This document shows positions 1-64,000 of a stretch of DNA of 64,000 nucleotides, piece after piece; positions within the stretch are counted from its first letter, which is position 1, and the number at the start of each line of letters is the position of its first letter. The notes under the pieces were generated by a model. That model saw only the letters and a program-made list of their open reading frames with translations, made no database searches and was not told where the DNA came from. The translations under genes were made by a program, and so were the position numbers. The stretch is from the NCBI GenBank assembly GCA_016184225.1, contig JACPDA010000004.1, positions 208,372-272,371 on the forward strand, in the 5' to 3' direction. This DNA comes from Candidatus Daviesbacteria bacterium. GTDB taxonomy: Bacteria; Patescibacteriota; Microgenomatia; Daviesbacterales; UBA10151.

Positions 1-96
1 AATCCTTCAAAGCAAGAAAAACAACTCTATGAAGAATTAAAAAATTTATCCTCCCCGCCTGGCGGCGAGGCAAGCAAGAAAAAAGGCTGGTTTTAG
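1..96 (+). CDS. 3' end of an upstream ORF (partial, product unknown; occupies the slot where rimP often precedes nusA)
   Basis: Open frame from window position 1 to TAG at 94-96 (..EELKNLSSPPGGEASKKKGWF*); no recognisable motif. Confidence 0.3.
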   Translation, partial: NPSKQEKQLYEELKNLSSPPGGEASKKKGWF

Positions 97-188
97 CTCT
101 AGCTTGACTTCAAGTTGGCATAAGAGTTAGAATATGCCTGGTTAATATTCAAGAGGACCTGAAGGTGGGCTAGTCCCACCTTTTTAAT

Positions 189-257
189 AGGCAACAGGCA
201 TCAGGTTACAGGCAACAGATAAAAACACTGTAGCCTAAAGCCTGTCGCCTGTAACCT
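189..257 (+). repeat. CAGGCAACAG-family repeat forming an approximately 16-bp hairpin (AGGTTACAGGCAACAG / CTGTCGCCTGTAACCT) ending 8 nt before the nusA ATG
   Basis: Direct reading; related heptamer copies in rplC (38359-38393) and map (50185-50217). Confidence 0.5.
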
Positions 258-264
258 AACTAAA

Positions 265-1653
265 ATGGCACAAGCACGAACAGAATTTGCAGCTGCTCTA
301 AATCAAATAGCCTCTGAAAAAGGGGTAGAAGTTGAAGTGGTTTTAGATGCCATCAGAGTGGCTGCTTTGGCTGCCTATAAGAAAGATTTGATGCTTAGAA
401 ATGAGCCTGTTCCGGAAGACTTTGAAGAATTTACTTCGGCAGTTGATCCTGCTTCTGGTGAAATTTCCATTTTCCATGGCAAAGATAACGTAACCCCCCC
501 GGGATTTGCCCGCATTGCCGCCTCTATTGCCAAACAGGTCATTATGCAAAGGCTTAATGAGGCGGAAAGAGGAACTATTTTGGCAGAATACGAGGGTAAA
601 GTCGGCACTGTTATTTCAGGCAGCATTCAAAGGCAGGAAGGCAACACCTTTTTTATAGATTTAGGCCGGGCTGAAGGAGTATTGCCCCCATCTGAGCAAG
701 TCCACAGCGAAATGTATCATCAAAACCAGAGACTCAAGTTTTTGGTTAAAGAAATACGGGAAGGCGGCAGAGGGTCTGAGGTGGTGGTTTCCCGGTCTGA
801 TCCAAGTTTAGTGAAAGCGCTGTTTGCCCTGGAAGTGCCGGAAATTCAATCAGGCGCTGTGGAAATTAAAGTAATTGCCCGGGAAGCCGGTTCTAGAACT
901 AAAATTGCCGCTATTTCTACCCAGGATGGGGTTGATCCGGTGGGCAGTTTAGTCGGGCAAAAAGGAGTCAGGGTACAGGCTGTAATTGGTGAACTGAGTG
1001 AGGAAAAAATTGATATTATCAGCTACTCTGAAGATCCGGCCAGGTTTATTGCAGCGGCACTGTCTCCGGCCAAAGATATTCAGGTTAGGTTAAACGAAGA
1101 AGGCAAGATTGCCACAGTAACAGTTCCTCAAAGCCAACTTTCTCTGGCTATTGGTAAAGGCGGGCAAAATGTCAGGTTAGCAGCTAAACTGACCGGCTGG
1201 AAGATTGATATAGAAGGAGCAGAAGAGCCGGAAACTGCTAAAGAAGATGTCATTCTGGGGAGTGAAGCGACTCCAGAATCTGAAAAGAAGGATTCTGGAC
1301 AAGTCCCGATGGAATCGAGGACACTCGACAGAGTCGGTGCCAGAATGACAGAAGATGGCACTGGCGAGAAAAAGGAGGAGCCGACTACTGCTCCGGCCCA
1401 AGCGACACCGGCTGATGATACGAAAGTTGCACAGCCAGAAAAGAAACAGGCAAAAGAAGCGATAGAAAAGGAAGTTTCTGAAGCTGAGGAAAATGCAGCA
1501 ACCACAGAAGACAAAGAAGCAGCAGAAGAAGCAGGAGAGGTTTTAGAAAAAGCAGTTGAGGCAGAAAACCCAGAGCAGGAGAAACAACAATTAGAAGAAG
1601 CAGTTGGAGAGACAAAGGAAGCGAAAACTGAAACAGAAAAAACAAAGGAATAG
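265..1653 (+). CDS. nusA: Transcription termination/antitermination factor NusA with long acidic E/K/T/A-rich C-terminal tail
   Basis: S1 and KH regions (GKGGQNVRLAAKLTGWKIDIE); followed by infB as in the conserved nusA-infB operon. Confidence 0.9.
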   Translation: MAQARTEFAAALNQIASEKGVEVEVVLDAIRVAALAAYKKDLMLRNEPVPEDFEEFTSAVDPASGEISIFHGKDNVTPPGFARIAASIAKQVIMQRLNEAERGTILAEYEGKVGTVISGSIQRQEGNTFFIDLGRAEGVLPPSEQVHSEMYHQNQRLKFLVKEIREGGRGSEVVVSRSDPSLVKALFALEVPEIQSGAVEIKVIAREAGSRTKIAAISTQDGVDPVGSLVGQKGVRVQAVIGELSEEKIDIISYSEDPARFIAAALSPAKDIQVRLNEEGKIATVTVPQSQLSLAIGKGGQNVRLAAKLTGWKIDIEGAEEPETAKEDVILGSEATPESEKKDSGQVPMESRTLDRVGARMTEDGTGEKKEEPTTAPAQATPADDTKVAQPEKKQAKEAIEKEVSEAEENAATTEDKEAAEEAGEVLEKAVEAENPEQEKQQLEEAVGETKEAKTETEKTKE

Positions 1654-1685
1654 TATGGTAACGTTATTAACCATACCAAAAAATT

Positions 1686-3176
1686 ATGGCAGAACAAACA
1701 CGACCACCAATAGTTACAATCCTGGGCCATGTTGATCATGGTAAAACTACCCTACTTGATTTTATCCGTAAATCCTCGGTAGCTACCAAGGAACACGGTG
1801 GAATTACCCAACACATTGGGGCTTACCAAATAGAAGTGCAAAGCGAAAAGGGCAAAGTGCAAAGTGGACTTAACACTCAGCACTCCTCACTTATCACTTT
1901 TATTGATACCCCCGGGCATGCCGCCTTTGAAAAAATGCGCTCCCGCGGCGCGAATGTGGCTGATATTGCTATTTTGGTGGTGGCGGCAGATGACGGGATT
2001 ATGCCGCAGACTATTGAAGCTATTAAACATATCCAGGAGGCTAAAGTATCAATGATTGTGGCAGTTAACAAGATTGATTTGAGTGGAATTGACCAAAATA
2101 TCCAGCTGGCCAAGATCAAAAAGCAATTGTCTGACCAAAAAATCAATCTGGAAGAATACGGCGGGGACGTGCCGCTGCTGCCTCTTTCGGCCAAAACCGG
2201 AGAAGGGGTGGATAAACTTTTGGAGATGATACTTTTAGTCTCAGAGATGCATGAGTTAAAAGGCGACCCGGCACTTCCGCCAGCCGGGGTCATTATTGAA
2301 GCTATGCTGGATAAATTCAAAGGGCCGATTGCCACTATTTTAATCAGGAATGGCACTTTGAAAAAAGGAGATCAAATAGAAGTGGGCGAAATTAAAAGTA
2401 AGGTCCGGGGGATGTTTGATTTTAGTGGTAAACCAGTAGATTCAGCCGGGCCGTCAACTCCGGTGGAGGTGTTAGGTTTGGAAGCAGTGCCGGTTGTGGG
2501 GGCAGTTTTAGGGGAGTTGGCTGAGGTAAAAGAGGCGGAGGTAATACAATCTCTGGTAGAGAAGTTACAACAAGGTGACACTAAAACCCTGAAGGTGATT
2601 ATCAAAGCTGATAAACAAGGGTCGCTAGAGGCAATTCAAACTTCTTTAGAAAAATTTAATGCAGAGCGAAAAGTAGTTGATTATATTTCTACCGGAACAG
2701 GAGATATTGGGGAAGAAAACATTAAACTGGCCGCCTCGGTGGGAGCAATTGTGATTGGATTTAATGTCAAAGTTGCCTCAAATGCCCAAAAAATGGCTGA
2801 GAATGAACATGTGCTGATTAGAACTTACAATATTATTTATGAACTGCTGGAGGATGTAGAGGAAGTGGTCAATACTTTGCTTGAAGTGGGGCAGTTGGAA
2901 GAAGTTTTAGGGAAGGCCAATATTATTGCTGAGTTTCCTCACGGCAAAACCGAGAAAATTGCCGGGTGCCGGATGACAGAAGGGACAATTGCCAAAGGGC
3001 AAAAGATCAGAATTGTGCGGGAGGGAGTGCTGATCGGTGAAACTAAGCTTAAATTTTTGAAAAAGGTGAAAGAGGAAGTTAATAAGGTGGAAAAAGGTAA
3101 TGATTGCGGCATGCTCTTTGACCCGCCGATGGATTTTCAAATTGGAGACACCGTGGAATCATTTAGAGTGATTTGA
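1686..3176 (+). CDS. infB: Translation initiation factor IF-2 (short form, G domain at N-terminus)
   Basis: G1 [22 protein letters not shown] motifs; position after nusA. Confidence 0.9.
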   Translation: MAEQTRPPIVTILGHVDHGKTTLLDFIRKSSVATKEHGGITQHIGAYQIEVQSEKGKVQSGLNTQHSSLITFIDTPGHAAFEKMRSRGANVADIAILVVAADDGIMPQTIEAIKHIQEAKVSMIVAVNKIDLSGIDQNIQLAKIKKQLSDQKINLEEYGGDVPLLPLSAKTGEGVDKLLEMILLVSEMHELKGDPALPPAGVIIEAMLDKFKGPIATILIRNGTLKKGDQIEVGEIKSKVRGMFDFSGKPVDSAGPSTPVEVLGLEAVPVVGAVLGELAEVKEAEVIQSLVEKLQQGDTKTLKVIIKADKQGSLEAIQTSLEKFNAERKVVDYISTGTGDIGEENIKLAASVGAIVIGFNVKVASNAQKMAENEHVLIRTYNIIYELLEDVEEVVNTLLEVGQLEEVLGKANIIAEFPHGKTEKIAGCRMTEGTIAKGQKIRIVREGVLIGETKLKFLKKVKEEVNKVEKGNDCGMLFDPPMDFQIGDTVESFRVI

Positions 3177-3201
3177 CTTTTTAAGCCTGTAGGATTAGAA
3201 T
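3173..3201 (+). promoter_or_regulatory. sigma70-like promoter TTGACT-17-TAGAAT, 9 nt before the ATG of the 3211 gene
   Basis: TTGACT at 3173-3178, 17-nt spacer, TAGAAT at 3196-3201. Confidence 0.5.
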
Positions 3202-3210
3202 CTGCTTGTT

Positions 3211-4005
3211 ATGTCAGCTGAAGCACCAAAAGTACAAGATGCAGATGTTAGAAGAGCAGCAAGGTCACGTTTGCAACCGGAAGGGAATTGGATGGGACGG
3301 GCTTATTCACTCAATAGAATTTTTGATGGTCTCAATTCACGTCTTGATAATGGTGATATTGATGGGTTTTTAAGATTAAATAAGTTAGCTGTTCACAGAA
3401 TTACTTCATACTGGCTGCCTATTGCCAAATTTTTTATCATGGCTAAAACACCATGGTACCTTATAGAACCACGTATACTTTATTCCAGTTATTCTTATCG
3501 AGATCGAGATGGTAAGGTGGATCTTTCTTGTATGACTGCTCGTTCAACTGATAGGCAAGCAGGAAGCAAATTTATGAGGCGGGTTATTACAGATGACGGG
3601 TTGCAGGAGGACAACTGTAGAATTAAGACTTGGGTAGAAGAGGGTGGTCAACTTTACAACCCAGAAACTTGGCTTGTGATGGATATAGAACAGAGATGTA
3701 CAATTCCTCCAGACAGCTATGGTTTTTTTATTGGCATTAATAACTACAAAGGAGGGTTATTACAGGAAATAGTTAGAACACCGGGTCTGAAAGGATGGGA
3801 TTTGGTAACAGCATTAGGGATCTTCAGAGGGGAATTATCACCAGAGAAACTAGTAAGAATACCGCCTCCGGTAGAAGGAATTAGGGTGGTGGGAGCTGGT
3901 GTTTATGGCTCTGGCGAACCAAATGAGGTACATCAAAAAGGACTCAGAGATGGTATGTATCTAATACCTAGAGAACAATTTTCCCAATATTTCCCTCCTG
4001 CTTGA
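3211..4005 (+). CDS. Hypothetical protein (264 aa, Trp-rich, no recognised domain) occupying the usual rbfA/truB slot
   Basis: Long ORF with its own promoter; GLNSRLDNGDIDG segment loosely resembles a pol-beta NTase G-x9-DxD motif (weak). Confidence 0.5.
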   Translation: MSAEAPKVQDADVRRAARSRLQPEGNWMGRAYSLNRIFDGLNSRLDNGDIDGFLRLNKLAVHRITSYWLPIAKFFIMAKTPWYLIEPRILYSSYSYRDRDGKVDLSCMTARSTDRQAGSKFMRRVITDDGLQEDNCRIKTWVEEGGQLYNPETWLVMDIEQRCTIPPDSYGFFIGINNYKGGLLQEIVRTPGLKGWDLVTALGIFRGELSPEKLVRIPPPVEGIRVVGAGVYGSGEPNEVHQKGLRDGMYLIPREQFSQYFPPA

Positions 4006-4030
4006 AATTATGGGCTAGTGGTGGTAGAAT
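4002..4030 (+). promoter_or_regulatory. sigma70-like promoter TTGAAA-17-TAGAAT upstream of the 4043 gene
   Basis: TTGAAA 4002-4007, 17-nt spacer, TAGAAT 4025-4030, 12 nt to ATG. Confidence 0.5.
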
Positions 4031-4042
4031 CGCTCTACTTAA

Positions 4043-5053
4043 ATGAAATACGATTCACAGCTTGCGGAACTTAAAAATCTTTTACCTTCTGCTAAAAACA
4101 TTTTAATCGCCATTCCGACCGGTGCTGATGTAGACAAACTGGCAGCCGGGTTGGCTTTATTTTTAGCCTTTGAGGTAGCTGGTAAGCAGGTTAGTATAGT
4201 CTCTGATGATGCGATGCTGGTTTCCCACACCCATCTTTTTGGAGTGGACCATGTTCAAAAAACCCTTCCTTCCACCGATGGTGGAAACTTAACTTTAACT
4301 TTGGAAGGGGTGGCTGCATCTGACGGGACAGTGCCGGCTTTGGAAAAGCTGGATTGGTTTGCGGAAAACAATAATTTAAACCTGGTCTTTCATGTCTTAC
4401 CTAACCAAACATTCCAACCGGCCCGCATAATCCCCCGCTACCAGGGTTCCGGATTTAACTTAATCTTTACGGTGGGGGCAGCTAATTTGAACGCATTGGG
4501 AAGTATTTATTCAGCCAACAGCCAAGCTTTTTCCGGCACCCATATTGTTAATATAGATATTCAGTCTGCTAATACCAGTTTTGGCCAGACTAATGTTTTA
4601 GATGCCCAAGCTTCTTCTTTATCAGAGGTGGTCAGTTTGGTTATTACGGATCTGGGTTTTATTCTAGATTCAGACAGCGCCAGCAATATCCTGGCCGGGA
4701 TTTTTGATGCCACTAATAATTTATTTGATCCTAAAGTGACGGCTGATACTTATGTGGCAGTAGCTAATTGTCTCCGGGTGGGAGGCAAAAAGCCATCCTC
4801 TGTTCAGGCTGCGGAGGTTATGCCGCAAAGTCCGCAGCATGTGATAACTCAAGCTCAACCGGCTTATGACTGGAATGCTGTTTCTGCGGCCATTGGCCAA
4901 AATGTGCCTCCGAAATATACTGTGCCTCCGGTTGTAGTTTCTGACTCCCAACCTTCACCGGAAGAGCGACCGCTTGAAGAAGGTGTAGTTTCCGAGACAG
5001 TTGAACCGGAATGGCTGACCCCCAAAATCTTCAAAGGCACTTCACTAGGATAA
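4043..5053 (+). CDS. DHH/DHHA1-like (NrnA/CnpB-like) phosphoesterase domain protein with divergent catalytic motifs
   Basis: N-terminal ILIAIPTGADVDKLAAGLAL resembles DHH motif I (DxD) region, VDHVQ in place of DHH, VGGKK in place of GGGH; nrnA-like genes are known to neighbour rbfA in other bacteria. Confidence 0.4.
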   Translation: MKYDSQLAELKNLLPSAKNILIAIPTGADVDKLAAGLALFLAFEVAGKQVSIVSDDAMLVSHTHLFGVDHVQKTLPSTDGGNLTLTLEGVAASDGTVPALEKLDWFAENNNLNLVFHVLPNQTFQPARIIPRYQGSGFNLIFTVGAANLNALGSIYSANSQAFSGTHIVNIDIQSANTSFGQTNVLDAQASSLSEVVSLVITDLGFILDSDSASNILAGIFDATNNLFDPKVTADTYVAVANCLRVGGKKPSSVQAAEVMPQSPQHVITQAQPAYDWNAVSAAIGQNVPPKYTVPPVVVSDSQPSPEERPLEEGVVSETVEPEWLTPKIFKGTSLG

Positions 5054-5146
5054 ACAGTTGCATCTTCTTTAATTTTCTGTTACAATACGCCCAAACCAAA
5101 TTTAGGACGACTTTGGCATCAAAGTTGTTCCAAAGAAAGGGTTACG

Positions 5147-5416
5147 ATGCCACTTGATCCAAAGATTAAGCAAAAAATTATTAAAGAGTTTGCCACCAAG
5201 TCCGGTGATACAGGTTCCCCTGAAGTGCAGGTGGCACTTTTAACAGAGCAGATCAAAAACTTAAGCGACCATTTAAAAGAACACCCACACGATATTCATT
5301 CCCGCCGCGGACTTTTGTCAATGGTTAACAAGCGCCGCAGGTTGCTTCAGTATTTATTCAAAAAAGAGACTGATAGATATAGTGTGGTTATTGAGAAATT
5401 GGGATTATCCAAGTGA
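5147..5416 (+). CDS. rpsO: 30S ribosomal protein S15
   Basis: 89 aa, conserved S15 sequence (..[30 protein letters not shown]..); precedes pnp. Confidence 0.9.
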
Positions 5417-5595
5417 TTGTGGTATACTAATTAAGTAAGACCCGCCTGCATCGCTATGCGAAGCATTGCGGGCAGGGAGATTTGGGGATTGTAAAGAGTT
5501 AGGTAGTCATCAGCTATCAGTCGTCCCGATTGAATCGGGACAGCTGAAGACTGAGAGCTAATTACCTCTTACCCAGTTTCCAAATCCTCCATTTT

Positions 5596-5672
5596 AAGAG
5601 TCTAGAATCGAGAATCTAGAGTCAAGGGAAGAAATTAATTTCCCAGACTCTTGACTCTAGCGACTAGTCACT
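5596..5672 (+). repeat. Heptamer array (N)AGAGTC x4 (5596-5628) plus complementary 20-nt box GACTCTAGCGACTAGTCACT (5653-5672) ending 4 nt before the pnp ATG; hairpin-forming intergenic element
   Basis: AGAGTC/GACTCT are reverse complements; same two-part element recurs at 43315-43424, 46605-46690 and 50906-50970. Confidence 0.6.
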
Positions 5673-5676
5673 ATTT

Positions 5677-8043
5677 ATGCATAAAGTTATTACCAAAGAA
5701 ATCGACCTTAATGGTCGAAAACTAAAATTAGAAACAGGTAAACTGGCTCTGCAAGCAGATGCATCTGTGGTGGTTTCATGGGGAGAAACAGTCATTTTAG
5801 CAACTGTGGCCACGCAACCTTTGGCTGAAGATATTGGTTATTTTCCTCTTTCTGTAGAATATGTGGAAAAACACTATGCCGGCGGCCGAATCTCCTCTTC
5901 CAGGTTTATCAAAAGAGAAACTAAACCGACAGATGAGGCTGTGTTAACCGGTAGGTTAATCGACCGCTCCATTCGTCCCCTTTTCCCCAAAGAGTTTAAA
6001 AATAACGAAGTGCAGGTGATTCTAACGGTTTTATCTGTTGATCAGGCTAATGATCCGGATATTGTCGGTTTAATCGGGGCTTCAACTGCACTGTCTATTT
6101 CATCTGTGCCTTGGGACGGGCCGATTGCCGGAGTGCGGGTAGGAGAAAAAGAAGGGAAACTGATGGTCAACCCCACCATGGAAGAGATGGAGAAATTGAA
6201 TATGGATCTTTTGGTAGCGTGCGGTAGCGAAAAAGTAGTCATGATAGAAACTGCCAGTAAGCAAGTTGACGAAAAAATAGTCTTTGCCGGAATTAAAGAA
6301 GCCCACACCGCAGTAGCGCCAATAATTGTTTTAATAGAGGAATTCGTTAAAGAAGCCGGTAAAGAAAAATTGCCCATTTCCCATTTGGCTGAGGAGATAG
6401 AGGAAGCTTTAATTTCCGAGGTGACAAAAATTACCAAAGAAAGAATTGAAGCAGCGCTTTTTGATAATGAGCATCCCTGGCATGAAGCCACCGGCGAGAG
6501 AATCAAGAAAGAACTGGTTCTTCAGTATGCAGAAACTTTAACCCCCCAAATCATTGCCGGAATTTTTGATAAAGTGGCTAAAGAAATTGTGCATGAGAGT
6601 GTTCTTGAGAAAGGTAAAAGGGTGGATGGCCGGGGCATGGATGAGATCAGGCCGCTTCAGATGGAAGTAGGAATTTTGCCTAGGACACACGGCAGCGCCC
6701 TATTTAACCGCGGGGATACGCAGGTTCTATCTGTCGTTACTTTAGGTGCTCCTTCCTTGAAGCAAACTCTGGACGGCATGGAAGGGGAGAGGGAAAAAAG
6801 GTTTATGCATCACTACAACATGGGTATTAATCCTTTTTCCGTGGGAGAAGTTAAAAGATTAGGTCCGCCCAACAGACGTGATATCGGTCACGGAGCGTTA
6901 GCTGAAAAAGCTATTTCCGCAGTTGTTCCTTCTGAAGAGAGTTTTCCTTATGCCATCAGAGTCGTATCTGAAGTCTTAGCAGCTAATGCTTCTACTTCAA
7001 TGGCTTCTGTTTGTGCTACTACTTTAGCCCTTCTAAATGCCGGAGTTCCACTTTTTGAGCCGGTGGCAGGTATTGCTTTGGGACTATTTTCAAATAAGAA
7101 AAAATTCCAGGTAGTGGCTGACATGAGGGCGGTTGAGGATTTTTATGGTGAGATGGATTTTAAGGTGGCCGGAACTAAAAACGGTATTACCGCTATCCAA
7201 ATGGATACCAAGCTTTCAGGACTCTCTTTTGAAATTATCGAGACTGCTTTGGAGATGGGGAAAAAAGCCAGACTGGAAATTTTGGAAAAGATGGCAACAG
7301 TTATGCCCAATGTCGGCCCTCTTTCACCATATGCTCCCAGAGTGGAAACATTGCATATTAAACCGGAAGAGATCGGGCTTTTGATCGGGCCGGGCGGCAA
7401 GAATATTAATGCCATTATCGGAAGAACCGGGGCCCAAATTGATATTGAAGATGACGGGACAGTGATGGTGTCCGGAACAGATTCCAGTGGGGTAGATAAA
7501 GCCATTGCGGAAATCGAAGGCATGTTTAAAACCGTTAATGTCGGGGATGAGTTCACCGGAAAAGTGGTCAGACTCGTACCTTTCGGGGCTTTTGTGGAGA
7601 TTGCTCCTGGTAAAGACGGATTAGTTCATATTTCCCAAATGGCACCGGGCCATGTGGAGCAGGCAGAAGATGTGGTGTCTGAAGGACAAGAAGTGAAAGT
7701 TCGGGTAACCGATGTTTCACCTGATGGAAAAGTCGGATTATCAATGCTTTTTGGGGCGGATATTAAGCCTGAATCAGAAGGACGTCCTTCTGGTGGAGGC
7801 TTCAGGCCAAGAAGCGGGGGATTTAGGCCAAGACCTTCTTTTGGGGATAGACCCAGATCATCAAGTGGTGGCTATAGATCAGGTGGATTTGGCGGAGAAA
7901 GAAGCAGTGGTCCAAGACGCCCCTTTGGAGACAGACCACGAAGTGGTGGTTTTGACAGAGGTGGATCCGGGAGGTCAGGTGGATTCGACAGAGGCCGTGG
8001 CGGTGGACGAGACCGTGGTGGCCGCGGTGGATTTAACAGATAA
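5677..8043 (+). CDS. pnp: Polynucleotide phosphorylase (PNPase) with about 90-aa RGG/RG-rich C-terminal tail
   Basis: Two RNase PH domains, KH and S1 motifs; tail GGFRPRSGGFRPRP..GRGGGRDRGGRGGFNR; rpsO-pnp synteny. Confidence 0.9.
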   Translation: MHKVITKEIDLNGRKLKLETGKLALQADASVVVSWGETVILATVATQPLAEDIGYFPLSVEYVEKHYAGGRISSSRFIKRETKPTDEAVLTGRLIDRSIRPLFPKEFKNNEVQVILTVLSVDQANDPDIVGLIGASTALSISSVPWDGPIAGVRVGEKEGKLMVNPTMEEMEKLNMDLLVACGSEKVVMIETASKQVDEKIVFAGIKEAHTAVAPIIVLIEEFVKEAGKEKLPISHLAEEIEEALISEVTKITKERIEAALFDNEHPWHEATGERIKKELVLQYAETLTPQIIAGIFDKVAKEIVHESVLEKGKRVDGRGMDEIRPLQMEVGILPRTHGSALFNRGDTQVLSVVTLGAPSLKQTLDGMEGEREKRFMHHYNMGINPFSVGEVKRLGPPNRRDIGHGALAEKAISAVVPSEESFPYAIRVVSEVLAANASTSMASVCATTLALLNAGVPLFEPVAGIALGLFSNKKKFQVVADMRAVEDFYGEMDFKVAGTKNGITAIQMDTKLSGLSFEIIETALEMGKKARLEILEKMATVMPNVGPLSPYAPRVETLHIKPEEIGLLIGPGGKNINAIIGRTGAQIDIEDDGTVMVSGTDSSGVDKAIAEIEGMFKTVNVGDEFTGKVVRLVPFGAFVEIAPGKDGLVHISQMAPGHVEQAEDVVSEGQEVKVRVTDVSPDGKVGLSMLFGADIKPESEGRPSGGGFRPRSGGFRPRPSFGDRPRSSSGGYRSGGFGGERSSGPRRPFGDRPRSGGFDRGGSGRSGGFDRGRGGGRDRGGRGGFNR

Positions 8044-8098
8044 ACTATTGATTATCCTCTTGGGAAATTGTGAGCTATAAGGTAAAATAGGTAGCAGG

Positions 8099-9133
8099 AT
8101 GGATTCTGCCCGGGTCAGTGTTGAACAGTTAAAAATAAAAATTTCTCAAGCGGGTCTTCCCAAAGAAATTGAAGAGAAGCTTCTTAACATTCTGCAATTT
8201 AGTGGTCCGCCAACTGGCGGAGGTGCAGAGCTGGCCAGCTTAATTTCTTATGTGGAATTTGTCCTTGCCCTGCCGTTTAACAAGTATTCCCAGGATATTC
8301 TAGATATCAACCGGACTAAACAAATCCTGGATAAAAACCACTATGGTTTGCAATCAGTTAAAGACCGGATTTTGGAATATTTATCAGTGTTGATTTTACA
8401 CAAACAAAGCGGCCAGGAAAACGACTTTCATGCACCAATACTGGCGTTTATCGGTTTAGTGGGAACCGGTAAAACTTCCCTGGCTTACTCAATAGCAGAA
8501 AGTCTGGGACGGCCACTCATAAGGATTCCCTTTGGCGGCTTGGGAGACCCGGCCAGTTTACGCGGTCAATCCAGGCTTAGACCGGACAGTGAACCAGGGC
8601 AAATCATCAAAGCCATCCAGGCTGCCAAAGTTTCAAGTCCTGTTATACTGTTAGATGAAATAGATAGGGTGGCAGTTGAACATAGGGTGGATATTATGGG
8701 GGTATTGGTAGAGCTTTTAGATCCTGCTCAAAATCAGGCCTTTCTGGATCACTACTTAGATTTCCCATACGACCTATCACAGGTGTTATTTATTGCCACT
8801 GCCAATAATACCGGTAACATTGCCACAGCAGTTTTAGACAGACTTGAGCCAATTGTGATGCCTTCTTACTCAGACGGCGAAAAGCTGGTAATTGGCAGGG
8901 ATTATCTGTTGCCTAAAACTTTGAAAGAATCAGGTGTTGATCCAGGCTCATTGACTATTGATCAGACAACCTGGCCTCAGATTCTGCGGCCTTTAGGCTT
9001 TGATTCAGGAATTAGGTCCCTGTCACGTTCATTACAAACTATTTGCAGAAAAGTGGCCAGGAAAAAAGTGGAAGGAGAAGTCGGGCCATTTAGGATTACA
9101 GGCGAGAACCTAGGAGAGTACTTGGGAGGATGA
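8099..9133 (+). CDS. Lon-family AAA+ ATPase module only (no N-terminal LAN domain, no protease domain)
   Basis: Collinear with Lon residues about 230-600: DKNHYGL..VKDRILEYL, Walker A GLVGTGKTS, Walker B ILLDEID, sensor region ..LLDRLE..; ORF ends where the Lon protease domain would begin. Confidence 0.7.
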   Translation: MDSARVSVEQLKIKISQAGLPKEIEEKLLNILQFSGPPTGGGAELASLISYVEFVLALPFNKYSQDILDINRTKQILDKNHYGLQSVKDRILEYLSVLILHKQSGQENDFHAPILAFIGLVGTGKTSLAYSIAESLGRPLIRIPFGGLGDPASLRGQSRLRPDSEPGQIIKAIQAAKVSSPVILLDEIDRVAVEHRVDIMGVLVELLDPAQNQAFLDHYLDFPYDLSQVLFIATANNTGNIATAVLDRLEPIVMPSYSDGEKLVIGRDYLLPKTLKESGVDPGSLTIDQTTWPQILRPLGFDSGIRSLSRSLQTICRKVARKKVEGEVGPFRITGENLGEYLGG

Positions 9134-9216
9134 GATAAGGGATATTGGGATATAAAGATATTACGAGAAAAACCACTTAATATCCTAGTATCATAATATC
9201 CTATCTCGATTCATTT

Positions 9217-10935
9217 ATGAAAACGTTTAGACCTCAATTTTTGAATACACAAAATAAGACAAGCTTGACGCTTCGCGATAATAATCAACCACTGAGGATT
9301 ATTCCCTTAGGTGGTGTTGGTGATGTGACCAAAAACATGTATGTTTATGAGTGCGGCAATGACATCATTATTGTCGATTGCGGCGTGGGATTTCCTGATG
9401 ATGCTATGCCGGGCGTAGATTTGGTGATTCCGGATATTTCATACCTTAGGGATAAGATAAATAGGATCAGAGGAATTATTATTACCCATGGTCATGAGGA
9501 TCATATCGGCAGCTTGCCTTATATTTGGCCGGAGATTCAAGCTCCGATCTATACCCAAAGGTTAACAGCTGGATTTATCCGTGCCAAATTCACCGAACAC
9601 AATTTACCTAAGGAGAAAATTGTTGAAATGAAAATCGACCAAAAGTTAGATTTGGGTAATTTTAAAGTCTCTTTTTATCAAGTATCCCATTCAGTACCGG
9701 ACTCTACAGGAATAGTTATTAAGACGCCTCAGGGGACAATTATCCATCAGGCAGATTTTAAGATTGACTGGACACCAGTCTCCGGTCAGGTAACTGACGT
9801 AGGGACAGTGGCGAGGCTCGGCAGCGAGGGCGTACGGTTGCTTTTAATTGATTGTTTGCGGGTTGATAAGCCGGGTTTCAATAAGTCGGAAAAATCTATT
9901 GAGGATTCTTTTGAAAAAGCTGCACTGGAGACTCCGGGGAAACTTTTGATTACCATGACTTCATCGAATGTCTCCCGGATGCAGCAGGCGATTAATGTGG
10001 CAGCGAAACTGAATAGGAAAGTAGCAGTGGTGGGCCGTTCTTTTGAGAACAATTTTCAAGTGGCCAGGGATTTGGGATATTTATCAGTTCCGCCAGCGGT
10101 TATGATAGCTCCTGATGTAATTTCCTCATTTGCCCCTCAAAAACTTATGGTTTTAATTGCCGGGGCCCAGGGACAATCTGACTCATCTCTAGTAAGGGCA
10201 GCCAACGAGGAACACAAGCAAGTAATTTTAAAAGAGGGCGATAGTGTGGTATTTTCTGCTGACCCCATTCCTTCCACCGAATCTGCCCAAAGCGCCCTGA
10301 TTGATTCGCTCTCAAGACTGGGACTAAATGTTTACTATTCGGCTGTAACTTCTGATTTACATGTTTCCGGCCATGCGGCATTGGAGGAACTGCGGCTGAT
10401 GATCAATCTAATAAAACCGAAATCTTTATTCCCAATCGGTGGGACTTTTAGACATATGGAGGCTTTTTCTAAAATGGCTGTGGATATGGGTTATGATAAA
10501 AAACAACTTCTGGAAGCAGAAGATGGAGATATTTTAGAGATAAAGGGTGAAGACATAAAAATAACCGGTAAAGTTGATGTACAAAATGTCTATGTGGACG
10601 GCTTGGGGATTGGGGATATCGGGCATGTGGTCTTGCGGGACAGACAAAAAATGAGCGAAGAAGGAGTGGTAGTTGTGGTGGTATCAGTAGATCAGCATAC
10701 CGGTAAGTTGGTCTCGGAAGTGGATATTATTTCAAGGGGATTTGTATTTGAAGAGATGGCTAAAGAGCTGCTTTCTGAAGCAAAAACTGTAGTTAAGGAT
10801 GCTTTGCAAAAACACACCCACAAAACAGCCGACTGGCGCTTTATCAGGAGAATAATCGAAGATGCCTTGGATAAATTTTTCCATCAGGCCACTGAAAGAA
10901 GACCGTTAATACTATCGGTTGTAGTGGAGGTTTAA
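9217..10935 (+). CDS. rnj: Ribonuclease J (metallo-beta-lactamase / beta-CASP)
   Basis: HGHEDHIG motif, beta-CASP region, about 570 aa. Confidence 0.85.
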   Translation: MKTFRPQFLNTQNKTSLTLRDNNQPLRIIPLGGVGDVTKNMYVYECGNDIIIVDCGVGFPDDAMPGVDLVIPDISYLRDKINRIRGIIITHGHEDHIGSLPYIWPEIQAPIYTQRLTAGFIRAKFTEHNLPKEKIVEMKIDQKLDLGNFKVSFYQVSHSVPDSTGIVIKTPQGTIIHQADFKIDWTPVSGQVTDVGTVARLGSEGVRLLLIDCLRVDKPGFNKSEKSIEDSFEKAALETPGKLLITMTSSNVSRMQQAINVAAKLNRKVAVVGRSFENNFQVARDLGYLSVPPAVMIAPDVISSFAPQKLMVLIAGAQGQSDSSLVRAANEEHKQVILKEGDSVVFSADPIPSTESAQSALIDSLSRLGLNVYYSAVTSDLHVSGHAALEELRLMINLIKPKSLFPIGGTFRHMEAFSKMAVDMGYDKKQLLEAEDGDILEIKGEDIKITGKVDVQNVYVDGLGIGDIGHVVLRDRQKMSEEGVVVVVVSVDQHTGKLVSEVDIISRGFVFEEMAKELLSEAKTVVKDALQKHTHKTADWRFIRRIIEDALDKFFHQATERRPLILSVVVEV

Positions 10936-10947
10936 ACCCATAGTCTA

Positions 10948-10956
10948 TGGTATAAT
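10948..10956 (+). promoter_or_regulatory. Extended -10 (TGGTATAAT) placed so the TSS coincides with the ftsK ATG (leaderless)
   Basis: TATAAT 10951-10956, ATG at 10963. Confidence 0.5.
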
Positions 10957-10962
10957 TAAATT

Positions 10963-13062
10963 ATGGCAAGAAGAAGATCTATTTATAAATTACCGAAGTT
11001 TAAACTAAAACAAAAAACTATCACTGCGGTTGGTACACTGGTAGCTTTTGTTCTGGCTGTTTTATCAGTAGTAGCTATCCTGACTGATTCTCAAATCCTG
11101 GTATTTTGGAAAGATTTTTTAAAGATTTATTTAGGAGTAACCCAACTAGCGGCACCCATATTATTTTTCTTATCTGGATTAGTCTTGACGAAGGCCAGAT
11201 GGAAACTAGCACAAACTAATGTATTGCTGGGATTAGTATTGATAGTTTTGTCAACCGCTTCGTTAGTAGCAGCAGTTAAATTTGAAAACGGTGGTTTAAT
11301 TGGACAAACTTTATGGCTGCAACTTGCTTTCTTTGTGACCCCTTTGGGCGCAGTTGCGTTGCTTCTATTGGTTTTTGTGGTGGGTTTGGTGGTACTTTTT
11401 AATACCTCGCTGCAGCAGATTTTTAGTATTTTTGTTTGGTTTTTCAATACCCTGCAAAAGCTACTTAAACCAATTTTTAACAGGCAAAGGACTTTTGAGG
11501 CAAAACACATACCAATTAAAGTTTCTGGAGTAGATGACCGTCCAGGTCCGAGGCCTCAACCTATATCACATAAAGAACCGGCGATTGCCGATGTGCTGGT
11601 ACAAAACGTGGCCGGCCAAAGTAAAATTTGGAAATATCCATCCTTAAGCCTGCTTTCTGACAAGGTGGGCGCGGCAGCAGAAAGGGGCGATGTTAAAAAG
11701 AATGCGGATATTATCGAAAAGACTTTAGATTCATTCGGAATTGCCGCAGACGTTGCAGAAGTAAACGGCGGACCGGCAGTAACTCAATATGCCTTAAGAA
11801 TCTCGGCTGGAACTAAGATTTCAAAAATTGCTAATTTACAACACGATATTGCTTTGGCGCTAGCTACCCCCACCGGAACTGTCAGGATTGAAGCTCCTAT
11901 TCCCGGAAAATCTTTGGTAGGTATTGAAGTTCCGAATCGGTCTTTGGAAATAGTGGGCTTAAAACAGGTTTTGGCGTCAGATGAGATGCAGAAGCATAAA
12001 TCGAGATTGGCGGTTGTTTTAGGTCGGGATACTTCTTCTAAACCAATGATAGTGGATGTAGATAGAATGCCACATGTTTTAATTGCCGGGACAACCGGAT
12101 CCGGTAAGTCGGTATTGATTAATGCGGTTATTGCTTCCCTACTTTTTAGAAATTCACCGGACCAGTTGAAAATGATTTTGATTGATCCGAAAAGAGTGGA
12201 GTTAACAAATTATAACGGGATTCCCCATCTTTTGACTCCGGTTATTACCGAGCCGGAGAAGATTTTATCTTCTTTGAAGTGGGCTATGGCAGAGATGGAC
12301 AGGCGTTATAAATTATTTCAATCCGTGGGTGTCAGAAATATCAGCGGTTATAACGAAATGTCAGGCTTTCAGGCGCTGCCTTATATTGTGATTATTGTTG
12401 ATGAACTGGCGGACCTAATGATGTTTGCACCGGTCGAGATTGAGGATGCTATTACCAGGATTGCCCAACTGGCCCGGGCCACTGGGATTCATTTGGTGGT
12501 AGCTACCCAGCGGCCTTCTGTTGATGTTATCACCGGATTAATTAAAGCCAATATCCCCTGCCGGATTGCTTTTAATGTTTCCTCCATGATTGACTCGCGG
12601 GTAATTTTGGACGGGCCGGGGGCAGAAAAACTTCTTGGAAGAGGAGACATGCTGTTTTTGCCGCCTGATGCTTCCAAGCCGATGCGTATCCAGGGAGTGT
12701 TTGTCCAGGATGATGAGATCAATAATTTAATTAAATACTTAAAGTCAACCGGGATTGCCCCACAGTATACGGCTGAGGTAGTAGAGATGCCACTGGGTAG
12801 ATGGGGCACAAGAGGAGGTAACGGATCTGATCGGGACGAGCTTTTTGAGGAAGCAGTGAGGACTATTTGTCAATATGACCGGGCTTCGGCTTCACTGCTA
12901 CAGAGAAGGCTCAAGGTGGGTTATGCCAGGGCAGCCAGGATTCTGGATGAGCTGGAGGCAGCAGGAATAGTTGGACCGGGAGAAGGTAGCAAACCCCGGG
13001 ATGTGCTGGTCAGAAATGCCGACGACTATTTTGCCCAACAAGTAACCACTTCGGAGACTTGA
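10963..13062 (+). CDS. ftsK: DNA translocase FtsK/SpoIIIE
   Basis: N-terminal TM segments, Walker A GTTGSGKSV, C-terminal winged-helix gamma domain (LLQRRLKVGYARAARILDELE). Confidence 0.85.
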   Translation: MARRRSIYKLPKFKLKQKTITAVGTLVAFVLAVLSVVAILTDSQILVFWKDFLKIYLGVTQLAAPILFFLSGLVLTKARWKLAQTNVLLGLVLIVLSTASLVAAVKFENGGLIGQTLWLQLAFFVTPLGAVALLLLVFVVGLVVLFNTSLQQIFSIFVWFFNTLQKLLKPIFNRQRTFEAKHIPIKVSGVDDRPGPRPQPISHKEPAIADVLVQNVAGQSKIWKYPSLSLLSDKVGAAAERGDVKKNADIIEKTLDSFGIAADVAEVNGGPAVTQYALRISAGTKISKIANLQHDIALALATPTGTVRIEAPIPGKSLVGIEVPNRSLEIVGLKQVLASDEMQKHKSRLAVVLGRDTSSKPMIVDVDRMPHVLIAGTTGSGKSVLINAVIASLLFRNSPDQLKMILIDPKRVELTNYNGIPHLLTPVITEPEKILSSLKWAMAEMDRRYKLFQSVGVRNISGYNEMSGFQALPYIVIIVDELADLMMFAPVEIEDAITRIAQLARATGIHLVVATQRPSVDVITGLIKANIPCRIAFNVSSMIDSRVILDGPGAEKLLGRGDMLFLPPDASKPMRIQGVFVQDDEINNLIKYLKSTGIAPQYTAEVVEMPLGRWGTRGGNGSDRDELFEEAVRTICQYDRASASLLQRRLKVGYARAARILDELEAAGIVGPGEGSKPRDVLVRNADDYFAQQVTTSET

Positions 13063-13087
13063 CTTTCATTATACTTCATGTACATTT

Positions 13088-13096
13088 GGTACAATT
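13088..13096 (+). promoter_or_regulatory. Extended -10 (TGGTACAAT), 6 nt before the tsaC ATG (leaderless)
   Basis: TACAAT 13091-13096, ATG at 13103. Confidence 0.45.
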
Positions 13097-13102
13097 GAGC
13101 GG

Positions 13103-13717
13103 ATGAAAGCGCTAGATTTAACTTTTGAAGACACAGATCAAATTATAAAGCCTTTAAAGGTTGGTGAAATCGGAGTGATACCGACGGATACTATTTATGG
13201 AATTGTCGGGTCGGCTCTCAATCCGAAAGCTGTTGAGAGAATCTACACATTACGAAAACGGGGAAAAGATAAACCTTTTATTATTTTAATTTCCTCTATT
13301 GATGATTTGAAAAATTTTGAAGTTAAGTTAACCAGAGAACAAAAAGATTTTCTGGAAAAAAACTGGCCCAACCCTTTAAGTGTTGTTTTATCAGTTAGGT
13401 CTGACAGATTTCAGTTTCTTCACAGAGGTAAAAATTCATTAGCCTTTAGGATGCCGAAAGATGAGAAATTATTGGAACTACTAAAACAGACCGGCCCCCT
13501 AGTTGCGCCTTCTGCCAATCTTGCAGGATTAAAACCGGTAGAGACAACAAAGGAGGCAAAAAAATATTTTGGCAGCAAGGTAGCTTTTTATCTGGATGGG
13601 GGAAAATTGAAGTCAAAACCATCAACGATTATTCAGTTATATGAAGATGGTACACAGATAATTTTAAGAAGAGGCAAAAGCAGGCCGGGTATTGCCGAAC
13701 GGACTGGTAGAGTCTGA
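13103..13717 (+). CDS. tsaC: L-threonylcarbamoyladenylate synthase (YrdC/Sua5 family)
   Basis: YrdC-like N-terminus TDTIYGIVGSALNPKAVERIYTLKRG..PFIILI. Confidence 0.8.
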   Translation: MKALDLTFEDTDQIIKPLKVGEIGVIPTDTIYGIVGSALNPKAVERIYTLRKRGKDKPFIILISSIDDLKNFEVKLTREQKDFLEKNWPNPLSVVLSVRSDRFQFLHRGKNSLAFRMPKDEKLLELLKQTGPLVAPSANLAGLKPVETTKEAKKYFGSKVAFYLDGGKLKSKPSTIIQLYEDGTQIILRRGKSRPGIAERTGRV

Positions 13718-14230
13718 GGGTGTTCGATGGTTCTGCAGATCAGGAGCAGCTTCGAGGGGAATATCAGCTGGGCTTGAAACTAATTTCTCAAGAGCCTGGT
13801 CAATCGGCGCCATCACTTCTTTGAATCTTTTCTCTTCTGCCTCTTTTCTTTTTCTCTCAATTTGGGTTTCAGCTACGGTTTTAAACTTTGCGAATTGGTC
13901 CTCTGTTATATGTATGTAAGCTAAAATTACTTTCTCAGTGCACCCTTCATTAATAGATTTTAAATTGTTAAATAATAAAACATAAAAATCTTTGCCTGTA
14001 TCCGCCTGCTTACTGTGGCTTACTTCTACCTCGTAATCTTTTAAGTCCAGGCGGTAATGATCCTGCAGCGAGGTGGGGTCGAATTTAGCAAGGTCGGTGT
14101 GTGAAACTATTAGTTTATCTTCATTAATTAATTCAATCAGTTGATTGAGATAAAGGTCAGCTTTCTCCGAGCCGCCACTAGGAGGCGGCAGAAGCGAGGT
14201 ATCGTCTTGCGAGAGGCTTTGGTTGGACAT
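13664..14230 (-). CDS. Hypothetical protein (188 aa), convergent with tsaC and overlapping its 3' end by 54 nt
   Basis: Long ORF with coiled-coil-like middle; divergent from the 14292 gene; no recognised motif. Confidence 0.4.
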   Translation of the reverse strand: MSNQSLSQDDTSLLPPPSGGSEKADLYLNQLIELINEDKLIVSHTDLAKFDPTSLQDHYRLDLKDYEVEVSHSKQADTGKDFYVLLFNNLKSINEGCTEKVILAYIHITEDQFAKFKTVAETQIERKRKEAEEKRFKEVMAPIDQALEKLVSSPADIPLEAAPDLQNHRTPSDSTSPFGNTRPAFASS

Positions 14231-14276
14231 TAGCTGTATCTTAAGAAGTTAATGTCTTTATGTCAACAGGTCATTT

Positions 14277-14285
14277 TGGTAAAAT
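14277..14285 (+). promoter_or_regulatory. Extended -10 (TGGTAAAAT), 6 nt before the ATG at 14292 (leaderless)
   Basis: TAAAAT 14280-14285. Confidence 0.45.
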
Positions 14286-14291
14286 TCGTAC

Positions 14292-14933
14292 ATGCGGACA
14301 GTTGGGCAGATTTTAAAAGAGGAAAGGGAAAAAAAGCTTTTTACTTTAGATGAAATTGAAAAGGCTACGAAGATCCGTAAAGAACTGCTTGAAGCGCTGG
14401 AAGCAGGCCAATATGCTAAACTGCCGCCTCCAACATTTGTCCAAGGGTTTATTAGAAATTACGGTAGATTTTTAAAGTTAGACCCGGAAAAACTCCTGGC
14501 AATATTTAGAAGGGAGTTTTCCGAAGGAAAGCATCCACCCAGAATTCTGGAGACTTTTAGTAACCCGGTGGATAAAAAAAGATTTAAGCTGACTCCCTCC
14601 CGAGCTTTGGGAGGAGTGGTTTTGACTTTAATAATCATCTTCTTTGTTTATCTTTGGTTTGAATATAGGTTTTTGGTAGGGGGTCCGTTTTTGGAAGTAA
14701 GAGAGCCTGTGAACCAATTTAATACCAGCTCTCCGACTGTTTTGGTGACAGGCAGGACTGATCCTGAGGCAAAATTGAGTATCAACAACCAAGAGATTGG
14801 GGTAGATCCTTCAGGCAAATTCTCCCAAGAAATCAAACTGGCTGACGATATCAATACTATTGAAATAGCTGCCGTATCAAAAAGCGGTAATGTAACCAAA
14901 GTTGAAAGAACGGTTTTTTTCAAACAGAAATGA
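14292..14933 (+). CDS. Helix-turn-helix domain membrane protein, RodZ-like
   Basis: N-terminal HTH (LTLDEIEKATKIRKELLEALEAG), central TM segment, extracytoplasmic C-terminus. Confidence 0.55.
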   Translation: MRTVGQILKEEREKKLFTLDEIEKATKIRKELLEALEAGQYAKLPPPTFVQGFIRNYGRFLKLDPEKLLAIFRREFSEGKHPPRILETFSNPVDKKRFKLTPSRALGGVVLTLIIIFFVYLWFEYRFLVGGPFLEVREPVNQFNTSSPTVLVTGRTDPEAKLSINNQEIGVDPSGKFSQEIKLADDINTIEIAAVSKSGNVTKVERTVFFKQK

Positions 14934-14966
14934 CAGATTGGTAAGGTTATGCTATATTAAAAACCC

Positions 14967-15257
14967 ATGGATTTTTTGCAAGTAGCCCTTATATTCTTAA
15001 TACTACTTTTATCAATTTTTTTAAGTATTACGGGAATCCAAGTATTTTTCATTTTGCGTGATTTAAAAAGGGCTTTGGATCAATTTAATGCAATCTTGCA
15101 AACAGGTGAAAATATCGCGCAGGATTTGGAAAAGCCGGTGGCAGTAGCAAGCAAGTTGGCAACGAGTGCGGAAGTAGGAGTTGCTGCCGGAGTAGCGAAG
15201 GTGCTGCAAAAGATCATTAAACCCAAACCAAAAAGATTCTATAAAAAGGTGCTTTAA
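14967..15257 (+). CDS. Small membrane protein, hypothetical
   Basis: 96-aa ORF with N-terminal TM helix, K-rich tail. Confidence 0.4.
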   Translation: MDFLQVALIFLILLLSIFLSITGIQVFFILRDLKRALDQFNAILQTGENIAQDLEKPVAVASKLATSAEVGVAAGVAKVLQKIIKPKPKRFYKKVL

Positions 15258-15314
15258 ACTGTCATTCTGAACGAAGTGAAGAATCTCTAGGCTTGTTCTA
15301 GATACATCTTTCTT

Positions 15315-15352
15315 CACGCTTTTGACCGCAAAAGCGTGGTAAAACTCTTTTT
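15315..15352 (+). terminator. Perfect 10-bp stem-loop (CACGCTTTTG-ACCG-CAAAAGCGTG) followed after a short gap by a U-tract; possible terminator after the 14967 gene
   Basis: Stem 15315-15338, TCTTTTT 15346-15352. Confidence 0.35.
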
Positions 15353-15494
15353 GCTGAAAGTCGAGCTACTCGTCAGATTTTGCTGATCGGGGGCTCACCC
15401 CCTCGGAAATTCACTAATCGTTCAGTTTCCGGTTCCCCCTGATATCAAAATCCTCCTCGTTTTACGCTCTTTGTTTCTAAGCAAAAATTTAGGA

Positions 15495-15500
15495 TATAAT
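15495..15500 (+). promoter_or_regulatory. -10 TATAAT, 6 nt before the alaS ATG at 15507 (leaderless)
   Basis: aggaTATAATaccttcATG. Confidence 0.45.
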
Positions 15501-15506
15501 ACCTTC

Positions 15507-17366
15507 ATGACATCTCAAGAGTTAAGGTTAAAATTCATTAACTTTTTCAAGAATCATTCTGATTTGCCGCATCAGGAAATTTCTTCTGCCTCTTTAGTGC
15601 CTTCTGAGGAAGAGCAATTGGTTGGCAAGGAGAAAGTTTTATTTACTAGTGCCGGAATGCAACCCTTAATCCCCTATCTCACAGGACAAAAAGAACCGCC
15701 TAGTAAAAGACTGGTTGATGTCCAAAAATGTCTGAGGACTGATGATATTGAAGAGGTGGGAGATGAGGTTCATCATACCTTCTTTGAGATGTTGGGTAAT
15801 TGGTCTATAGGTGATTATTGGAAAGAAGGGGCCATCAAATTATCTTTTGAGTTTCTAACAAAGGAATTGGAGATACCAATAGAAAAGCTTGCTATTACTG
15901 TTTTTGCCGGAGACGGCGATGCGCCAAAAGACGAAGAGTCAGCTGGAGTCTGGAAAAGTTTAGGGATTCCAGAAGATAGAATATTCTATTTTGGCAAGAG
16001 TCATAACTGGTGGCCGACTGGTGAAAAATCTGGTTTGTGTGGCCCGGATACGGAAATGTTTTATTGGATAGGTGAGGGCGGACCGGAAGGAAAACCTAAT
16101 GAAGATTCAAGATGGGTAGAAATTTGGAATGATGTTTTTATGCAATTTAATAGGAAAGAGGACGGCAGCTTAGAGAATCTGCCACAGAGAAATGTGGATA
16201 CAGGTATGGGCTTAGAAAGAACACTGGCTGCTCTAAATGGAAAGAAAAGTGACTATGAAACTGATTTGTTTGAGCCAATTATTAAAGAAATTGAAAAATC
16301 AAAAAATAATTATTCAGAAAGATCTAAGCGGATTATTGCAGATCATTTAAAAGCTGCAGTTTTTTTAATGGCTGAGGGAATTAAATCGCAATCCAATGAT
16401 CCGAGGGGTTCTGTTTTAGCGCGATTACTCTCCGGGGCGATTACTCAAAACAATCAACTACTAGAAGACTATGTAGTGCAAAAGATTATAGATACCGCCA
16501 TCAATATATACGAAGAAAAATATCAAGAACTGAAAGAAAATAAAGAAACGATCCATGAATTTATGGCAGAGGCATATCGATTGATAAAAGAGAAAAGTTC
16601 TCCAGACGAACTCAGAGAAAAGATGTTAGCTAAATTTACACCTGATACTCCGATAACGACAGCATCAGGTAATGCAGGAAATATAGCTTTTGACTACCAT
16701 CAAAGAATGGGTACACCACAACCGATTATATTTGGAACAGCGTCTGAATTGATTCAGCAGGTTGGGTTAGAAATGGACAATTTTAAAAAGGGATACGAAG
16801 AGGCGTTTCGGCAACATCAACAAGTATCTAAAGGCGTAGAGGCAGGTAAATTTAAAGGTGGTCTAGCAGACCAATCTGAGGTAGTTACCAAATATCACAC
16901 CGCTACTCATTTACTTCACCAGGCTTTAAGAGATGTTTTGGGGCCGGAGGTGTTTCAGAAAGGATCTAATATCACCTCTGAGCGGCTGCGGTTTGATTTT
17001 TCTTTTGAGCGCAAGATGACGGAGGAAGAAATAAAAGAGGTGGAAGATATTATTAACAAAAAAATTACAGAGGATCTAAGGGTTGACCGTAAGATCGTCA
17101 GTCCGACTGAGGCCAAAAACATGGGCGCTATTGGGCTTTTTGATGAAAAGTACGGTAGTGAAGTCAGTATTTATGGAGTTGGGCCGGGATATAATTTGGA
17201 CCCCAAAGCAAAAGACCAAAGAGAAAGAAATGGATATTATTCCCTGGAATTTTGCGGCGGTCCCCATGTTGAGGCAACTGCCGTGATTGGGAAAATAGAA
17301 ATTATCAAAGAAGAGGCTGTGTCTGCCGGTATCCGCCGAATCAGGGCACAAATTGTGTTAAAATAA
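15507..17366 (+). CDS. alaS: Alanine--tRNA ligase (short form)
   Basis: FTSAGM and HHTFFEMLGNWSIGDYWK class II motifs; editing-domain Zn motifs TATHLLHQAL and CGGPHV; start moved from the 15471 track ORF to Met13 because of the -10 spacing. Confidence 0.85.
   Translation: MTSQELRLKFINFFKNHSDLPHQEISSASLVPSEEEQLVGKEKVLFTSAGMQPLIPYLTGQKEPPSKRLVDVQKCLRTDDIEEVGDEVHHTFFEMLGNWSIGDYWKEGAIKLSFEFLTKELEIPIEKLAITVFAGDGDAPKDEESAGVWKSLGIPEDRIFYFGKSHNWWPTGEKSGLCGPDTEMFYWIGEGGPEGKPNEDSRWVEIWNDVFMQFNRKEDGSLENLPQRNVDTGMGLERTLAALNGKKSDYETDLFEPIIKEIEKSKNNYSERSKRIIADHLKAAVFLMAEGIKSQSNDPRGSVLARLLSGAITQNNQLLEDYVVQKIIDTAINIYEEKYQELKENKETIHEFMAEAYRLIKEKSSPDELREKMLAKFTPDTPITTASGNAGNIAFDYHQRMGTPQPIIFGTASELIQQVGLEMDNFKKGYEEAFRQHQQVSKGVEAGKFKGGLADQSEVVTKYHTATHLLHQALRDVLGPEVFQKGSNITSERLRFDFSFERKMTEEEIKEVEDIINKKITEDLRVDRKIVSPTEAKNMGAIGLFDEKYGSEVSIYGVGPGYNLDPKAKDQRERNGYYSLEFCGGPHVEATAVIGKIEIIKEEAVSAGIRRIRAQIVLK
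17356..17364 (+). promoter_or_regulatory. Extended -10 (TGTTAAAAT) inside the alaS 3' end, 7 nt before the ATG at 17372
   Basis: TAAAAT 17359-17364. Confidence 0.35.
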
Positions 17367-17371
17367 TTCAT

Positions 17372-19567
17372 ATGAGCTTCCTTGATAAAATAACAGCCTT
17401 TTTACCGTTTCGGGAAAGGCAAGAAAGTAAAGAATATTTTTTTGCCACAAACATCGGTACTGAAAATCTCACGGCAGCTTTGTGGGGTATCGAAGGTAAA
17501 GAACTTAAGATTTTATCAATAGCTTCGGAAAATTATTCCTCAAATGACGAGATTGTTGCGGTTACAGATAAGCTCTTGGATCAAGTTTTAGGTTTAAAAG
17601 AGATCGAACCCCAAAAAATCCTTTTTGGGGTGCCTGCTTCCTGGCTAATAGATGACAATTTAAAAGATGAGTACTTAAAAATACTCCGAGTTTTGGTGAA
17701 AGAACTGGAGCTTACTCCGATGGCTTATGTAGCGACCAGTAATGCCATAGCGCATTTTTTGGAAAAACAGGATGGTATTCCCACAACTGCTATTTTGATT
17801 GGGTTTGAGAAACTTCATTTAACAGTTACAGTAGTCAGGGCAGGTAAAATTGATGGGGTAAAGGTTATTAAAAGAGGAGAAACTGCAGGTTCAGATATAG
17901 AAAAAGCACTACTCACATTTATTGATGTTGAAACGTTGCCTTCTAAGATTTTAATTTACGGTACGGCATCTTCCGAATTAAAATCTCAACTATTATCTTT
18001 TCCCTGGATGTCTAAACTATCATTCTTGCACCTGCCAAAGATAGAGGTACTGGAGCAAGACTTGGAAATTAAAAGTATATGCTTGGCCGGAGGATCAGAA
18101 CTTAATCCCGCTATCTCTTTTATAGACCATTCTCAGCAAAGAAAGATAGAAAAAGCAGTAGTTATTGATGAAGAGGATCTAAAAGAGCCAGAAAGTCAGG
18201 TGGTTAGAAAACCAAAGAGTGAAGTTAATTCTGAAAAAGAAAATCTCGGTTTTGTAGTTGGAGACGTAGAAAGTCAGATTAAGTCAGAATACAAAGAAAC
18301 TGATGATTTGCCGGAAGACCTTAAGTTAGAGCAGCCCCAGGAGGAAGAGTTGGCAATCTCCAAAGAGCGCCCTTTAGAGATTGAAGATTTTGAAACAGAT
18401 AAGAAGAATGATTGGAAGCAATTAATTCCCAAAAGCCTTACAACCCCTATTTTACTTTTTGGAATAGTTCTGAGTTTGGCTTTAGTGCTAGGTACTTATA
18501 TTTTGTTGCCTAAGGCAAATGTAAAGATTTTTGTAGAACCAAAGGTGCTGGAGAAAGATGCAGAGGTTATAGCCGACCCTAATCAAAAGGCAGTCGATGA
18601 AGATGCCAAAATCATTCCGGGGCAAACAGTCGAAACAGAGGTGTCAGGTTCTGCCAAAGACAATGCTTCCGGTAAAAGACAAATCGGCGATCCGGCCAAG
18701 GGGACTATTGTAATTTATAATAAAACTCTAAGTCCGCAGGTATTGAGTAAGGGGACTAGTATCAGTAGTGGAGGCATAAAGTTTACCCTGGATACCAGTG
18801 CAACCATAGCTTCGCAGTCAGCTAGCGATAGCGGGATTACTTTTGGCAAAGCAAATACTACAGTTACTGCTGCTTCAATCGGAGCTGACGGAAATTTACC
18901 TTCCGGATCGGATTTTACCATTGCAGGTTATTCATCTGATAAATTAGCTGCTAAATCCGAGGGTAACCTTTCCGGGGGTACATCTAAAGACGTGACTGTT
19001 GTCTCCAGTGAAGATCAACAAAGATTACTTGCTAAATTATCCTCTGACTTGAGACAGCAAGCTCAACAAAAGCTGCAGGAAAAATTCCCCAATAAAAAAA
19101 TCTTGCAGGAAGCGCTCTCAGAACAGGTTACCCGTAAAAGCTATAATAAAAATATTAACGATCAAGCCAGCGAATTCGCCCTCAATATGACTATTCGCTA
19201 TAAAGGCACTGCATTTGAGGATAAAGATCTTAAATTGATTGTCTCCAAGTTAGTCACTACACAGGTTCCAGACGGTTTTCAACTTGATCTTTCAGAGACA
19301 GAAACTCAAGCCGATGTTTCAAAATTGGAAAAAGACGGCAAGTTAATATTTTTGGCAAGATTTAAAGCAAAGATGATACCGCAAGTTGATAAAGATAAAA
19401 TTAGAAATCAGATAAAATTCAAGACTCCAGCTGAGGTGGCAAATCTATTAAAAGGCATGGATAATATTCTAGGTTCTGAAATTAGTTGGACTCCGAAAAT
19501 ACCAAAAGCATTAGAGCGTCTGCCTATTTTATCAAAAAATATCAAAATCGAGGTTGGGCTTAAATGA
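17372..19567 (+). CDS. PilM-like actin-fold domain fused to TM segment and large extracytoplasmic domain (possible type IV pilus PilM-PilN/O fusion)
   Basis: N-terminal 350 aa collinear with PilM/FtsA-like blocks (IGTENLTAAL.., ILFGVPASW, TAILIGFEKLHLTVTVV, KRGETAGSDIEKAL); TM about aa 355-380; Ser/Thr-rich exterior. Confidence 0.45.
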   Translation: MSFLDKITAFLPFRERQESKEYFFATNIGTENLTAALWGIEGKELKILSIASENYSSNDEIVAVTDKLLDQVLGLKEIEPQKILFGVPASWLIDDNLKDEYLKILRVLVKELELTPMAYVATSNAIAHFLEKQDGIPTTAILIGFEKLHLTVTVVRAGKIDGVKVIKRGETAGSDIEKALLTFIDVETLPSKILIYGTASSELKSQLLSFPWMSKLSFLHLPKIEVLEQDLEIKSICLAGGSELNPAISFIDHSQQRKIEKAVVIDEEDLKEPESQVVRKPKSEVNSEKENLGFVVGDVESQIKSEYKETDDLPEDLKLEQPQEEELAISKERPLEIEDFETDKKNDWKQLIPKSLTTPILLFGIVLSLALVLGTYILLPKANVKIFVEPKVLEKDAEVIADPNQKAVDEDAKIIPGQTVETEVSGSAKDNASGKRQIGDPAKGTIVIYNKTLSPQVLSKGTSISSGGIKFTLDTSATIASQSASDSGITFGKANTTVTAASIGADGNLPSGSDFTIAGYSSDKLAAKSEGNLSGGTSKDVTVVSSEDQQRLLAKLSSDLRQQAQQKLQEKFPNKKILQEALSEQVTRKSYNKNINDQASEFALNMTIRYKGTAFEDKDLKLIVSKLVTTQVPDGFQLDLSETETQADVSKLEKDGKLIFLARFKAKMIPQVDKDKIRNQIKFKTPAEVANLLKGMDNILGSEISWTPKIPKALERLPILSKNIKIEVGLK

Positions 19568-20193
19568 GGGTGGCTGCCCTGGGATTTTTATCAATCGGGA
19601 TCATTCTCCTTCTGCAGGTAGTTTTACCGATAGTTTCATTTGAATTGTGGGCTATTGGACAAGAATATAATAACCGGGTTCTGATTAGTCCACACAAGTC
19701 AGGGCAGCAGGTTTTAGGGGTCTCGGTCCAAAATAACAATAATTTCCCTACTTTTATTTCCAATTTAACCAGGCAGTCAAAACCGAACTATAATCAGTTC
19801 TTGCTTTCTGTGCCTAGGCTTAAGCTAGAGGGGAAAGCTGTTTATGTAGATAGTAATGACTTGTCAAAAGGATTGGCTCAGCTTCCCGGCTCTGCCATGC
19901 CCGGAGAAAAGGGGAATGTATTTATTTCAGGACATTCTGCGCTCAGCAAATTTATTGCCGGTGAAACAGCTATTTTTGCAAAGTTAACAGATTTAAAAAA
20001 AGATGATGAGATTTTTGTGGAGGCGGCAGGTAGTCGGTTTGTCTATAGGGTGGTGGGAATTAAAATTGTTGACCCGAGCGATTTGTCCGTTATTCTTGCA
20101 CCTGATGAGCAAGGAAGGTATATTTCTTTAATGACCTGTGTGCCTCCCGGTTTAAACTACAAACGCCTAATTGTTTTGGGAAAAATAATTTAG
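19564..20193 (+). CDS. Sortase-family transpeptidase
   Basis: N-terminal TM, catalytic His in FISGHSA, TLxTC-type Cys in LMTCVPP, downstream conserved Arg. Confidence 0.65.
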   Translation: MRVAALGFLSIGIILLLQVVLPIVSFELWAIGQEYNNRVLISPHKSGQQVLGVSVQNNNNFPTFISNLTRQSKPNYNQFLLSVPRLKLEGKAVYVDSNDLSKGLAQLPGSAMPGEKGNVFISGHSALSKFIAGETAIFAKLTDLKKDDEIFVEAAGSRFVYRVVGIKIVDPSDLSVILAPDEQGRYISLMTCVPPGLNYKRLIVLGKII

Positions 20194-20194
20194 A

Positions 20195-20572
20195 ATGAAA
20201 TATCTTGGGGTAGATTTTGGTTTAAGAAGGATTGGTTTGGCAATTTCAGAAGGAGAGCTGGCCTCTCCCTGGCAGATCCTGGAAGTAAAAAATTTTACAG
20301 AGGCGGTGGAAAAAACTTCGAAGGTTATTAAAGAAGAAAGGTTTAAAAAAGTAGTGGTTGGTCTGCCGGAAGGTAAAATGGGTAAGAATGTGATAGGATT
20401 TGTGGCGGCTCTGAAAAGGCGAGGATTTGAGGTAGAAACTTTTGAAGAAACATTGTCCAGTAAAAAAGCTTTAGCAGTGATGATTGAACAGGGAATCCAG
20501 CAGAAAAAACGCCGGTATGAGGATGCTTACTCGGCAGCAGGAATTTTACAAAATTATTTAGATAGCTTATGA
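20195..20572 (+). CDS. ruvX: Holliday junction resolvase-like YqgF/RuvX
   Basis: MKYLGVDFGLRRIGLAISEGELASP N-terminus typical of RuvX. Confidence 0.8.
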   Translation: MKYLGVDFGLRRIGLAISEGELASPWQILEVKNFTEAVEKTSKVIKEERFKKVVVGLPEGKMGKNVIGFVAALKRRGFEVETFEETLSSKKALAVMIEQGIQQKKRRYEDAYSAAGILQNYLDSL

Positions 20573-21525
20573 GAAAAATTATAACCGTTATAATTTTCAT
20601 AACAATTATAATCTTTTTGACTAAGGGTTGGTGGGAAAGCCGGTTTAGTCCGGTTTCTGCGGATAAAGCTATCAAAGTATTCGTAATAGCAAAAGGAGCC
20701 GGGGTATCGGAAATTGCCAAAAAATTAAAAGAAAAAAAACTGATTAAATCAGAACTGGCTTTTAAGATTTATGTCAGACAAGATAACTTGGCTAATAAGC
20801 TGCAGGCAGGTTCATATAAACTATCTTCCTCCATGTCTACACCGGAGATAATCAAAGCCCTGCAAACAGGTAGTGAAGATGCTTGGATTACTTTGATAGA
20901 AGGTTGGCGGGTGGAGGAGATAGCTGCAGAATTAAATTCCAAATTCCAAATTCCAAATTCCAAATTCTTAGAATTAGCAGAAGAGGGTTATATGTTTCCT
21001 GACACATATCTTTTTCCAAAAGAGGCCACCGTGGAGTATATAACCGACACTTTAAGAAACACTTTTAATGCCCGTTTCGATCCGCAGCTACGGTCAAAAA
21101 TCCGCTCTCAAGGGTTGACTGAAGATCAGGGAGTAATTTTAGCATCAATAGTGGAGCGGGAAGCTCGTTCTGACGGAGTCAGAAAAATGGTGGCATCAAT
21201 ACTTTTGAAAAGATTTAAAATTGGTATGGCTTTAAATGCCGATGCTACTTTGCAGTATGCTTTGGGGTATCAAGAGCAGGAGCGGAGTTGGTGGAAGCGT
21301 AATCTAAGCAGCGAAGACAAAAAAATAAATTCTCCCTATAATACCTATCTCCACGGCGGTTTCCCGCCAACTCCAATTAGCAATCCCGGTCTTTCATCCC
21401 TTCAGGCTGTTGCCAATGCAGATTCTTCCGTACCTTATTTGTACTATTACCATGACTCAAAAGGGGTTTCTCATTATGGCAAAACCCTGGAAGAACACAA
21501 TCAAAATATAGTCAATTATCCTTGA
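20569..21525 (+). CDS. mltG: Endolytic murein transglycosylase MltG (YceG-like); contains in-frame (AAATTCC)x4 heptamer array at 20933-20960
   Basis: N-terminal TM, YceG-like domain (AGSYKLSSSMSTPEII.., FPDTYLF, SPYNTY). Confidence 0.8.
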   Translation: MRKIITVIIFITIIIFLTKGWWESRFSPVSADKAIKVFVIAKGAGVSEIAKKLKEKKLIKSELAFKIYVRQDNLANKLQAGSYKLSSSMSTPEIIKALQTGSEDAWITLIEGWRVEEIAAELNSKFQIPNSKFLELAEEGYMFPDTYLFPKEATVEYITDTLRNTFNARFDPQLRSKIRSQGLTEDQGVILASIVEREARSDGVRKMVASILLKRFKIGMALNADATLQYALGYQEQERSWWKRNLSSEDKKINSPYNTYLHGGFPPTPISNPGLSSLQAVANADSSVPYLYYYHDSKGVSHYGKTLEEHNQNIVNYP

Positions 21526-21893
21526 GGATGACCATGTATAAGTTTCGGGGAAAAGTTAGAAGACATAACCAAAGAGGAAGAAAATTAGGTTTTCCAACAG
21601 CTAATGTCAATTTAACTAAAAGCACCCCCGAAGGAGTCTATATCTCTTACGCCAAAATAAAAATATCCACCTATCCTGCGCTGACTTTTATTGGAAAAGC
21701 TAAAACTTTTAATGAAAAGGTCTTTCAGGCAGAAGTCTATATTTTGGATTTTAAGCAGAATATTTATGGCAAGTGGATTTCTGTTAAACTTTTGCGAAAG
21801 ATAAGGGGTAACAAGAAATTTAAGTTCGTTGAAGAATTGGTCGCCCAAATGAAAAAAGATGAAGCGGAAACTAGAAAATATTTTGGGGCTTGA
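21522..21893 (+). CDS. Riboflavin kinase domain protein (RibF C-terminal-domain homolog, stand-alone)
   Basis: GRKLGFPTANV..PEGVY motif typical of bacterial riboflavin kinase. Confidence 0.6.
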   Translation: MRMTMYKFRGKVRRHNQRGRKLGFPTANVNLTKSTPEGVYISYAKIKISTYPALTFIGKAKTFNEKVFQAEVYILDFKQNIYGKWISVKLLRKIRGNKKFKFVEELVAQMKKDEAETRKYFGA

Positions 21894-22017
21894 CTAATGT
21901 TATTTTTCGTGATATATTGAGCCGAGTTGAATAGAAAAACAGAGGCGTACGTGTACGTATGCTTCTTTTTGTTGGTGCCAATAGATAAGGCAAGTCTGCT
22001 CAAGAGGCCATCTACTA

Positions 22018-25000
22018 ATGTTACTGAACTCATCTAATAATACAAAAGATACAAAACGTAAATATTGGAGCAAAGTAGCAGCTGCCGTCCCCGAACTTAA
22101 TTTAATAAAAATTCAACTGGATTCTTATCATTGGTTTCTCAAAACAGGGATTGCCGAAGTCCTTGAGGAGATTTCTCCTGTCGAAGACTTTACAGGAAAA
22201 AATTGGACCCTAAGCTTAGGGTCTTTTTATTTCGGTAAAACCAAATATAGCGCTGAGCTGGCTCGCGAAAAAGGAGTTACTTTCGATGCGCCATTAAAAA
22301 TTGAGGCTAAATTAATCAATAAGCAAACAGGGCAAGAATACAAGCAAGATGTGTTTTTGGGGGATATCCCCCAAATGACTGATAAAGGCACTTTTATCAT
22401 TAATGGTGTAGAGCGGGTTATCATTAATCAACTGGTTCGCTCTCCCGGAGTGTTTTTTCAAGCCAGCGACGATCCGATCACCGGCAAAAGACTATTCTCG
22501 GCCGAGATACGGCCGTATCGGGGTTCTTGGCTTGAGTTTTCGATAACAAGAGGGGGAGTTTTGACCGCAAAGATTGACAGAAGAAGAAAATTTGCCGCCA
22601 CAACTCTTCTCAGGGCACTGGGGTTTTCCGATAACGAATCAATACATAAACTTTTTGCAGATGTTGACACTGAAGATGATAAATTCATCGAAACAACTCT
22701 TGCTAAAGACCCTACCACAAGCTCTGATGAGGCGCTGCTGGAGATTTTTAGGAAGATGCGTCCCGGTGATCCGGTAGTTTTAGATAATGCAAAAGCACTG
22801 CTGGATGGGATGTTTTTTAACTCCCGGCGTTATAACTTAATCAGAGTTGGTAGGTATAAAATCAATAAAAGATTAAACTTAACCCTGCCAAACACCCCCG
22901 AAAATTGGATTTTAACCAAAGAAGATATTATCGCTACTTTAAAATATCTTATTAAACTAAGCCGCGGTGAGGGGAGGCTAGACGATATTGACCATTTGGC
23001 AAATAGACGTGTCAGGTGTGCCGGAGAGTTGGTTCAGCAAAATGCTTTTAGAATTGGAGTTTTAAGGCTTGAACGAATTATCAAAGAAAGAATGAGTTTA
23101 ACAGCTTCTGATCAGGAAGTCAGTCCCGGTGGTTTAATTAACGCTAAACCGGTAATTGCAGCCATTAATGAATTTTTCCGCTCTTCCCAGCTATCTTCTA
23201 TTTTAGATCAAGTTAACCCTTTATCAGAGCTGGACCACTTAAGAAGGCTTTCTGTTATGGGGGCTGGTGGAATTACAAGGGATAGGGCATCTTTTTCTGT
23301 CCGGGATATTAACCATTCTCAATACGGAAGAATTGATCCGATTAGGTCTCCCGAAGGCCAGAATATAGGATTGGTTACTTATCTGGCCCTTTATGCCCGT
23401 ATTAACGAATATGGATTTTTGGAAACTCCTTACAGAAAGGTAGTACTTGAAAAGGGTAAACCAAGGGTGACTGGCGAGGTGGTTTATTTCACAGCTGATG
23501 ATGAAGAAAATTCGCATATTACCGAGGCTACAGTAAATATTGATGAAAAAGGTTATATCGTCGACAAGAGGGTTCCGACCCGTTTCCAAGGGAGTTTCTT
23601 TGAAGGGTCAGCTACTGATATTTCATTAATCGATATTTCTCCTCAGCAGATCTTTGGAACAAGTGCATCTTTAATCCCCTTTTTGGCAAATGATGATGCA
23701 AATAGAGCTTTAATGGGTACTCAGATGCAATGTCAGGCAGTTCCTTTGCTTCAGCCGTCTGCGCCTATTGTTGGAACAGGCATGGAGCGTATAGTCGCCG
23801 ATAATATGGGAAGGGTAGTGCGGGCGCCTGAAGACGGGGAAGTTAAATATGTAGACGGGAAAAAGCTTGTTTTGAAAACAACACGCCCTTCCTCTGGAGG
23901 TAAAAAAGAGGAATTCAAATATGAAATCAAGAAATTTGTACACTCCCCTCAGGGTACTTGTTATTCACAAAGGCCGGTAGTTGGAGTTGGAGAAAAAGTT
24001 AAAAAGGGCGATCTTTTGATTGATGGTGCAGCTTGTGATCAGGGTGAGCTGGCACTAGGCCAGAATTTATTGATTGCTTACATGAGTTTTGACGGTTTAG
24101 GATACGAGGACGCCATCGTGATTTCAGACAGGTTGGTAAAAGATGATAGTTTGACTTCAATTCATATTGAAGAATATGAGGTTGACGTCGTAGAAACCAA
24201 ACTTGGTCCGGAAGAGTTGACCAACGATATTCCGAATGTATCCGAGGAAGCATTGGTCAATTTAGACGAAGGTGGAATTATCAGGATTGGGGCAGAAGTG
24301 GGACCAAATGATATTTTAGTGGGTAAAGTCCAGCCTAAAGGTGAAACTGAGCTTACTGCGGAAGAAAGACTGCTGCGGGCTATTTTTGGAGAAAAGGCAA
24401 AAGAGGTGAGAGATACATCTTTAAGGATCCCCCATGGTGAAAGAGGTACTGTTATTAGTGTGCAAATTCTCTCACGAGACGAAGGAGACGAGCTAGATAC
24501 AGGAACACTGATGCGGATTAAGGTTAAAGTTGCCCAACTACGGAAGGTAACAGCTGGAGACAAGCTGGCAGGCCGTCACGGTAACAAAGGAGTTATTTCA
24601 AAGATAGTTCCTGTGGCAGACATGCCGTGCCTGTCGGACGGAACACCTATTGATATTATTATTTCTCCCCTGTCTGTTTTGTCCAGGATGAATTTGGGGC
24701 AGCTGCTGGAAACCCATTGGGGGTTTGCAGCGAGGAAACTGGGATACAAAATCGCTGCTCCTGTTTTTGAAAAAATTCCCGAAGAAAAATTAATGGAAGA
24801 GCTTCAAAAAGCAGGATATCAGACAGACGGCAAAGTCCAGCTTTTTGATGGTAGAACAGGGGAGTCGTTTGGTAATACTATTGTGGTGGGCAGAAATTAC
24901 ATCCTCAAATTAATCCACATGGTTGAGGAAAAGATTCATGCCCGTTCTACAGGGCCTTACTCTTTGGTAACCCAACAGCCTTTAGGCGGAAAAGCTCAGA

Positions 25001-25413
25001 TGGGGGGACAGCGTTTGGGGGAGATGGAAGTGTGGGCTCTGGAAGCTTATGGTGCTGCCCATATTTTACAAGAAATGTTGACTATAAAATCTGATGATGT
25101 GGTAGGAAGAGCTAAAACTTTTGAAGCGATTGTTAAAGGAATTGATATTCCTCAGGCTTTAATTCCGGAATCCTTCAAAGTATTGGTTAAGGAACTGCAG
25201 GCTTTAGGTTTATCTGTTGAGACGCTAGGAGCAAAAATAGTTCAGGCGGAGGAAGTTGAGGAAAAGGAAGAGGTTATCGCTGAAGTAGCAGAGTTGGAAG
25301 AAGCTTTAGAGATGAAACCGACTGCCGAAAAAGCAGAACTGGAAGCCGAAAATAGCTCTTTTGAGGTAATTGATGCAAGCTCTGAAATGGAAAAAGAAAA
25401 GGAGGAGGAATGA
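22018..25413 (+). CDS. rpoB: DNA-directed RNA polymerase subunit beta
   Basis: 1131 aa, conserved RpoB blocks (LDSYHWFL, GRHGNKGV, NLGQLLE..); followed by rpoC. Confidence 0.95.
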   Translation: MLLNSSNNTKDTKRKYWSKVAAAVPELNLIKIQLDSYHWFLKTGIAEVLEEISPVEDFTGKNWTLSLGSFYFGKTKYSAELAREKGVTFDAPLKIEAKLINKQTGQEYKQDVFLGDIPQMTDKGTFIINGVERVIINQLVRSPGVFFQASDDPITGKRLFSAEIRPYRGSWLEFSITRGGVLTAKIDRRRKFAATTLLRALGFSDNESIHKLFADVDTEDDKFIETTLAKDPTTSSDEALLEIFRKMRPGDPVVLDNAKALLDGMFFNSRRYNLIRVGRYKINKRLNLTLPNTPENWILTKEDIIATLKYLIKLSRGEGRLDDIDHLANRRVRCAGELVQQNAFRIGVLRLERIIKERMSLTASDQEVSPGGLINAKPVIAAINEFFRSSQLSSILDQVNPLSELDHLRRLSVMGAGGITRDRASFSVRDINHSQYGRIDPIRSPEGQNIGLVTYLALYARINEYGFLETPYRKVVLEKGKPRVTGEVVYFTADDEENSHITEATVNIDEKGYIVDKRVPTRFQGSFFEGSATDISLIDISPQQIFGTSASLIPFLANDDANRALMGTQMQCQAVPLLQPSAPIVGTGMERIVADNMGRVVRAPEDGEVKYVDGKKLVLKTTRPSSGGKKEEFKYEIKKFVHSPQGTCYSQRPVVGVGEKVKKGDLLIDGAACDQGELALGQNLLIAYMSFDGLGYEDAIVISDRLVKDDSLTSIHIEEYEVDVVETKLGPEELTNDIPNVSEEALVNLDEGGIIRIGAEVGPNDILVGKVQPKGETELTAEERLLRAIFGEKAKEVRDTSLRIPHGERGTVISVQILSRDEGDELDTGTLMRIKVKVAQLRKVTAGDKLAGRHGNKGVISKIVPVADMPCLSDGTPIDIIISPLSVLSRMNLGQLLETHWGFAARKLGYKIAAPVFEKIPEEKLMEELQKAGYQTDGKVQLFDGRTGESFGNTIVVGRNYILKLIHMVEEKIHARSTGPYSLVTQQPLGGKAQMGGQRLGEMEVWALEAYGAAHILQEMLTIKSDDVVGRAKTFEAIVKGIDIPQALIPESFKVLVKELQALGLSVETLGAKIVQAEEVEEKEEVIAEVAELEEALEMKPTAEKAELEAENSSFEVIDASSEMEKEKEEE

Positions 25414-28400
25414 ATGATTTGCTAGATTTTGAAAGCTTAAAATTAACAGTTGCTTCACCGGAACAAATAAAAAGCTGGTCCTTTGGCGAGGTCACTAAAC
25501 CGGAAACTATAAATTACCGGACTTTGAAAGCGGAAAAAGATGGATTATTCTCAGAAAACATCTTTGGTCCAACCAAAGATTACGAGTGTTATTGTGGTAA
25601 GTACAAAAGGATTAGATTCCGGGGAGTTATCTGTGATAAGTGCGGAGTTGAGGTTACCCAAAGCAAGGTTAGGCGGGAGAGAATGGGTCATATTAACCTG
25701 GCCTCCCCTGTTGCCCATAGCTGGTTTGTTAAAGGTGCACCGTCGAAGTTATCATTAATATTGGATATCTCCCCTAAAAACCTGGAAGCAGTTATTTATT
25801 TTGCTTCTTATTTGGTGACTAATATTGATCCAAACGGTAAAACCGAGGCTCTCCAAAAATTAGAAAAAGATCTGGAAGCCAAAATTGCAGCTTCTAAAGA
25901 AACTTTAGAAGGTGATATAAAGCTACTGGAAGAGACGCTTAAAAAAGATCTGGCCGAATTAAAGAAAAAGCTGGAAAAGGAGAAGTTTGAGTTGGAAGCA
26001 CAAGAGAATGAATTAAAGGTAAGGTCCGAGATCCAAAAATTACGAGATAATTTAGTGGGAGAGATTACTACCCTGGAGGGAATTAATAAAGTAGTGTCGG
26101 ATTTGGTGAAGTCTGTTACACCCCTAAAGCTTTTATCAGAAGAGGAATATTACAAACTTTCTGAATATGGAGTGTCGGATTTTCTTGAAGTAGGAATGGG
26201 GGCAGAGGCATTTTTGGATGTGTTGCAAAGTTTGGATCTAGATAAGTTAGCAGCCAATTTACGGGAGGAAGTCAGAAAATCTACCGGGCAAAAGCATATT
26301 AAAGCCACAAAAAGGCTTCGGGTCATTGAAGGAATGCGCTCATCGGGTATATCTGCCGCCTGGTTAATTTTACGGGTATTACCGATTTTACCGCCAGATC
26401 TTCGGCCAATGGTGCAACTCCCGGGTGGAAGATTTGCAACTTCGGATTTGAACGATTTGTACAGAAGAGTAATTAATAGGAATAACCGTTTAAATAGATT
26501 AATTAATTTAGGTGCTCCGGAAATAATTTTACGAAACGAGAAAAGAATGCTTCAGGAAGCTGTAGATAGTTTAATTGATTCATCGTCCAGAACTTCCAGA
26601 CGAGGTGGTGCTGCCACAACCCATTTTTTACGTTCTCTTTCCGATATGTTACGGGGTAAACAAGGTAGGTTTAGGCAGAATCTTCTAGGGAAAAGGGTAG
26701 ATTATTCAGGTAGGTCAGTTATCGTGGTAGGGCCAAAGCTGGGGTTAGACCAGGTAGGTTTACCAAAAGAAATGGCGTTGGAGATGTTCAAGCCTTTTGT
26801 ACTAAGAGAGATGATAGCCAGGGGTTTAGCCTCTAATGTCAAAGGTGCAAAAAATGTTTTGGAACTTAAGCCCGCCGAGGTCTGGGATATTTTAGAAGAG
26901 ATTATCACTGGGCATCCCATTTTAATCAATAGGGCGCCCACTTTGCACAGACTAGGTATTCAAGCTTTCTATCCGATACTGGTGGATAACAATGCAATTG
27001 CCATCCATCCTTGTATTTGTGCCGGGTTTAATGCCGATTTTGATGGTGATCAGATGGCAATCCATGTGCCACTTTCTGCAAAAGCTCAAGAAGAAGCCAA
27101 GAATTTGATGATGTCGAAAGAAAATATTTTCGGTCCGGCCAATGCTCAGCCGATCACGGTGCCAAATAGAGAAATGGCGCTGGGTTGTTATTATTTAACC
27201 TTTATCGGAGATACTCCGAAAGAGGAAACACTGAGGTTTTTCGCGCTCTCGGAGGATGCGGTAAGAGCCTATACTTTGGGTAAAATCGGGATTCAACAAA
27301 AAATTCAGGTTCGGATAGATAGCGAAACAATTGAAACATCAGTCGGCAGGATCCTGTTTAATCAAGTATTACCTTCTCAAATGAGGTTTCTTAATTCGGT
27401 TATTAAGGGGTTTACCATCCGTGACATCATACTTCGGGCCATGGAGACTCTGGGTAAAGAAGAGGTGACCCATCTTATTGATAGTATTAAGAGTTTAGGT
27501 TTCTGGGGGGCAACGATCGCCGGTATTTCGATCTCGATCTTTGATGCCAAGGTAGTTCCTGATAAACAAAAGTACTTAGACAGTGCTATGAAGGAGATTG
27601 CTACTATTGAAGCCAATACTGCCAAAGGGTTAATCACCCCGCAAGAAAAATCGCAATTGTCACAAATGGTCTGGATTAGAACTACTGAAGAGTTGGCCAA
27701 CGCCACTTGGGATTATCTGGGTTTTAAAAACCCGATCAGGATGATGGTGGAAGCAGGCGCTAGAGGGTCCAGAGATCAGGCAAAGCAACTTTCCGCTATG
27801 AGAGGTTTATCTACTGACCCAACCGGTAAAATCGTTGAACTGCCTACCAAATCAAACTACCGTCAGGGTTTATCCGTGTTTGAATATTTTACATCGGCCA
27901 GGGGAGCCAGAAAAGGTGTGGCAGATAAAGCCTTAAAGACAGCCGATGCGGGATATTTGACAAGAAGATTAGTAGATGTGGCCCACGATGTAATTATTAG
28001 AATGGATGATTGCGGAACCGGAGAGGCTCTTGAATATGATATCGCAAAAAGTAGCTTTAATACTGCACGAGAGAAATTATTGGGAAGGATTACCGCGGAA
28101 AATGTTTTGGAGCCTAAGAGCAGAAGAGTGATTGTAAAAAAAGGAGCGTTTTTAACCGAGGAAATGATCACTCAAATCTTAAAAGCTGGGGTGGTTAAAA
28201 CATCAGCCCGTTCCCCATTAACTTGTGAGGCGCGTTATGGAATTTGCGCAGCTTGTTATGGTTTTGATCTTACCACAAGGGAACTTGTTAAAATTGGTAC
28301 ACCTGTTGGTGTAGTGGCTGCTCAAGCGATTGGCGAACCAGGCACACAGCTTACCATGCGTACATTCCACACCGGAGGAATTGTCGGTTTGGATATTACC

Positions 28401-29102
28401 CAAGGTTTGCCAAGAGTTGAAGAGTTATTTGAAGCCAGGTCTCCCAAGGTAGCCTCTCCTATGTCAGAGATTGCCGGAAAGGTTTCCATAATTGAGACCA
28501 ATATGGGAATAAGGGTCAGAGTGAGAACTACTCAAAAGCCGCACGAAGAAAGAGAATATATTATTCCAGCCACCTCTACTCTTTCGGTGGAGGATGGGCA
28601 ACTTATCGATGCCGGGACGATTTTAGCCTCAGGGCATGTAGATGCTAAAGAGATTTTAAGGATTCAAGGCTTAAGAGCGGCACAGCGTTATATAGTTGAT
28701 GAGGTTCGATTGGTCTATGAATCTCAAGGTGTGCCTATTAACGGAAAGCATTTTGAAGTAATTGTCAGAAAAATGTCGGATAAAGTTAGAGTAGAAACTC
28801 AAGGTGATACTAATCTCTTACCTGGTGAAACTATTGATCGAATCCGTTTTGAAGAAGAGAATAAAAGGGTTTTAGCAGGTGGCGGTGAGGCGGCAACGGC
28901 AGAAGTGGTTATTTTGGGAATAACCAGGGCTTCTTTGCAAACAGAGAGCTTCTTGTCAGCAGCTTCATTCCAGGAAACTACCTCAATACTTTCAGATGCT
29001 GCTATTTCCGGCAAAGAAGATAAGCTGATCGGCTTAAAAGAAAATGTTATAATTGGCCGGCTTATCCCCACCAGTTATGAAAGGGCTAAGATAGAAGGGT
29101 AA
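25410..29102 (+). CDS. rpoC: DNA-directed RNA polymerase subunit beta'
   Basis: Zn finger CYCGKYKRIRFRGVICDKC, NADFDGDQM catalytic motif. Confidence 0.95.
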   Translation: MNDLLDFESLKLTVASPEQIKSWSFGEVTKPETINYRTLKAEKDGLFSENIFGPTKDYECYCGKYKRIRFRGVICDKCGVEVTQSKVRRERMGHINLASPVAHSWFVKGAPSKLSLILDISPKNLEAVIYFASYLVTNIDPNGKTEALQKLEKDLEAKIAASKETLEGDIKLLEETLKKDLAELKKKLEKEKFELEAQENELKVRSEIQKLRDNLVGEITTLEGINKVVSDLVKSVTPLKLLSEEEYYKLSEYGVSDFLEVGMGAEAFLDVLQSLDLDKLAANLREEVRKSTGQKHIKATKRLRVIEGMRSSGISAAWLILRVLPILPPDLRPMVQLPGGRFATSDLNDLYRRVINRNNRLNRLINLGAPEIILRNEKRMLQEAVDSLIDSSSRTSRRGGAATTHFLRSLSDMLRGKQGRFRQNLLGKRVDYSGRSVIVVGPKLGLDQVGLPKEMALEMFKPFVLREMIARGLASNVKGAKNVLELKPAEVWDILEEIITGHPILINRAPTLHRLGIQAFYPILVDNNAIAIHPCICAGFNADFDGDQMAIHVPLSAKAQEEAKNLMMSKENIFGPANAQPITVPNREMALGCYYLTFIGDTPKEETLRFFALSEDAVRAYTLGKIGIQQKIQVRIDSETIETSVGRILFNQVLPSQMRFLNSVIKGFTIRDIILRAMETLGKEEVTHLIDSIKSLGFWGATIAGISISIFDAKVVPDKQKYLDSAMKEIATIEANTAKGLITPQEKSQLSQMVWIRTTEELANATWDYLGFKNPIRMMVEAGARGSRDQAKQLSAMRGLSTDPTGKIVELPTKSNYRQGLSVFEYFTSARGARKGVADKALKTADAGYLTRRLVDVAHDVIIRMDDCGTGEALEYDIAKSSFNTAREKLLGRITAENVLEPKSRRVIVKKGAFLTEEMITQILKAGVVKTSARSPLTCEARYGICAACYGFDLTTRELVKIGTPVGVVAAQAIGEPGTQLTMRTFHTGGIVGLDITQGLPRVEELFEARSPKVASPMSEIAGKVSIIETNMGIRVRVRTTQKPHEEREYIIPATSTLSVEDGQLIDAGTILASGHVDAKEILRIQGLRAAQRYIVDEVRLVYESQGVPINGKHFEVIVRKMSDKVRVETQGDTNLLPGETIDRIRFEEENKRVLAGGGEAATAEVVILGITRASLQTESFLSAASFQETTSILSDAAISGKEDKLIGLKENVIIGRLIPTSYERAKIEG

Positions 29103-29116
29103 AAAGGAATTAATGT

Positions 29117-29584
29117 ATGCCAACTATAAACCAATTAGTTAGAAAAGGCAGAAAAAAGGTCACCAGAAAGATCAAAGCTACAGCTTTACGCCGTGGCTTT
29201 AATGCTAAAGACAGAAGGTATACACAGGAATTTAATCCGCAAAAACGGGGGGTGGTGACCTTGGTGAAAACAATGACCCCTAAAAAACCAAATTCAGCCC
29301 TTAGAAAAGTGGCCAGAGTTAGACTTTCCAATAGGACTGAAGTCACAGCCTATATTCAAGGCGAAGGTCACTCTTTGGCAGAACACGGCATAGTCTTAGT
29401 AAGAGGGGGTAGAGTAAAGGATTTACCGGGAGTTAAATATCATCTGGTTAGGGGAAAATACGATTTGGCAGGAGTAGCGGGAAGGAAACAAGGCAGGTCC
29501 AGATATGGTACAAAGGCAGGAGGGGCAGCTGCCCCACCCAGACCAGTAGCACCCGTAGCAGCACCAGCGGAGGCAGCAGCATGA
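29117..29584 (+). CDS. rpsL: 30S ribosomal protein S12 with Ala/Pro-rich C-terminal extension
   Basis: [14 protein letters not shown].., [11 protein letters not shown] conserved; str-operon order rpsL-rpsG. Confidence 0.9.
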
Positions 29585-30057
29585 GAAGCAAAAAAGCACC
29601 AAAACAAATACTATCCCCAGACTCAATCTATAATTCAAGATTAGTAACAAGGTTTATTAATAAATTAATGATCAGCGGTAAGAAAACTATTGCGGAAAAG
29701 GTGGTTTACCGGGCACTGGAGACGATAAAAGAGCAAGCTAAGCAAGAGCCCCTAGCAGTTTTTGAGAAAGCTATTGCCAATGTGGCTCCAAAGATGGAGG
29801 TCAGACCCCGCCGTGTGGGAGGAGCCTCATACCAGGTGCCGGTAGAGGTTCGTGGTGACAGAAAAGAAGCCTTGGCCATCAGGTGGATTCTGTCCGGTGC
29901 AAAATCAAGATCTAATAAAGAGTATCATTCGTTTGATAAAAAACTGGCGGCAGAGTTTTTAGATGCTGCAAATAACACCGGTTTAGCTGTTAAGAAGAAA
30001 GAAGATATTCAGCGCCAAGCTGCAGCCAATAGGGCATTTAGTCATTTCCGTTGGTGA
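29581..30057 (+). CDS. rpsG: 30S ribosomal protein S7
   Basis: Conserved S7 sequence; overlaps rpsL stop. Confidence 0.9.
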
Positions 30058-30121
30058 TACTTTCTCTAGACCCGATATTTATCTCCTATACGTGTCTGTA
30101 TCCAGCTATAAAAAGTCTTTG

Positions 30122-30150
30122 TTGACAAATATTGCGATAAGTGGTATTAT
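30122..30150 (+). promoter_or_regulatory. Canonical sigma70 promoter TTGACA-17-TATTAT with predicted TSS at the A of the ATG at 30157 (leaderless)
   Basis: TTGACA 30122-30127, 17-nt spacer, TATTAT 30145-30150. Confidence 0.55.
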
Positions 30151-30156
30151 ATTTTT

Positions 30157-40048: not shown

Positions 40049-40785
40049 GTAATTTAAAGACTTTGCTTAAAAAACATTCCGGAAGGTCCTCTGGCGGAAT
40101 GGTGACTGTCAGAAGCCAGGGCGGCAGGCATAAAAGATATTATAGGGAGATTGATTTTAAGAGGGATAAATTTGGGGTTTCCGGTGAGGTAGTAGCTTTA
40201 GAATATGATCCAAATAGGAACGTGCAGATTGCCTTGGTTAAATATACAGACGGGGAGTATAGGTATATTTTAGCCCCAAAAGGGTTAGGGGTAAAAGATA
40301 AAGTGGTATCAGGAGAAAAGATTGAATCTAAGATAGGTAATGCCATGAGGCTTAAAAATATTACAGTCGGGACACTAGTGCATAACGTAGAACTCTCGCC
40401 TGGTAAGGGCGGACAGATCGGTCGGAGTGCCGGAGTGGCTTTGCAGCTTTTGGCTAAAGAAGGCAGTTTTGCCCAGTTGAAAATGCCCTCAGGTGAGATT
40501 AGAATGGTGCCTCTTCAGTCTTTGGCGACAATCGGCAGTTTAGGGAATGAAGAAATAAGGCAACGGGTTATAGGAAAGGCCGGTAGGTCCCGCCATATGG
40601 GTATTAAGCCAAATGTTAGGGGTGTAGCCCAAGATCCTGATTCACATCCGCACGGCGGAGGAGAAGGCAGGTCTGGGATTGGACGTAAAACACCGATGAC
40701 CAAATACGGTCGGCCGGCTGTTGGTAAAACCAGAAATAGAAAGAAATGGACCAATAGATACATAATGAAAAGGAGAAAACCATAA
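40045..40785 (+). CDS. rplB: 50S ribosomal protein L2
   Basis: Conserved L2 sequence (..GRNN.GRITVRHRGGGHKR-like [18 protein letters not shown]..). Confidence 0.95.
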
Positions 40786-41066
40786 TGGGCAGGTCAACTA
40801 AAAAAGGTCCGTATATTGATGAAAAATTAATGAAAAAAGTGATGGCTCAAAAGACCGGTGCTAAAAACCCAATCAAAACTTGGGCCAGAAGGTCACAGAT
40901 CCCACCGGAATTTGTAGGACACACTTTTTTAGTCCACCAGGGCAAGAATTTTGTAACAGTGTTTGTGAGTGAGTCAATGGTTGGACATCGACTCGGGGAA
41001 TTTGCCCCAACAAGACTTTTTAGGAGCCATGGAAAGGTGACTGAGAAGAGTGTGGCCAAGACATAG
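40785..41066 (+). CDS. rpsS: 30S ribosomal protein S19
   Basis: [19 protein letters not shown].. Confidence 0.9.
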
Positions 41067-41168
41067 TTATTCGTCATTCCGAGGTCCGCCAAAGGCGGAC
41101 CGTGGGAATCTTGATTACAAGAAAGATTGCCACGTCGTTTCACTCCTCGCAATGACAGGAAGAAAATT

Positions 41169-41585
41169 ATGGAAATAACAACTATACAAAAATACATACA
41201 TACCAGCCCCCGGAAACTGAGATTAGTGACGGATATGGTTCGTAACATGGAACCAGCCAGGGCTTTAGCTGTTTTGGGTTTAACTCCGAAAGTTGCTGCT
41301 AAAGATTTGGGGAAAGCATTGAAGACGGTTTTAGCCAATGCAAAACAGAGAGGCTTGGATACTTCCAAACTAACTTTTAAAAAGGTGGAGATAAACGAAA
41401 GCATAAAAATGCGCCGCTTCAGGGCAGGCACTAAAGGCAGGGTTAGGCCATATAAGAGAAGAATGAGCCATATAAAGATAGTTTTAAGTGATGGGTTGGA
41501 TCAAGAGTCTAGAGTCAAGAGTCTAGAGTCAAGTAAGAATACAGAACAATCCAAAGAAAAGAAAGGAGAAAAGTCTGACAGCTGA
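41169..41585 (+). CDS. rplV: 50S ribosomal protein L22 with C-terminal tail encoded by a (N)AGAGTC heptamer array
   Basis: ..SPRKLRLVTDMVRNM.. L22 core; track ORF begins at an upstream TTG (41127), ATG at 41169 fits the L22 N-terminus better. Confidence 0.85.
   Translation: MEITTIQKYIHTSPRKLRLVTDMVRNMEPARALAVLGLTPKVAAKDLGKALKTVLANAKQRGLDTSKLTFKKVEINESIKMRRFRAGTKGRVRPYKRRMSHIKIVLSDGLDQESRVKSLESSKNTEQSKEKKGEKSDS
41503..41533 (+). repeat. (N)AGAGTC heptamer array x4 inside the rplV 3' end
   Basis: AAGAGTC TAGAGTC AAGAGTC TAGAGTC. Confidence 0.6.
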
Positions 41586-41610
41586 AAGCTGAAGACTGAT
41601 AGCTAATTTC

Positions 41611-42252
41611 ATGGGACAAAAGATACATCCGGTAGGTTTCAGAATGGGCATTGGGGCGACCTGGAAGTCTCGTTGGTTTGCTAGTGGAGTAAAGTATCAA
41701 CAATACTTGGCCGAGGATTTAAAAATCCGTAATCTTCTGATGAAGAAATTGCGGCCAGCAGGCATTGGTTCTATAGAAATAGAAAGAGCGGTAAATAAAT
41801 TAAAAGTAATAATCTATGTTTCTCGTCCGGGAGTTCTAATCGGACGCGGAGGGAGTGGTTTAACTGAAGTTAAAAAGTTTCTAATGAAGGAGCTTAAGAT
41901 TAAAGATGAGAATAGTTTAGAGATTGCCCCAATGGAATTAAAATCGGCTGACCTTTCAGCTTATCTTATTGCTCAATCTGTGGCAGAACAGCTTGCTCGT
42001 AGGCTTCCTGCACAAAGAGTAATGAATCAGGTAATCGAGAGGGCAATGAGGGCAGGCGCAAAAGGAGTAAGAATTGTTTTGTCCGGTAGGATTGGCGGAG
42101 CTGAAATTGCCAGGCGCGAGTGGAAGGCTGCCGGTACCATGCCTTTACATACGCTTCGGGCCGATATAGACTTTGTTGTTTATCCGGCACTTACAAAATC
42201 CGGGTATGTTGGGGTGAAGGTGTGGATTAACAAAGGAGAGGTAGAAATATAG
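41611..42252 (+). CDS. rpsC: 30S ribosomal protein S3
   Basis: KH-like N-terminal region; order L22-S3-L16. Confidence 0.9.
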   Translation: MGQKIHPVGFRMGIGATWKSRWFASGVKYQQYLAEDLKIRNLLMKKLRPAGIGSIEIERAVNKLKVIIYVSRPGVLIGRGGSGLTEVKKFLMKELKIKDENSLEIAPMELKSADLSAYLIAQSVAEQLARRLPAQRVMNQVIERAMRAGAKGVRIVLSGRIGGAEIARREWKAAGTMPLHTLRADIDFVVYPALTKSGYVGVKVWINKGEVEI

Positions 42253-42328
42253 TGCAAAGTGCAAAGGGAAAAGTGCAAAGTCAAAAAAAGACTTAGCACT
42301 TAGCACTATTCACTAATTACTAATTATT
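42253..42328 (+). repeat. Solo (cargo-less) copy of the inverted-repeat element that flanks the four-helix-bundle gene; (GTGCAAAG)x3 + CTTAGCACTTAGCACTATTCACT, hairpin-forming
   Basis: Left and right halves match the flanks at 36797-36826 and 37188-37220. Confidence 0.55.
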
Positions 42329-42739
42329 ATGGCATTACTGCAACCAAAAAGAATGAAACATAGAAAAGCCTTTAAGGGTAAAAGAGGCGGGGTAGCAACA
42401 CGGGGTAATAGTTTATCTTTTGGATCTTTTGGGCTAAAAGCTATGGAAGCAAGTTTTATTTCTGCAAGACAACTGGAGGCGGCAAGGCGGGCCATGGCCC
42501 ATTTTACCCAAAGAGGCGGACGTATTTGGATCAGGGTTTTTCCTGATAAGCCAATCACCAAACACCCGGCTGAGAGCCGGATGGGTTCAGGTAAAGGAGA
42601 TGTGGAGGGGTATGTGGCGGTAGTAAAACCCGGACAATTAATTTTTGAAATGGGAGCAGTATCTAAATTAATAGCAGAGGAAGCACTTAGGCTAGCTGCC
42701 CATAAGCTGCCGGTTGGTACTAAGTTTGTGGAGAAATAG
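42329..42739 (+). CDS. rplP: 50S ribosomal protein L16
   Basis: [17 protein letters not shown].. Confidence 0.9.
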
Positions 42740-42743
42740 ATTT

Positions 42744-43016
42744 ATGAAAAAACAAGAATTTATACAGATTAAAGGATTAGATTTAAAAGAACTTAATATT
42801 AAAGCGAAGGCTTTAAAAGATGAAATCGCAAGTCTGACTCTGGATAAAAATATGAAAAAATTAAAGGATTTTAAAATGGTTTCAAAAAAGAAAAAAGAGT
42901 TGGCCCAAATCTTGACTGTTATTAGACAGAAAGAACTTTTGGGACAGTTGGAATCGCAGGTAAAACACAAAGAGTCTAATGAAGAAGTATCAAAAGTAAA
43001 AAAGGAGAAAAAATAA
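42744..43016 (+). CDS. rpmC: 50S ribosomal protein L29 with K/E-rich C-terminal tail
   Basis: Start at internal ATG of the track ORF (MKKQEFIQIKGLDLKELN..), matches the L29 N-terminus. Confidence 0.75.
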   Translation: MKKQEFIQIKGLDLKELNIKAKALKDEIASLTLDKNMKKLKDFKMVSKKKKELAQILTVIRQKELLGQLESQVKHKESNEEVSKVKKEKK

Positions 43017-43406
43017 ATGATTGGTAGAGTTGTTTCAACAAAAATGAATAATACGGCAACGGTTTTGGTAGAAAGAGAAGCAAGGAATCCTTTATACAAA
43101 AAAACTTATGTTCAGACTAAGAAGTATTTGGTGGATACGATAGTTACGGTGAAAGATGGAGACATGGTGGAGATTGTAAAGGTAAGACCGGTTTCTAAAA
43201 ATAAACACTGGAAGGTTGTTAAAGTGGTAGGGAAAGATTTGGAGGCAATCACTGAGGAGAAATTGAAGGCCGCAGCGGAGCAGACGATTGCCGAAGTGAT
43301 GCCGGAGGAGAAAGAAGAGTCTAGAGTCGAGAATCAAGAGTCAAGTAAAGAAGTATCAAAAAAAGAAAAAGTATCAAAAGCAAGAAAGGAGAAAACTAGT
43401 CACTAG
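43017..43406 (+). CDS. rpsQ: 30S ribosomal protein S17 with C-terminal tail encoded by the heptamer array
   Basis: MIGRVVSTKMNNTATVLVER.. Confidence 0.85.
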   Translation: MIGRVVSTKMNNTATVLVEREARNPLYKKTYVQTKKYLVDTIVTVKDGDMVEIVKVRPVSKNKHWKVVKVVGKDLEAITEEKLKAAAEQTIAEVMPEEKEESRVENQESSKEVSKKEKVSKARKEKTSH

Positions 43407-43424
43407 ACTCTAGCGACTAGACAC
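43315..43424 (+). repeat. (N)AGAGTC heptamer array (43315-43346) and complementary box GACTCTAGCGACTAGACACT (43405-43424) ending 6 nt before the rplN ATG
   Basis: Same two-part architecture as at 5596-5672. Confidence 0.6.
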
Positions 43425-43430
43425 TAACTA

Positions 43431-43799
43431 ATGGTACAGCACAGATCAAGACTGACAGTTGCAGACAACAGCGGTGCCAAATCAATTATGGTGATTCAAC
43501 CTTTGGGGGGTTCGGGTAAAAGAAAGGCCAGTTTAGGACAATTGGTTGTGGCGGTTGTCAAAGGAGCGGATCCAAATGGACAGGTGAAAAATCACGAAAT
43601 AATAAAAGTTGTGATCGTCCGGACTAAAAAAGAGGTCAGGCGCGATGATGGTTCATACATTAAATTTGATGATAATGCCGGAGTGGTAGTAGATAATGAT
43701 GGGAACTTGCGGGCCACCCGTATTTTTGGCCCGATTGCCAGAGAAATTAGGGATGCCGGATATACGAAAATTATTTCTTTAGCACAGGAGGTTTGGTAG
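43431..43799 (+). CDS. rplN: 50S ribosomal protein L14
   Basis: MVQHRSRLTVADNSGAK.. Confidence 0.95.
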   Translation: MVQHRSRLTVADNSGAKSIMVIQPLGGSGKRKASLGQLVVAVVKGADPNGQVKNHEIIKVVIVRTKKEVRRDDGSYIKFDDNAGVVVDNDGNLRATRIFGPIAREIRDAGYTKIISLAQEVW

Positions 43800-43815
43800 T
43801 TCGACTACGCTCACT

Positions 43816-44136
43816 ATGAAAATTAAAAAGGGAGACAAAGTGAAGGTGTTGCTTGGTAAAGACAGAGGCAAAGAAGGCAAGGTAGTGTTTGTCTTGGCTA
43901 AGGCTGGCAAGGTATTCGTTGAGGGAGCTAATCTTTATAAGAGGCATGTTAAAAAGCAAGGGCAGATGGAGGGCGGGATTATTGACATCCCCAAACCATT
44001 TAATGTTTCTAATGTAGCGTTGATATGCTCTAATTGTAAAAAGGTTGCCCGAATAGGTTATATGATGGCTGGAAATGAGAAAATGAGAATTTGTCGAAAG
44101 TGCAAAAAGGAGATCAAAACAGATGCAAAGGCTTAA
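43816..44136 (+). CDS. rplX: 50S ribosomal protein L24 with C-terminal C4 zinc-ribbon extension
   Basis: MKIKKGDKVKVL..; CSNC..CRKC tail. Confidence 0.85.
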   Translation: MKIKKGDKVKVLLGKDRGKEGKVVFVLAKAGKVFVEGANLYKRHVKKQGQMEGGIIDIPKPFNVSNVALICSNCKKVARIGYMMAGNEKMRICRKCKKEIKTDAKA

Positions 44137-44680
44137 AGAAAAATATATGAACGAAGTACGACAGAAGTTGCAGGGGAGCTTGCAGTTAAAAAATAAACTA
44201 GCAGTTCCGCGCCTTAAAAAAATTGTGATCAGTATTGGTTTGGGTGAGGCAAAGGATAACGCCGGTATCTTGGATAAAGTAAAAGTTTATTTTACCCAGC
44301 TTGGAGGGCAAGTCCCTGTTGTCACAAAGGCTAAAAAATCTATTGCCTCTTTTAAAGTTAGTAAGGGTCAACCTATTGGGATGATGATGACTTTAAGAGG
44401 TGAGAGAATGTATGCCTTTTTGGACAAGTTAATTAATATAGCTTTACCGAAGGTGAGGGATTTTAGAGGAATATCTCAAGACTCCTTTGACGCTCAAGGA
44501 AATTTAAATATTGGTTTGAAGGAACAAACTATTTTTCCGGAGGTTGATTACAAGAGTGTGGACAAAACCAGGGGTTTGGCAGTAACTATTACAACGAGTG
44601 CAAGAAATAGGGGCGGTCACACCGCTAAAGAGGAAGGAAAGGAATTATTAGGAGCCTTAGGGTTTCCTTTTAGGAGTTAA
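44123..44680 (+). CDS. rplE: 50S ribosomal protein L5
   Basis: Conserved L5 blocks. Confidence 0.9.
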   Translation: MQRLKEKYMNEVRQKLQGSLQLKNKLAVPRLKKIVISIGLGEAKDNAGILDKVKVYFTQLGGQVPVVTKAKKSIASFKVSKGQPIGMMMTLRGERMYAFLDKLINIALPKVRDFRGISQDSFDAQGNLNIGLKEQTIFPEVDYKSVDKTRGLAVTITTSARNRGGHTAKEEGKELLGALGFPFRS

Positions 44681-44683
44681 ATT

Positions 44684-44863
44684 ATGGCTAAGGTGAGTAA
44701 TATTGTCAAGAAAAAGTTTAAATATGAAGTTCAACAGAAAAACCGTTGTATGAAGTGTGGTCGGTCTCGGGCATATCTTAGTAAATTTGGTTTGTGTAGA
44801 CTTTGTTTTAGAGAATTAGCACATCTGGGGTTACTCCCGGGAGTGAAGAAAGCGAGTTGGTAA
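44684..44863 (+). CDS. rpsN: 30S ribosomal protein S14 type Z (59 aa, zinc-binding); not in the ORF track because it is under 60 aa
   Basis: [59 protein letters not shown]. Confidence 0.8.
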
Positions 44864-44865
44864 TT

Positions 44866-45240
44866 ATGGACCCTGTGGGTGACGCATTAATCAGATTAAA
44901 AAACGGTTATTCGGTTGGCAAGGTCGAAGTTTACTTGAATTTTTCTAAACTGGTTTGGAACCTTGTCAAGTTACTACAAAAGGAAGGATATCTCTCCGAA
45001 GTTAAACAGGATAAAAGAGAAATAATACTTACACTAAAATATAATTCCAGGATTCCGGTTTTAACTGATGTTAAGAGAGTCTCGAAGCCCTCTCTCAGGG
45101 TTTACAAAGGGGTTAAAGATTTACCATGGGTTTTGAATGGGTTAGGCGTAGCTGTTATTTCAACACCTAAAGGCTTGATGACTGACAAGCAGGCACGTAA
45201 ACTCAAAGTAGGAGGGGAGGTCCTGGCATTAGTCTGGTAA
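44866..45240 (+). CDS. rpsH: 30S ribosomal protein S8
   Basis: MDPVGDALIRLKNG..; ATG at 44866 preferred over the track TTG at 44857. Confidence 0.9.
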   Translation: MDPVGDALIRLKNGYSVGKVEVYLNFSKLVWNLVKLLQKEGYLSEVKQDKREIILTLKYNSRIPVLTDVKRVSKPSLRVYKGVKDLPWVLNGLGVAVISTPKGLMTDKQARKLKVGGEVLALVW

Positions 45241-45246
45241 AAATCT

Positions 45247-45816
45247 ATGTCTAGAATTGGAAATGCACCGATCATAATACCTACAGGAGTAACAGTTGAA
45301 AAAGACGGTAAGACAGTCAGCGTAACAGGGCCAAAGGGAATTTTGAAACTTGAGGTGGACCCGAGTATTTCAGTAGAGATTGAGGGTGGTCAAGTTATTA
45401 TTAAAAGGAAAAATGATGAGAAAAAAATTAGGGCATTACATGGTTTAACCAGAAGCCTGCTTGCCAATATGGTAGTGGGGGTGACTAATTCCTGGAGTAA
45501 AGATTTGGAACTGATAGGAGTAGGGTTTCGAGCACAGGTTAGCGGAGAAAAGATGATCTTAAACGTTGGATATTCTCACCCGGTGGAAATTACCGCACCG
45601 GCCGGAATAAGTTTTGAGGTTTCGGATAATACTAAGATTAAAGTAATGGGAATAGATAAACAGCTGGTTGGTCAAACTGCTGCCAATATTAAGAAAGTCA
45701 GAGTCCCTGATGTTTATAAGGGTAAAGGAATAAGATATGAGGGCGAGTATATCAGAAAGAAAGTCGGGAAAAGTGCAAAAGTAGGAGTTGCAGCGGGAGG
45801 TGCAGGAGGAAAGTAG
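45247..45816 (+). CDS. rplF: 50S ribosomal protein L6
   Basis: MSRIGNAPIIIP.. Confidence 0.9.
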   Translation: MSRIGNAPIIIPTGVTVEKDGKTVSVTGPKGILKLEVDPSISVEIEGGQVIIKRKNDEKKIRALHGLTRSLLANMVVGVTNSWSKDLELIGVGFRAQVSGEKMILNVGYSHPVEITAPAGISFEVSDNTKIKVMGIDKQLVGQTAANIKKVRVPDVYKGKGIRYEGEYIRKKVGKSAKVGVAAGGAGGK

Positions 45817-45828
45817 GTATAGAGTATT

Positions 45829-46161
45829 ATGTATAAAGCATCAAGGGTAAGCAAACATCAAAAAATTAGAAAGAAGATCATTGGAACTAAAGACAAACCT
45901 AGGCTGGCGGTGTTTCGTTCTGGACAACACATCTATGCTCAGATTATTGATGATAGTCAAAGTAAGACTTTGGTTGCAGCTTCTGACCTAAAAGAAAATG
46001 GTACCAAAAAAGAAAGGGCATTAAAAGTGGGTAAAAGCTTGGCAGAAAGGGCATTAAAGCATAAAATAACAGTAGTTGTTTTTGACAGGGGTGGCTTTCT
46101 GTATCAAGGCAGGATAGCAGAAATTGCTAAAGGAGCCAGGGAAGGAGGACTGAAATTTTAA
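45829..46161 (+). CDS. rplR: 50S ribosomal protein L18
   Basis: ..[19 protein letters not shown].. Confidence 0.85.
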
Positions 46162-46664
46162 TGAATCCAGAAGTTCCGCAAGAAGAATACTTTGAAAGAG
46201 TAGTACAAGTTAACAGAGTTTCAAAGAAAACTAAAGGTGGTGATAAAAGATCTTTGTCTGTGTTGGTAGTAGTGGGGGATAAAAAAGGCAAAGTGGGAGT
46301 GGGACTAGGTAAAGCGGCTGAAGTTCAATCCGCAGTGAGAAAAGCAACCAGTTATGCAAAAAAGCACTTAATAGAAGTTTCCTTAAAAGGAAGAACTATA
46401 CCACATCCAATTTTGGTGAAAAACGGAGCAGCCAAGGTGCTTCTTAAGCCGGCTCCTGTTGGTACAGGAGTAATTGCCGGAGGAGCAGTTAGGGTGGTAG
46501 TAGAAGCGGCAGGTATCCACGATATTGTTTCTAAAATCCTGGGTACTAAAAATCAGGCTTCGAATGTTTATGCCACTCTTGAGGCGCTGGGGAAACTCAA
46601 GAAGATAGAGTCGAGAGTCGAGAGTCAAGAGTCTAGACAGCAAGGCAAAAAGACTGGTTCCTAG
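46161..46664 (+). CDS. rpsE: 30S ribosomal protein S5 with heptamer-array-encoded C-terminal tail; followed directly by rplO (no L30 gene)
   Basis: S5 dsRBD-like N-terminus; tail ..[21 protein letters not shown]. Confidence 0.9.
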
Positions 46665-46690
46665 ATTCTAGACTCTAGCGACTAGCCACT
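46605..46690 (+). repeat. (N)AGAGTC heptamer array (46605-46638), spacer, and box GACTCTAGCGACTAGCCACT (46671-46690) ending 5 nt before the rplO ATG; 10-bp inverted repeat AGAGTCTAGA/TCTAGACTCT
   Basis: Direct reading of sequence. Confidence 0.6.
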
Positions 46691-46695
46691 ATTAT

Positions 46696-47130
46696 ATGAA
46701 ACTGCATGAATTATTAAAAGTTAAGACTAGATCTAAAAAAAGACTTGGACGTGGTTTAGGTTCTGGTAAAGGTAAGACTGGAGGAAGAGGTACCAAAGGT
46801 CAGAAAGCAAGAGGTACCATCCCCGTTACTTTTACTGGGAATCTTCCTCTCTACAAAAAATTACCTTTGAGGAGAGGGAAAGGTAATCCCAAAGGCTCCA
46901 CGAAACTTAAACTAATTAATATCAGCAAATTAAAGGCTTTTAAAGCAAAAGAAGTTGTGGATATAGGTAAACTACAAGAGACAAAGATTATTTCTAAAAG
47001 GGAAGCAAAAAGGGGTGTCAAAATTTTAGGAAAAGGAGAAATAAATCAAGTTTTAACTATTAAACTTCCTATGTCGGATTCTGCCCGTAAGAAAATTGAA
47101 AAGGCGGGTGGGAAGGCGATAGATGTCTAA
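46696..47130 (+). CDS. rplO: 50S ribosomal protein L15
   Basis: ..[22 protein letters not shown].. Confidence 0.85.
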
Positions 47131-48418
47131 CATATTATCCCCAATTATTAATGCTTTTAAGATAGCCGAGCTGAGAAGAAAAATCCTTATCACGACAATT
47201 TTGGTAATAATTTTTAGAATTACCGCCCATATCCCTGTTTCTGGAGTAGATTTGGCAGGACTTCAACAACTTTTCTCATCCAATCAATTTTTGGGACTTT
47301 TGGATATTTTCTCAGGAGGAACTCTTGCTAATTTTTCTATTATTTCTTTGGGCCTTAATCCTTACATTAATGCTTCTATAATATTCCAGCTTCTAACTAT
47401 GATCAGTCCGAAACTGGAAGCCCTCTCTAAAGAAGGCGAGATGGGGAGGCAAATAATCAATCAATATACAAGATATTTAACTGTGCCGCTTGCGCTTTTG
47501 CAAGCAATAGGTATGTTTGTGCTGCTTAAAAATCAAGGGATCATTACTCAAATTAATCCTCTTCAGATTGCCTCAATTATTGTAGGTATGACTGCAGGAA
47601 CCATTTTCTTAATGTGGATTGGAGAGCTGATTACAGAGTATGGCATTGGTAATGGGATATCACTTTTAATTTTTGCAGGAATTGTTTCGAGGGTCCCTGT
47701 TGTTTTAACACAAACAGCTTCAGTTGTAGATCAAACACAACTGATAAATATTATCATCTTTACAGTACTATCGATTTTAGTAGTGGCGGGAGTAGTTTTC
47801 ATTAACGAAGGAAGAAGACAGATTACTGTCCAGTATGCAAGAAGATTCACAGGAGGGAGAGTGGGGGGAACGGGTGCCCAGACTTATCTGCCGCTGCGGG
47901 TTAACCAAGCTGGAGTAATTCCGATTATTTTTGCGGTCTCTTTAGTGTTGGTTCCATCTTTTGCAGGGTCGTATCTGGCAGGTTTACCTCAACCACAACT
48001 TGCTTCTCTAGGCAAAATTTTGGCCACAAATTTTAATCCCGGAAGCTTAGTCTATAATTTAGTATATTTTCTCCTGGTGGTAGGTTTTACCTTTTTCTAT
48101 ACGGCCGTGATTTTTAACCCTACAAAAGTAGCCGATGAAATTAAAAAATACGGAGGATTTATCCCGGGGATACGACCGGGTACCCAGAGTGCCTCTTTCT
48201 TAAATTATATTATGGTGAGAATTACTCTGGCAGGGGCCATATTTTTAGGTGCCATTGCAGTTTTACCTTCAATTGCATCTTCCCTGACAGGAATCCAAAC
48301 TTTAGTTTTGGGAGGAACAGGTCTTCTAATCGTTGTTTCAGTGATCTTAGATACGGCTAAACAATTTGAGAGTAAGTTAATTGAAAGAAGTTATGAAGTG
48401 TTTGCAAGAAGAGGCTAA
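47123..48418 (+). CDS. secY: Preprotein translocase subunit SecY
   Basis: 10 TM topology, conserved SecY blocks. Confidence 0.9.
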
Positions 48419-48452
48419 ATGGAAGTCTAATGCATATAGTATAATTTAGTAT

Positions 48453-49100
48453 ATGGAAACAGTTCCACCTCCTAACATTGAAACTCTGAAACAACCTACA
48501 AAGGCACAACTCTTTGAACATCTATTCCCGGGAAACAAATTTAAGGATCTATCTCCTTTTAATCCGCTCAATATACCGAGTATATTAAGGTGGATTTATT
48601 TTAAAGATAGGGTTATAGATATTAGCAAAGCGTTTCATGTTCAACAAGGATATGCGGATAGGTCTGATTTTCAGCACCTCGATCAATTATCAGTTGCACT
48701 TGAATTTTTAAATCCGATTGCTATTGTGAAAGAGAATCCTTTAAGATTCAAAGGGTGGGTCGCTGACTTATTAAAAGATGGAGAACAACTGGGAGGGCTC
48801 GCAGTTCAACAATACCAGTATGTACCTCAAGAAAGACTTGATGCATATGCGCGCAGTACTTTAGAGCCTAAAGCATTTGTTGATTGGGTCAAGCATGGAT
48901 TTAGAAACTCAGATGAGGCGGAAGAATATTTAAGAAGCTTTTATGAGTCTGTATCTGTAAAAGTTATTGGTATTTTAGGATCTGATGGGAAACCAAATGG
49001 GTTAATTAGATTCATTGAGGGTCCGAGACCAAGAAATGGAGAAAGGGTAAAAAGCCCGAGCCTAGTCGGTAACTTGGTTGCTACGAGCGTGAAAATATAA
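48453..49100 (+). CDS. Hypothetical protein (215 aa) inserted between secY and adk
   Basis: ORF with -10 TATAAT (48440-48445) 7 nt upstream; no recognised domain. Confidence 0.45.
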   Translation: METVPPPNIETLKQPTKAQLFEHLFPGNKFKDLSPFNPLNIPSILRWIYFKDRVIDISKAFHVQQGYADRSDFQHLDQLSVALEFLNPIAIVKENPLRFKGWVADLLKDGEQLGGLAVQQYQYVPQERLDAYARSTLEPKAFVDWVKHGFRNSDEAEEYLRSFYESVSVKVIGILGSDGKPNGLIRFIEGPRPRNGERVKSPSLVGNLVATSVKI

Positions 49101-49308
49101 TCCCCATTTCAGACAAATATATAACGCCGTGGTATAAATGTCTTTTAAACTTAAGCGCCGGTGGTTGATTTGCCGTCTTGCCTGACTCTTCTGACCATTT
49201 CTGACAAGTTCATCCCTAGACGAATTTTCTGATCACCGGACATTTGAGAATATCTTTTTAAGATGAAAGAAATTAGCTTTTTCATGCTTCCTATGTTAGC
49301 ACAACTCC

Positions 49309-49317
49309 TGATATAAT
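49309..49317 (+). promoter_or_regulatory. Extended -10 TGATATAAT, 6 nt before the adk ATG (leaderless)
   Basis: TATAAT 49312-49317, ATG 49324. Confidence 0.5.
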
Positions 49318-49323
49318 GGCAGA

Positions 49324-49848
49324 ATGAAAATACTCTTGATTGGGCCGCAAGGATCGGGTAAATCAACGCAAGCTACTCTTTTGGCAGAGCATTTAGGTCT
49401 GCCAAAAATTACGATAGGAGATCTCTTTCGTCAAATAGCAGATTCGGATTCTGAAGAGGGGAAAAGGATCAAACAGATTTTGGACTGCGGTCAATTAGTG
49501 GATGATCAAACTACAGCTGAACTAGTTAAAAAAAGAGTTAGCGAAGAAGATGTTAAGAATGGTTTTATTTTGGATGGTTATCCCAGGACTATAGAACAAG
49601 TAAATATCTTTGAACCGGATTTAGATAAGGTGATTTATCTAAATGTTCCCCGGGAGGAAGTGGTTCAAAGGCTTCTGCAAAGAGGCAGAGCGGATGATAC
49701 TGCTTTACTTATTAATAAACGTCTGGATTTGTATTATCAGCAAACACAGCCTTTACTAGATCATTATAAGCAGCAAGGTACTTTGGTTGAGGTTGATGGG
49801 GTAGGAGATATACAAAGGATTCAGGATGAGATCAGAAAGCAAGTTTAA
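49324..49848 (+). CDS. adk: Adenylate kinase (short LID form)
   Basis: MKILLIGPQGSGKSTQA P-loop. Confidence 0.85.
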   Translation: MKILLIGPQGSGKSTQATLLAEHLGLPKITIGDLFRQIADSDSEEGKRIKQILDCGQLVDDQTTAELVKKRVSEEDVKNGFILDGYPRTIEQVNIFEPDLDKVIYLNVPREEVVQRLLQRGRADDTALLINKRLDLYYQQTQPLLDHYKQQGTLVEVDGVGDIQRIQDEIRKQV

Positions 49849-49850
49849 GG

Positions 49851-50612
49851 ATGAAAGTAAGAAACGTTTGCGAGCAAGACTTGATGAGAAAATCAGGTGT
49901 GATTGCTGCGAAAGCTTTAAAGCGGGCGACAGAAGCAATTAAAGTTGGTGTAACAGAGCTTGAGGTTGATAAAATTGTAACGCAGGAGATTTATAAGCAG
50001 GGTGGGGATTTATCTTATAAAAGCGTACCGGGTTATAAATATGCCACTTGCATTACGGTAAATGAGCAGGTGGTACATGGAATACCTACAGATAGAAAAT
50101 TTGAAAGCGGTGATGTAGTAAGTGTGGATCTGGCGGTTGTGTATAAAGGTTGGCATACAGATTGTGCTTGGAGTGTATTAGTAAGTGGACAGGGTACAGG
50201 CGACAGTGGACAGTTGGAAAAGACAAAATTCTTAAAAGCTGGAGAGGAGGCTTTATGGGATGGGGTAGCGCAGGCAATAGACGGGAATAGGGTGGGGGAT
50301 ATTTCATCAGCTATTCAAGAGAGAATTGAGAAAAATGGATATAGTGTGGTAAGAAGTTTAGTTGGACACGGGGTCGGCAGGAGCTTGCATGAGGATCCGG
50401 AAATACCGGGATTTGGAGAAGCAGGAAAGGGGCCAGTATTAAAAAGCGGGATGAGCTTGGCTATTGAAGTGATCTACACATCAGGATTGCCGGATGTGGT
50501 ATTAGAAAAAGATGGGTGGACTTTCTCGTCTGCTGATAAGTCGCTCGGGGGATTATTTGAGATGACAGTAATTGTCGGGAAAAAGGAGCCTAAAGTATTA
50601 ACCCATTGGTAA
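49851..50612 (+). CDS. map: Methionine aminopeptidase type I; contains in-frame CAGGCGACAGTGGACAGT mini-repeat (50196-50214)
   Basis: Pita-bread fold metal ligands in conserved blocks (..DLAVVYKGWHTDCA.., ..HGVGRSLHEDP..). Confidence 0.9.
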   Translation: MKVRNVCEQDLMRKSGVIAAKALKRATEAIKVGVTELEVDKIVTQEIYKQGGDLSYKSVPGYKYATCITVNEQVVHGIPTDRKFESGDVVSVDLAVVYKGWHTDCAWSVLVSGQGTGDSGQLEKTKFLKAGEEALWDGVAQAIDGNRVGDISSAIQERIEKNGYSVVRSLVGHGVGRSLHEDPEIPGFGEAGKGPVLKSGMSLAIEVIYTSGLPDVVLEKDGWTFSSADKSLGGLFEMTVIVGKKEPKVLTHW

Positions 50613-50666
50613 TTCTATGGGTTGTAATATGAAGCTAATTCTGATAAAATGCTTTAGCTTTAAATT

Positions 50667-50909
50667 ATGATAAAAGATGTTATTGAAGTTGAAGGTAAAG
50701 TTAAAAAAGTTTTACCCAATACGTTATTTAGGGTGGAGATTGATCAAAGCAGCGATGTGCCGGAACTCTTGGGGAGGATCATTTTATGTCATATCTCAGG
50801 TAAAATGAGAATGCACTATATCAGGCTTTTAGAAGGCGATAGGGTGAGGATAGAGATGAGTCCGAGGTATGATTTGGATAAGGGGAGGATTACGTTTAGG
50901 CTCAAATAG
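50667..50909 (+). CDS. infA: Translation initiation factor IF-1
   Basis: S1-like OB fold sequence, 80 aa. Confidence 0.9.
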
Positions 50910-50970
50910 AGTCAAGAGTCTAGTGACTAGAGTCTAGGAAAAAATAACTTGACTCTAGCGACTGGTCACT
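50906..50970 (+). repeat. (N)AGAGTC heptamer array (50906-50938) and box GACTCTAGCGACTGGTCACT (50951-50970) ending 6 nt before the rpmJ ATG
   Basis: TAGAGTCAAG pairs with CTTGACTCTA. Confidence 0.6.
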
Positions 50971-50976
50971 AATTAT

Positions 50977-51093
50977 ATGAAAGTAGCAGCTAGTATAAAA
51001 GTACGATGTAAGTTTTGTAAAATAGTCAAACGCGAGGGTATCTTGTATGTCATTTGCCCTCGCGACCCAAGGCATAAGCAGCGTCAGGGATAA
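50977..51093 (+). CDS. rpmJ: 50S ribosomal protein L36 (38 aa; missed by the ORF track)
   Basis: [42 protein letters not shown] zinc ribbon; between infA and rpsM. Confidence 0.85.
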
Positions 51094-51147
51094 ATATGAA
51101 TTTAAAATTTAAAATTAAAAATTTAAAATTGGGGAGGGTTATCTAAT

Positions 51148-51549
51148 ATGGCTCGTATTGCTGGTGTGGATCTCCCAGAGAATAAACGGGTAGATATAGG
51201 ATTAACTTACATTTTCGGTATAGGCAGGTCTAATGTAAGGCAGGTTATTAAAGAAGCAAATGTAGATGGAGCTAAAAGAGTTAAAGATTTGACAGAGGAG
51301 GAGATTAATAAATTACAAAAGAGCATTGAGCAATTTAAGGTTGAAGGAGACCTAAGACAAGAGATTGAACAAAATATTAAAAGACTGGAAGAGATTGGAA
51401 GTTACAGAGGTATAAGACACAGAAAAGGTTTACCGGCCAGGGGGCAGCGGACTAGAAGTAACGCCAGGACCAAACGGGGAAAGAGAAAGACGGTTGGTAC
51501 TGTTAGGAAAGAAATAGTTGCAAAGACAGGAGGAGAAGCTAAAAGCTAA
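51148..51549 (+). CDS. rpsM: 30S ribosomal protein S13
   Basis: [10 protein letters not shown]..; SD GGGGAGGG 10 nt upstream. Confidence 0.9.
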
Positions 51550-51944
51550 TGGCTAAGAGACAAATCAGGTCTAAAACAATAAAGAAGGCAGAGAGAAAAG
51601 TAACGAGCGGTAGGGTATATGTCACCGCGACTTTTAACAATACTCTCATTACCCTAACAGATACCTCAGGGAATACCTTAGCCTGGGGTACCTCCGGTAC
51701 AGCAGGTTTTAAAGGGGCAAGAAGGGCAACGCCATATGCGGCAATTTCTGCTATGGAGAAGTTGGCTCAAACTGCCAAAGGATTCGGCATGAGTGCAGTT
51801 GAGGTGTATATAAAGGGTCCCGGGTCAGGCAGGGATGCTACCATTAAAGCCTTGAGAGGAGCAGGAATTAATATTACTATGATTGCAGATATTACTCCAA
51901 TTCCACATAATGGTCCCCGACCTAAGAAAAGGAGACGAGTTTAA
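51549..51944 (+). CDS. rpsK: 30S ribosomal protein S11
   Basis: Conserved S11 sequence. Confidence 0.9.
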   Translation: MAKRQIRSKTIKKAERKVTSGRVYVTATFNNTLITLTDTSGNTLAWGTSGTAGFKGARRATPYAAISAMEKLAQTAKGFGMSAVEVYIKGPGSGRDATIKALRGAGINITMIADITPIPHNGPRPKKRRRV

Positions 51945-52546
51945 TGGCGCGCTATACTGGTCCAAAAAGAAGATTATCCAGAAGAGAAGGCTTGGCTTTA
52001 TTTGCTAAAGATGCTAAATCCTTAGAGAAAAAAGGTGCAGTACCTCCGGGCCAACATGGGTTAGGTAGAAGAAGGCGAATATCGGAATATGGCATTCAGC
52101 TTAGAGAGAAACAGAAGGCAAAAAGAATTTTTGGATTATTGGAAAAGCAATTCAAACGATATTTTGAGAAGGCTAGTAAGGTAAGGGGTGTGACAGGTTT
52201 GGCCCTTCTTCAGGCTTTAGAAACCAGGTTGGACAATGTTGTATACAGATTAAACTTCGCGAAGAGCAGAGCTGGAGCAAGGCAATTGGTAAGTCATGGT
52301 CATATTAAGATAGATGGGAAAAAAGTTAACATTCCATCTTTTCAGGTTAAGGTTAATCAGACTATTGAAATAGCGCCGCAAATGAGAGATAATACACACG
52401 TTAAAAAGAGTTTAGAGGAAACTTCAACCTTGCCAGAGTGGCTTGATAAAAAAGCCACAGTGGGCAAGGTTTTAAGAATCCCAAAACGAGAAGAAATGGA
52501 ACAATCAGTTAACGAACAATTAATTGTTGAACATTATTCTCGCTAA
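51944..52546 (+). CDS. rpsD: 30S ribosomal protein S4
   Basis: MARYTGPKRRLSRREG.. Confidence 0.9.
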   Translation: MARYTGPKRRLSRREGLALFAKDAKSLEKKGAVPPGQHGLGRRRRISEYGIQLREKQKAKRIFGLLEKQFKRYFEKASKVRGVTGLALLQALETRLDNVVYRLNFAKSRAGARQLVSHGHIKIDGKKVNIPSFQVKVNQTIEIAPQMRDNTHVKKSLEETSTLPEWLDKKATVGKVLRIPKREEMEQSVNEQLIVEHYSR

Positions 52547-52550
52547 TATT

Positions 52551-53456
52551 ATGTTTAAGATTAAAACAGAGGATGAATCAGAATATTTTGCAAAAGTAAT
52601 CATTGAGCCACTTGAGGCGGGCTTCGGTCATACGTTAGGGAATAGCCTAAGAAGAGTGTTATTAACATCTTTGCCCGGAGCCGCGGTGACCTCTATCAGG
52701 ATTGATGGGGTTGCACATAGATTCTCGGTAATTGATGGTGTTTTGGAAGATGTTATTGAGATGATCCTAAACATTAAAAAGATTCGCTTGAGTGTCCATT
52801 CTGAAAAGCCAATAAAATTGATTCTTAAAGCATCGGGTAAAGGTACTGTTAAGGCTTCAGATCTGGTAATCGAAGGAGACGGAGAAATCGTAAGTCTTGA
52901 TCAGCATATTGCAACTTTAACAGATGCGAAATCCAAACTTAATATAGAATTGATTGCGGAGCAGGGTAAAGGTTATTCAATTTCGGACGATAGGAAAACA
53001 GATGAGATTGGTCTAATCTCAATAGACGCTCTTTTTAGTCCGGTGTCTTCAGTCAATTATAGTGTTGAACCGACTAGGGTAGGACGAAGGACAGACTTTG
53101 ATAAATTAATATTAGAGGTGACAACAGACGGGACTGTTTCTCCTGTGGAAGCTGTGAATGTGGCTGCGAGACTCTTGTCAGATACTTTCCATGCCATATA
53201 CGAACCCACAGTTGAAGAAGAGGTAGAAGATTCGAGTTCCAGAATCTCTGAAGAGACATTGAAATTAACCATAGAAGAGTTAGATTTGCCCGTAAGGATT
53301 ACAAATGCCCTAAAGGTCATAGAAATTAATGTCATTGAGGATTTAATTAATACTTCCAGACAACAACTTTTAAAAGCCAAGAATTTAGGAGCTAAATCCA
53401 TACATCTAATATCTGAGAAGTTAGCTGAGAGGGGGTTGACTCTTCGTGAGGCATAG
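52551..53456 (+). CDS. rpoA: DNA-directed RNA polymerase subunit alpha
   Basis: ..EPLEAGFGHTLGNSLRRVLLTSLPGAAV..; start at ATG 52551 (track ORF starts upstream at 52524). Confidence 0.9.
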   Translation: MFKIKTEDESEYFAKVIIEPLEAGFGHTLGNSLRRVLLTSLPGAAVTSIRIDGVAHRFSVIDGVLEDVIEMILNIKKIRLSVHSEKPIKLILKASGKGTVKASDLVIEGDGEIVSLDQHIATLTDAKSKLNIELIAEQGKGYSISDDRKTDEIGLISIDALFSPVSSVNYSVEPTRVGRRTDFDKLILEVTTDGTVSPVEAVNVAARLLSDTFHAIYEPTVEEEVEDSSSRISEETLKLTIEELDLPVRITNALKVIEINVIEDLINTSRQQLLKAKNLGAKSIHLISEKLAERGLTLREA

Positions 53457-53946
53457 AGTTTATGGTAAACACCTTGGAAGGAATAAGGACCAGCGTAAAT
53501 TACTCTTCAAGGGGTTAATGTATTCCCTTTTCTCTTATGGGACGATACAAACTTCTGAGGCTAAAGCTAAGGCAATTAAGGGTTTAGTTGATAAGGTAAT
53601 AAATCTGGCAAAAGCTAAAAATACAGCGGAGCTTAATTCTTTTATTTTCGATGAGAATTTACAAAAGAGGGTAAATGATGAAATTGTTCCGAAATTAGGA
53701 ACCAGGGTATCTGGTTATACTAGATTGGTAAAAACTGGAACAAGATCGGGCGATCAAACTGCAATGGTCAGGATGAGCTTGATAGGTAGCGAGGAGCTGA
53801 AGCCGCTAGAAAAAGGGTCTAGGGTACAGGGTTTAGGGGTTAGCAAAAAAACAGTAGCAAGTGAAGCGGATAAAAAAGAGAAAAAGACGATTAAAGCTGT
53901 CAAAAAGACTGTTCGTGTAAAGTCAAAATCATCCAAAACAAAATGA
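53446..53946 (+). CDS. rplQ: 50S ribosomal protein L17 with K-rich C-terminal tail
   Basis: MRHRVYGKHLGRNKDQRKLLFKGL.. Confidence 0.85.
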   Translation: MRHRVYGKHLGRNKDQRKLLFKGLMYSLFSYGTIQTSEAKAKAIKGLVDKVINLAKAKNTAELNSFIFDENLQKRVNDEIVPKLGTRVSGYTRLVKTGTRSGDQTAMVRMSLIGSEELKPLEKGSRVQGLGVSKKTVASEADKKEKKTIKAVKKTVRVKSKSSKTK

Positions 53947-54335
53947 GCACTAATAAGTTATCGGCAAAAAATATCAAAAGAGAAACGCATGTCATTGATG
54001 CCAGTGGGAAAATTCTGGGAAGACTGGCCACTGAAGCGGCTACGATTCTGATGGGTAAGAAAAAACCGGAATTTGTGCCATACTTGGACACTGGAGATTT
54101 TGTAGTGGTAACTAATGCCAGTAAGATAAAAGTAACCGGTAAAAAAGCCAAAGATAAAGTTTATACCAGCCATTCAGGTTATCCTGGAGGATTACGACAG
54201 GAGACCTTTGATAAAATAATAAGCCGGAAGCCGGAATATGTTATTGAACACGCAATCAAAGGTATGCTTCCTCATAACAGATTAGGTAGCAAAATGGTAA
54301 AGAAGTTAAAGGTGTTTGCGGGAGAAGCTAAATGA
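53943..54335 (+). CDS. rplM: 50S ribosomal protein L13
   Basis: Conserved L13 sequence. Confidence 0.9.
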   Translation: MSTNKLSAKNIKRETHVIDASGKILGRLATEAATILMGKKKPEFVPYLDTGDFVVVTNASKIKVTGKKAKDKVYTSHSGYPGGLRQETFDKIISRKPEYVIEHAIKGMLPHNRLGSKMVKKLKVFAGEAK

Positions 54336-54724
54336 TGGAAAATATAACTACTGTTGGTAGAAGGAAGGAAGCAATAGCGCGGGTATATTTGAGTTCAGGC
54401 AAGGGTCAGGTTTTAATTAATGGGAAACCTATTACAGAATATTTCCCGGGTCTGGTGTTACAGAAACAGTATAGTCGTCCTTTAGAAATTACAGATACTG
54501 TTGGTAAATATACGATTTCAGTGAAAGTTGGGGGCGGAGGACAAGCTTCGCAACTTGATGCAGTTATTCATGGGATCGCCAGGGCTATTGCTAGAATAGA
54601 TGCTGCTTCGCGGACTGCTCTAAAAAGGGAAGGTTTTTTAACCCGTGACCCACGGGTTAAAGAGCGAAGAAAATATGGTTTAGCCCAAAAAGCAAGGGCC
54701 AAAAAACAATCTCCAAAGAGGTAA
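54332..54724 (+). CDS. rpsI: 30S ribosomal protein S9
   Basis: ..GGGQASQLDAVIHGIARA.. ending KR. Confidence 0.9.
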   Translation: MMENITTVGRRKEAIARVYLSSGKGQVLINGKPITEYFPGLVLQKQYSRPLEITDTVGKYTISVKVGGGGQASQLDAVIHGIARAIARIDAASRTALKREGFLTRDPRVKERRKYGLAQKARAKKQSPKR

Positions 54725-54727
54725 GCT

Positions 54728-55033
54728 TTAAAGAAATATCCAGTAAAATAACCAGACGACAATAAAAAGTATCGCTATAGCGATTGTCAGGAAACCGGCA
54801 AATCCAAATCTCCTTTTTTTAAAACAGTATAACGCGAGTAAAATTTCTGAAGTCCCAATCAGGTAGGTATTGAATACTTGCCAATACCAGGAAGGTGTTT
54901 TCGATAAATCTTGTTTTACCAGCGTATTGGAAAGAATGTTGTGTATTCGCAAATCCTGCATCAGGTCCCGTACTAGATGGATAGAGAAGAAAGTCACGGC
55001 TGCATATAACCAATATCTTTGCCAAGTCTTCAT
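54728..55033 (-). CDS. Hypothetical membrane protein (101 aa, about 3 TM)
   Basis: Hydrophobic, Trp-rich ORF in the gap between rpsI and the phosphohexomutase. Confidence 0.45.
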   Translation of the reverse strand: MKTWQRYWLYAAVTFFSIHLVRDLMQDLRIHNILSNTLVKQDLSKTPSWYWQVFNTYLIGTSEILLALYCFKKRRFGFAGFLTIAIAILFIVVWLFYWIFL

Positions 55034-55097
55034 ATTTATTTAGTATAGCAGCTTGATGTAATTAAATTCAGGATTTGATAAAATAATAAGGGTTAAA

Positions 55098-56501
55098 ATG
55101 GACAAGACCACCCCCCCGGAAAATATTTTCAAAAGTTATGATATTAGAGGCATCTACCCTTTTGAGATTAACGAACAATTTGCTGTTTCTATTACCCGAG
55201 CTATTTACAAATTAATTTCCAATCAACTTTCTGCCACTGCGCCCTTAACTATTGCTGTTGGTAGGGATATGAGGCTTTCCTCCCCGGCTATATATGAGGC
55301 AGTCAGTAAAACTTTGGTGGAACTGGGGGCAAAAGTAATTGACTTAGGGATTGTTTCCACCCCGACTTTTTATTTTGCTGTCTTTAAATACGGCTATGAC
55401 GGAGGTTTGCAGATTACGGCTTCCCATAATCCTAAGGAATATAACGGCATAAAAATTGTCCGGAAATCCCCTACTGGTTTGGTAAAAATTGGCAAAAGTA
55501 CGGGTATGGAAGATATCAAAAGAATGGTAACTCAGAAGGTGGACTTACCTGAGGTTCCCGGTGGAGTTATTACCAAAAAAGAAGGAATAGTTCACGAAGA
55601 GATTGAAAATGCTTTGAGAATTGCCGGGCAGCCAAAACTGAACCCCTTTAAGGTAGTAGCTGATGCGGCCAATGCTTTAGGGGCTTTATACATTGAGGAA
55701 CTTTTTAAATCTATCCCCGGAAAGTTGATAAAAATGAACTTTAATTTAGATGGGACTTTTCCGGTACATCAAGCCGATCCACTGCAGAAAGAGACTTTGG
55801 TTGATCTACAAAGAAAAGTGGTGGAGGAGAAAGCGGATTTAGGGTTGGCCCCTGACGGTGACGGGGATAGGCTATTTTTTATTGATGAAAAAGGCGAAAT
55901 TGTGCCACCTTCAATTATCACCGCAATTGTGGCCAGGGAACTTTTGAAAAAACACAAAGGAGCAACTGTTTTGGCAGATATCAGATATATAATGACTCCT
56001 AAAAAGGTGGTGGAGGAGCTAGGGGGGACTTTGGTCATCACTAAAGTAGGGCATGCATTTATTACTGAGAAACTTCACGAGACCGGTGGGATCTTTGCCG
56101 GTGAATCATCCGCCCATTATTTTTTTAAAGAAACCGGCAATGCCGAGTCGCAACTACCGATGATTTTAACTGTTTTGAAAGTAATGACAGAGGAGCATAG
56201 AAGGTTGTCAGAGGTGGTGGAATCTTTGCGAAGAAGCCATGAGTCGGGTGAATTTAATTTTCGGGTTAAGAATGCCCGGCAAATTATGGAAGCGATCAAG
56301 AAAGAATTTCCGGAAGGGGAGATCTCGGAGTTAGATGGTGTATCTATCTCTTTTGCCGACTGGAGATTGTCTCTTCGGAGTTCTAATACGGAACCGCTTC
56401 TTCGACTCAACATTGAAGTTGATATAAATGGGAATGTAGAGGAGAAAAAAGAGAAAGTAATGGATCTAATTAAAAAACACGCAGTTTTTGACCAAGTCTG
56501 A
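55098..56501 (+). CDS. Phosphomannomutase/phosphoglucomutase (alpha-D-phosphohexomutase)
   Basis: Active-site TASHNPKEYNG; GLAPDGDGDR metal-binding loop. Confidence 0.8.
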   Translation: MDKTTPPENIFKSYDIRGIYPFEINEQFAVSITRAIYKLISNQLSATAPLTIAVGRDMRLSSPAIYEAVSKTLVELGAKVIDLGIVSTPTFYFAVFKYGYDGGLQITASHNPKEYNGIKIVRKSPTGLVKIGKSTGMEDIKRMVTQKVDLPEVPGGVITKKEGIVHEEIENALRIAGQPKLNPFKVVADAANALGALYIEELFKSIPGKLIKMNFNLDGTFPVHQADPLQKETLVDLQRKVVEEKADLGLAPDGDGDRLFFIDEKGEIVPPSIITAIVARELLKKHKGATVLADIRYIMTPKKVVEELGGTLVITKVGHAFITEKLHETGGIFAGESSAHYFFKETGNAESQLPMILTVLKVMTEEHRRLSEVVESLRRSHESGEFNFRVKNARQIMEAIKKEFPEGEISELDGVSISFADWRLSLRSSNTEPLLRLNIEVDINGNVEEKKEKVMDLIKKHAVFDQV

Positions 56502-56511
56502 CTTGGTTTTT
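56491..56511 (+). terminator. Hairpin ACCAAGTC/GACTTGGT + TTTTT overlapping the phosphohexomutase stop codon
   Basis: Direct reading. Confidence 0.5.
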
Positions 56512-56548
56512 GAGGACTTGCCAAAATAAGGTGTTTGTGGTTTACTAA

Positions 56549-56656
56549 TACATACATCAAGAGTGTCCGACATTTTGTCGGACCGGCAACCGTCAATCCC
56601 GATTCAATCGGGATAAAGTCACGGTGCCAACCCCGATATTAAATCGGGGGATGTGG
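56549..56656 (+). ncRNA. Candidate SAM-binding riboswitch (SAM-I/IV-like core) in the metK leader
   Basis: AUCAAGAG P1-like segment, hairpin, GGCAACC (56585-56591), GGUGCCAA (56623-56630), terminal hairpin, then AUGUGG able to pair back with the 5' CAUACAU. Confidence 0.4.
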
Positions 56657-56686
56657 TCCAGGTCTTGGACAAACTTATGTTCAGGA

Positions 56687-56711
56687 CCTCTCGAGAATCG
56701 GGAGGTTTTTT
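56687..56711 (+). terminator. Intrinsic terminator / SD-sequestering hairpin (CCTCTCGA-GAA-TCGGGAGG + TTTTTT) forming the riboswitch expression platform; its 3' arm contains the metK GGAGG Shine-Dalgarno
   Basis: 8-bp stem with one G-U pair, 6-U tract, ATG 8 nt further. Confidence 0.5.
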
Positions 56712-56718
56712 AAAATAT

Positions 56719-57837
56719 ATGAGTCATCTTAATGGTGTCTTGACAACTTTTACTTCTGAATCAGTTTGTGCCGGCCACCCCGATAAAATTTGCGACCAAA
56801 TCTCAGATGCTATTTTGGATGCAGTATTGGCCCAAGACCCGAAAGGTCGGACTGCTGTTGAATGCTTGGCGGGCAATAACAGGTTAGTTATTGCCGGAGA
56901 AATAGGAGCCAAAGCCAAAGTGGATTTTAAAAAAATTGCCCGGGATCAAATAAAGAGATTAGGTTATACAGATCCTAAATTTAATTTTTCAGATAAATCC
57001 CCGATTGAGGTATTTGTTCACGAACAATCACCGGAAATTGCAATTGGTGTAAAACGAAAGGGTGCAGGAGACCAAGGCATGATGTTTGGTTTTGCTTGTA
57101 GGGAAACCGAGAGTCTGATGCCTCTTCCAATCTCTATGGCACATGCGCTGGTTAAGAGAATGGATCAGGTTCGGGAGGAGAATATAGTCAAATACCTTCG
57201 TCCTGATGGCAAATCTCAGGTCACCATAGAATATAGACAAGGTAAACCATACAAGGTTAATCAAGTTGTTATAGCGGTGCCTCACAAAGAATCCATAAAC
57301 TTAGATGAGGTAAAAGATGATATTTATAATATTGTCATCATACCGGTGCTGGATGTTTTTGGTTTCACAATTGATAAAAAAGATATTATTGTTAACGGCA
57401 CCGGTATTTGGCATCACGGTGGTCCGGCCTCTGATTGTGGAGTAACAGGTAGAAAAATCGTGGTGGATACTTATGGTGGGTATGCCAGAGTGGGTGGAGG
57501 AGCTTTTTCCGGCAAAGAGCCGTCAAAAGTAGATCGGGGAGGAGCTTATGCAGCCAGGTTTTTGGCTAAAAACATTGTGGCCAGTGGACTGGCAGACAGA
57601 GCAGAGGTAAGGTTAGCCTATTTTATAGGGGCCAAGAAACCTACTATGCAGGATGTGGAAACTTTTGGCACTGCTAAAAAATCTCACCAAGTAATTCTTT
57701 CTTTTATGGAGAAAATTTTAGATACTTCGGTGGAAGGAATTATAGAAGGCCTTGATTTACAAAGGCCTATTTATTTACCAACAGCCGCTTATGGCCACTT
57801 CGGCCGCGAGCAGTTCCCCTGGGAAAAAGTGGTTTAA
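56719..57837 (+). CDS. metK: S-adenosylmethionine synthetase
   Basis: ..FTSESVCAGHPDKICDQISDAILDA..; start at ATG 56719 (13 nt after GGAGG) rather than track 56653, which lies inside the leader structure. Confidence 0.9.
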   Translation: MSHLNGVLTTFTSESVCAGHPDKICDQISDAILDAVLAQDPKGRTAVECLAGNNRLVIAGEIGAKAKVDFKKIARDQIKRLGYTDPKFNFSDKSPIEVFVHEQSPEIAIGVKRKGAGDQGMMFGFACRETESLMPLPISMAHALVKRMDQVREENIVKYLRPDGKSQVTIEYRQGKPYKVNQVVIAVPHKESINLDEVKDDIYNIVIIPVLDVFGFTIDKKDIIVNGTGIWHHGGPASDCGVTGRKIVVDTYGGYARVGGGAFSGKEPSKVDRGGAYAARFLAKNIVASGLADRAEVRLAYFIGAKKPTMQDVETFGTAKKSHQVILSFMEKILDTSVEGIIEGLDLQRPIYLPTAAYGHFGREQFPWEKVV

Positions 57838-57878
57838 CTTACCATGAGTTTCAGTAGAAAATCTGCTACCATGTAATT

Positions 57879-64000: not shown

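Follow-up and report, generated by a model that had tools for sequence, protein, structure and literature searches.

A DHH-like gene and a rare accessory ORF between infB and rpsO in Daviesbacteria

The canonical nusA-infB-rbfA-truB-rpsO-pnp cluster carries rbfA and truB at the very place where a genome of Candidatus Daviesbacteria carries two other genes, which raises the question of whether these two genes have replaced them. We analysed a stretch of 64,000 nucleotides from this genome (the window), in which, as the original prediction had it, two ORFs of 264 aa (gene A) and 336 aa (gene B) sit between infB and rpsO and all genes from infB to pnp lie on the plus strand (Table 1). The order and strand of nusA, infB, rpsO and pnp are those of the canonical cluster; however, rbfA and truB are missing from the cluster in the window as well as in the examined Daviesbacteria loci, and the window genes have individual start-abutting promoters rather than one obvious operon promoter. 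The nusA gene, whose product ends in a long acidic Glu/Lys-rich tail, is located 5' of infB in relatives too, and the B-rpsO spacer of the window (93 nt) is minimal and ancestral-looking. An Rfam search over positions 1-9200 of the window gave chance-level matches only and no known RNA element. We give a probability of roughly 60% to the reading that the locus would represent the standard Daviesbacteria form of the nusA-infB-...-rpsO-pnp cluster plus one strain-specific insertion, with B as a degenerate DHH-family occupant of the slot, A as an accessory insert and compact promoters in front of both. Since CPR bacteria (Patescibacteria) carry out translation with a strongly reduced complement of ribosome-biogenesis factors, the content of this cluster helps to define the minimal machinery.

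Table 1 Features of the nusA-pnp locus. Positions are numbered from the first nucleotide of the window.
Feature	Position	Strand	Description
nusA	265..1653	+	462 aa; Pfam NusA_N, S1, KH_5; upstream end of conserved backbone
infB	1686..3176	+	short IF2, 496 aa; Pfam GTP_EFTU, IF-2, EF-G_D2
promoter-like site, gene A	3173..3201	+	TTGACT-17-TAGAAT; ends 9 nt before ATG; no Shine-Dalgarno
gene A	3211..4005	+	264-aa strain-specific accessory ORF, 4-member family
promoter-like site, gene B	4002..4030	+	TTGAAA-17-TAGAAT, extended TG; ends 12 nt before ATG
gene B	4043..5053	+	336-aa ORF, DHH-like
gene B, residues 1-250	4043..4792	+	degenerate DHH domain
gene B, residues ~78-133	4274..4441	+	conserved ~55-aa insertion relative to canonical NrnA DHH; predicted beta-strands, poorly modelled (low pLDDT)
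gene B, residues 251-302	4793..4948	+	Pro/Gln/Ser/Val-rich linker of variable length, predicted disordered; at the usual place of DHHA1
gene B, residues 303-336 and stop	4949..5053	+	nearly invariant C-terminal peptide
rpsO (S15)	5147..5416	+	SD-like AAAGGG upstream
pnp (PNPase)	5677..8043	+	Arg/Gly-rich C-terminal extension; downstream end of conserved backbone

Gene B turned out to be a constant part of this locus. Its homologues (622 matches, forming a family of at least 159 distinct members) all come from Daviesbacteria, Microgenomates or Patescibacteria. The order nusA-infB-B-rpsO-pnp is present in loci L001-L004, and the same backbone order was found across 53 species-representative loci wherever the flanks are present. 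B follows infB in all of the 46 Daviesbacteria loci that have both genes on the contig, and rpsO follows B in 45 Daviesbacteria loci. In 23 of 46 loci, infB and B are separated by 33-101 nt, and in the remaining loci by 159-2167 nt; B and rpsO lie 88-115 nt apart in 19 of 45 loci, and the other loci have spacers of up to 4477 nt. The dN/dS of B (0.03-0.16) compares with 0.05-0.09 for infB in the pairs with finite dS, so that purifying selection acts on both genes with about equal strength. From this we conclude that B is a conserved occupant of the slot, lineage-wide in Daviesbacteria.

Neither rbfA nor truB was found in the infB-rpsO slot or among the 37 window ORFs scanned with Pfam, and tblastn searches with E. 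coli TruB and RbfA queries gave nothing in the six-frame window or in about 585 kb of Daviesbacteria loci. For rbfA, this matches a published observation, since the class Microgenomatia has been reported to have lost the gene (PMC12641178); a literature search on TruB in Patescibacteria gave nothing. The missing rbfA is a loss already reported at class level, and the slot normally holds the DHH gene. Because B is conserved throughout the lineage, while A is a rare insert at a variable junction, rbfA and truB have not been 'replaced' here: the slot is indeed occupied by two other genes, but the replacement reading of the original prediction is only partly right. This removes an apparent anomaly.

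The assignment of B to the DHH family, which had been proposed earlier, is supported by both sequence and structure comparison. A 24-member B profile searched against the PDB retrieved the DHH domains of NrnA/CnpB proteins at E-values of 5.5e-7 to 2e-3, with matches to 4ls9 (MSMEG_2630), Rv2837c, NrnA and TM1595 and the best of them at 5.5e-7 to 1.1e-6. A structure model of B, which with a pLDDT of 51.6 served only as support for the sequence result, was compared with the PDB by Foldseek, and all of the 31 matches at E ≤ 1e-3 belong to the DHH superfamily (best E 1e-7). The similarity lies below the detection of the curated family models: the Pfam DHH model (PF01368) does not match B even at E ≤ 1, NCBIfam gives no match at E ≤ 10, and a precomputed Pfam domain is annotated in 0 of the 120 B homologues listed.

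The original prediction had also pointed to non-canonical catalytic residues, and these are seen across the 159 family members. Motif I is kept as D29-V-D31, aligned to the D-A-D of 4ls9, with Asp at position 31 in 158 of 159 members and Asp (124), Ser (25) or Asn (10) at position 29. The Asp of motif II is changed to Gly (G145) in all 159. The canonical DHH motif aligns to 'dtq' in the B profile and reads D172-I173-Q174 in B itself; family-wide, the Asp (157/159) is followed by Thr, Asn or Ile and then by Gln (143/159), and His at either of the two DHH His positions was not among the residues tallied in the 159 members. In the motif IV region (D222-A223), the HMM sets Ala223 opposite the Asp-185 of MSMEG_2630, where, however, a shift by one residue is possible, and position 222 is Asp or Glu in 151 of 159 members.

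The architecture of B deviates from that of canonical NrnA proteins as well. Motif I and motif II are 114 residues apart (D31 to G145), compared with about 55 residues in B. subtilis NrnA, and the conserved insertion lies between them. Of the 'DHH/DHHA1-like blocks' that had been described for this protein, only the DHH part could be confirmed. After about residue 250, B continues with a variable low-complexity linker and a conserved tail of about 33 aa (consensus QPSPEERPxxEGVxSETVEPEWLTPKIFKGxSxG); a DHHA1 domain or GGGH motif is absent from residues 251-336, for which disorder is predicted, and the PDB profile matches end within the DHH domain. A profile search of the PDB with the C-terminal peptide was empty.

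The closest known counterparts are NrnA/CnpB proteins of a clade that sits in infB-rbfA operons and is co-transcribed with these genes (PMC4081065), so that the earlier statement that NrnA/CnpB-type proteins lie near rbfA in some bacteria is documented in the literature. With the members of this clade (M. smegmatis MSMEG_2630, 4ls9; M. tuberculosis Rv2837c, 5jju/5cet), B shares the fold and sequence of the DHH domain, the DxD of motif I, the Asp of motif III and the position just downstream of infB. It differs from them in the Gly of motif II, in the replacement of the DHH His pair by Thr/Asn/Ile and Gln, in having the insertion of about 55 aa and the tail on a disordered linker but no DHHA1/GGGH, in lying below Pfam DHH detection and in having no rbfA beside it. 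B probably descends from NrnA/CnpB-type DHH phosphoesterases of infB(-rbfA) operons in other bacteria, and its family has lost the motif II Asp, both His of the DHH motif and the entire DHHA1 substrate-binding domain, and has gained the beta-rich insertion as well as the tail peptide on a flexible linker. Since the loss of motifs and of DHHA1 is fixed, new parts are present and the constraint is strong, we infer that B is not a canonical two-metal nanoRNase; its sequence points to a DHH protein that is probably non-canonical or non-catalytic. Its role may instead be that of an adaptor or binding protein for translation or RNA metabolism, in which the C-terminal peptide would be a putative docking motif. 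We regard the B family as a candidate for a bacterial DHH pseudoenzyme or adaptor, open to biochemical testing.

Alternatively, B could still have phosphoesterase activity at a rebuilt metal site of non-canonical type, for which D31, D55/D56, D69/H70, D172 and D/E222 are candidate ligands; its substrates would be small molecules, e.g. pAp or dinucleotides, for which no DHHA1 domain is needed. On its own, the DHH domain of MSMEG_2630 still has pAp phosphatase and bis-pNPP phosphodiesterase activity (PMC4081065), the acidic residues at positions 31, 172 and 222 are kept almost throughout the B family, further Asp and His residues are invariant (D55, D56, D69, H70 and H117), some of them at the C-terminal end of the predicted strand beta2, and strong purifying selection fits an enzyme. 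However, in MSMEG_2630 it is His-135 together with Asp-185 that binds Mn2+, and a D134A variant is inactive (PMC4081065). In the B family both the direct Mn2+ ligand His-135 and His-136 are replaced, Gly stands invariably in place of the motif II Asp, an Ala is aligned to the Mn2+-binding Asp-185, the Pfam DHH model finds no match even at E ≤ 1, and the GGGH-bearing domain is missing. We therefore regard an active enzyme as a possible but rather unlikely alternative to a non-canonical or non-catalytic B.

A DHH fold that is retained as a binding or scaffold subunit without catalysis has a precedent in Cdc45, a catalytically inactive protein of the RecJ/DHH fold (PMC4359367), and archaeal RecJ-Cdc45 structures are among the weaker Foldseek matches of B. 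There is no specific relationship between the two, as the best matches of B are bacterial NrnA/CnpB proteins; moreover, Cdc45, which has retained a DHHA1-like domain, functions in the replicative helicase, whereas the context of B is a translation/RNA-decay operon and its inactivity is predicted from sequence. A more far-reaching proposal, which we consider quite doubtful as a whole, combines such a role with a particular history of gene A: B would be a pseudoenzyme adaptor of the translation/RNA-decay machinery, and A would be a conflict-driven cassette of new fold exchanged between strains. In that case, the acidic-aromatic tail of B might dock, for example, on the Arg/Gly-rich tail of PNPase, on RNase J/Y or on the 30S subunit, and B might make up in part for RbfA and Era, which the class has lost.

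Gene A is located at a junction that is occupied by diverse genes in other Daviesbacteria. Among the genes found there are toxin-antitoxin-like pairs (DUF5615/DUF433 and PIN/RHH), genes for a DDE transposase, an M23 peptidase, an RTX-repeat protein and a P5C reductase, as well as about 54 singleton ORFs; HMM and all-against-all phmmer searches revealed no remote relatives of A in this cargo. Both the infB-B and the B-rpsO junction are insertion hotspots in Daviesbacteria. As in the variable hotspots next to core genes that hold toxin-antitoxin systems, insertion sequences and ORFans, the junction content varies by genome, and A itself is narrowly distributed and fast-evolving; it differs from typical cargo of such hotspots in that neither a mobility gene nor a flanking repeat accompanies it and that it has no known domain of defence or toxin proteins and no specific fold match.

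The distribution of A is indeed very narrow. By tblastn and HMM, it is absent from all of the 53 species-representative loci that carry B, and its family has 4 members among about 15 billion proteins, with 2 word-indexed matches, and likewise 4 among 1.84 billion representatives; profile searches of a 5.8-billion-cluster database, IMG/VR and JGI metagenomes revealed no more relatives. Identical copies of A are found in the same context in 10 read-set assemblies. Of its homologues, P0002 (locus L005) lies directly after infB, P0123 (L016) is 5'-truncated and lies directly before a B homologue, and P0124 follows a gene for an M24 peptidase in surroundings that contain neither infB nor B. The dN/dS of A is 0.66-0.79 (bootstrap 0.44-1.12). 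At synonymous sites A has diverged less than its flanks, with a pS of 0.39-0.40 compared with 0.68 for B of the same genome pair, and the bootstrap intervals do not overlap; the estimate for A is a simple Nei-Gojobori count from two pairwise comparisons of an AT-biased gene (GC3 0.28). We conclude that A is a rare, fast-evolving, strain-specific accessory insert at the infB-B junction. The transfer of this cassette between strains appears to postdate the divergence of the backbone, and A would most likely act at strain level (in conflict, defence or interaction with a host) rather than in ribosome biogenesis. The high dN/dS could instead reflect relaxed constraint on the way to loss. A foreign composition of A was considered and rejected (GC z -0.2, codon usage z 0.0), only GC3 being lowish (z -1.7), and the junction alignment contains no flanking direct repeats or mobility gene.

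A functional coupling of A to infB or B, e.g. as a partner or regulator of B or of translation initiation, would be suggested by the location of three of the four family members (in the window, L005 and L016) directly after infB and/or directly before a B homologue. In addition, the stop codon of A falls within the -35 box of the B promoter in the window and in L016, and in L005 it lies inside a similar TTGAAA box, with the downstream gene off the contig. However, the three linked copies stem from closely related populations, two of them from a single sequencing run (SRR22388083), and are therefore not independent. Moreover, none of the 53 species-representative genomes with B has A, P0124 is found apart from both infB and B, one copy of A is truncated at its 5' end, and the dN/dS is about 0.7-0.8 for A versus about 0.1 for B. 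Taken together, we judge such a coupling improbable and prefer the reading of A as an accessory insert.

That A is a decaying or spurious ORF, or that its conserved blocks represent an element at the nucleotide level, appears very improbable. The dN/dS close to 1 (bootstrap upper bound 1.0-1.1) and the truncated homologue would fit this explanation, as would blocks that are conserved at synonymous sites (pS 0.03 for residues 46-75) with runs of exact nucleotide identity. Against it, a frame of 223-264 codons is open in three full-length homologues with 34-45% identity, the length differences between homologues are consistent with in-frame indels, a strong promoter lies directly upstream in the window and in L017, and codon usage is host-like. 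The conserved blocks are aromatic-rich motifs typical of proteins, Rfam gives no match, and AlphaFold predicts a coherent core (pLDDT 70-88) from 4 sequences only. The predicted fold consists of N-terminal helices (residues 34-46 and 50-85) followed by a seven-stranded antiparallel sheet (89-191), with a low-confidence, lineage-specific insertion at residues 193-238, and has no specific match.

As stated in the original prediction, the A protein is Trp-rich (2.3% versus a window mean of 0.6%) and of no recognisable family, with no match in Pfam, NCBIfam, PHROG, PADLOC or PDB sequences. The sequence-profile search of the PDB was empty at E ≤ 10, BFVD gave no structural match at E ≤ 1e-3, and PADLOC and PHROG searches with A, P0002 and P0124 at E ≤ 1 gave only one chance-level PHROG match (E 0.14). 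The 'G-x9-DID' segment attributed to A actually reads G40-x8-D49-I50-D51. Nucleotidyltransferases of the pol-beta type carry hG[GS]-x9-13-Dh[DE]h on a beta-hairpin with both acidic residues conserved, a pattern to which A does not conform, and we rejected this assignment. A showed no sequence or fold similarity to RbfA (PF02033, KH-like fold) and has neither the pseudouridine-synthase fold of TruB (PF01509) nor its catalytic Asp in GxLDxxAxG, so the outcome that had been named beforehand as speaking against the prediction, an assignment of A to an RbfA or TruB fold, did not occur. A highly diverged RbfA or TruB is thus an extremely improbable identity for A, for which only the slot position and, in the case of TruB, a superficial resemblance of GDIDG in A to the GTLDP motif would speak.

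Finally, both genes have a near-consensus sigma70-like promoter of their own (10/12 matches each), and the two sites are among the three best in 9.2 kb. The TGA stop codon of infB lies inside the -35 hexamer of the A promoter, and that of A inside the -35 hexamer of the B promoter. In L005, the same TTGACT -35 box covers the infB stop, with no close match to the -10 box. The B promoter fits a family-wide cTTGAnnTTATGGGnTA..GGTA[A/G]AAT pattern in the minimal infB-B spacers of other Daviesbacteria. Since the promoters abut the start codons, leaderless mRNAs are implied, and A and B would most likely be transcribed from these compact promoters as leaderless or near-leaderless mRNAs. The individual promoters that had been predicted are therefore present, but they are no peculiarity of this gene pair: 14 of 58 window genes have a -10 hexamer that ends 4-13 nt upstream of the start codon, versus 2.7 ± 1.7 for random anchors, and the start-abutting layout is common across the window. 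For the annotation of CPR genomes, both this enrichment and the insertion hotspots at the infB-B and B-rpsO junctions are useful to know.

The window derives from a Candidatus Daviesbacteria genome (CPR/Patescibacteria, class Microgenomatia), and the two open reading frames predicted between infB and rpsO, gene A (264 aa) and gene B (336 aa), could be confirmed, both on the forward strand.

Table. Gene layout from nusA to the Lon-like AAA gene in the window.
Gene	Position	Strand	Deposited exact copy
nusA	265-1653	+	
infB, short form	1686-3176	+	
A, 264 aa	3211-4005	+	HYU45_01390 on 769,731-bp contig
B, 336 aa	4043-5053	+	HYU45_01395 on 769,731-bp contig
rpsO	5147-5416	+	
pnp	5677-8043	+	
Lon-like AAA gene	8099-9133	+	

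We compared the slot between infB and rpsO in relatives reached through B homologs and in 53 loci from species-representative genomes, essentially all of which are Daviesbacteria or Microgenomates. Every compared locus with flanks on its contig showed the gene order nusA-infB-B-rpsO-pnp. Of 46 loci, 23 have a short infB-B spacer of 33-101 nt, and the others one of 159-2167 nt; similarly, 19 of 45 loci have 88-115 nt between B and rpsO, whereas this spacer reaches up to 4477 nt in the others. In the window, the latter belongs to the minimal class (93 nt), and the infB-B distance amounts to 866 nt because A is inserted there. Neither rbfA nor truB was found in the cluster by Pfam searches of the window ORFs and of sampled gap ORFs of the relatives, and approximate query sequences for TruB and RbfA of E. 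coli gave no tblastn match in about 649 kb. A 2025 survey covering over 30,000 genomes (PMC12641178) reports that rbfA, era and der were lost in Dojkabacteria, WWE3 and Microgenomatia. We conclude that the absence of rbfA is a feature of the whole class and does not reflect replacement at this locus. The original prediction was thus right in what it observed at the rbfA/truB position, but only partly right in its interpretation as a replacement, since rbfA is missing class-wide and B is the usual occupant of the slot; the apparent anomaly largely dissolves.

Several of the compared records (L020, L031, L033, L034, L037 and others) are MAGs titled "uncultured Gammaproteobacteria bacterium", which carry a typical Daviesbacteria nusA-infB-B-rpsO-pnp locus with a B identity of 55-82% (50% in L070) and are evidently mislabelled. 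In a further locus (L068, Candidatus Daviesbacteria GW2011_GWA1_41_61), just the 3'-terminal ~65 codons of a B homolog, with the invariant tail, are present at positions 5001-5168; stop codons lie upstream and the gene context differs, so that truncation or rearrangement seems to have left a remnant here. About 16 kb downstream of the slot, the window encodes a 123-aa flavokinase-only RibF (21522-21893, PF01687) without the FAD-synthetase domain. As truB usually has ribF next to it in clusters of the Firmicutes type, the old cluster seems to be dispersed or reduced here.

B matched none of the Pfam or NCBIfam models, and 622 homologs were detectable. A profile of 24 members matches the DHH domain of M. 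smegmatis NrnA (4ls9, E 5.5e-7) and also those of M. tuberculosis Rv2837c/CnpB, S. aureus and B. subtilis NrnA, and T. maritima TM1595. The AlphaFold model of B is weak (pLDDT 51.6); all 31 PDB matches that Foldseek returned for it at E <= 1e-3 belong to the DHH superfamily, with Rv2837c as the best (E 9.7e-8). Of the DHH/DHHA1-like blocks proposed for B, the DHH part is therefore supported by profile and structure comparison, whereas a DHHA1 part does not exist. The proposed neighbourhood of NrnA/CnpB-type DHH proteins and rbfA is documented for the actinobacterial NrnA clade, which is located in infB-rbfA operons and co-transcribed (PMC4081065), and B is therefore best interpreted as descending in position from that NrnA gene. 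We conclude that B is a degenerate variant of the known NrnA-type DHH family and the normal, conserved occupant of this slot.

The catalytic residues are indeed non-canonical, as had been suspected. Among 159 distinct members, motif I is mostly kept (D31 in 158; D, S or N at position 29), the motif II Asp is replaced by Gly in all 159, and the DHH triad reads D (157/159), T/N/I and Q, with no His tallied at the last two positions. In the NrnA protein MSMEG_2630, Mn2+ is coordinated by His-135 and Asp-185, and the D134A variant is inactive (PMC4081065); in contrast, the B family lacks the DHH histidines and, in the profile alignment, shows Ala opposite Asp-185, with D/E adjoining. Motifs I and II are parted by a conserved beta-rich insertion of ~55 residues. 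Beyond about residue 250, B has no DHHA1 domain and continues with a variable Pro/Gln/Ser-rich linker and a nearly invariant peptide (QPSPEERPxxEGVxSETVEPEWLTPKIFKGxSxG), for which neither another copy in the window nor a PDB match was found. B is under strong purifying selection (dN/dS 0.03-0.16), similar to that on infB (0.05-0.09, pairs with finite dS).

The missing DHHA1 domain is not decisive for the question of activity, since the DHH domain of MSMEG_2630 on its own retains pAp and bis-pNPP hydrolysis (PMC4081065). More suggestive is that two or three of the canonical metal ligands, as read from the alignment, are lost throughout the family. B would then no longer be a canonical two-metal nanoRNase, but would probably act as a binding or adaptor protein with its C-terminal tail as a docking motif. 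Cdc45, an inactive scaffold with a DHH/RecJ fold (PMC4359367), offers a precedent for such a non-catalytic DHH-fold binding protein. A serious rival, to which we assign roughly a quarter of the probability, is that B is an enzyme with an active site rebuilt from D31, D55/56, D69/H70, D172 and D/E222. The main remaining interest of the locus lies in B, whose invariant C-terminal peptide and altered DHH domain make it a candidate for a bacterial pseudoenzyme or adaptor of the DHH type; that of A, with its unusual evolutionary signature, is secondary.

A likewise matched no Pfam or NCBIfam model, and the motif originally described as G-x9-DID is actually spaced G-x8-DID. When 5.8 billion protein clusters were searched with a word index, A retrieved itself and a single other protein (39% identity); exhaustive HMMER comparison with 1.84 billion representatives resulted in a family of 4 members in total. 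No further relative was obtained by profile re-search, by scans of IMG/VR and JGI metagenomes, or by tblastn or HMM in the 53 species-representative loci. One family member (P0002) lies, like A, immediately 3' of the infB stop codon; another (P0123), whose first ~62 codons are missing, directly precedes a B homolog of 69% identity; the third (P0124) stems from a more distant organism and lies downstream of an M24 peptidase gene. We regard a functional link of A to infB or B as improbable. Identical copies of A were assembled from 10 sequencing runs, each time between infB and B, and A is therefore a real gene of the population; that it is a non-functional ORF is more improbable still, and a diverged RbfA or TruB is the least likely alternative.

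The composition of A is host-like, and its dN/dS is 0.66-0.79 (bootstrap 0.44-1.12). For the same genome pair, pS is 0.39-0.40 in A vs 0.68 in the adjacent B, with disjoint bootstrap intervals, and A contains exact nucleotide-identity runs within otherwise diverged sequence. This pattern fits a cassette exchange between strains after the backbone had diverged, with fast evolution or relaxed constraint since then. Both junctions flanking B are hotspots with 85 gap ORFs, ~54 of them singletons; their cargo comprises a few small modules of two minus-strand genes that recur among the loci (DUF5615/DUF433-type, toxin-antitoxin-like) as well as a DDE transposase, an M23 peptidase, an RTX-repeat protein and a P5C reductase. 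We conclude that A is a strain-specific ORFan and another cargo gene of this insertion hotspot, with a role that might tentatively be placed at the strain level, in conflict, defence or host interaction. Within A, synonymous sites of codons 46-75 (3346-3435) are nearly invariant (pS 0.03 vs pN 0.19 against the P0002 locus L005), with identical runs of 19-25 nt in common with L005 and the P0123 locus L016. This tract could reflect recombination, codon bias or a nucleotide-level element; Rfam gave a chance-level match only (SAM_alpha, minus strand, E 0.64).

The near-consensus sigma70 promoters proposed for both genes correspond to promoter-like sites with 10/12 matches each: TTGACT-17-TAGAAT at 3173-3201, ending 9 nt upstream of the ATG of A, and, at 4002-4030, TTGAAA-17-TAGAAT with an extended TG, ending 12 nt upstream of the ATG of B. 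At both junctions (infB-A and A-B), the TGA stop of the upstream gene lies inside the -35 TTGA, and neither ATG is preceded by a Shine-Dalgarno sequence. Where other Daviesbacteria have the minimal infB-B spacer, it contains a conserved motif (cTTGAnnTTATGGGnTA..GGTA[A/G]AAT) to which the B promoter conforms; this promoter is therefore ancestral, A having been added upstream with its own promoter. A -10 hexamer with at least 5/6 matches ending 4-13 nt ahead of the start codon was found for 14 of 58 window genes (e.g. starts at 8099, 10963, 13103, 14292, 30157, 35612, 48453 and 49324), whereas random anchors gave 2.7 +/- 1.7, with at most 8 in any of 200 trials. These hexamers often carry an extended TG (TGgTAtAAT) and are almost mutually exclusive with SD-like sequences. 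Judged from promoter positions, the corresponding mRNAs are likely leaderless or near-leaderless, which suggests that such transcripts may be widespread in this CPR genome; we found no paper combining Patescibacteria, leaderless transcripts and promoters.

Among the neighbouring genes, NusA has a very acidic, Glu/Lys-rich C-terminal extension of ~130 residues, and IF2 is short (496 aa) with the GTPase domain right at its start, both typical of reduced CPR translation factors. Past its S1 domain, PNPase has a C-terminal extension of ~90 residues that is rich in Arg and Gly (GGFRPRSGGFRPRP...GGRDRGGRGGFNR; 7760-8043, the 3' end of pnp), and its homologs in relatives are of comparable length (776-799 aa); the extension could conceivably pair electrostatically with the acidic peptide at the C-terminus of B. 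The rpsO-pnp spacer (5417-5676, 260 nt) forms a system of long hairpins of very high stability (MFE -100.2 kcal/mol; z = -7.7 vs shuffles, 0/200 of which fold as well) without a match to any Rfam family. It may represent a pnp leader, similar to the autoregulatory hairpin that RNase III processes in E. coli pnp.

The rpsL-rpsG-fusA-tuf region is interrupted too (30157-32363 and 34529-35483), which looks like the same core-operon insertion pattern as for A. A 281-aa ORFan (30157-31002) is preceded, 6 nt from its ATG, by the strongest promoter match observed (TTGACA-17-TATTAT, 11/12); of the eight genes with z-scores given, it has the lowest GC3 (z -2.4). It is followed by ~1.3 kb with small ORFs only and then fusA, and the fusA-tuf interval holds two more ORFans of 214 and 120 aa. 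Between tuf and rpsJ lies a free-standing gene for a homolog of the 23S rRNA intervening-sequence protein (36807-37187, PF05635, E 3.6e-27).

Follow-up and report, generated by a model that had tools for sequence, protein, structure and literature searches.

The window, the whole 64-kb stretch of Candidatus Daviesbacteria DNA that was analyzed, carries four copies of a 20-nt box, GACTCTAGCGACTRGNCACT, at 5653-5672, 43406-43425, 46671-46690 and 50951-50970, all on the plus strand with 0-1 mismatch; none was found in 100 shuffles. The four copies reported in a preliminary description of this DNA are therefore real, although the second had been placed one base off, at 43405-43424. As also reported there, each box ends 4-6 nt before an ATG (4, 5, 5 and 6 nt for pnp, rplN, rplO and rpmJ). 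Pfam identifies PNPase, L15 and L36 downstream of the boxes and S15, S5 and IF1 upstream of them; the identities of S17 and L14 at their shared locus were also confirmed. Arrays of about four (N)AGAGTC units (5597-5623, 43316-43343, 46607-46634 and 50908-50935) precede the boxes by 29, 62, 36 and 15 nt; 15-60 nt had first been given. The box has an internal period of 7 nt (CTAGNNN, three to four times), and its 5' part is complementary to the heptamer array. The proposal that its core is the reverse complement of AGAGTC is borne out between S5 and L15, where AGAGTCTAGA (46628-46637) is the exact reverse complement of TCTAGACTCT (46667-46676). Box and array are parts of modules that occur in the window together with related ones:

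189-264, plus strand: module before nusA, with (AGGCAAC)4 at 189-218 and a complementary arm at 228-264 (GTAGCCT AAAGCCT GTCGCCT GTAACCT AACTAAA); ATG at 265.
5503-5563, plus strand: second-family palindrome in the rpsO-pnp spacer, GTAGTCATCAGCTATCAGTCGTC ... GACAGCTGAAGACTGAGAGCTAAT.
5597-5626, plus strand: distal arm of the pnp module (AGAGTCT AGAATCG AGAATCT AGAGTC AAG), untranslated, in the pnp 5' leader.
5646-5676, plus strand: ATG-proximal arm of the pnp module (GACTCTT GACTCTA GCGACTA GTCACTA TTT), with the box; pnp ATG at 5677.
36797-37226, plus strand: full-length cassette between tuf and rpsJ, with arms AGAGTGCAAAGTGATAAGTGCAAAG (36797-36838) and CTTAAGCACTTATCACTATTCACTTAGCACTTTAAAACT (37183-37226) and an ORF at 36807-37187 that matches PF05635 (E 3.6e-27); rpsJ ATG at 37227.
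41504-41610, plus strand: L22/S3 module, with an AGAGTC arm in the L22 tail (41504-41533; array 41504-41530), an A-rich spacer (GGAG at 41565-41568) and a second-family arm (41573-41610) with TGA codons every 7 nt; L22 stop codon at 41583-41585, rpsC ATG at 41611.
42250-42328, plus strand: S3/L16 module of a third family, with (AGTGCAA)5 from the S3 stop codon and a second arm, ACTTAGC ACTTAGC ACTATTC ACTAATT ACTAATT ATT, followed by the rplP ATG at 42329.
43316-43343, plus strand: distal arm of the S17/L14 module, translated within the S17 C-terminal tail (EESRVENQESS).
43344-43395, plus strand: S17/L14 spacer, A/G-rich and T-poor, ending in a Shine-Dalgarno-like AAAGGAG (GGAG at 43388-43391, 39 nt upstream of the rplN ATG).
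43396-43430, plus strand: proximal arm of the S17/L14 module (CTAGTCA CTAGACT CTAGCGA CTAGACA CTAACTA), with the box and the S17 stop codon (43404-43406); rplN ATG at 43431.
46607-46638, plus strand: distal arm of the S5/L15 module, translated as an S5 tail of 11 residues.
46661-46695, plus strand: proximal arm of the S5/L15 module (CTAGATT CTAGACT CTAGCGA CTAGCCA CTATTAT), with the box and the S5 stop codon (46662-46664); rplO ATG at 46696.
50907-50937, plus strand: distal arm of the infA/rpmJ module, TAGAGTCAAGAGTCTAGTGACTAGAGTCTAG, with the infA stop codon at its start.
50948-50976, plus strand: proximal arm of the infA/rpmJ module (CTTGACT CTAGCGA CTGGTCA CTAATTAT), with the box; rpmJ ATG at 50977.
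61268-61513, plus strand: two AGAGTC arrays in recX (61268-61295 and 61494-61513), read in frame; neither is followed by a box, and they apparently sit before and between the helical domains of the protein.

Judged from the sequences, at least five arm-sequence families in Candidatus Daviesbacteria share one layout, at sites where a stop codon (or a Shine-Dalgarno) meets the next ATG: a purine-rich heptamer arm, a spacer, a complementary arm with stops in all three frames, and the ATG. Arms are built of 7-nt units, at most about five per arm, and the module displaces the native Shine-Dalgarno 35-90 nt from the start codon. An upstream ORF often continues through the purine arm, which has few stops, and through the T-poor spacer, to terminate in the proximal arm, where TAG, TGA and TAA codons at a 7-nt period close all three frames, as they do in 40 of 43 box copies in the wider comparison below. 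Because the upstream ORF reads into the module, L22, S17 and S5 carry tails that the arrays were said to encode. Translation of the arrays holds at all three junctions, but the L22 array stands without a box; what comes after it is an arm of another, complementary type, AGTCTGACAGCTGAAAGCTGAAGACTGATAGCTAATTTC. A 7-nt array yields an ESRVESQ-type tail in any reading frame, the tails are variable or missing in orthologues, and they look like read-through by-products.

A long stem had been expected at every locus. Three of the four fold as long hairpins (z -2.5 to -3.6), among them S5/L15 at -31.7 kcal/mol (z -3.6), but S17/L14 does not (z -0.8), its minimum-energy fold being a local hairpin within the box. 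Among box copies with an arm-1 array the mean z is -2.7, with 20 of 28 below -2, and matched arms exceed permuted controls: 50 of 980 junctions score at least 20 versus 10 permuted, and 18 versus 0 score at least 24. Since sense-strand arm mismatches show no G-U excess (26 G-U versus 40 A-C) and just 18 of 28 copies fold more stably on the sense than on the antisense strand, arm complementarity could be a purely DNA-level property. No Rfam family matches the modules. What the data support is a set of starts without a Shine-Dalgarno, directly preceded by a two-armed, lineage-specific element with real hairpin potential.

We compared the window with 36 related genomes and 30 metagenome contigs. 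With 0-3 mismatches, the box lies 0-10 nt before the ATG of L13, S3, S17, L14, L23, L22, S14 and L15 in different Daviesbacteria genomes, and on metagenome contigs it precedes dnaK, grpE, lon, pnp, mevalonate-pathway genes and others. Genomes sharing it have L14 proteins that are only 79-95% identical, and identical arrays were recovered from several samples. An ATG is abutted by 33 of the 43 unique copies (32 counted automatically and one, at rpmJ, that the count missed because its 38-aa ORF is shorter than the length cut-off), and the bias of copies towards ATG adjacency and gene orientation is about 80-88%. Fewer than two AGARTC units lie near 15 of the 43 copies; in at least five of these the partner arm is about 380 nt off, beyond a PF05635 gene. 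Occupancy in sister genomes is patchy, the box being missing at most orthologous junctions. The S3/L16 module of the window is inserted at a junction that is "empty" in most species, where a Shine-Dalgarno inside the last S3 codons is followed by TAAT ATG; other species hold at least seven different cassettes there. L012 carries the CTAG box at the L22/S3 junction, L032 has the S5/L15 arm variant at the same junction, and relatives L117 and L118 share the tuf/rpsJ cassette arrangement. The rpsO-pnp palindrome is missing in the orthologous L102 spacer and thus represents an insertion. L019 contains an exact 164-nt duplicate, from TAGAGTC to CACTAA, at two junctions, and one box copy lies in frame inside dnaX. 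By these comparisons, cassettes are gained, lost and copied as units. The pnp arms of the window and L102 are identical at 37/38 (distal) and 19/20 positions, with a 7-nt indel (cccagac) in the proximal arm and a diverged loop. For neighboring coding DNA, the identity estimated by eye on the alignment is only roughly 80-85%, so that the arms are better conserved than their surroundings, which we take as suggestive of constraint. The idea of a dedicated four-locus module or regulon fails: the box fronts different genes in different Daviesbacteria and is absent from most orthologous junctions, and the array-poor copies, the 164-nt duplicate, the dnaX copy and the missing G-U bias also count against it.

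The full-length form has the order gene A stop, arm 1, ATG of a PF05635 gene of about 120 aa in the loop, arm 2 and gene B ATG; one PF05635 gene occurs in the 64-kb window. Family-1 arms surround PF05635 genes in L089, L090, L108 and L109, L087 is a half-deleted copy, and the short modules of L092 and L100 retain the final codons of the PF05635 gene (ATCCAYTTGA). In most short copies the spacer has kept no similarity to PF05635 genes. Across 14 PF05635 loci that span phyla, including a Portnoybacteria contig and an alphaproteobacterium, all 14 are flanked by inverted short-period arrays, versus 16 of 496 control genes (p 9e-11). Neither a target-site duplication nor a mobilizing enzyme was found for the elements.

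Box and AGAGTC array are best read as the two terminal inverted repeats (right and left, respectively) of an IVS-type palindromic element, here in miniature copies without the ORF. The class was originally recognized in 23S rRNA, as intervening sequences with an S23p/PF05635 gene. On the best reading, the element is thus a selfish hairpin of a type otherwise known from ribosomal RNA genes. An internal deletion would reduce a full-length element to its two arms with a short spacer between them. In the transcript, the arms would pair into a stem that, by analogy with rRNA intervening sequences, may be a substrate of RNase III. A cut there would part the two cistrons, and the leader remaining on the downstream gene would be short, poor in G and free of a Shine-Dalgarno. 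The RNase III-type processing site, one of the roles first proposed, gains indirect support from the occurrence of the same arms around PF05635 genes, since 23S rRNA intervening sequences, which RNase III excises, are built in this way. Such a cleavable stem and leader are plausible on this analogy, and the window organism appears able to use short Shine-Dalgarno-free leaders, because many of its genes carry a -10 box 6-9 nt before the ATG. Overall, gene-less IVS-type palindromic elements in mRNA operons, with RNase III processing as their putative mechanism, offer the best explanation and in our view a probable one. Counting against it, cutting the stem during upstream read-through (20 of 43 copies) would deprive the upstream mRNA of a stop codon, and selfish spread alone leaves the strong bias in ATG adjacency and orientation unexplained.

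A dedicated translational coupling or occlusion hairpin, in which ribosomes would melt the stem, unmask the downstream start and enforce equal synthesis of adjacent ribosomal proteins, draws on the translated arm 1 at the S17, S5 and L22 junctions, on the ORFs of at least 80 codons that enter the module in those 20 copies, and on the rarity of a canonical Shine-Dalgarno core at periodic-heptamer starts (10/52) versus others (361/916). In several other families the paired part also reaches to 3-12 nt before the ATG, but in the AGAGTC family it ends about 18-19 nt before it. The 23 of 43 copies without an entering ORF (including the pnp leader, infA/rpmJ and many metagenome copies), the orthologous junctions that mostly lack any module, the same arms around an unrelated PF05635 gene and the copy inside dnaX speak against such a device as well. 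Coupling, proposed at the outset, does not hold as a general role, and we regard a dedicated coupling hairpin as decidedly unlikely. Ordinary simple sequence repeats (SSRs) arising by in-place polymerase slippage, perhaps as phase-variation switches and without copying between loci, are very improbable. Across 909 kb of Daviesbacteria sequence, period 7 is indeed by far the commonest tandem period (203 arrays; periods 6 and 8 have 33 and 50), single 7-nt units distinguish the window from L102 and L119 from L120 (which encode an identical PF05635 protein), and the passage of PMC4679880 that cites Mrazek 2007 ranks heptanucleotide repeats first in abundance among the long SSRs of many bacteria. 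Slippage is nevertheless at odds with an imperfect 20-nt box that recurs at unrelated loci in genomes with 79-95% L14 identity, with the exact 164-nt duplicate, with arms that occur as matched inverted pairs, with array sizes capped near five units without tailing off, and with the same arrays in several samples.

The 7-nt units might instead form a putative platform for an oligomeric nucleic-acid-binding protein that, bound beside the ATG, would control translation or processing. The prime candidate is the pentameric PF05635 protein that full-length copies encode, one subunit per repeat, with cold-shock, S1 or HutP-like proteins as alternatives; UAG-N4-UAG presumably resembles a HutP site. 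The part of the box without complementarity to the AGAGTC repeats, CGACTAGNCACT, is its most conserved portion, and period-7 arrays cluster at 3.5-5.5 copies (6 of 203 exceed 5.5). In loci from several phyla, arm 1 adjoins the PF05635 ATG and arm 2 the next ATG. Solved relatives of the window protein were deposited with five chains (2RLD, 2GSC), S23p is described as a homopentameric toroid (PMC4990558), and the analogous TAACTGA repeats were also proposed as protein-binding sites (PMC4679880). Closely related PF05635 proteins go with AGTGNNN-type units and distant ones with other units, but this correlation could reflect common descent of whole elements. Many unit sequences in one genome face the single PF05635 gene in the 64-kb window, and the Coxiella authors thought S23p unexpressed (PMC4990558). 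We consider a binding platform unlikely, and gene-less IVS-type elements remain our preferred reading.

Several known systems invite comparison. The E. coli rpsO-pnp leader hairpin is an RNase III-cleaved, pnp-specific autoregulatory site. Daviesbacteria likewise has a pnp 5' leader hairpin downstream of rpsO, with a promoter-like site upstream of it (5399-5428), but the two are distinct, as first suggested: they share no sequence or Rfam similarity, and the Daviesbacteria element precedes dozens of unrelated genes and is therefore not a pnp-specific autoregulatory site. MITEs (Correia, ERIC), REP/BIME and Rickettsia palindromic elements are short, non-autonomous inverted repeats that have been copied to many sites, are transcribed along with genes and can fold into RNA hairpins. 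The Daviesbacteria units share these traits, and the in-frame dnaX copy parallels the Rickettsia elements. They differ in arms made of tandem heptamers, in a parent that carries a four-helix-bundle protein rather than a recognized transposase, in showing no target-site duplication and in their strong preference for ATG-adjacent sites and one orientation.

TAACTGA heptamer repeats precede start codons in Beggiatoaceae, cyanobacteria and Bacteroidetes (MacGregor 2015, PMC4679880). They too comprise 2-6 tandem, stop-containing 7-nt units within a few nt of starts that are poor in Shine-Dalgarno sequences, and they occur before pnp, fusA and ribosomal-protein genes and inside operons (PMC4679880). 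In contrast, the Daviesbacteria units are CTAGNNN, CTGANAG, CTTAGCA and others, most copies come with an inverted partner array as well as a conserved non-repeat box, and a link to PF05635 cassettes is not reported for TAACTGA (PMC4679880). The 23S rRNA intervening sequences of Coxiella, Leptospira and others differ in lying at helix 25 or 45 of 23S rRNA, whereas the Daviesbacteria copies lie at stop/ATG junctions of mRNA operons, lack an ORF at the four flagged loci, coexist in many sequence families and are often read into by an upstream protein gene. RNase III excises the rRNA elements and is the putative processing enzyme for the Daviesbacteria modules; in Coxiella, whose element has terminal inverted repeats and an S23p ORF with 2-3 tandem heptamers before its ATG, the enzyme cuts at the first repeat (PMC4990558). 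Tandem heptamers are thus shared with the Daviesbacteria arms. Further likenesses are a terminal-repeat stem of about 25-35 bp whose loop can hold a PF05635 gene, heptamers directly before the ORF start whose number varies between strains, and a sporadic, selfish-DNA-like distribution with a decaying ORF (PMC4990558).

The 20-nt box GACTCTAGCGACTRGNCACT occurs four times in the window and in 0 of 100 shuffles. All four stop 4-6 nt short of an ATG:

Start 5653, + strand: box before pnp, at the S15/PNPase junction
Start 43406, + strand: box before rplN, at the S17/L14 junction
Start 46671, + strand: box before rplO, at the S5/L15 junction
Start 50951, + strand: box before rpmJ, at the IF1/L36 junction

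By Pfam, the genes 3' of the boxes encode PNPase, L15 and L36, and those 5' of them S15, S5 and IF1; the identities of S17 and L14 were confirmed in a separate search. Three of the positions agree with the preliminary description, whereas the S17/L14 copy had been placed one base off. Arrays of about four (N)AGAGTC units lie 15-62 nt 5' of each box. The long stem claimed for every locus is found at three of them (z -2.5 to -3.6) but not at S17/L14, where a local hairpin within the box is preferred; among copies with an arm-1 array, the mean fold z is -2.7. Terminal inverted repeats with long-stem potential, a feature of elements of the intervening-sequence (IVS) type, are present, with hairpins at three of the four loci. 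The array in the L22 tail had been paired with the box, yet it is followed by a different arm. Two additional AGAGTC arrays occur inside recX (61005-61679). Both are translated in frame, one apparently ahead of the helical domains of RecX and the other between them, and no complementary arm follows either array. The flagged feature is real, and it is larger in extent than had been described.

A protein search with L14 placed the window in Candidatus Daviesbacteria (Microgenomates, CPR; best match 95% identical) and returned 36 related ribosomal-protein loci (L007-L042). The organism, obtained from groundwater sites, is represented in the DNA runs SRR12113419 to SRR12113429. The window carries nusA-infB, rpsO-pnp, RNase J, rpoBC and the S10-spc-alpha ribosomal-protein cluster. 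As side observations on its gene content, rplO directly follows rpsE without an intervening rpmD (L30) gene (46161-47130), absence of L30 being a hallmark of CPR genomes, and the stretch from infB to rpsO (3211-5053), a position occupied by rbfA and truB in many bacteria, holds two ORFs of 264 and 336 aa without a Pfam match. The rpsJ-rplC spacer (37536-38098) is unusually long at about 560 nt, with an ORF lacking a Pfam match (37552-37833) and an AGTGACT...GGTCACT inverted pair immediately 5' of the rplC ATG. Many window genes have a -10-like hexamer 6-9 nt 5' of the ATG. At such starts, which include 10963, 13103, 14292, 30157, 35612, 48453, 49324 and 59945, a TG frequently precedes the hexamer and a Shine-Dalgarno sequence is lacking. 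These hexamers suggest that leaderless or near-leaderless mRNAs are common, i.e., short or absent leaders seem widespread in this organism.

A reading of the four loci as a regulon is not supported: most orthologous junctions in sister genomes are plain Shine-Dalgarno/stop/ATG junctions, and the same box stands before different genes elsewhere. In other Daviesbacteria, with 0-3 mismatches, it lies 0-7 nt before the ATG of L13, S3, S17, L14, L23, L22, S14 or L15. Scanning metagenome contigs for the exact pattern yielded 30 loci, where it precedes S3, S17, L14, pnp, dnaK, grpE, lon and gyrB as well as an AdoHcy-hydrolase-like gene, mevalonate-pathway genes and small membrane proteins. We based our statistics on 43 unique copies from the window, Daviesbacteria genome loci and metagenome contigs. 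The box ends 0-10 nt before an ATG in 33 of these (mode 4-5 nt; 32 scored automatically, plus the rpmJ copy by hand, since its 38-aa ORF falls under the length cut-off of the script), carries stops in all three frames in 40/43, and has an inverted partner array (at least two AGARTC units within 140 nt) in 28/43. Every copy is situated within a protein-coding gene or between two of them, and none is an insertion into helix 25 or 45 of 23S rRNA. A few, at the loci L094 and L110, are in the opposite orientation: the complement of the AGAGTC arm there adjoins the ATG of an opposite-strand gene.

Occupied junctions share a cassette layout consisting of a purine-rich heptamer arm, a T-poor spacer that often ends in AAAGGAG, a complementary arm in which a TAG, TGA or TAA codon recurs at 7-nt intervals, CTAAYTT and the ATG. 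This layout is common to at least five arm-sequence families: besides family 1, with its AGAGTC and CTAG-box arms, the window contains a family-2 cassette before rpsC, a family-3 cassette before rplP and another cassette before nusA. Tandem Repeats Finder detected many more period-7 arrays in the window. In 909 kb of Daviesbacteria DNA, 203 tandem arrays have period 7, compared with 33 that have period 6 and 50 that have period 8; period-7 copy number peaks at 3.5-5.5, and only six arrays exceed 5.5 units. Before rpsM, an (AATTTAA)4.6 array (51099-51147), overlapped by a sub-threshold Rfam Alpha_RBS match (E 0.13), lies ahead of a normal GGGGAGG Shine-Dalgarno sequence. A further recurrent palindrome, not built of heptamers, reads TGGACRATTC ... 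GAATYGTCCA, then AAAAATA and the ATG; it was seen at these related ribosomal-protein loci:

L038: palindrome
L007: palindrome at the S3 junction
L011: palindrome at the S8 junction
L021: palindrome at the S17 junction
L019: palindrome at the L13 junction

The origin of the cassettes is indicated by the tuf-rpsJ gap (36797-37226, 430 nt), which consists of a family-3-like arm, an ORF matching PF05635 (S23p, the 23S rRNA IVS protein; E 3.6e-27) and a complementary arm adjoining the rpsJ ATG. The gene (36807-37187, 'four helix bundle protein') recurs in the same order between tuf and rpsJ in two relatives, L117 and L118, whose proteins are 79% and 55% identical to that of the window. Family-1 arms also enclose such genes. 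At L089, L090, L108 and L109, the seemingly missing arm 1 sits ~380 nt upstream of the box, and the order is TAGAGTCAAGAATCGAGAGTCAAGAGTCTAGA, the ATG of the PF05635 gene, its TGA stop within ccacTTGACTCTAGACTCTAGCGACTAGTCACT and the next ATG. The PF05635 ORF is thus present in the loop of these same-arm copies but missing from all four flagged ones, which are derivatives of IVS-type elements, short of full membership. At L087, the same site, the PF05635 gene is half-deleted, and its last codons, ATCCAYTTGA, are kept in the short modules of L092 and L100. Given these remnants, the short modules are best interpreted as full-length cassettes that have lost the ORF.

This association extends beyond the lineage. 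Homologues of the window protein were sampled from relatives, a Portnoybacteria contig, an alphaproteobacterium (Tianweitania) and other contigs. Inverted arrays flank every PF05635 gene examined, with a period of 7-8 nt in most; arm 1 adjoins the gene's own ATG and arm 2 usually that of the next gene. A score of at least 20 was attained at 14/14 PF05635 loci, drawn from several phyla, versus 16/496 control genes (Mann-Whitney p 9e-11). Tandem heptamers directly 5' of the ORF start, the Coxiella arrangement, were found at L090, L108, L109, L118 and L119, where 0-5 nt separate arm 1 from the PF05635 ATG, as they do at L123 with 8-nt units. Two loci (L119, L120) encode an identical PF05635 protein, yet their arrays differ by one 7-nt unit. 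Non-CPR genes with inverted short-period arrays are those of L123 (Tianweitania sp., 1380-2000), L124 and L126; the Tianweitania 8-nt units are GGCGAATA and GGGCAGTA upstream and TACTGCCC and TATTGCCT downstream. In the searchable literature, we did not find it stated as a rule that PF05635 genes carry inverted 7-8-nt arrays adjoining two start codons.

Several loci bear traces of copying and turnover. One related ribosomal-protein locus (L019) contains an exact 164-nt duplicate at its L29/S17 and S17/L14 junctions, extending precisely from the first arm-1 unit to the box end. Together with the 43 copies, it defines a discrete inverted-end unit at several sites, as in MITEs, REPs and the Rickettsia palindromic element. 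No consistent target-site duplication was apparent in comparisons of filled with empty sites, and we know of no mobilising activity of PF05635, the protein of the parent element. The dnaX gene at L095 has taken up an entire AGAGTC/box module in frame (about 4940-5060, - strand), which separates its conserved NC and PCNKC motifs and adds ~29 residues; one CTAG changed to CTCG keeps the frame open. When the rpsO-pnp spacers of the window and the orthologous locus L102 are compared, 37/38 and 19/20 positions match in the arms and the loop has diverged, while neighbouring coding DNA is roughly 80-85% identical (a visual estimate on the alignment); the two versions of arm 2 differ by a single 7-nt unit, and only the window has a family-2 palindrome. 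The pnp leader of the window also has a GC-rich hairpin (5440-5483, CCCGCCTGC...GCGGGCAGGG) that is absent from the L102 spacer, and just 5' of it a conserved promoter-like TTGGGA-18-TATACT (5399-5428). Arms match within loci far beyond permuted pairs (50 vs 10 at a score of at least 20; 18 vs 0 at 24 or above). Selection for RNA pairing was nevertheless not demonstrated, as sense-strand arm mismatches show no G-U bias (26 G-U vs 40 A-C) and the sense fold is more stable than the antisense fold in only 18/28 copies, a difference that is not significant. Six short-read (Logan) contigs of the same strain (L001-L006) are identical to the window and hence uninformative on strain-level hypervariability. 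They end exactly at heptamer arrays (41571/41580 and 46635), indicating that cassettes fragment assemblies.

Other readings of the box fared poorly. Sigma-70 promoters and intrinsic terminators showed no excess over shuffles in scans of 36500-51300 and 1-6000, and the lone promoter-like match on a box (50949-50976) would begin transcription within rpmJ. A known RNA family is not supported either: Rfam covariance models, including those of cis-regulatory RNAs of ribosomal-protein and pnp operons, did not overlap the modules at gathering scores or at E<=1, and a single tRNA was the only match in the window to attain its family's gathering score. The box can fold locally (CUAGUC-N-CUAG-ACU-CUAG-C-GACUAG), which might bring a split Shine-Dalgarno sequence close to the start as in T4 gene 38; the residual spacing would still be ~14-16 nt, GGAG is nearby in only 18/43 copies, and other arm families lack the local fold. 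Phage origin was rejected, the box not being present in viral contigs. As for base-pairing to the 16S rRNA 3' end, the collected loci contained no rRNA.

At the flagged loci, array and box form the two arms of ORF-less IVS-type cassettes. These are inserted with a stop codon or Shine-Dalgarno sequence on one side and the ATG on the other, and they end precisely 3-7 nt before that ATG. The native Shine-Dalgarno sequence is thereby displaced, at S3/L16 to about 90 nt away. An upstream ORF that enters the cassette runs on to the all-frame stops of the proximal arm. Because a 7-nt array encodes an identical 7-residue repeat in every frame, the tails of L22, S17, S5, RecX and GrpE are similar (ESRVESQ). 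The upstream ORF enters the module in only 20/43 copies, which argues against the translational coupling initially suggested. The accompanying intuition of a hairpin cleaved by RNase III is reasonable by analogy: like the stems of rRNA IVSs, this one would be a substrate of RNase III, and the downstream essential gene would be translated from a short, G-poor leader lacking a Shine-Dalgarno sequence, either de novo or after processing.

The PF05635 'IVS protein' is a pentameric four-helix-bundle ring distantly related to the DGR accessory protein bAvd. As a long shot, which we think will probably prove wrong, each subunit of this ring may recognise one 7-nt unit, in arrays of at most five. The protein would then form, with its arrays, a mobile system settling on translation start sites, and at ORF-less copies in the operons of ribosomal proteins, pnp and chaperones, PF05635, or RNase III acting on the stem, would set mRNA fate and permit Shine-Dalgarno-independent, near-leaderless initiation. 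If true, a function would be given at once to IVSs, PF05635 and start-proximal heptamer repeats such as TAACTGA.

To our knowledge, IVS elements and S23p/PF05635 proteins have gone without an assigned function for over 30 years, and research has treated them as curiosities of rRNA genes. Here, their design is common in mRNA operons of a Candidate Phyla Radiation (CPR) lineage, on essential-gene start sites, where cassettes displace Shine-Dalgarno sequences and lengthen ribosomal proteins. Practical effects are broken short-read assemblies and spurious C-terminal 'extensions' in CPR ribosomal-protein annotations. The generalisation about PF05635 genes and their arrays is worth pursuing and directly testable.

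Our literature search returned no description of these cassettes or repeats in Daviesbacteria or other CPR bacteria. In Coxiella, two or three tandem heptamers, their number strain-dependent, precede the S23p ORF, the 5' cut falls at the first repeat, and relatives of S23p are four-helix bundles that form homopentamers (PMC4990558); PDB entries related to the window protein contain five chains each. Insertions in CPR rRNA genes also contain PF05635 ORFs (PMC11270868). In Beggiatoaceae, TAACTGA heptamers of unknown function directly precede the start codons of genes such as pnp, fusA and those for ribosomal proteins, where Shine-Dalgarno sequences are few (PMC4679880). The arrays described here likewise place tandem heptamers a few nucleotides from the start codon and mostly lack a Shine-Dalgarno sequence, whose core occurs at 10/52 periodic starts versus 361/916 other starts, and the cassettes may also explain TAACTGA-type repeats. 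Unlike TAACTGA, which forms direct repeats only, the units here are CTAGNNN, CTGANAG and others, with the inverted partner array noted in 28/43 copies. IVS/S23p elements themselves are known; in contrast to those of rRNA genes, the cassettes found here are located in mRNA junctions and are mostly ORF-less, which is new.

Follow-up and report, generated by a model that had tools for sequence, protein, structure and literature searches.

A stand-alone LonA-derived AAA+ ATPase without a protease domain in Candidatus Daviesbacteria and related candidate phyla

Introduction

What becomes of the Lon motor when it is encoded on its own? Published descriptions of Lon (for example PMC9569914) have its recognition domain, AAA+ motor and protease fused in one polypeptide chain. 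The locus considered here, within a 64-kb stretch of Candidatus Daviesbacteria DNA (the window), carries a complete open reading frame with an ATG start (8099..9133, + strand; 344 aa), which a first-pass annotation took for a Lon protease reduced to its AAA+ module: either a neofunctionalised unfoldase or chaperone, or a stable remnant. The literature searched, the coverage of which was incomplete, contained no account of a Lon lacking its protease domain among candidate-phyla bacteria, although this does not prove that none exists. An ultra-small, genome-reduced radiation that has kept the Lon motor alone, under strong selection, represents a natural experiment on the Lon ring without proteolysis.

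Results

Domain content and limits of the gene

Pfam recovers an AAA domain (residues 116-253) and Lon_lid (residues 276-327) in the 344-aa protein, and nothing else. The NCBIfam model TIGR00763 ('lon') is covered from position 254 to 567 of 795 (E 7e-91), and solved LonA structures align with residues 7-343 (E ~1e-71), the alignment ending at Lon residue ~580-585. The protein is thus collinear with the central part of Lon, from the pre-AAA helices through the AAA+ module, and stops at the protease-domain boundary, as the first-pass annotation had proposed. Its further claim that the LAN N-domain is missing agrees with the start of the TIGR00763 match at position 254 and with the N-domain profile, which finds nothing. 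Scores fall below the curated lon cut-offs (305.9 bits against 608.05 for TIGR00763; 244.3 against 891 for NF008053). The reading frame is not extendable upstream, because pnp stops 55 nt before the start codon; downstream, 83 nt (9134..9216) separate the stop codon from the start of rnj, too few for a protease domain. The neighbours themselves, assigned from Pfam and, for pnp, synteny, serve here as context: pnp (PNPase, 788 aa; 5677..8043, + strand) and rnj (RNase J, 572 aa; 9217..10935, + strand). The gene is a stand-alone LonA descendant that keeps the three-helix bundle and the AAA+ module, the latter comprising the large subdomain and the Lon-type lid.

The N-terminal helical region (residues 1-104; 8099..8410, + strand) comprises the end of the Lon long helix, the three-helix bundle (NTD-3H) and a linker, as judged from alignment to Lon residues ~245-350, five helices in the AF2 model and column statistics. 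The lid, or small alpha subdomain, follows the large subdomain at residues 276-327 (8924..9079, + strand; Pfam PF22667, Lon_lid). The AF2 monomer model has a pLDDT of 83.3 and TM scores of 0.81-0.89 to LonA chains (Foldseek), and it spans the same extent as 6n2i, a construct of the E. coli Lon AAA+ module (TM 0.87/0.89). Its input was a 40-sequence alignment to which Dojkabacteria-type sequences had been added; an earlier run with 21 close homologues reached a pLDDT of 59.5 and was discarded.

Absence of the protease and N-terminal domains

Profiles for the Lon protease domain and the Lon N-domain gave no match at E<=1 in six frames across the whole window, and profile searches of 45 related loci (+-6 kb around the gene) recovered neither domain. 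Control loci served to validate the protease-domain profile (E 1e-85 to 1e-95) but not the N-domain profile, for which there was no positive control. A protease hidden by a frameshift or sequencing error is ruled out by the six-frame search, by independent assemblies (three in all) and by the 83-nt spacer. The early suggestion that the domain is truly absent, and not frameshifted, is therefore borne out, and the window holds no contiguous protease frame that correcting an error could restore. Three longer relatives, P0170 (548 aa), P0142 (669 aa) and P0128 (486 aa), were considered as possible carriers of a remnant protease or N-domain; no profile or Pfam match was found in them, and their extensions are of low complexity, Q/P- or S/N-rich. 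In other genomes the variable gaps beside the ATPase gene could have concealed a protease, but the genes in them are Bro-N, PsbP-like, Fic, UDG or unknown. We infer that the ATPase protein is incapable of degrading substrates by itself.

The ATP site and inter-subunit contacts

Both Walker motifs named in the first pass are present. Walker A reads GLVGTGKTS (8453..8479, + strand; GPPGVGKTS in LonA) and Walker B ILLDEID (8645..8665, + strand). They are joined by sensor-1 Asn236 (8804..8806, + strand; Lon N473), the trans-acting Arg finger Arg248 (8840..8842, + strand; Lon R484) and, inside the lid, sensor-2 Arg306 (9014-9016, + strand; Lon R542). In column statistics for 299 short forms, the equivalents of Lon K362, D423, E424, N473, R484 and R542 (here K125, D186, E187, N236, R248 and R306) are each 100% conserved, including the Walker A Lys and the Walker B Asp and Glu; the roles of these residues follow PMC7239648. 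With every residue for ATP binding and hydrolysis invariant, the protein would be expected to hydrolyse ATP, and the invariant trans-acting Arg finger implies that it functions in an oligomer.

The PS1-hairpin residues are kept (Y456, and E458 as D), and of the NTD-3H contacts, whose role is taken from PMC7239648, Lon Y294 is retained as Y51 while Lon W297 is replaced by F54. The inter-subunit 'acidic bridge' residue E447 is Ala in Daviesbacteria, and this may change how subunits are coupled. Judged by these residues, the protein probably assembles into a Lon-like ring, presumably a hexamer. Lon hexamers owe part of their stability to the protease-domain ring, and an AAA+ module without that ring might assemble differently.

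Remodelled pore loops

The RGHRRTYIG region of Lon is the substrate-gripping pore-loop 1, with residues Y398 and I399 (PMC7239648). By alignment and that assignment, pore-loop 1 of the short form is RGQSRLRPDSEPGQ (8561..8602, + strand), whose LonA counterpart is RGHRRTYIGAMPGR; within it RGQSRLRPDS stands where LonA has RGHRRTYIGS, placing R161 and P162 at Y398 and I399. This substitution had been noticed in the first pass as an altered sensor motif. The change is real, but it lies in pore-loop 1; the sensor-1 Asn, the sensor-2 Arg and the Arg finger are intact. At the Y398 column, 83 LonA sequences have Y in 99% of cases, against R39/E37/S6/K5/H2/A2/Y1 % in the short forms. Other pore-loop-1 changes in the short forms are R395 to S or P, G400 to D (92%), M402 to E (98%) and R/K405 to Q (95%), and after the Tyr398 position comes a fixed, family-invariant acidic motif, D[SA]EPGQIIK.

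A second stretch, RVAVEHRVDI (8666..8695, + strand; KMSSD[F/Y/W]RGDP in LonA, from alignment and column statistics), we take from known Lon structures to be pore-loop 2. Its aromatic residue and RGDP signature are lost in the short forms, and the stretch varies across the family. Since the aromatics are replaced by a fixed acidic D-S/A-E-P-G-Q, canonical hand-over-hand threading is probably absent. A few family members (L020, L028, L030, L034) keep Tyr at the pore-loop-1 position, and some threading ability may therefore persist in the family.

Conservation, selection and distribution

The identical protein, with the same neighbours, occurs in three independently assembled read sets. Almost 300 relatives, from the Microgenomates group and from Dojkabacteria/WS6, are all ~320-410 aa long and have no protease domain, so that the truncated form is indeed conserved in related genomes. 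The 120 closest homologues (338-365 aa, 74-100% identity) and 120 Dojkabacteria-type homologues (320-407 aa) contain AAA and Lon_lid only. Among species-representative genomes, intact candidate-phyla homologues measured 339-436 aa and the proteins of ordinary bacteria 778-844 aa; the shorter range leaves out three ORFs that a contig end or scaffold gap truncates. The distribution of the short form is consistent across the clade, not sporadic. A phylogeny separates short forms from full-length LonA in a single split (100/100 bootstraps). The tree drew its divergent short forms and full-length LonA from an all-against-all search of representatives, the top ranks of which were dominated by very long multi-stretch proteins.

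A Saccharibacteria occurrence was considered and withdrawn: all named close relatives of the loci labelled 'uncultured Candidatus Saccharibacteria' are Dojkabacteria/WS6. The MAG series that applies this label also calls Daviesbacteria-like contigs 'Gammaproteobacteria'.

The reading frame is unbroken in all informative loci; the sole copy that appears broken, L035, is a scaffold gap of Ns. With dN of 0.10-0.25 against saturated dS, and dN/dS of ~0.03-0.09 where computable, the gene is under strong purifying selection. Its score under the curated lon cut-off and the change in one key Lon motif could suggest a decaying lon pseudogene, or an assembly or frameshift artefact, but that reading is refuted by the same sequence in independent assemblies, some 300 intact homologues, the low dN/dS, six invariant ATPase residues, an altered pore region that is itself now invariant, the trivial nature of the one 'broken' copy and a full-length rnj so close downstream. 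Of the two fates first proposed for the gene, neofunctionalisation thus stands and the stable remnant does not.

Discussion

A non-proteolytic remodeller as the favoured reading

An invariant ATP site combined with a fixed acidic motif in place of aromatic loops is not what is usually seen in an AAA+ unfoldase lineage. It raises the question of whether the short form still threads polypeptides or works in another way. We favour, with a probability of roughly 0.55, a ring-forming, ATP-hydrolysing, non-proteolytic remodeller or chaperone-like factor with a non-canonical pore, a reading drawn from sequence and the conservation of its residues. The LonA-derived module would hydrolyse ATP in a Lon-like ring that is probably hexameric; it could then serve as an ATP-driven anti-aggregation or assembly factor, chaperone-like and without proteolysis. 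Substrates might be contacted through the remodelled acidic pore, the NTD-3H ring, or both, and polypeptide threading by an aromatic staircase would probably not be used. The earlier proposal of a Lon-derived unfoldase or chaperone thus holds as to descent from a LonA AAA+ module; a canonical unfoldase role is doubtful because neither the pore-loop-1 Tyr nor the pore-loop-2 aromatic is conserved.

Alternative roles

It is also conceivable that the protein performs no mechanical work at all, and is instead a nucleotide switch, or a regulator that binds DNA or RNA through its lid, as reported for Lon. The loss of both pore-loop aromatics would fit such a role, as would the retained basic lid helix (…ICRKVARKKVEG) and the deposition of the E. 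coli Lon AAA+ module 6n2i as a 'DNA-binding ATP-dependent protease La'. However, the Arg finger, sensor-2, the PS1-hairpin (Y456, E458D) and the NTD-3H contacts (Y294, W297F) are all kept, which indicates selection on the whole inter-subunit mechanochemical apparatus and not on nucleotide binding alone. The fixed acidic pore motif would, in addition, be unfavourable for nucleic acid in the channel. We consider a non-remodelling switch or regulator unlikely.

A second alternative would preserve proteolysis by dividing it between two genes: the ATPase ring would dock in trans on a separately encoded S16 or ClpP-/HslV-like protease and remain, in effect, an ATP-dependent protease. The protein does end exactly at the AAA+/protease boundary, with last residues (…NLGEYLGG) homologous to the Lon linker, and its ATPase residues are all conserved. 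Split genes usually remain adjacent, but no Lon protease domain was found in the window, nor in the 6 kb to either side of the gene in 45 related genomes, and the gap genes beside it are no proteases. A protease motor that translocates its substrate needs pore-loop aromatics, moreover, and these are not conserved. Because the short forms constitute one old group across Microgenomates and Dojkabacteria, a partner of matching age and conservation would be required. A split Lon is, on this balance, quite unlikely.

The position of the gene between pnp and rnj, flagged in the first pass as possibly relevant, raises a third alternative: that the ring ATPase is an accessory of RNA decay, remodelling or regulating PNPase and RNase J, for example by acting on the Arg/Gly-rich tail of the Daviesbacteria PNPase, which is basic, via its acidic pore. 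The order pnp-ATPase-rnj is kept in four Microgenomates lineages (Daviesbacteria, Amesbacteria, Woesebacteria and Shapirobacteria), and pnp/rnj adjacency is restricted to Microgenomates. In about nine other Daviesbacteria genomes the ATPase stop and the rnj start overlap by 4 nt, and no terminator-like site on the + strand divides the three genes in the window, the 83-nt spacer included; a promoter scan gave a site count no higher than in shuffled sequence. The RG-rich PNPase tail, conserved in Daviesbacteria, could be matched to the acidic motif of the ATPase pore. Yet the locus belongs to a housekeeping supra-operon, nusA-infB-rpsO-pnp...ftsK-tsaC-alaS, and because this block is generic the pnp/rnj adjacency is not very informative. 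In several genomes both junctions are interrupted by unrelated genes (Bro-N, Fic, UDG, PsbP-like), rnj is absent from this position in Curtissbacteria-type loci, and Dojkabacteria-type neighbours are wholly different (cysteine desulfurase-like, dCTP deaminase, TraG-like, TsaE and a sigma factor). Beyond Daviesbacteria the ATPase is present, but the RG tail of PNPase is weak or missing. The position is thus conserved no further than Microgenomates, and the adjacency is weak evidence for a role in RNA decay, and we regard that role as distinctly improbable.

A more elaborate version would have the Lon-derived ring switch its class of substrate, the acidic, non-aromatic pore engaging basic disordered segments. 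Targets may include the Arg/Gly-rich tail of PNPase, or ribosomal or RNA-binding proteins, and the ring may act as an organiser or recycler of RNA degradation in Microgenomates. This is speculative and very unlikely; if true, an HCLR-clade AAA+ motor would be engaging its substrates in a new way, and a bacterial degradosome would have a further, new component, in organisms with minimal proteostasis networks.

An anti-phage defence ATPase was also considered and set aside: PADLOC returned only weak, partial generic-AAA matches (best E 3e-6, 24.6 bits, DolB/IetA), and the context is a housekeeping operon, with no defence island.

Comparison with known systems

The short form shares ~40-45% identity with LonA (E. 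coli and Y. pestis Lon, M. taiwanensis Lon, human LONP1) over the three-helix bundle, the AAA+ large subdomain and the lid. Common to both are the fold, Walker A and B, sensor-1, the Arg finger, sensor-2 and the PS1-hairpin residues. Only LonA has the N-terminal LAN substrate-binding domain, the long coiled-coil helix and the S16 Ser-Lys protease domain; its pore aromatics (Tyr/Ile, and the aromatic with RGDP) are not conserved in the short form, to which the acidic D[SA]EPGQIIK is confined. The engineered E. coli Lon AAA+ module 6n2i, a 344-aa chain, has near-identical boundaries (query 1-343 corresponding to chain 4-340). That construct was made in the laboratory and has the pore loops of wild-type Lon, whereas the short form is a natural, selected gene with remodelled loops; it is the natural counterpart of this laboratory truncation, and structural studies could draw on the family for Lon AAA+ modules that are stable by nature.

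Non-proteolytic work by a Lon AAA+ ring is not without precedent. According to PMC8368198 (see also PMC7801493), mitochondrial LONP1 shows chaperone-like activity, in anti-aggregation and folding support, that depends on ATP hydrolysis and not on protease activity. LONP1 is a full-length Lon; unlike the short form it keeps the protease domain and intact aromatic pore loops, and its chaperone activity is an extra role of a working protease. The chloroplast FtsHi proteins, descendants of AAA+ proteases that have lost proteolysis and retained an ATPase-dependent function (PMC8197885, PMC10500165), follow the same evolutionary logic as the short form. They belong, however, to the FtsH family of the classical clade and keep a degenerate protease domain, which in the short form is wholly deleted.

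Rings without a fused protease are familiar elsewhere among AAA+ proteins: ClpX and HslU have aromatic pore loops and dock on partner proteases, and RuvB acts on DNA. Together with ClpB-D2, these belong to the same HCLR clade as Lon, with the pre-sensor-1 beta-hairpin (PMC7239648). The short form differs from all four in being Lon-derived by sequence and in its acidic, non-aromatic pore motif.

Database annotation of the short form is inconsistent: it is an 'ATP-dependent Lon protease' at JGI and an 'AAA family ATPase' at NCBI. Where short forms are counted as Lon proteases, metabolic and proteostasis reconstructions of candidate phyla will overstate proteolytic capacity.

Domain content and fold

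The gene at 8099..9133 (+) encodes a Lon AAA+ module that stands alone, is conserved and under selection, and has kept its ATP site intact. Its 344-aa product, read from an ATG start, contains only two Pfam domains, AAA (residues 116-253) and the Lon-specific lid PF22667 (residues 276-327). Against the NCBIfam lon equivalog TIGR00763 (795 model positions), the match (E 7e-91) is confined to positions 254-567, and its score of 305.9 bits lies below the curated cut-off of 608. Structures of LonA, the Lon protease, from E. coli, Y. pestis, M. taiwanensis, T. thermophilus, and B. subtilis, and of human LONP1, cover residues 7-343 (E about 1e-71 to 1e-61), with alignments that stop at Lon residue about 580-585, the AAA+/protease boundary. 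An AF2 model from a 40-sequence alignment (pLDDT 83.3) superposes on LonA chains with TM 0.81-0.89, the best two-way match being 6n2i (TM 0.87/0.89, 338 columns). Together, the Pfam, TIGR00763, structural, and AF2 results bear out the first-pass annotation's description of the protein as Lon reduced to its AAA+ part.

The protein has neither a proteolytic domain nor an N-terminal recognition domain, and both are truly missing, as had been claimed. Profiles for the Lon protease domain and N-domain, each built from eight full-length Lons, found no match at E<=1, either in the six frames of the 64-kb window or within ±6 kb at 45 related loci; in control loci the protease-domain profile scored E 1e-85 to 1e-95. 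Three independently assembled read sets carry the identical protein with the same flanking genes, so an assembly artefact is rejected.

ATP site and pore loops

Columns were compared between 83 full-length LonA and 299 short forms (homologues without the protease domain in the Microgenomates group and Dojkabacteria/WS6), and residue roles follow a cryo-EM study of Y. pestis Lon (PMC7239648). This short-form sample is redundant and comes mostly from two sub-clades; within it, conservation is 100% for the Lys of Walker A, the Asp and Glu of Walker B, the Asn of sensor-1, the trans-acting Arg finger, and the Arg of sensor-2 (K125, D186, E187, N236, R248, and R306 in the protein studied here, by alignment to LonA). 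In LonA numbering, the short forms retain Y456 of the PS1-hairpin, with E458 replaced by D; among contacts of the three-helix bundle (NTD-3H), Y294 is retained and W297 is F or W; and the inter-subunit "acidic bridge" residue E447 is Ala in Daviesbacteria and Glu in most other members.

The RGHRRTYIG motif, which the first-pass annotation had mistaken for a Lon sensor motif, is pore-loop 1, in which Y398 and I399 grip the translocating polypeptide and R395 and R396 buttress the loop (PMC7239648). The Y398 column is Tyr in 99% of the LonA sequences versus 1% of the redundantly sampled short forms, which instead have R (39%), E (37%), S (6%), K (5%), H (2%), or A (2%); S or P stands at R395. Beyond Y398, the same redundant sample has D for G400 (92%), E for M402 (98%), and Q for R/K405 (95%), and the short forms carry the acidic family signature D[SA]EPGQIIK. 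The LonA stretch KMSSD[F/Y/W]RGDP, which we take to be pore-loop 2, has lost its aromatic residue and RGDP signature in the short forms, and Dojkabacteria-type proteins have a 2-residue insertion in this putative loop.

Since an invariant trans Arg finger is sensible only in an oligomer, the short-form protein would most likely assemble into a Lon-like ring that hydrolyses ATP; since the aromatics of both pore loops are unconstrained, it would probably not translocate polypeptide by the canonical Tyr staircase. The acidic motif newly fixed at the base of pore-loop 1 suggests an altered mode of substrate contact. We infer the hexamer, the ATPase activity, and the channel location of this motif from homology. 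We put slightly better than even odds (roughly 0.55) on the short form being an ATP-driven remodeller or chaperone-like factor without proteolytic activity, by analogy with LONP1, whose anti-aggregation function depends on ATP hydrolysis and does not need the protease activity (PMC8368198; PMC7801493). The earlier proposal of a neofunctionalised, Lon-derived unfoldase or chaperone holds for derivation and neofunctionalisation, but "unfoldase" is doubtful given the unconstrained pore-loop aromatics. There is a small chance that the conserved ATP site instead serves a nucleotide switch or a nucleic-acid-binding regulator.

Genomic context

The gene does lie, as had been reported, between pnp (5677..8043, +; two RNase_PH domains, KH, and S1), which ends 55 nt before it, and rnj (9217..10935, +; metallo-beta-lactamase, beta-CASP, and RNase J C-terminal domains), which starts 83 nt after it. 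Across Microgenomates the block is collinear: nusA, infB, two Pfam-less ORFs, rpsO, pnp, the ATPase gene, rnj, ftsK, tsaC (Sua5/YrdC), an HTH_25 protein gene, and alaS. Co-transcription of the ATPase gene with rnj is plausible, since about nine Daviesbacteria genomes have a 4-nt overlap between the end of the ATPase ORF and the beginning of rnj, and the spacer in the window holds no + strand terminator-like site.

This position had been thought potentially relevant, and an accessory factor in RNA decay would suit it. In other genomes, however, both junctions of the ATPase gene, with pnp and with rnj, act as hot spots for variable insertions of 0.8-5 kb (related loci L004, 4384-6001; L009, 3188-6001; L012, 1054-5989; L022, 7047-8928; L023, 7023-8328) carrying genes for a Bro-N protein, PsbP-like proteins, a Fic/DOC protein, uracil-DNA glycosylase (UDG), and unknowns. 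Curtissbacteria-type loci lack rnj at the ATPase site, and Dojkabacteria-type neighbours are wholly different (class-V aminotransferase, dCTP deaminase, TraG/VirB4-like ATPase, DHH, TsaE, and sigma factor). The pnp/rnj context therefore reads as lineage-specific synteny in a housekeeping supra-operon and is weak functional evidence; a role in RNA decay is improbable. Equally improbable is a split Lon, in which the ATPase would work with a protease in trans: no adjacent S16 gene occurs in 45 genomes, and the short forms have lost the pore loops.

Conservation and selection

Conservation of the short form across related genomes, proposed at first pass as a check, was confirmed: short ORFs occur throughout the intact candidate-phyla homologues measured. 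In GTDB species-representative genomes, intact ORFs span 339-358 aa in Daviesbacteria, Amesbacteria, Curtissbacteria, Woesebacteria, and Shapirobacteria and 376-436 aa among the Dojkabacteria-type ORFs measured; the ordinary-bacteria matches measured are full-length Lon of 778-844 aa. Three further candidate-phyla ORFs are shorter, only from a contig end or scaffold gap. The sole seemingly broken copy, in Daviesbacteria RIFCSPLOWO2_02_FULL_41_8 (L035, approximately 6355-6460), is a run of Ns; a mutated gene is ruled out there, the interruption being a scaffold gap. The closest 120 proteins listed by the database are 338-365 aa long, 74-100% identical, and all AAA plus Lon_lid only; a second search from a Dojkabacteria-type seed listed 120 proteins of 320-407 aa, none with Lon_C.

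Relatives differ from the protein by dN 0.10-0.25 with saturated dS. Where dS is estimable, dN/dS is 0.03-0.09, which, with the fully conserved ATP site and intact homologues, effectively refutes the stable remnant or pseudogene offered as the other first-pass option. A distance-based neighbour-joining, not maximum-likelihood, tree (99 sequences, 293 AAA+ columns) placed every one of the 59 short forms apart from every full-length LonA, with 100/100 bootstrap support, consistent with a single ancient loss followed by vertical inheritance.

Some members are extended at the N- or C-terminus by long low-complexity stretches rich in Q/P or S/N (proteins P0170, 548 aa; P0142/P0272, 669/703 aa; P0128, 486 aa; P0152, 507 aa); no domain was detectable in these extensions, which may be disordered and serve in tethering or recognition.

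Record-title taxonomy of the "MAG TPA_asm: uncultured ..." series is unreliable. Contigs with genes 75-85% identical to those of Daviesbacteria, and with the same synteny, are titled "uncultured Gammaproteobacteria" (L005, L006, L009, L011, L015, L016, L020, L021, etc.), and Dojkabacteria-like contigs are titled "uncultured Candidatus Saccharibacteria"; we therefore do not claim occurrence in Saccharibacteria. NCBI taxonomy puts Dojkabacteria outside the "Patescibacteria group"; their placement within Patescibacteria here is that of GTDB.

Annotation and known parallels

The short form descends from the LonA ATPase and would work like it, but it lacks four of the five defining LonA features tested: the protease domain, the N-domain, a score above the curated cut-off, and the aromatic of the pore loop. 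Filing it as Lon protease is therefore inappropriate, and short-form proteins should not be so annotated. Public names disagree ("ATP-dependent Lon protease" at JGI versus "AAA family ATPase" at NCBI, the latter on a 100% identical protein). This identical protein places the organism in Candidatus Daviesbacteria, in the Microgenomates group of Patescibacteria. The closest conceptual parallels are the FtsHi pseudo-proteases, AAA+ protease descendants kept for ATPase functions (PMC8197885), and 6n2i itself, an engineered E. coli "Lon AAA+ domain" laboratory fragment. A full-text literature search of incomplete coverage found no description of a protease-less Lon in candidate-phyla bacteria, though an earlier one is possible. 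With the short form, a whole clade offers a clean natural truncation of a textbook protease in which the pore has been rewritten distinctively.

Other features of the window

The PNPase C-terminal ~95 aa (7753-8040) form a long Arg/Gly-rich, low-complexity, RGG-box-like tail after the S1 domain (…GGFDRGRGGGRDRGGRGGFNR), with R+G at 57% of the last 90 aa; including its terminal GGRDRGGRGGFNR, the tail is conserved across Daviesbacteria and weak or absent in other Microgenomates. An alternative-frame 122-aa ORF (7712-8080, +) wholly within this repetitive region is most likely a by-product of biased codon composition, not a gene. Between infB and rpsO, an interval occupied by rbfA/truB in many bacteria, lie Pfam-less ORFs at 3211-4005 (264 aa) and 4043-5053 (336 aa), the latter keeping its position across Microgenomates at 25-82% identity. 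A Pfam-less 731-aa ORF (17372-19567) overlaps the following sortase gene (19564-20193) by 4 nt and may encode a sortase substrate or surface protein.

Follow-up and report, generated by a model that had tools for sequence, protein, structure and literature searches.

What controls metK, the S-adenosylmethionine (SAM) synthetase gene at 56719-57837 of the 64,000-nucleotide stretch analyzed here (the window), and by which kind of RNA, is the question raised by the structured leader in front of its ATG at 56719. The gene product shows 75% to 94% identity to Daviesbacteria MetK proteins with Pfam S-AdoMet_synt N, M, and C domains, and the arrangement of PGM/PMM followed by the leader and metK is conserved. 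The initial annotation proposed a SAM riboswitch within a Firmicute framework, whereas the host is Candidatus Daviesbacteria (Patescibacteria; candidate phyla radiation, CPR). The SAM riboswitch motifs that it listed, including AUCAAGAG (56556-56563), GGCAACC (56585-56591), and GGUGCCAA (56623-56630), are all present. Our analysis indicates that the region from 56553 to 56676, at the extreme 5' end of the metK mRNA, is very probably a SAM-I/IV-type SAM aptamer of the SAM-I clan coupled to a terminator/anti-terminator platform. This is an ordinary regulator of a riboswitch class that has already been described, and the odd part is an extra hairpin in one of its loops. All features below lie on the forward strand.

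In Rfam E-value mode, RF01725 (SAM-I/IV) matched the leader over the full length of the model with 40.6 bits and an E value of 2.2e-5, which is 0.5 bit short of the curated gathering cut-off of 41.1 bits. It was the best of the SAM clan models on the window; RF00162 and RF00634 scored lower, and RF00634 was removed by clan competition. The search with SAM clan models that had been suggested as a check thus gave a match at permissive thresholds, and the reading of a candidate SAM riboswitch upstream of metK was essentially right. A scan of the whole window at the gathering threshold reported a single tRNA and did not report the metK leader. The low score is due to a 19-nt hairpin in the P3 loop and to P4, an internal helix, both of which are absent from the Rfam model; in the RF01725 alignment, a 28-nt P3 insert and P4 are handled as insertions. 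The orthologous metK leaders L082, L169, L188, L186, L176, and L081 score from 42.8 to 53.0 bits against RF01725, above the cut-off. With a clade covariance model, the window leader scores 70.9 bits and is the single match in the whole window. The fold of 56551-56711 has an energy of -70.6 kcal/mol (z = -6.4), which none of 200 shuffles equaled; together with the RF01725 E value, this speaks against an arrangement by chance. A long-range pairing obtained from a fold that took in DNA upstream of the promoter was discarded.

The homologous metK leaders have a covariation-supported structure, the other check that had been proposed. MetK scans of genomes and metagenomes yielded mainly distant Firmicute SAM-I leaders and about six useful relatives, and exact-protein look-ups yielded far more; MetK homologs exist in the thousands. 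Two other CPR metK leaders, L002 and L083, are true SAM-I. L003 looks intermediate. In the alignment of 17 metK leaders (the window and 16 relatives), which had been fitted to the model, 92.2% of the cells in helices P1 to P5 are paired, and compensatory changes occur in 21 of 29 pairs. This level of pairing was reached by none of 500 shuffles, and slid controls were 33% to 45% paired. In addition, RNAalifold recovered P1, part of P3, and P4 from a structure-blind MAFFT alignment.

The binding core of the SAM clan, consisting of the tandem A-U/U-A pairs of P1, J1/2 AAGAG, and P3 GGCAACC...GGUGCC with AA and U bulges, is present in the window and aligns to the RF01725 consensus. Its columns are invariant in 16 to 17 sequences, the crystal RNA among them. 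P1 is formed by UACAUC (56553-56558) and GAUGUG (56650-56655); all 17 leaders keep its A-U and U-A pairs unchanged, and position 4 switches between A-U and G-C. J1/2 (56559-56563) matches the consensus and is kept in all leaders, with G56563 pairing with C56584. P3 (GGC-AA-CCGU...ACGG-U-GCC, 56585-56628) is defined by the model alignment, covariation, and the fold. P2 (56565-56583) is an unbroken 7-bp helix, GUCCGAC/GUCGGAC, with the loop AUUUU, and compensatory changes are found in 7 of the 8 P2 pairs of the family. It has no kink-turn, no internal loop, and no PK-1 partner, since J3/4 consists only of AA (56629-56630) and offers no strand to pair. An almost identical P2 is found in L188. The initial annotation took the leader for a reduced variant, but an unbroken P2 without a kink-turn and PK-1 defines the described SAM-I/IV type (PMC2864571, PMC6890682).

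P4 (56631-56649), a 7-bp hairpin with the sequence CCCCGAU-AUUAA-AUCGGGG, was previously taken for a terminal hairpin. It is an internal helix between P3 and the 3' strand of P1, and the crystallized SAM-I/IV RNA carries P4 at the equivalent position (PMC6890682, PMC5393176). All four modeled P4 pairs covary, and L184 has the same stem. P4 is missing in L169, L176, and L180 and is optional in the SAM-I/IV family. Directly 3' of P1 is the external hairpin P5 (56656-56670), GUCC(A)-loop-(U)GGAC, which is the last helix of RF01725 (P4 in the Rfam numbering) and is part of the minimum-free-energy fold. Its four modeled pairs all covary over the 17 leaders, and it always starts 0 to 2 nt from the end of P1. 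P5, PK-2, and the anti-terminator had been overlooked in the initial annotation.

A candidate PK-2 pseudoknot joins AAGU (56616-56619; AUAAAGU with a bulge) in the P3 loop to the complementary ACUU (56673-56676; ACUUAU with a bulge) in the 3' tail, the latter lying within the loop of the anti-terminator hairpin. In the window, this pairing has 4 bp (6 with the bulge), and 127 of 500 shuffles do equally well, so that alone it is no better than chance. The two strands are positional homologs of the clear PK-2 of relatives, which has 7 to 9 bp in L165, L188, L081, and L169, with compensatory differences visible among the four. Clade-wide, the summed duplex energy of PK-2 is -58.6 kcal/mol, compared with -28.1 ± 5.4 kcal/mol for shuffled tails, and none of 500 shuffles was as low. 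The weaker PK-2 of the window could be caused by the P3-loop insert.

That insert is an 8-bp hairpin of 19 nt, AUCCCGAU-UCA-AUCGGGAU (56596-56614), which is missing from all 16 related leaders. It folds as a self-contained hairpin and leaves AAAGU single-stranded. Large P3 inserts are also found in L082, L001, and L003. Of the two palindromes in the leader, only the one in the P3 loop is an insertion; the one in P4 is shared with L184. The motif CCCGAU-N3-5-AUCGGG indeed has the three copies reported for it (5525-5539, 56598-56612, and 56632-56648), compared with none in 100 shuffles, although the coordinates first given for the first copy (5527-5547) were a few bases off. In addition, a 17-nt palindrome within the P3 insert (56597-56613) is exactly reverse-complementary to the palindrome that forms the tip of the pnp-leader hairpin (5524-5540), and judged against the leaders examined, it has been inserted in both places. 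The rpsO-pnp spacer gave no credible Rfam match. Among the orthologous riboswitches, one and the same 21-nt hairpin serves as P2 in L169 and L186 but as P5 in L181. It is conceivable, though we regard it as doubtful, that Daviesbacteria genomes copy short palindromic hairpin cassettes from the loop of one structured RNA to that of another. A large family of mobile palindromes was sought in the window and was not found; perfect hairpins are roughly two times as numerous as in shuffled sequence, and the CCCGAU type is the only one that recurs. If such cassettes exist, they would represent a turnover of peripheral helices by hairpin transposition or templated copying, and they would provide a natural test of how much a PK-2-bearing loop tolerates.

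These features bear on two other readings of the aptamer. The leader might be a four-way-junction aptamer of the SAM-I (S-box) type from which the kink-turn and PK-1 have disappeared, with 56656-56670 belonging to the expression platform rather than to a P5/PK-2 subdomain. Its internal hairpin does occupy the SAM-I P4 position, PK-2 is not significant in the window alone, true SAM-I occurs in other CPR metK leaders, and L003 looks intermediate. However, RF01725 outscores the other clan models, the four P5 pairs covary at a nearly fixed distance from P1, and the complementarity of PK-2 is significant across the clade. Since an internal P4 is likewise found in the crystallized SAM-I/IV RNA (PMC6890682), and since the window has a P2 free of internal loops and a J3/4 of only AA, a degenerate SAM-I origin appears very improbable. 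The aptamer might also be decaying, with the 19-nt insert in the PK-2-bearing P3 loop and an extra A in the loop strand having disabled switching, so that the leader would be a constitutive partial terminator. This would fit an insert seen in only one genome among the 17 leaders, a PK-2 reduced to 4 bp, and an Rfam score under the cut-off, yet the core nucleotides and helices P1 to P5 are all intact, the inserted hairpin is self-contained and leaves AAAGU free, other leaders carry large P3 inserts, and the three alternative helices of the platform are energetically well balanced. We therefore consider decay highly unlikely, and an intact SAM-I/IV-type aptamer that binds SAM is the preferred reading.

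A putative metK promoter precedes the aptamer. The -35 box TTGCCA (56518-56523) lies 17 nt upstream of the -10 box; it is kept in 12 orthologous leaders, with the TTG invariant. The extended -10 box TGgTTTACT (56538-56546) follows the pattern T.TG.T...A..T, which is kept in 12 leaders as well. Transcription is predicted to start at about 56552-56554, at P1. A simple promoter scan did not detect this promoter; the -10 box was missed by the consensus scan because its second position is T.

Downstream of the aptamer, the expression platform contains three mutually exclusive helices, namely, P5/PK-2, the anti-terminator, and the terminator. The predicted anti-terminator (56660-56689) is a 12-bp hairpin of 56660-56671 with 56678-56689 that has an energy of -16.9 kcal/mol (z = -4.95) and is incompatible with P5/PK-2 as well as with the terminator base. 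When the nascent RNA reaches only to 56697, this hairpin belongs to its minimum-free-energy fold (-66.3 versus -55.9 kcal/mol). For the complete leader, two states are close in energy, namely, P5 with the terminator (-70.6 kcal/mol) and the anti-terminator (-70.3 kcal/mol). The anti-terminator core GGUCC...GGACC is common to L161, L165, and L184 and is invariant wherever it is present, so that covariation lends it no support. The 5' arm of the terminator is also tied up by some alternative pairing in the nascent RNA of nearly all terminator-type relatives. A long-range anti-terminator between UCAAGAG (P1 5' strand and J1/2) and CUCUCGA was rejected for the window because the local one is more stable by 7 kcal/mol. 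The same UCAAGAG pairing appears in the minimum-free-energy folds of L161 and L165, and in L188 it is a perfect match of 8 to 9 bp.

The predicted intrinsic terminator (56683-56711) has a G+C-rich core of 8 bp, CCUCUCGA-GAA-UCGGGAGG (56687-56705), in which GAA is the loop, an AGGA/UUUU extension, and a run of six U residues (56706-56711). Its 3' arm carries the GGAGG Shine-Dalgarno (SD) sequence of metK (56701-56705). A terminator with this arrangement was part of the initial annotation; it proved to be real and to recur in relatives, 10 of which have equivalent terminator hairpins. The simple terminator scan did not list it, probably because A-U and G-U pairing prolongs the stem into the U-run and leaves fewer T residues behind it than the scan rule requires. 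According to the mechanism that these structures suggest, bound SAM would hold P1, P5, and PK-2 in place, and with 56660-56676 occupied, the terminator hairpin (56683-56709, followed by U6) would form and transcription would stop. In any read-through RNA, this hairpin would still pair the GGAGG at 56701-56705 and keep metK off. In the absence of SAM, the nascent RNA would fold into the 12-bp anti-terminator, which uses up the first bases of the 5' arm of the terminator; transcription would go on, and the SD would be largely free.

As for the translational part of this scheme, an alternative is that the riboswitch acts by transcription termination alone, the GGAGG of the 3' arm being simply a G-rich stem and translation not being separately controlled. 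The SD is 13 nt before the ATG in the window, near the upper limit of the usual spacing, and 14 nt before it in L173. In L161, L181, L182, and L001, the terminator lies 19 to 130 nt from the ATG, with a separate SD near the ATG in at least L161 and L182, so that SD sequestration is not universal, and the terminator of L186 has no GGAGG. On the other hand, the U-run constitutes exactly the 6- to 8-nt spacer in L165, L188, L184, L186, L081, and L082, so that the terminator directly abuts the ATG, and in five of these (all except L186), the GAGG or GGAGG in the 3' arm before the ATG is the only SD. Likewise, the window contains no other purine-rich motif between the terminator GGAGG and metK (56706-56718). 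Furthermore, three relatives have a purely translational platform in which the terminator is missing and P5/PK-2 buries the ATG, so that within the clade this aptamer does control translation. Termination alone is thus somewhat unlikely, and a combined effect of the SAM-I/IV-type riboswitch on transcription and translation is favored.

The metK leader suggests that a CPR lineage with a very small genome retains the classical SAM feedback control of metK. In the literature searched, no report of SAM-I/IV in the CPR was found. Routine Rfam annotation at the gathering threshold overlooks the window copy and several orthologs, whose peripheral insertions bring them just below the cut-off. The leaders from Daviesbacteria constitute a compact natural series in which one conserved aptamer is wired to an SD-containing terminator, to a terminator alone, or to the burial of a start codon, and they should be useful for studying the evolution of expression platforms.

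Among known SAM riboswitches, the leader most resembles SAM-I/IV (RF01725; env87 aptamer, PDB 4L81), with which it shares the AUC/GAU of P1, AAGAG, GGCAACC...GGUGCC with AA and U bulges, an unbroken P2 lacking the kink-turn and PK-1, and a position upstream of a SAM metabolism gene. The layout of the crystallized SAM-I/IV RNA, with P1, unbroken P2, P3, P4, P5, and PK-2, is matched by the window, where PK-2 is a candidate (sequence in PMC5393176; description in PMC6890682). The window differs from SAM-I/IV in the 19-nt hairpin in the P3 loop, a longer P4 (7 bp), the weakness of PK-2, and the CPR host. In the Rfam consensus, an SD-like AGGAG follows straight after P5, whereas the window has an SD-containing terminator behind a discrete anti-terminator. 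SAM-I, or S-box (RF00162), shares the ligand-binding core, a P4 at the junction, the terminator/anti-terminator platform, and the control of metK, but the window lacks the P2 kink-turn (GGAGGGA...UGAAG) and PK-1 (P2 loop with J3/4) and has P5 and a candidate PK-2 in addition; the P2 kink-turn internal loop is present in the Firmicute SAM-I leaders that were compared. SAM-IV (RF00634) shares the core and the external hairpin after P1 and has the PK-2 for which the window offers a candidate (PMC6890682), but its P2 is divided into P2a and P2b, PK-1 is present, and P4 is missing (PMC6890682), whereas the P2 of the window is unbroken and P4 is present.

The 217 bases from the stop codon of the phosphoglucomutase/phosphomannomutase (PGM/PMM) gene (55098 to 56501) to the metK ATG (56719) hold all of the leader motifs listed in the initial annotation, and the order of PGM/PMM gene, leader, and metK is kept in the relatives examined. 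A −35 box (TTGCCA, 56518 to 56523) and an extended −10 box (TGg-TTTACT, 56538 to 56546) are conserved in 12 leaders, which places the transcription start at P1. The aptamer comprises P1 (56553 to 56558 with 56650 to 56655), J1/2 (AAGAG), P2 (56565 to 56583), P3 (56585 to 56628, containing an inserted hairpin at 56596 to 56614), J3/4 (AA), P4 (56631 to 56649), and P5 (56656 to 56670). The terminator has its core at 56687 to 56705, with a GAA loop and AGGA/UUUU extension pairs, and then a U-run (56706 to 56711); GGAGG lies at 56701 to 56705. Folded alone, 56551 to 56711 reaches −70.6 kcal/mol (z = −6.4). P2 is similar to that of the comparison locus L188, and L184 shares an identical P4 stem; the P3 insert is the sole element unique to the window genome among the related leaders. 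A hairpin, ACCAAGU-CUG-ACUUGGU (56491 to 56511), lies across the PGM/PMM stop codon, is followed by UUUU, and may be a weak terminator that insulates the metK promoter from the PGM/PMM gene. On the same strand, 41 nt 3′ of metK, is a 267-aa ORF (57879 to 58682) without a Pfam match, whose position is taken by other genes in most relatives; in L188, an ORF of about this length (266 aa) likewise lacks a Pfam match. A tRNA-Pro (anticodon GGG, 59813 to 59884) is the only gathering-threshold Rfam match in the window; L165 also has, close to metK, a tRNA almost identical to it.

A gathering-threshold Rfam scan of the window gave no match in the metK leader. In E-value mode, the SAM-clan membership proposed from the sequence was borne out by a match of 56549 to 56686 to the full RF01725 (SAM-I/IV) model, with 40.6 bits (E = 2.2e-5) against a curated cutoff of 41.1 bits; other SAM-clan models scored lower and were dropped through clan competition. 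The alignment skips two stretches, the P3 loop (28 nt versus 12) and, flanked by GGUGCCAA and GAUG, a hairpin of 19 nt. The latter is not foreign to SAM-I/IV; the crystallized SAM-I/IV RNA has ACCG-GAGA-CGGU at this position (PMC5393176). SAM-I/IV RNAs are defined by a P2 without an internal loop (PMC2864571); P2 is unbroken, PK-1 (the P2-loop/J3-4 pseudoknot) is absent, and P4, P5, and PK-2 (the P3-loop/3′-tail pseudoknot) are present (PMC6890682). The trait that had been read as the sign of a reduced variant is thus a hallmark of a class already described. The metK leader of this CPR genome was correctly identified as belonging to a known class of riboswitches, with SAM binding and switching predicted.

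Among 16 related leaders, six score above the RF01725 cutoff (L082, 53.0; L169, 47.1; L188, 45.7; L186, 44.9; L176, 44.5; and L081, 42.8 bits), and four fall just under it, as does the window. A clade covariance model, built from a MAFFT alignment on which P1-P5 were annotated, gives the window leader 70.9 bits and finds no second site in the window; Firmicute SAM-I leaders score just 20 to 35 bits. In the model-based alignment, which is fitted to the structure, 92.2% of the cells are paired and 21 of the 29 pairs changed on both sides; these values were reached by 0 of 500 shuffles, and slid controls were 33 to 45% paired. As a control, RNAalifold was run on a structure-blind alignment, in which it still found P1, P4, and a portion of P3, accompanied by the compensatory changes expected among homologous metK leaders. 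PK-2 lies beyond covariance models and was assessed by P3-loop/tail duplex energies, which sum to −58.6 kcal/mol, compared with −28.1 ± 5.4 kcal/mol with shuffled tails (0/500 as low). Several PK-2 pairings vary among the relatives through compensatory changes, including UAAAGUUA with UAACUUUA in L165, UUAAAGUUU with AAACUUUAA in L188, AAAAGUU with AACUUUU in L081, and AUAAGUU with AACUUAU in L169. The candidate PK-2 of the window pairs AAGU (56616 to 56619) with ACUU (56673 to 56676), or 6 bp if an A is bulged, and is not significant alone (127/500 shuffles do as well).

Three helices are mutually exclusive: P5 plus the PK-2 tail; a hairpin of 12 bp (56660 to 56671 with 56678 to 56689; −16.9 kcal/mol, z = −4.95), which carries the PK-2 3′ strand as its loop; and the terminator (56683 to 56709). 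In the complete leader, the end states are almost isoenergetic (−70.6 versus −70.3 kcal/mol), and the 12-bp hairpin is preferred in nascent RNA that stops short of the terminator 3′ arm (−66.3 versus −55.9 kcal/mol). The predicted logic is that of a classical OFF switch. With SAM, P1, P5, and PK-2 would be locked, so that the anti-terminator could not form and the terminator would; without SAM, the anti-terminator would form first and remove the terminator base. The anti-terminator core GGUCC...GGACC is common to L161, L165, and L184. In the nascent RNA of L181, L182, L173, and L082, the CCUCUC arm is captured by P4 GAGAGG, and in that of L188 it is captured by P1/J1-2 AUCAAGAG; the anti-termination principle recurs in relatives, and its implementation drifts. 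In the window, the 3′ arms of P4 (56643 to 56649, AAAUCGGGGG) and the P3 insert (CAAUCGGGAU) are similar to that of the terminator (56697 to 56705, GAAUCGGGAGG), so the terminator 5′ arm CUCUCGA could pair with either, which parallels the P4 GAGAGG pairing in L181, L182, and L173.

Within the 3′ arm of the terminator is a GAGG or GGAGG sequence. The proposed dual transcriptional and translational switch is supported by L165, L188, L184, L081, and L082, in which the terminator U-run is the 6- to 8-nt spacer to the ATG; L186 has the same geometry but no clear Shine-Dalgarno sequence. The GGAGG-ATG spacer in the window, 13 nt, is long but plausible. The overlap is not obligatory, since the terminator lies 19 to 130 nt upstream of the ATG in L161, L181, L182, and L001. 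L169, L176, and L180 have neither P4 nor a terminator, and their ATG lies inside P5 or the PK-2 3′ strand, which points to a platform predicted to be purely translational. The P3 of these three leaders (GACAACC...GGUGCC) has an A·C mismatch at the second base pair, which is G-C in the others.

As annotated initially, there are three copies of the palindrome CCCGAU-N-AUCGGG in the window, compared with 0 in 100 shuffles; the first copy lies at 5525 to 5539, slightly off the position assigned to it. No general excess of such palindromic elements was found. The copy in P4 is an ordinary helix that has been inherited, and the P3-loop copy (56597 to 56613, UCCCGAUUCAAUCGGGA) is missing from all relatives. 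The P3-loop 17-mer (TCCCGATTCAATCGGGA) and 5524 to 5540 (TCCCGATTGAATCGGGA) are exact reverse complements (17/17), the latter being the tip of a hairpin of ~110 nt that lies between rpsO (S15) and pnp (PNPase), in their intergenic spacer. This spacer is 260 nt in the window (5417 to 5676) versus 121 nt in the relative L189 (1004 to 1124; S15 94% identical), where the hairpin has the same base and a different, shorter tip. With the P3 copy absent from relatives, each 17-mer has the appearance of an insertion by comparison with the leaders examined. The probability that two 7-bp hairpins and their loop ends are identical by chance may be ~0.003, a rough post hoc estimate rather than a formal test. 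The window spacer has three hairpin blocks more than that of L189, a long hairpin at ~5478 to 5590, and a total folding energy of −100.2 kcal/mol (z = −7.7); it gave no credible Rfam match. In position, the hairpin resembles the RNase III-processed pnp leader of Escherichia coli. Other hairpins also recur among the relatives. A 21-nt hairpin, ACGUUCAGUUUACAUGAACGU, serves as P2 in L169 (825 to 845) and L186 (789 to 809) and as P5 in L181 (827 to 847). A CCYGAG-N-GUCGARGG hairpin is P5 in L081 (1135), L173 (835, nested within a longer P5), L182 (744), and L188 (848) and lies within the P3 insert in L003 (205), with no further copy among 188 loci or in the window.

The initial comparison with Firmicutes does not fit the host, which is a Patescibacteria/CPR bacterium, since MetK is 75 to 94% identical to proteins labeled Candidatus Daviesbacteria or Microgenomates and a Daviesbacteria protein matches the S15 protein of the window at 100% identity. 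Other CPR-like metK leaders carry SAM-clan types different from that of the window. L002, from a Saccharibacteria MAG, has a true SAM-I (1336 to 1446; RF00162, 49.8 bits), and L083 (1 to 120) looks to be of that type as well. L003 (128 to 291) looks like a hybrid, in which P2 has an internal loop, a P4 lies inside the junction, and a P5-like hairpin is external, scoring 46 bits with the clade model and 25.6 bits with RF00162. No report of SAM-I/IV in CPR was found in the literature searched. The hairpin-cassette observation is the sole part that may lead somewhere new; the SAM-I/IV class and its control of SAM metabolism genes are well established, and the finding would not surprise a specialist.
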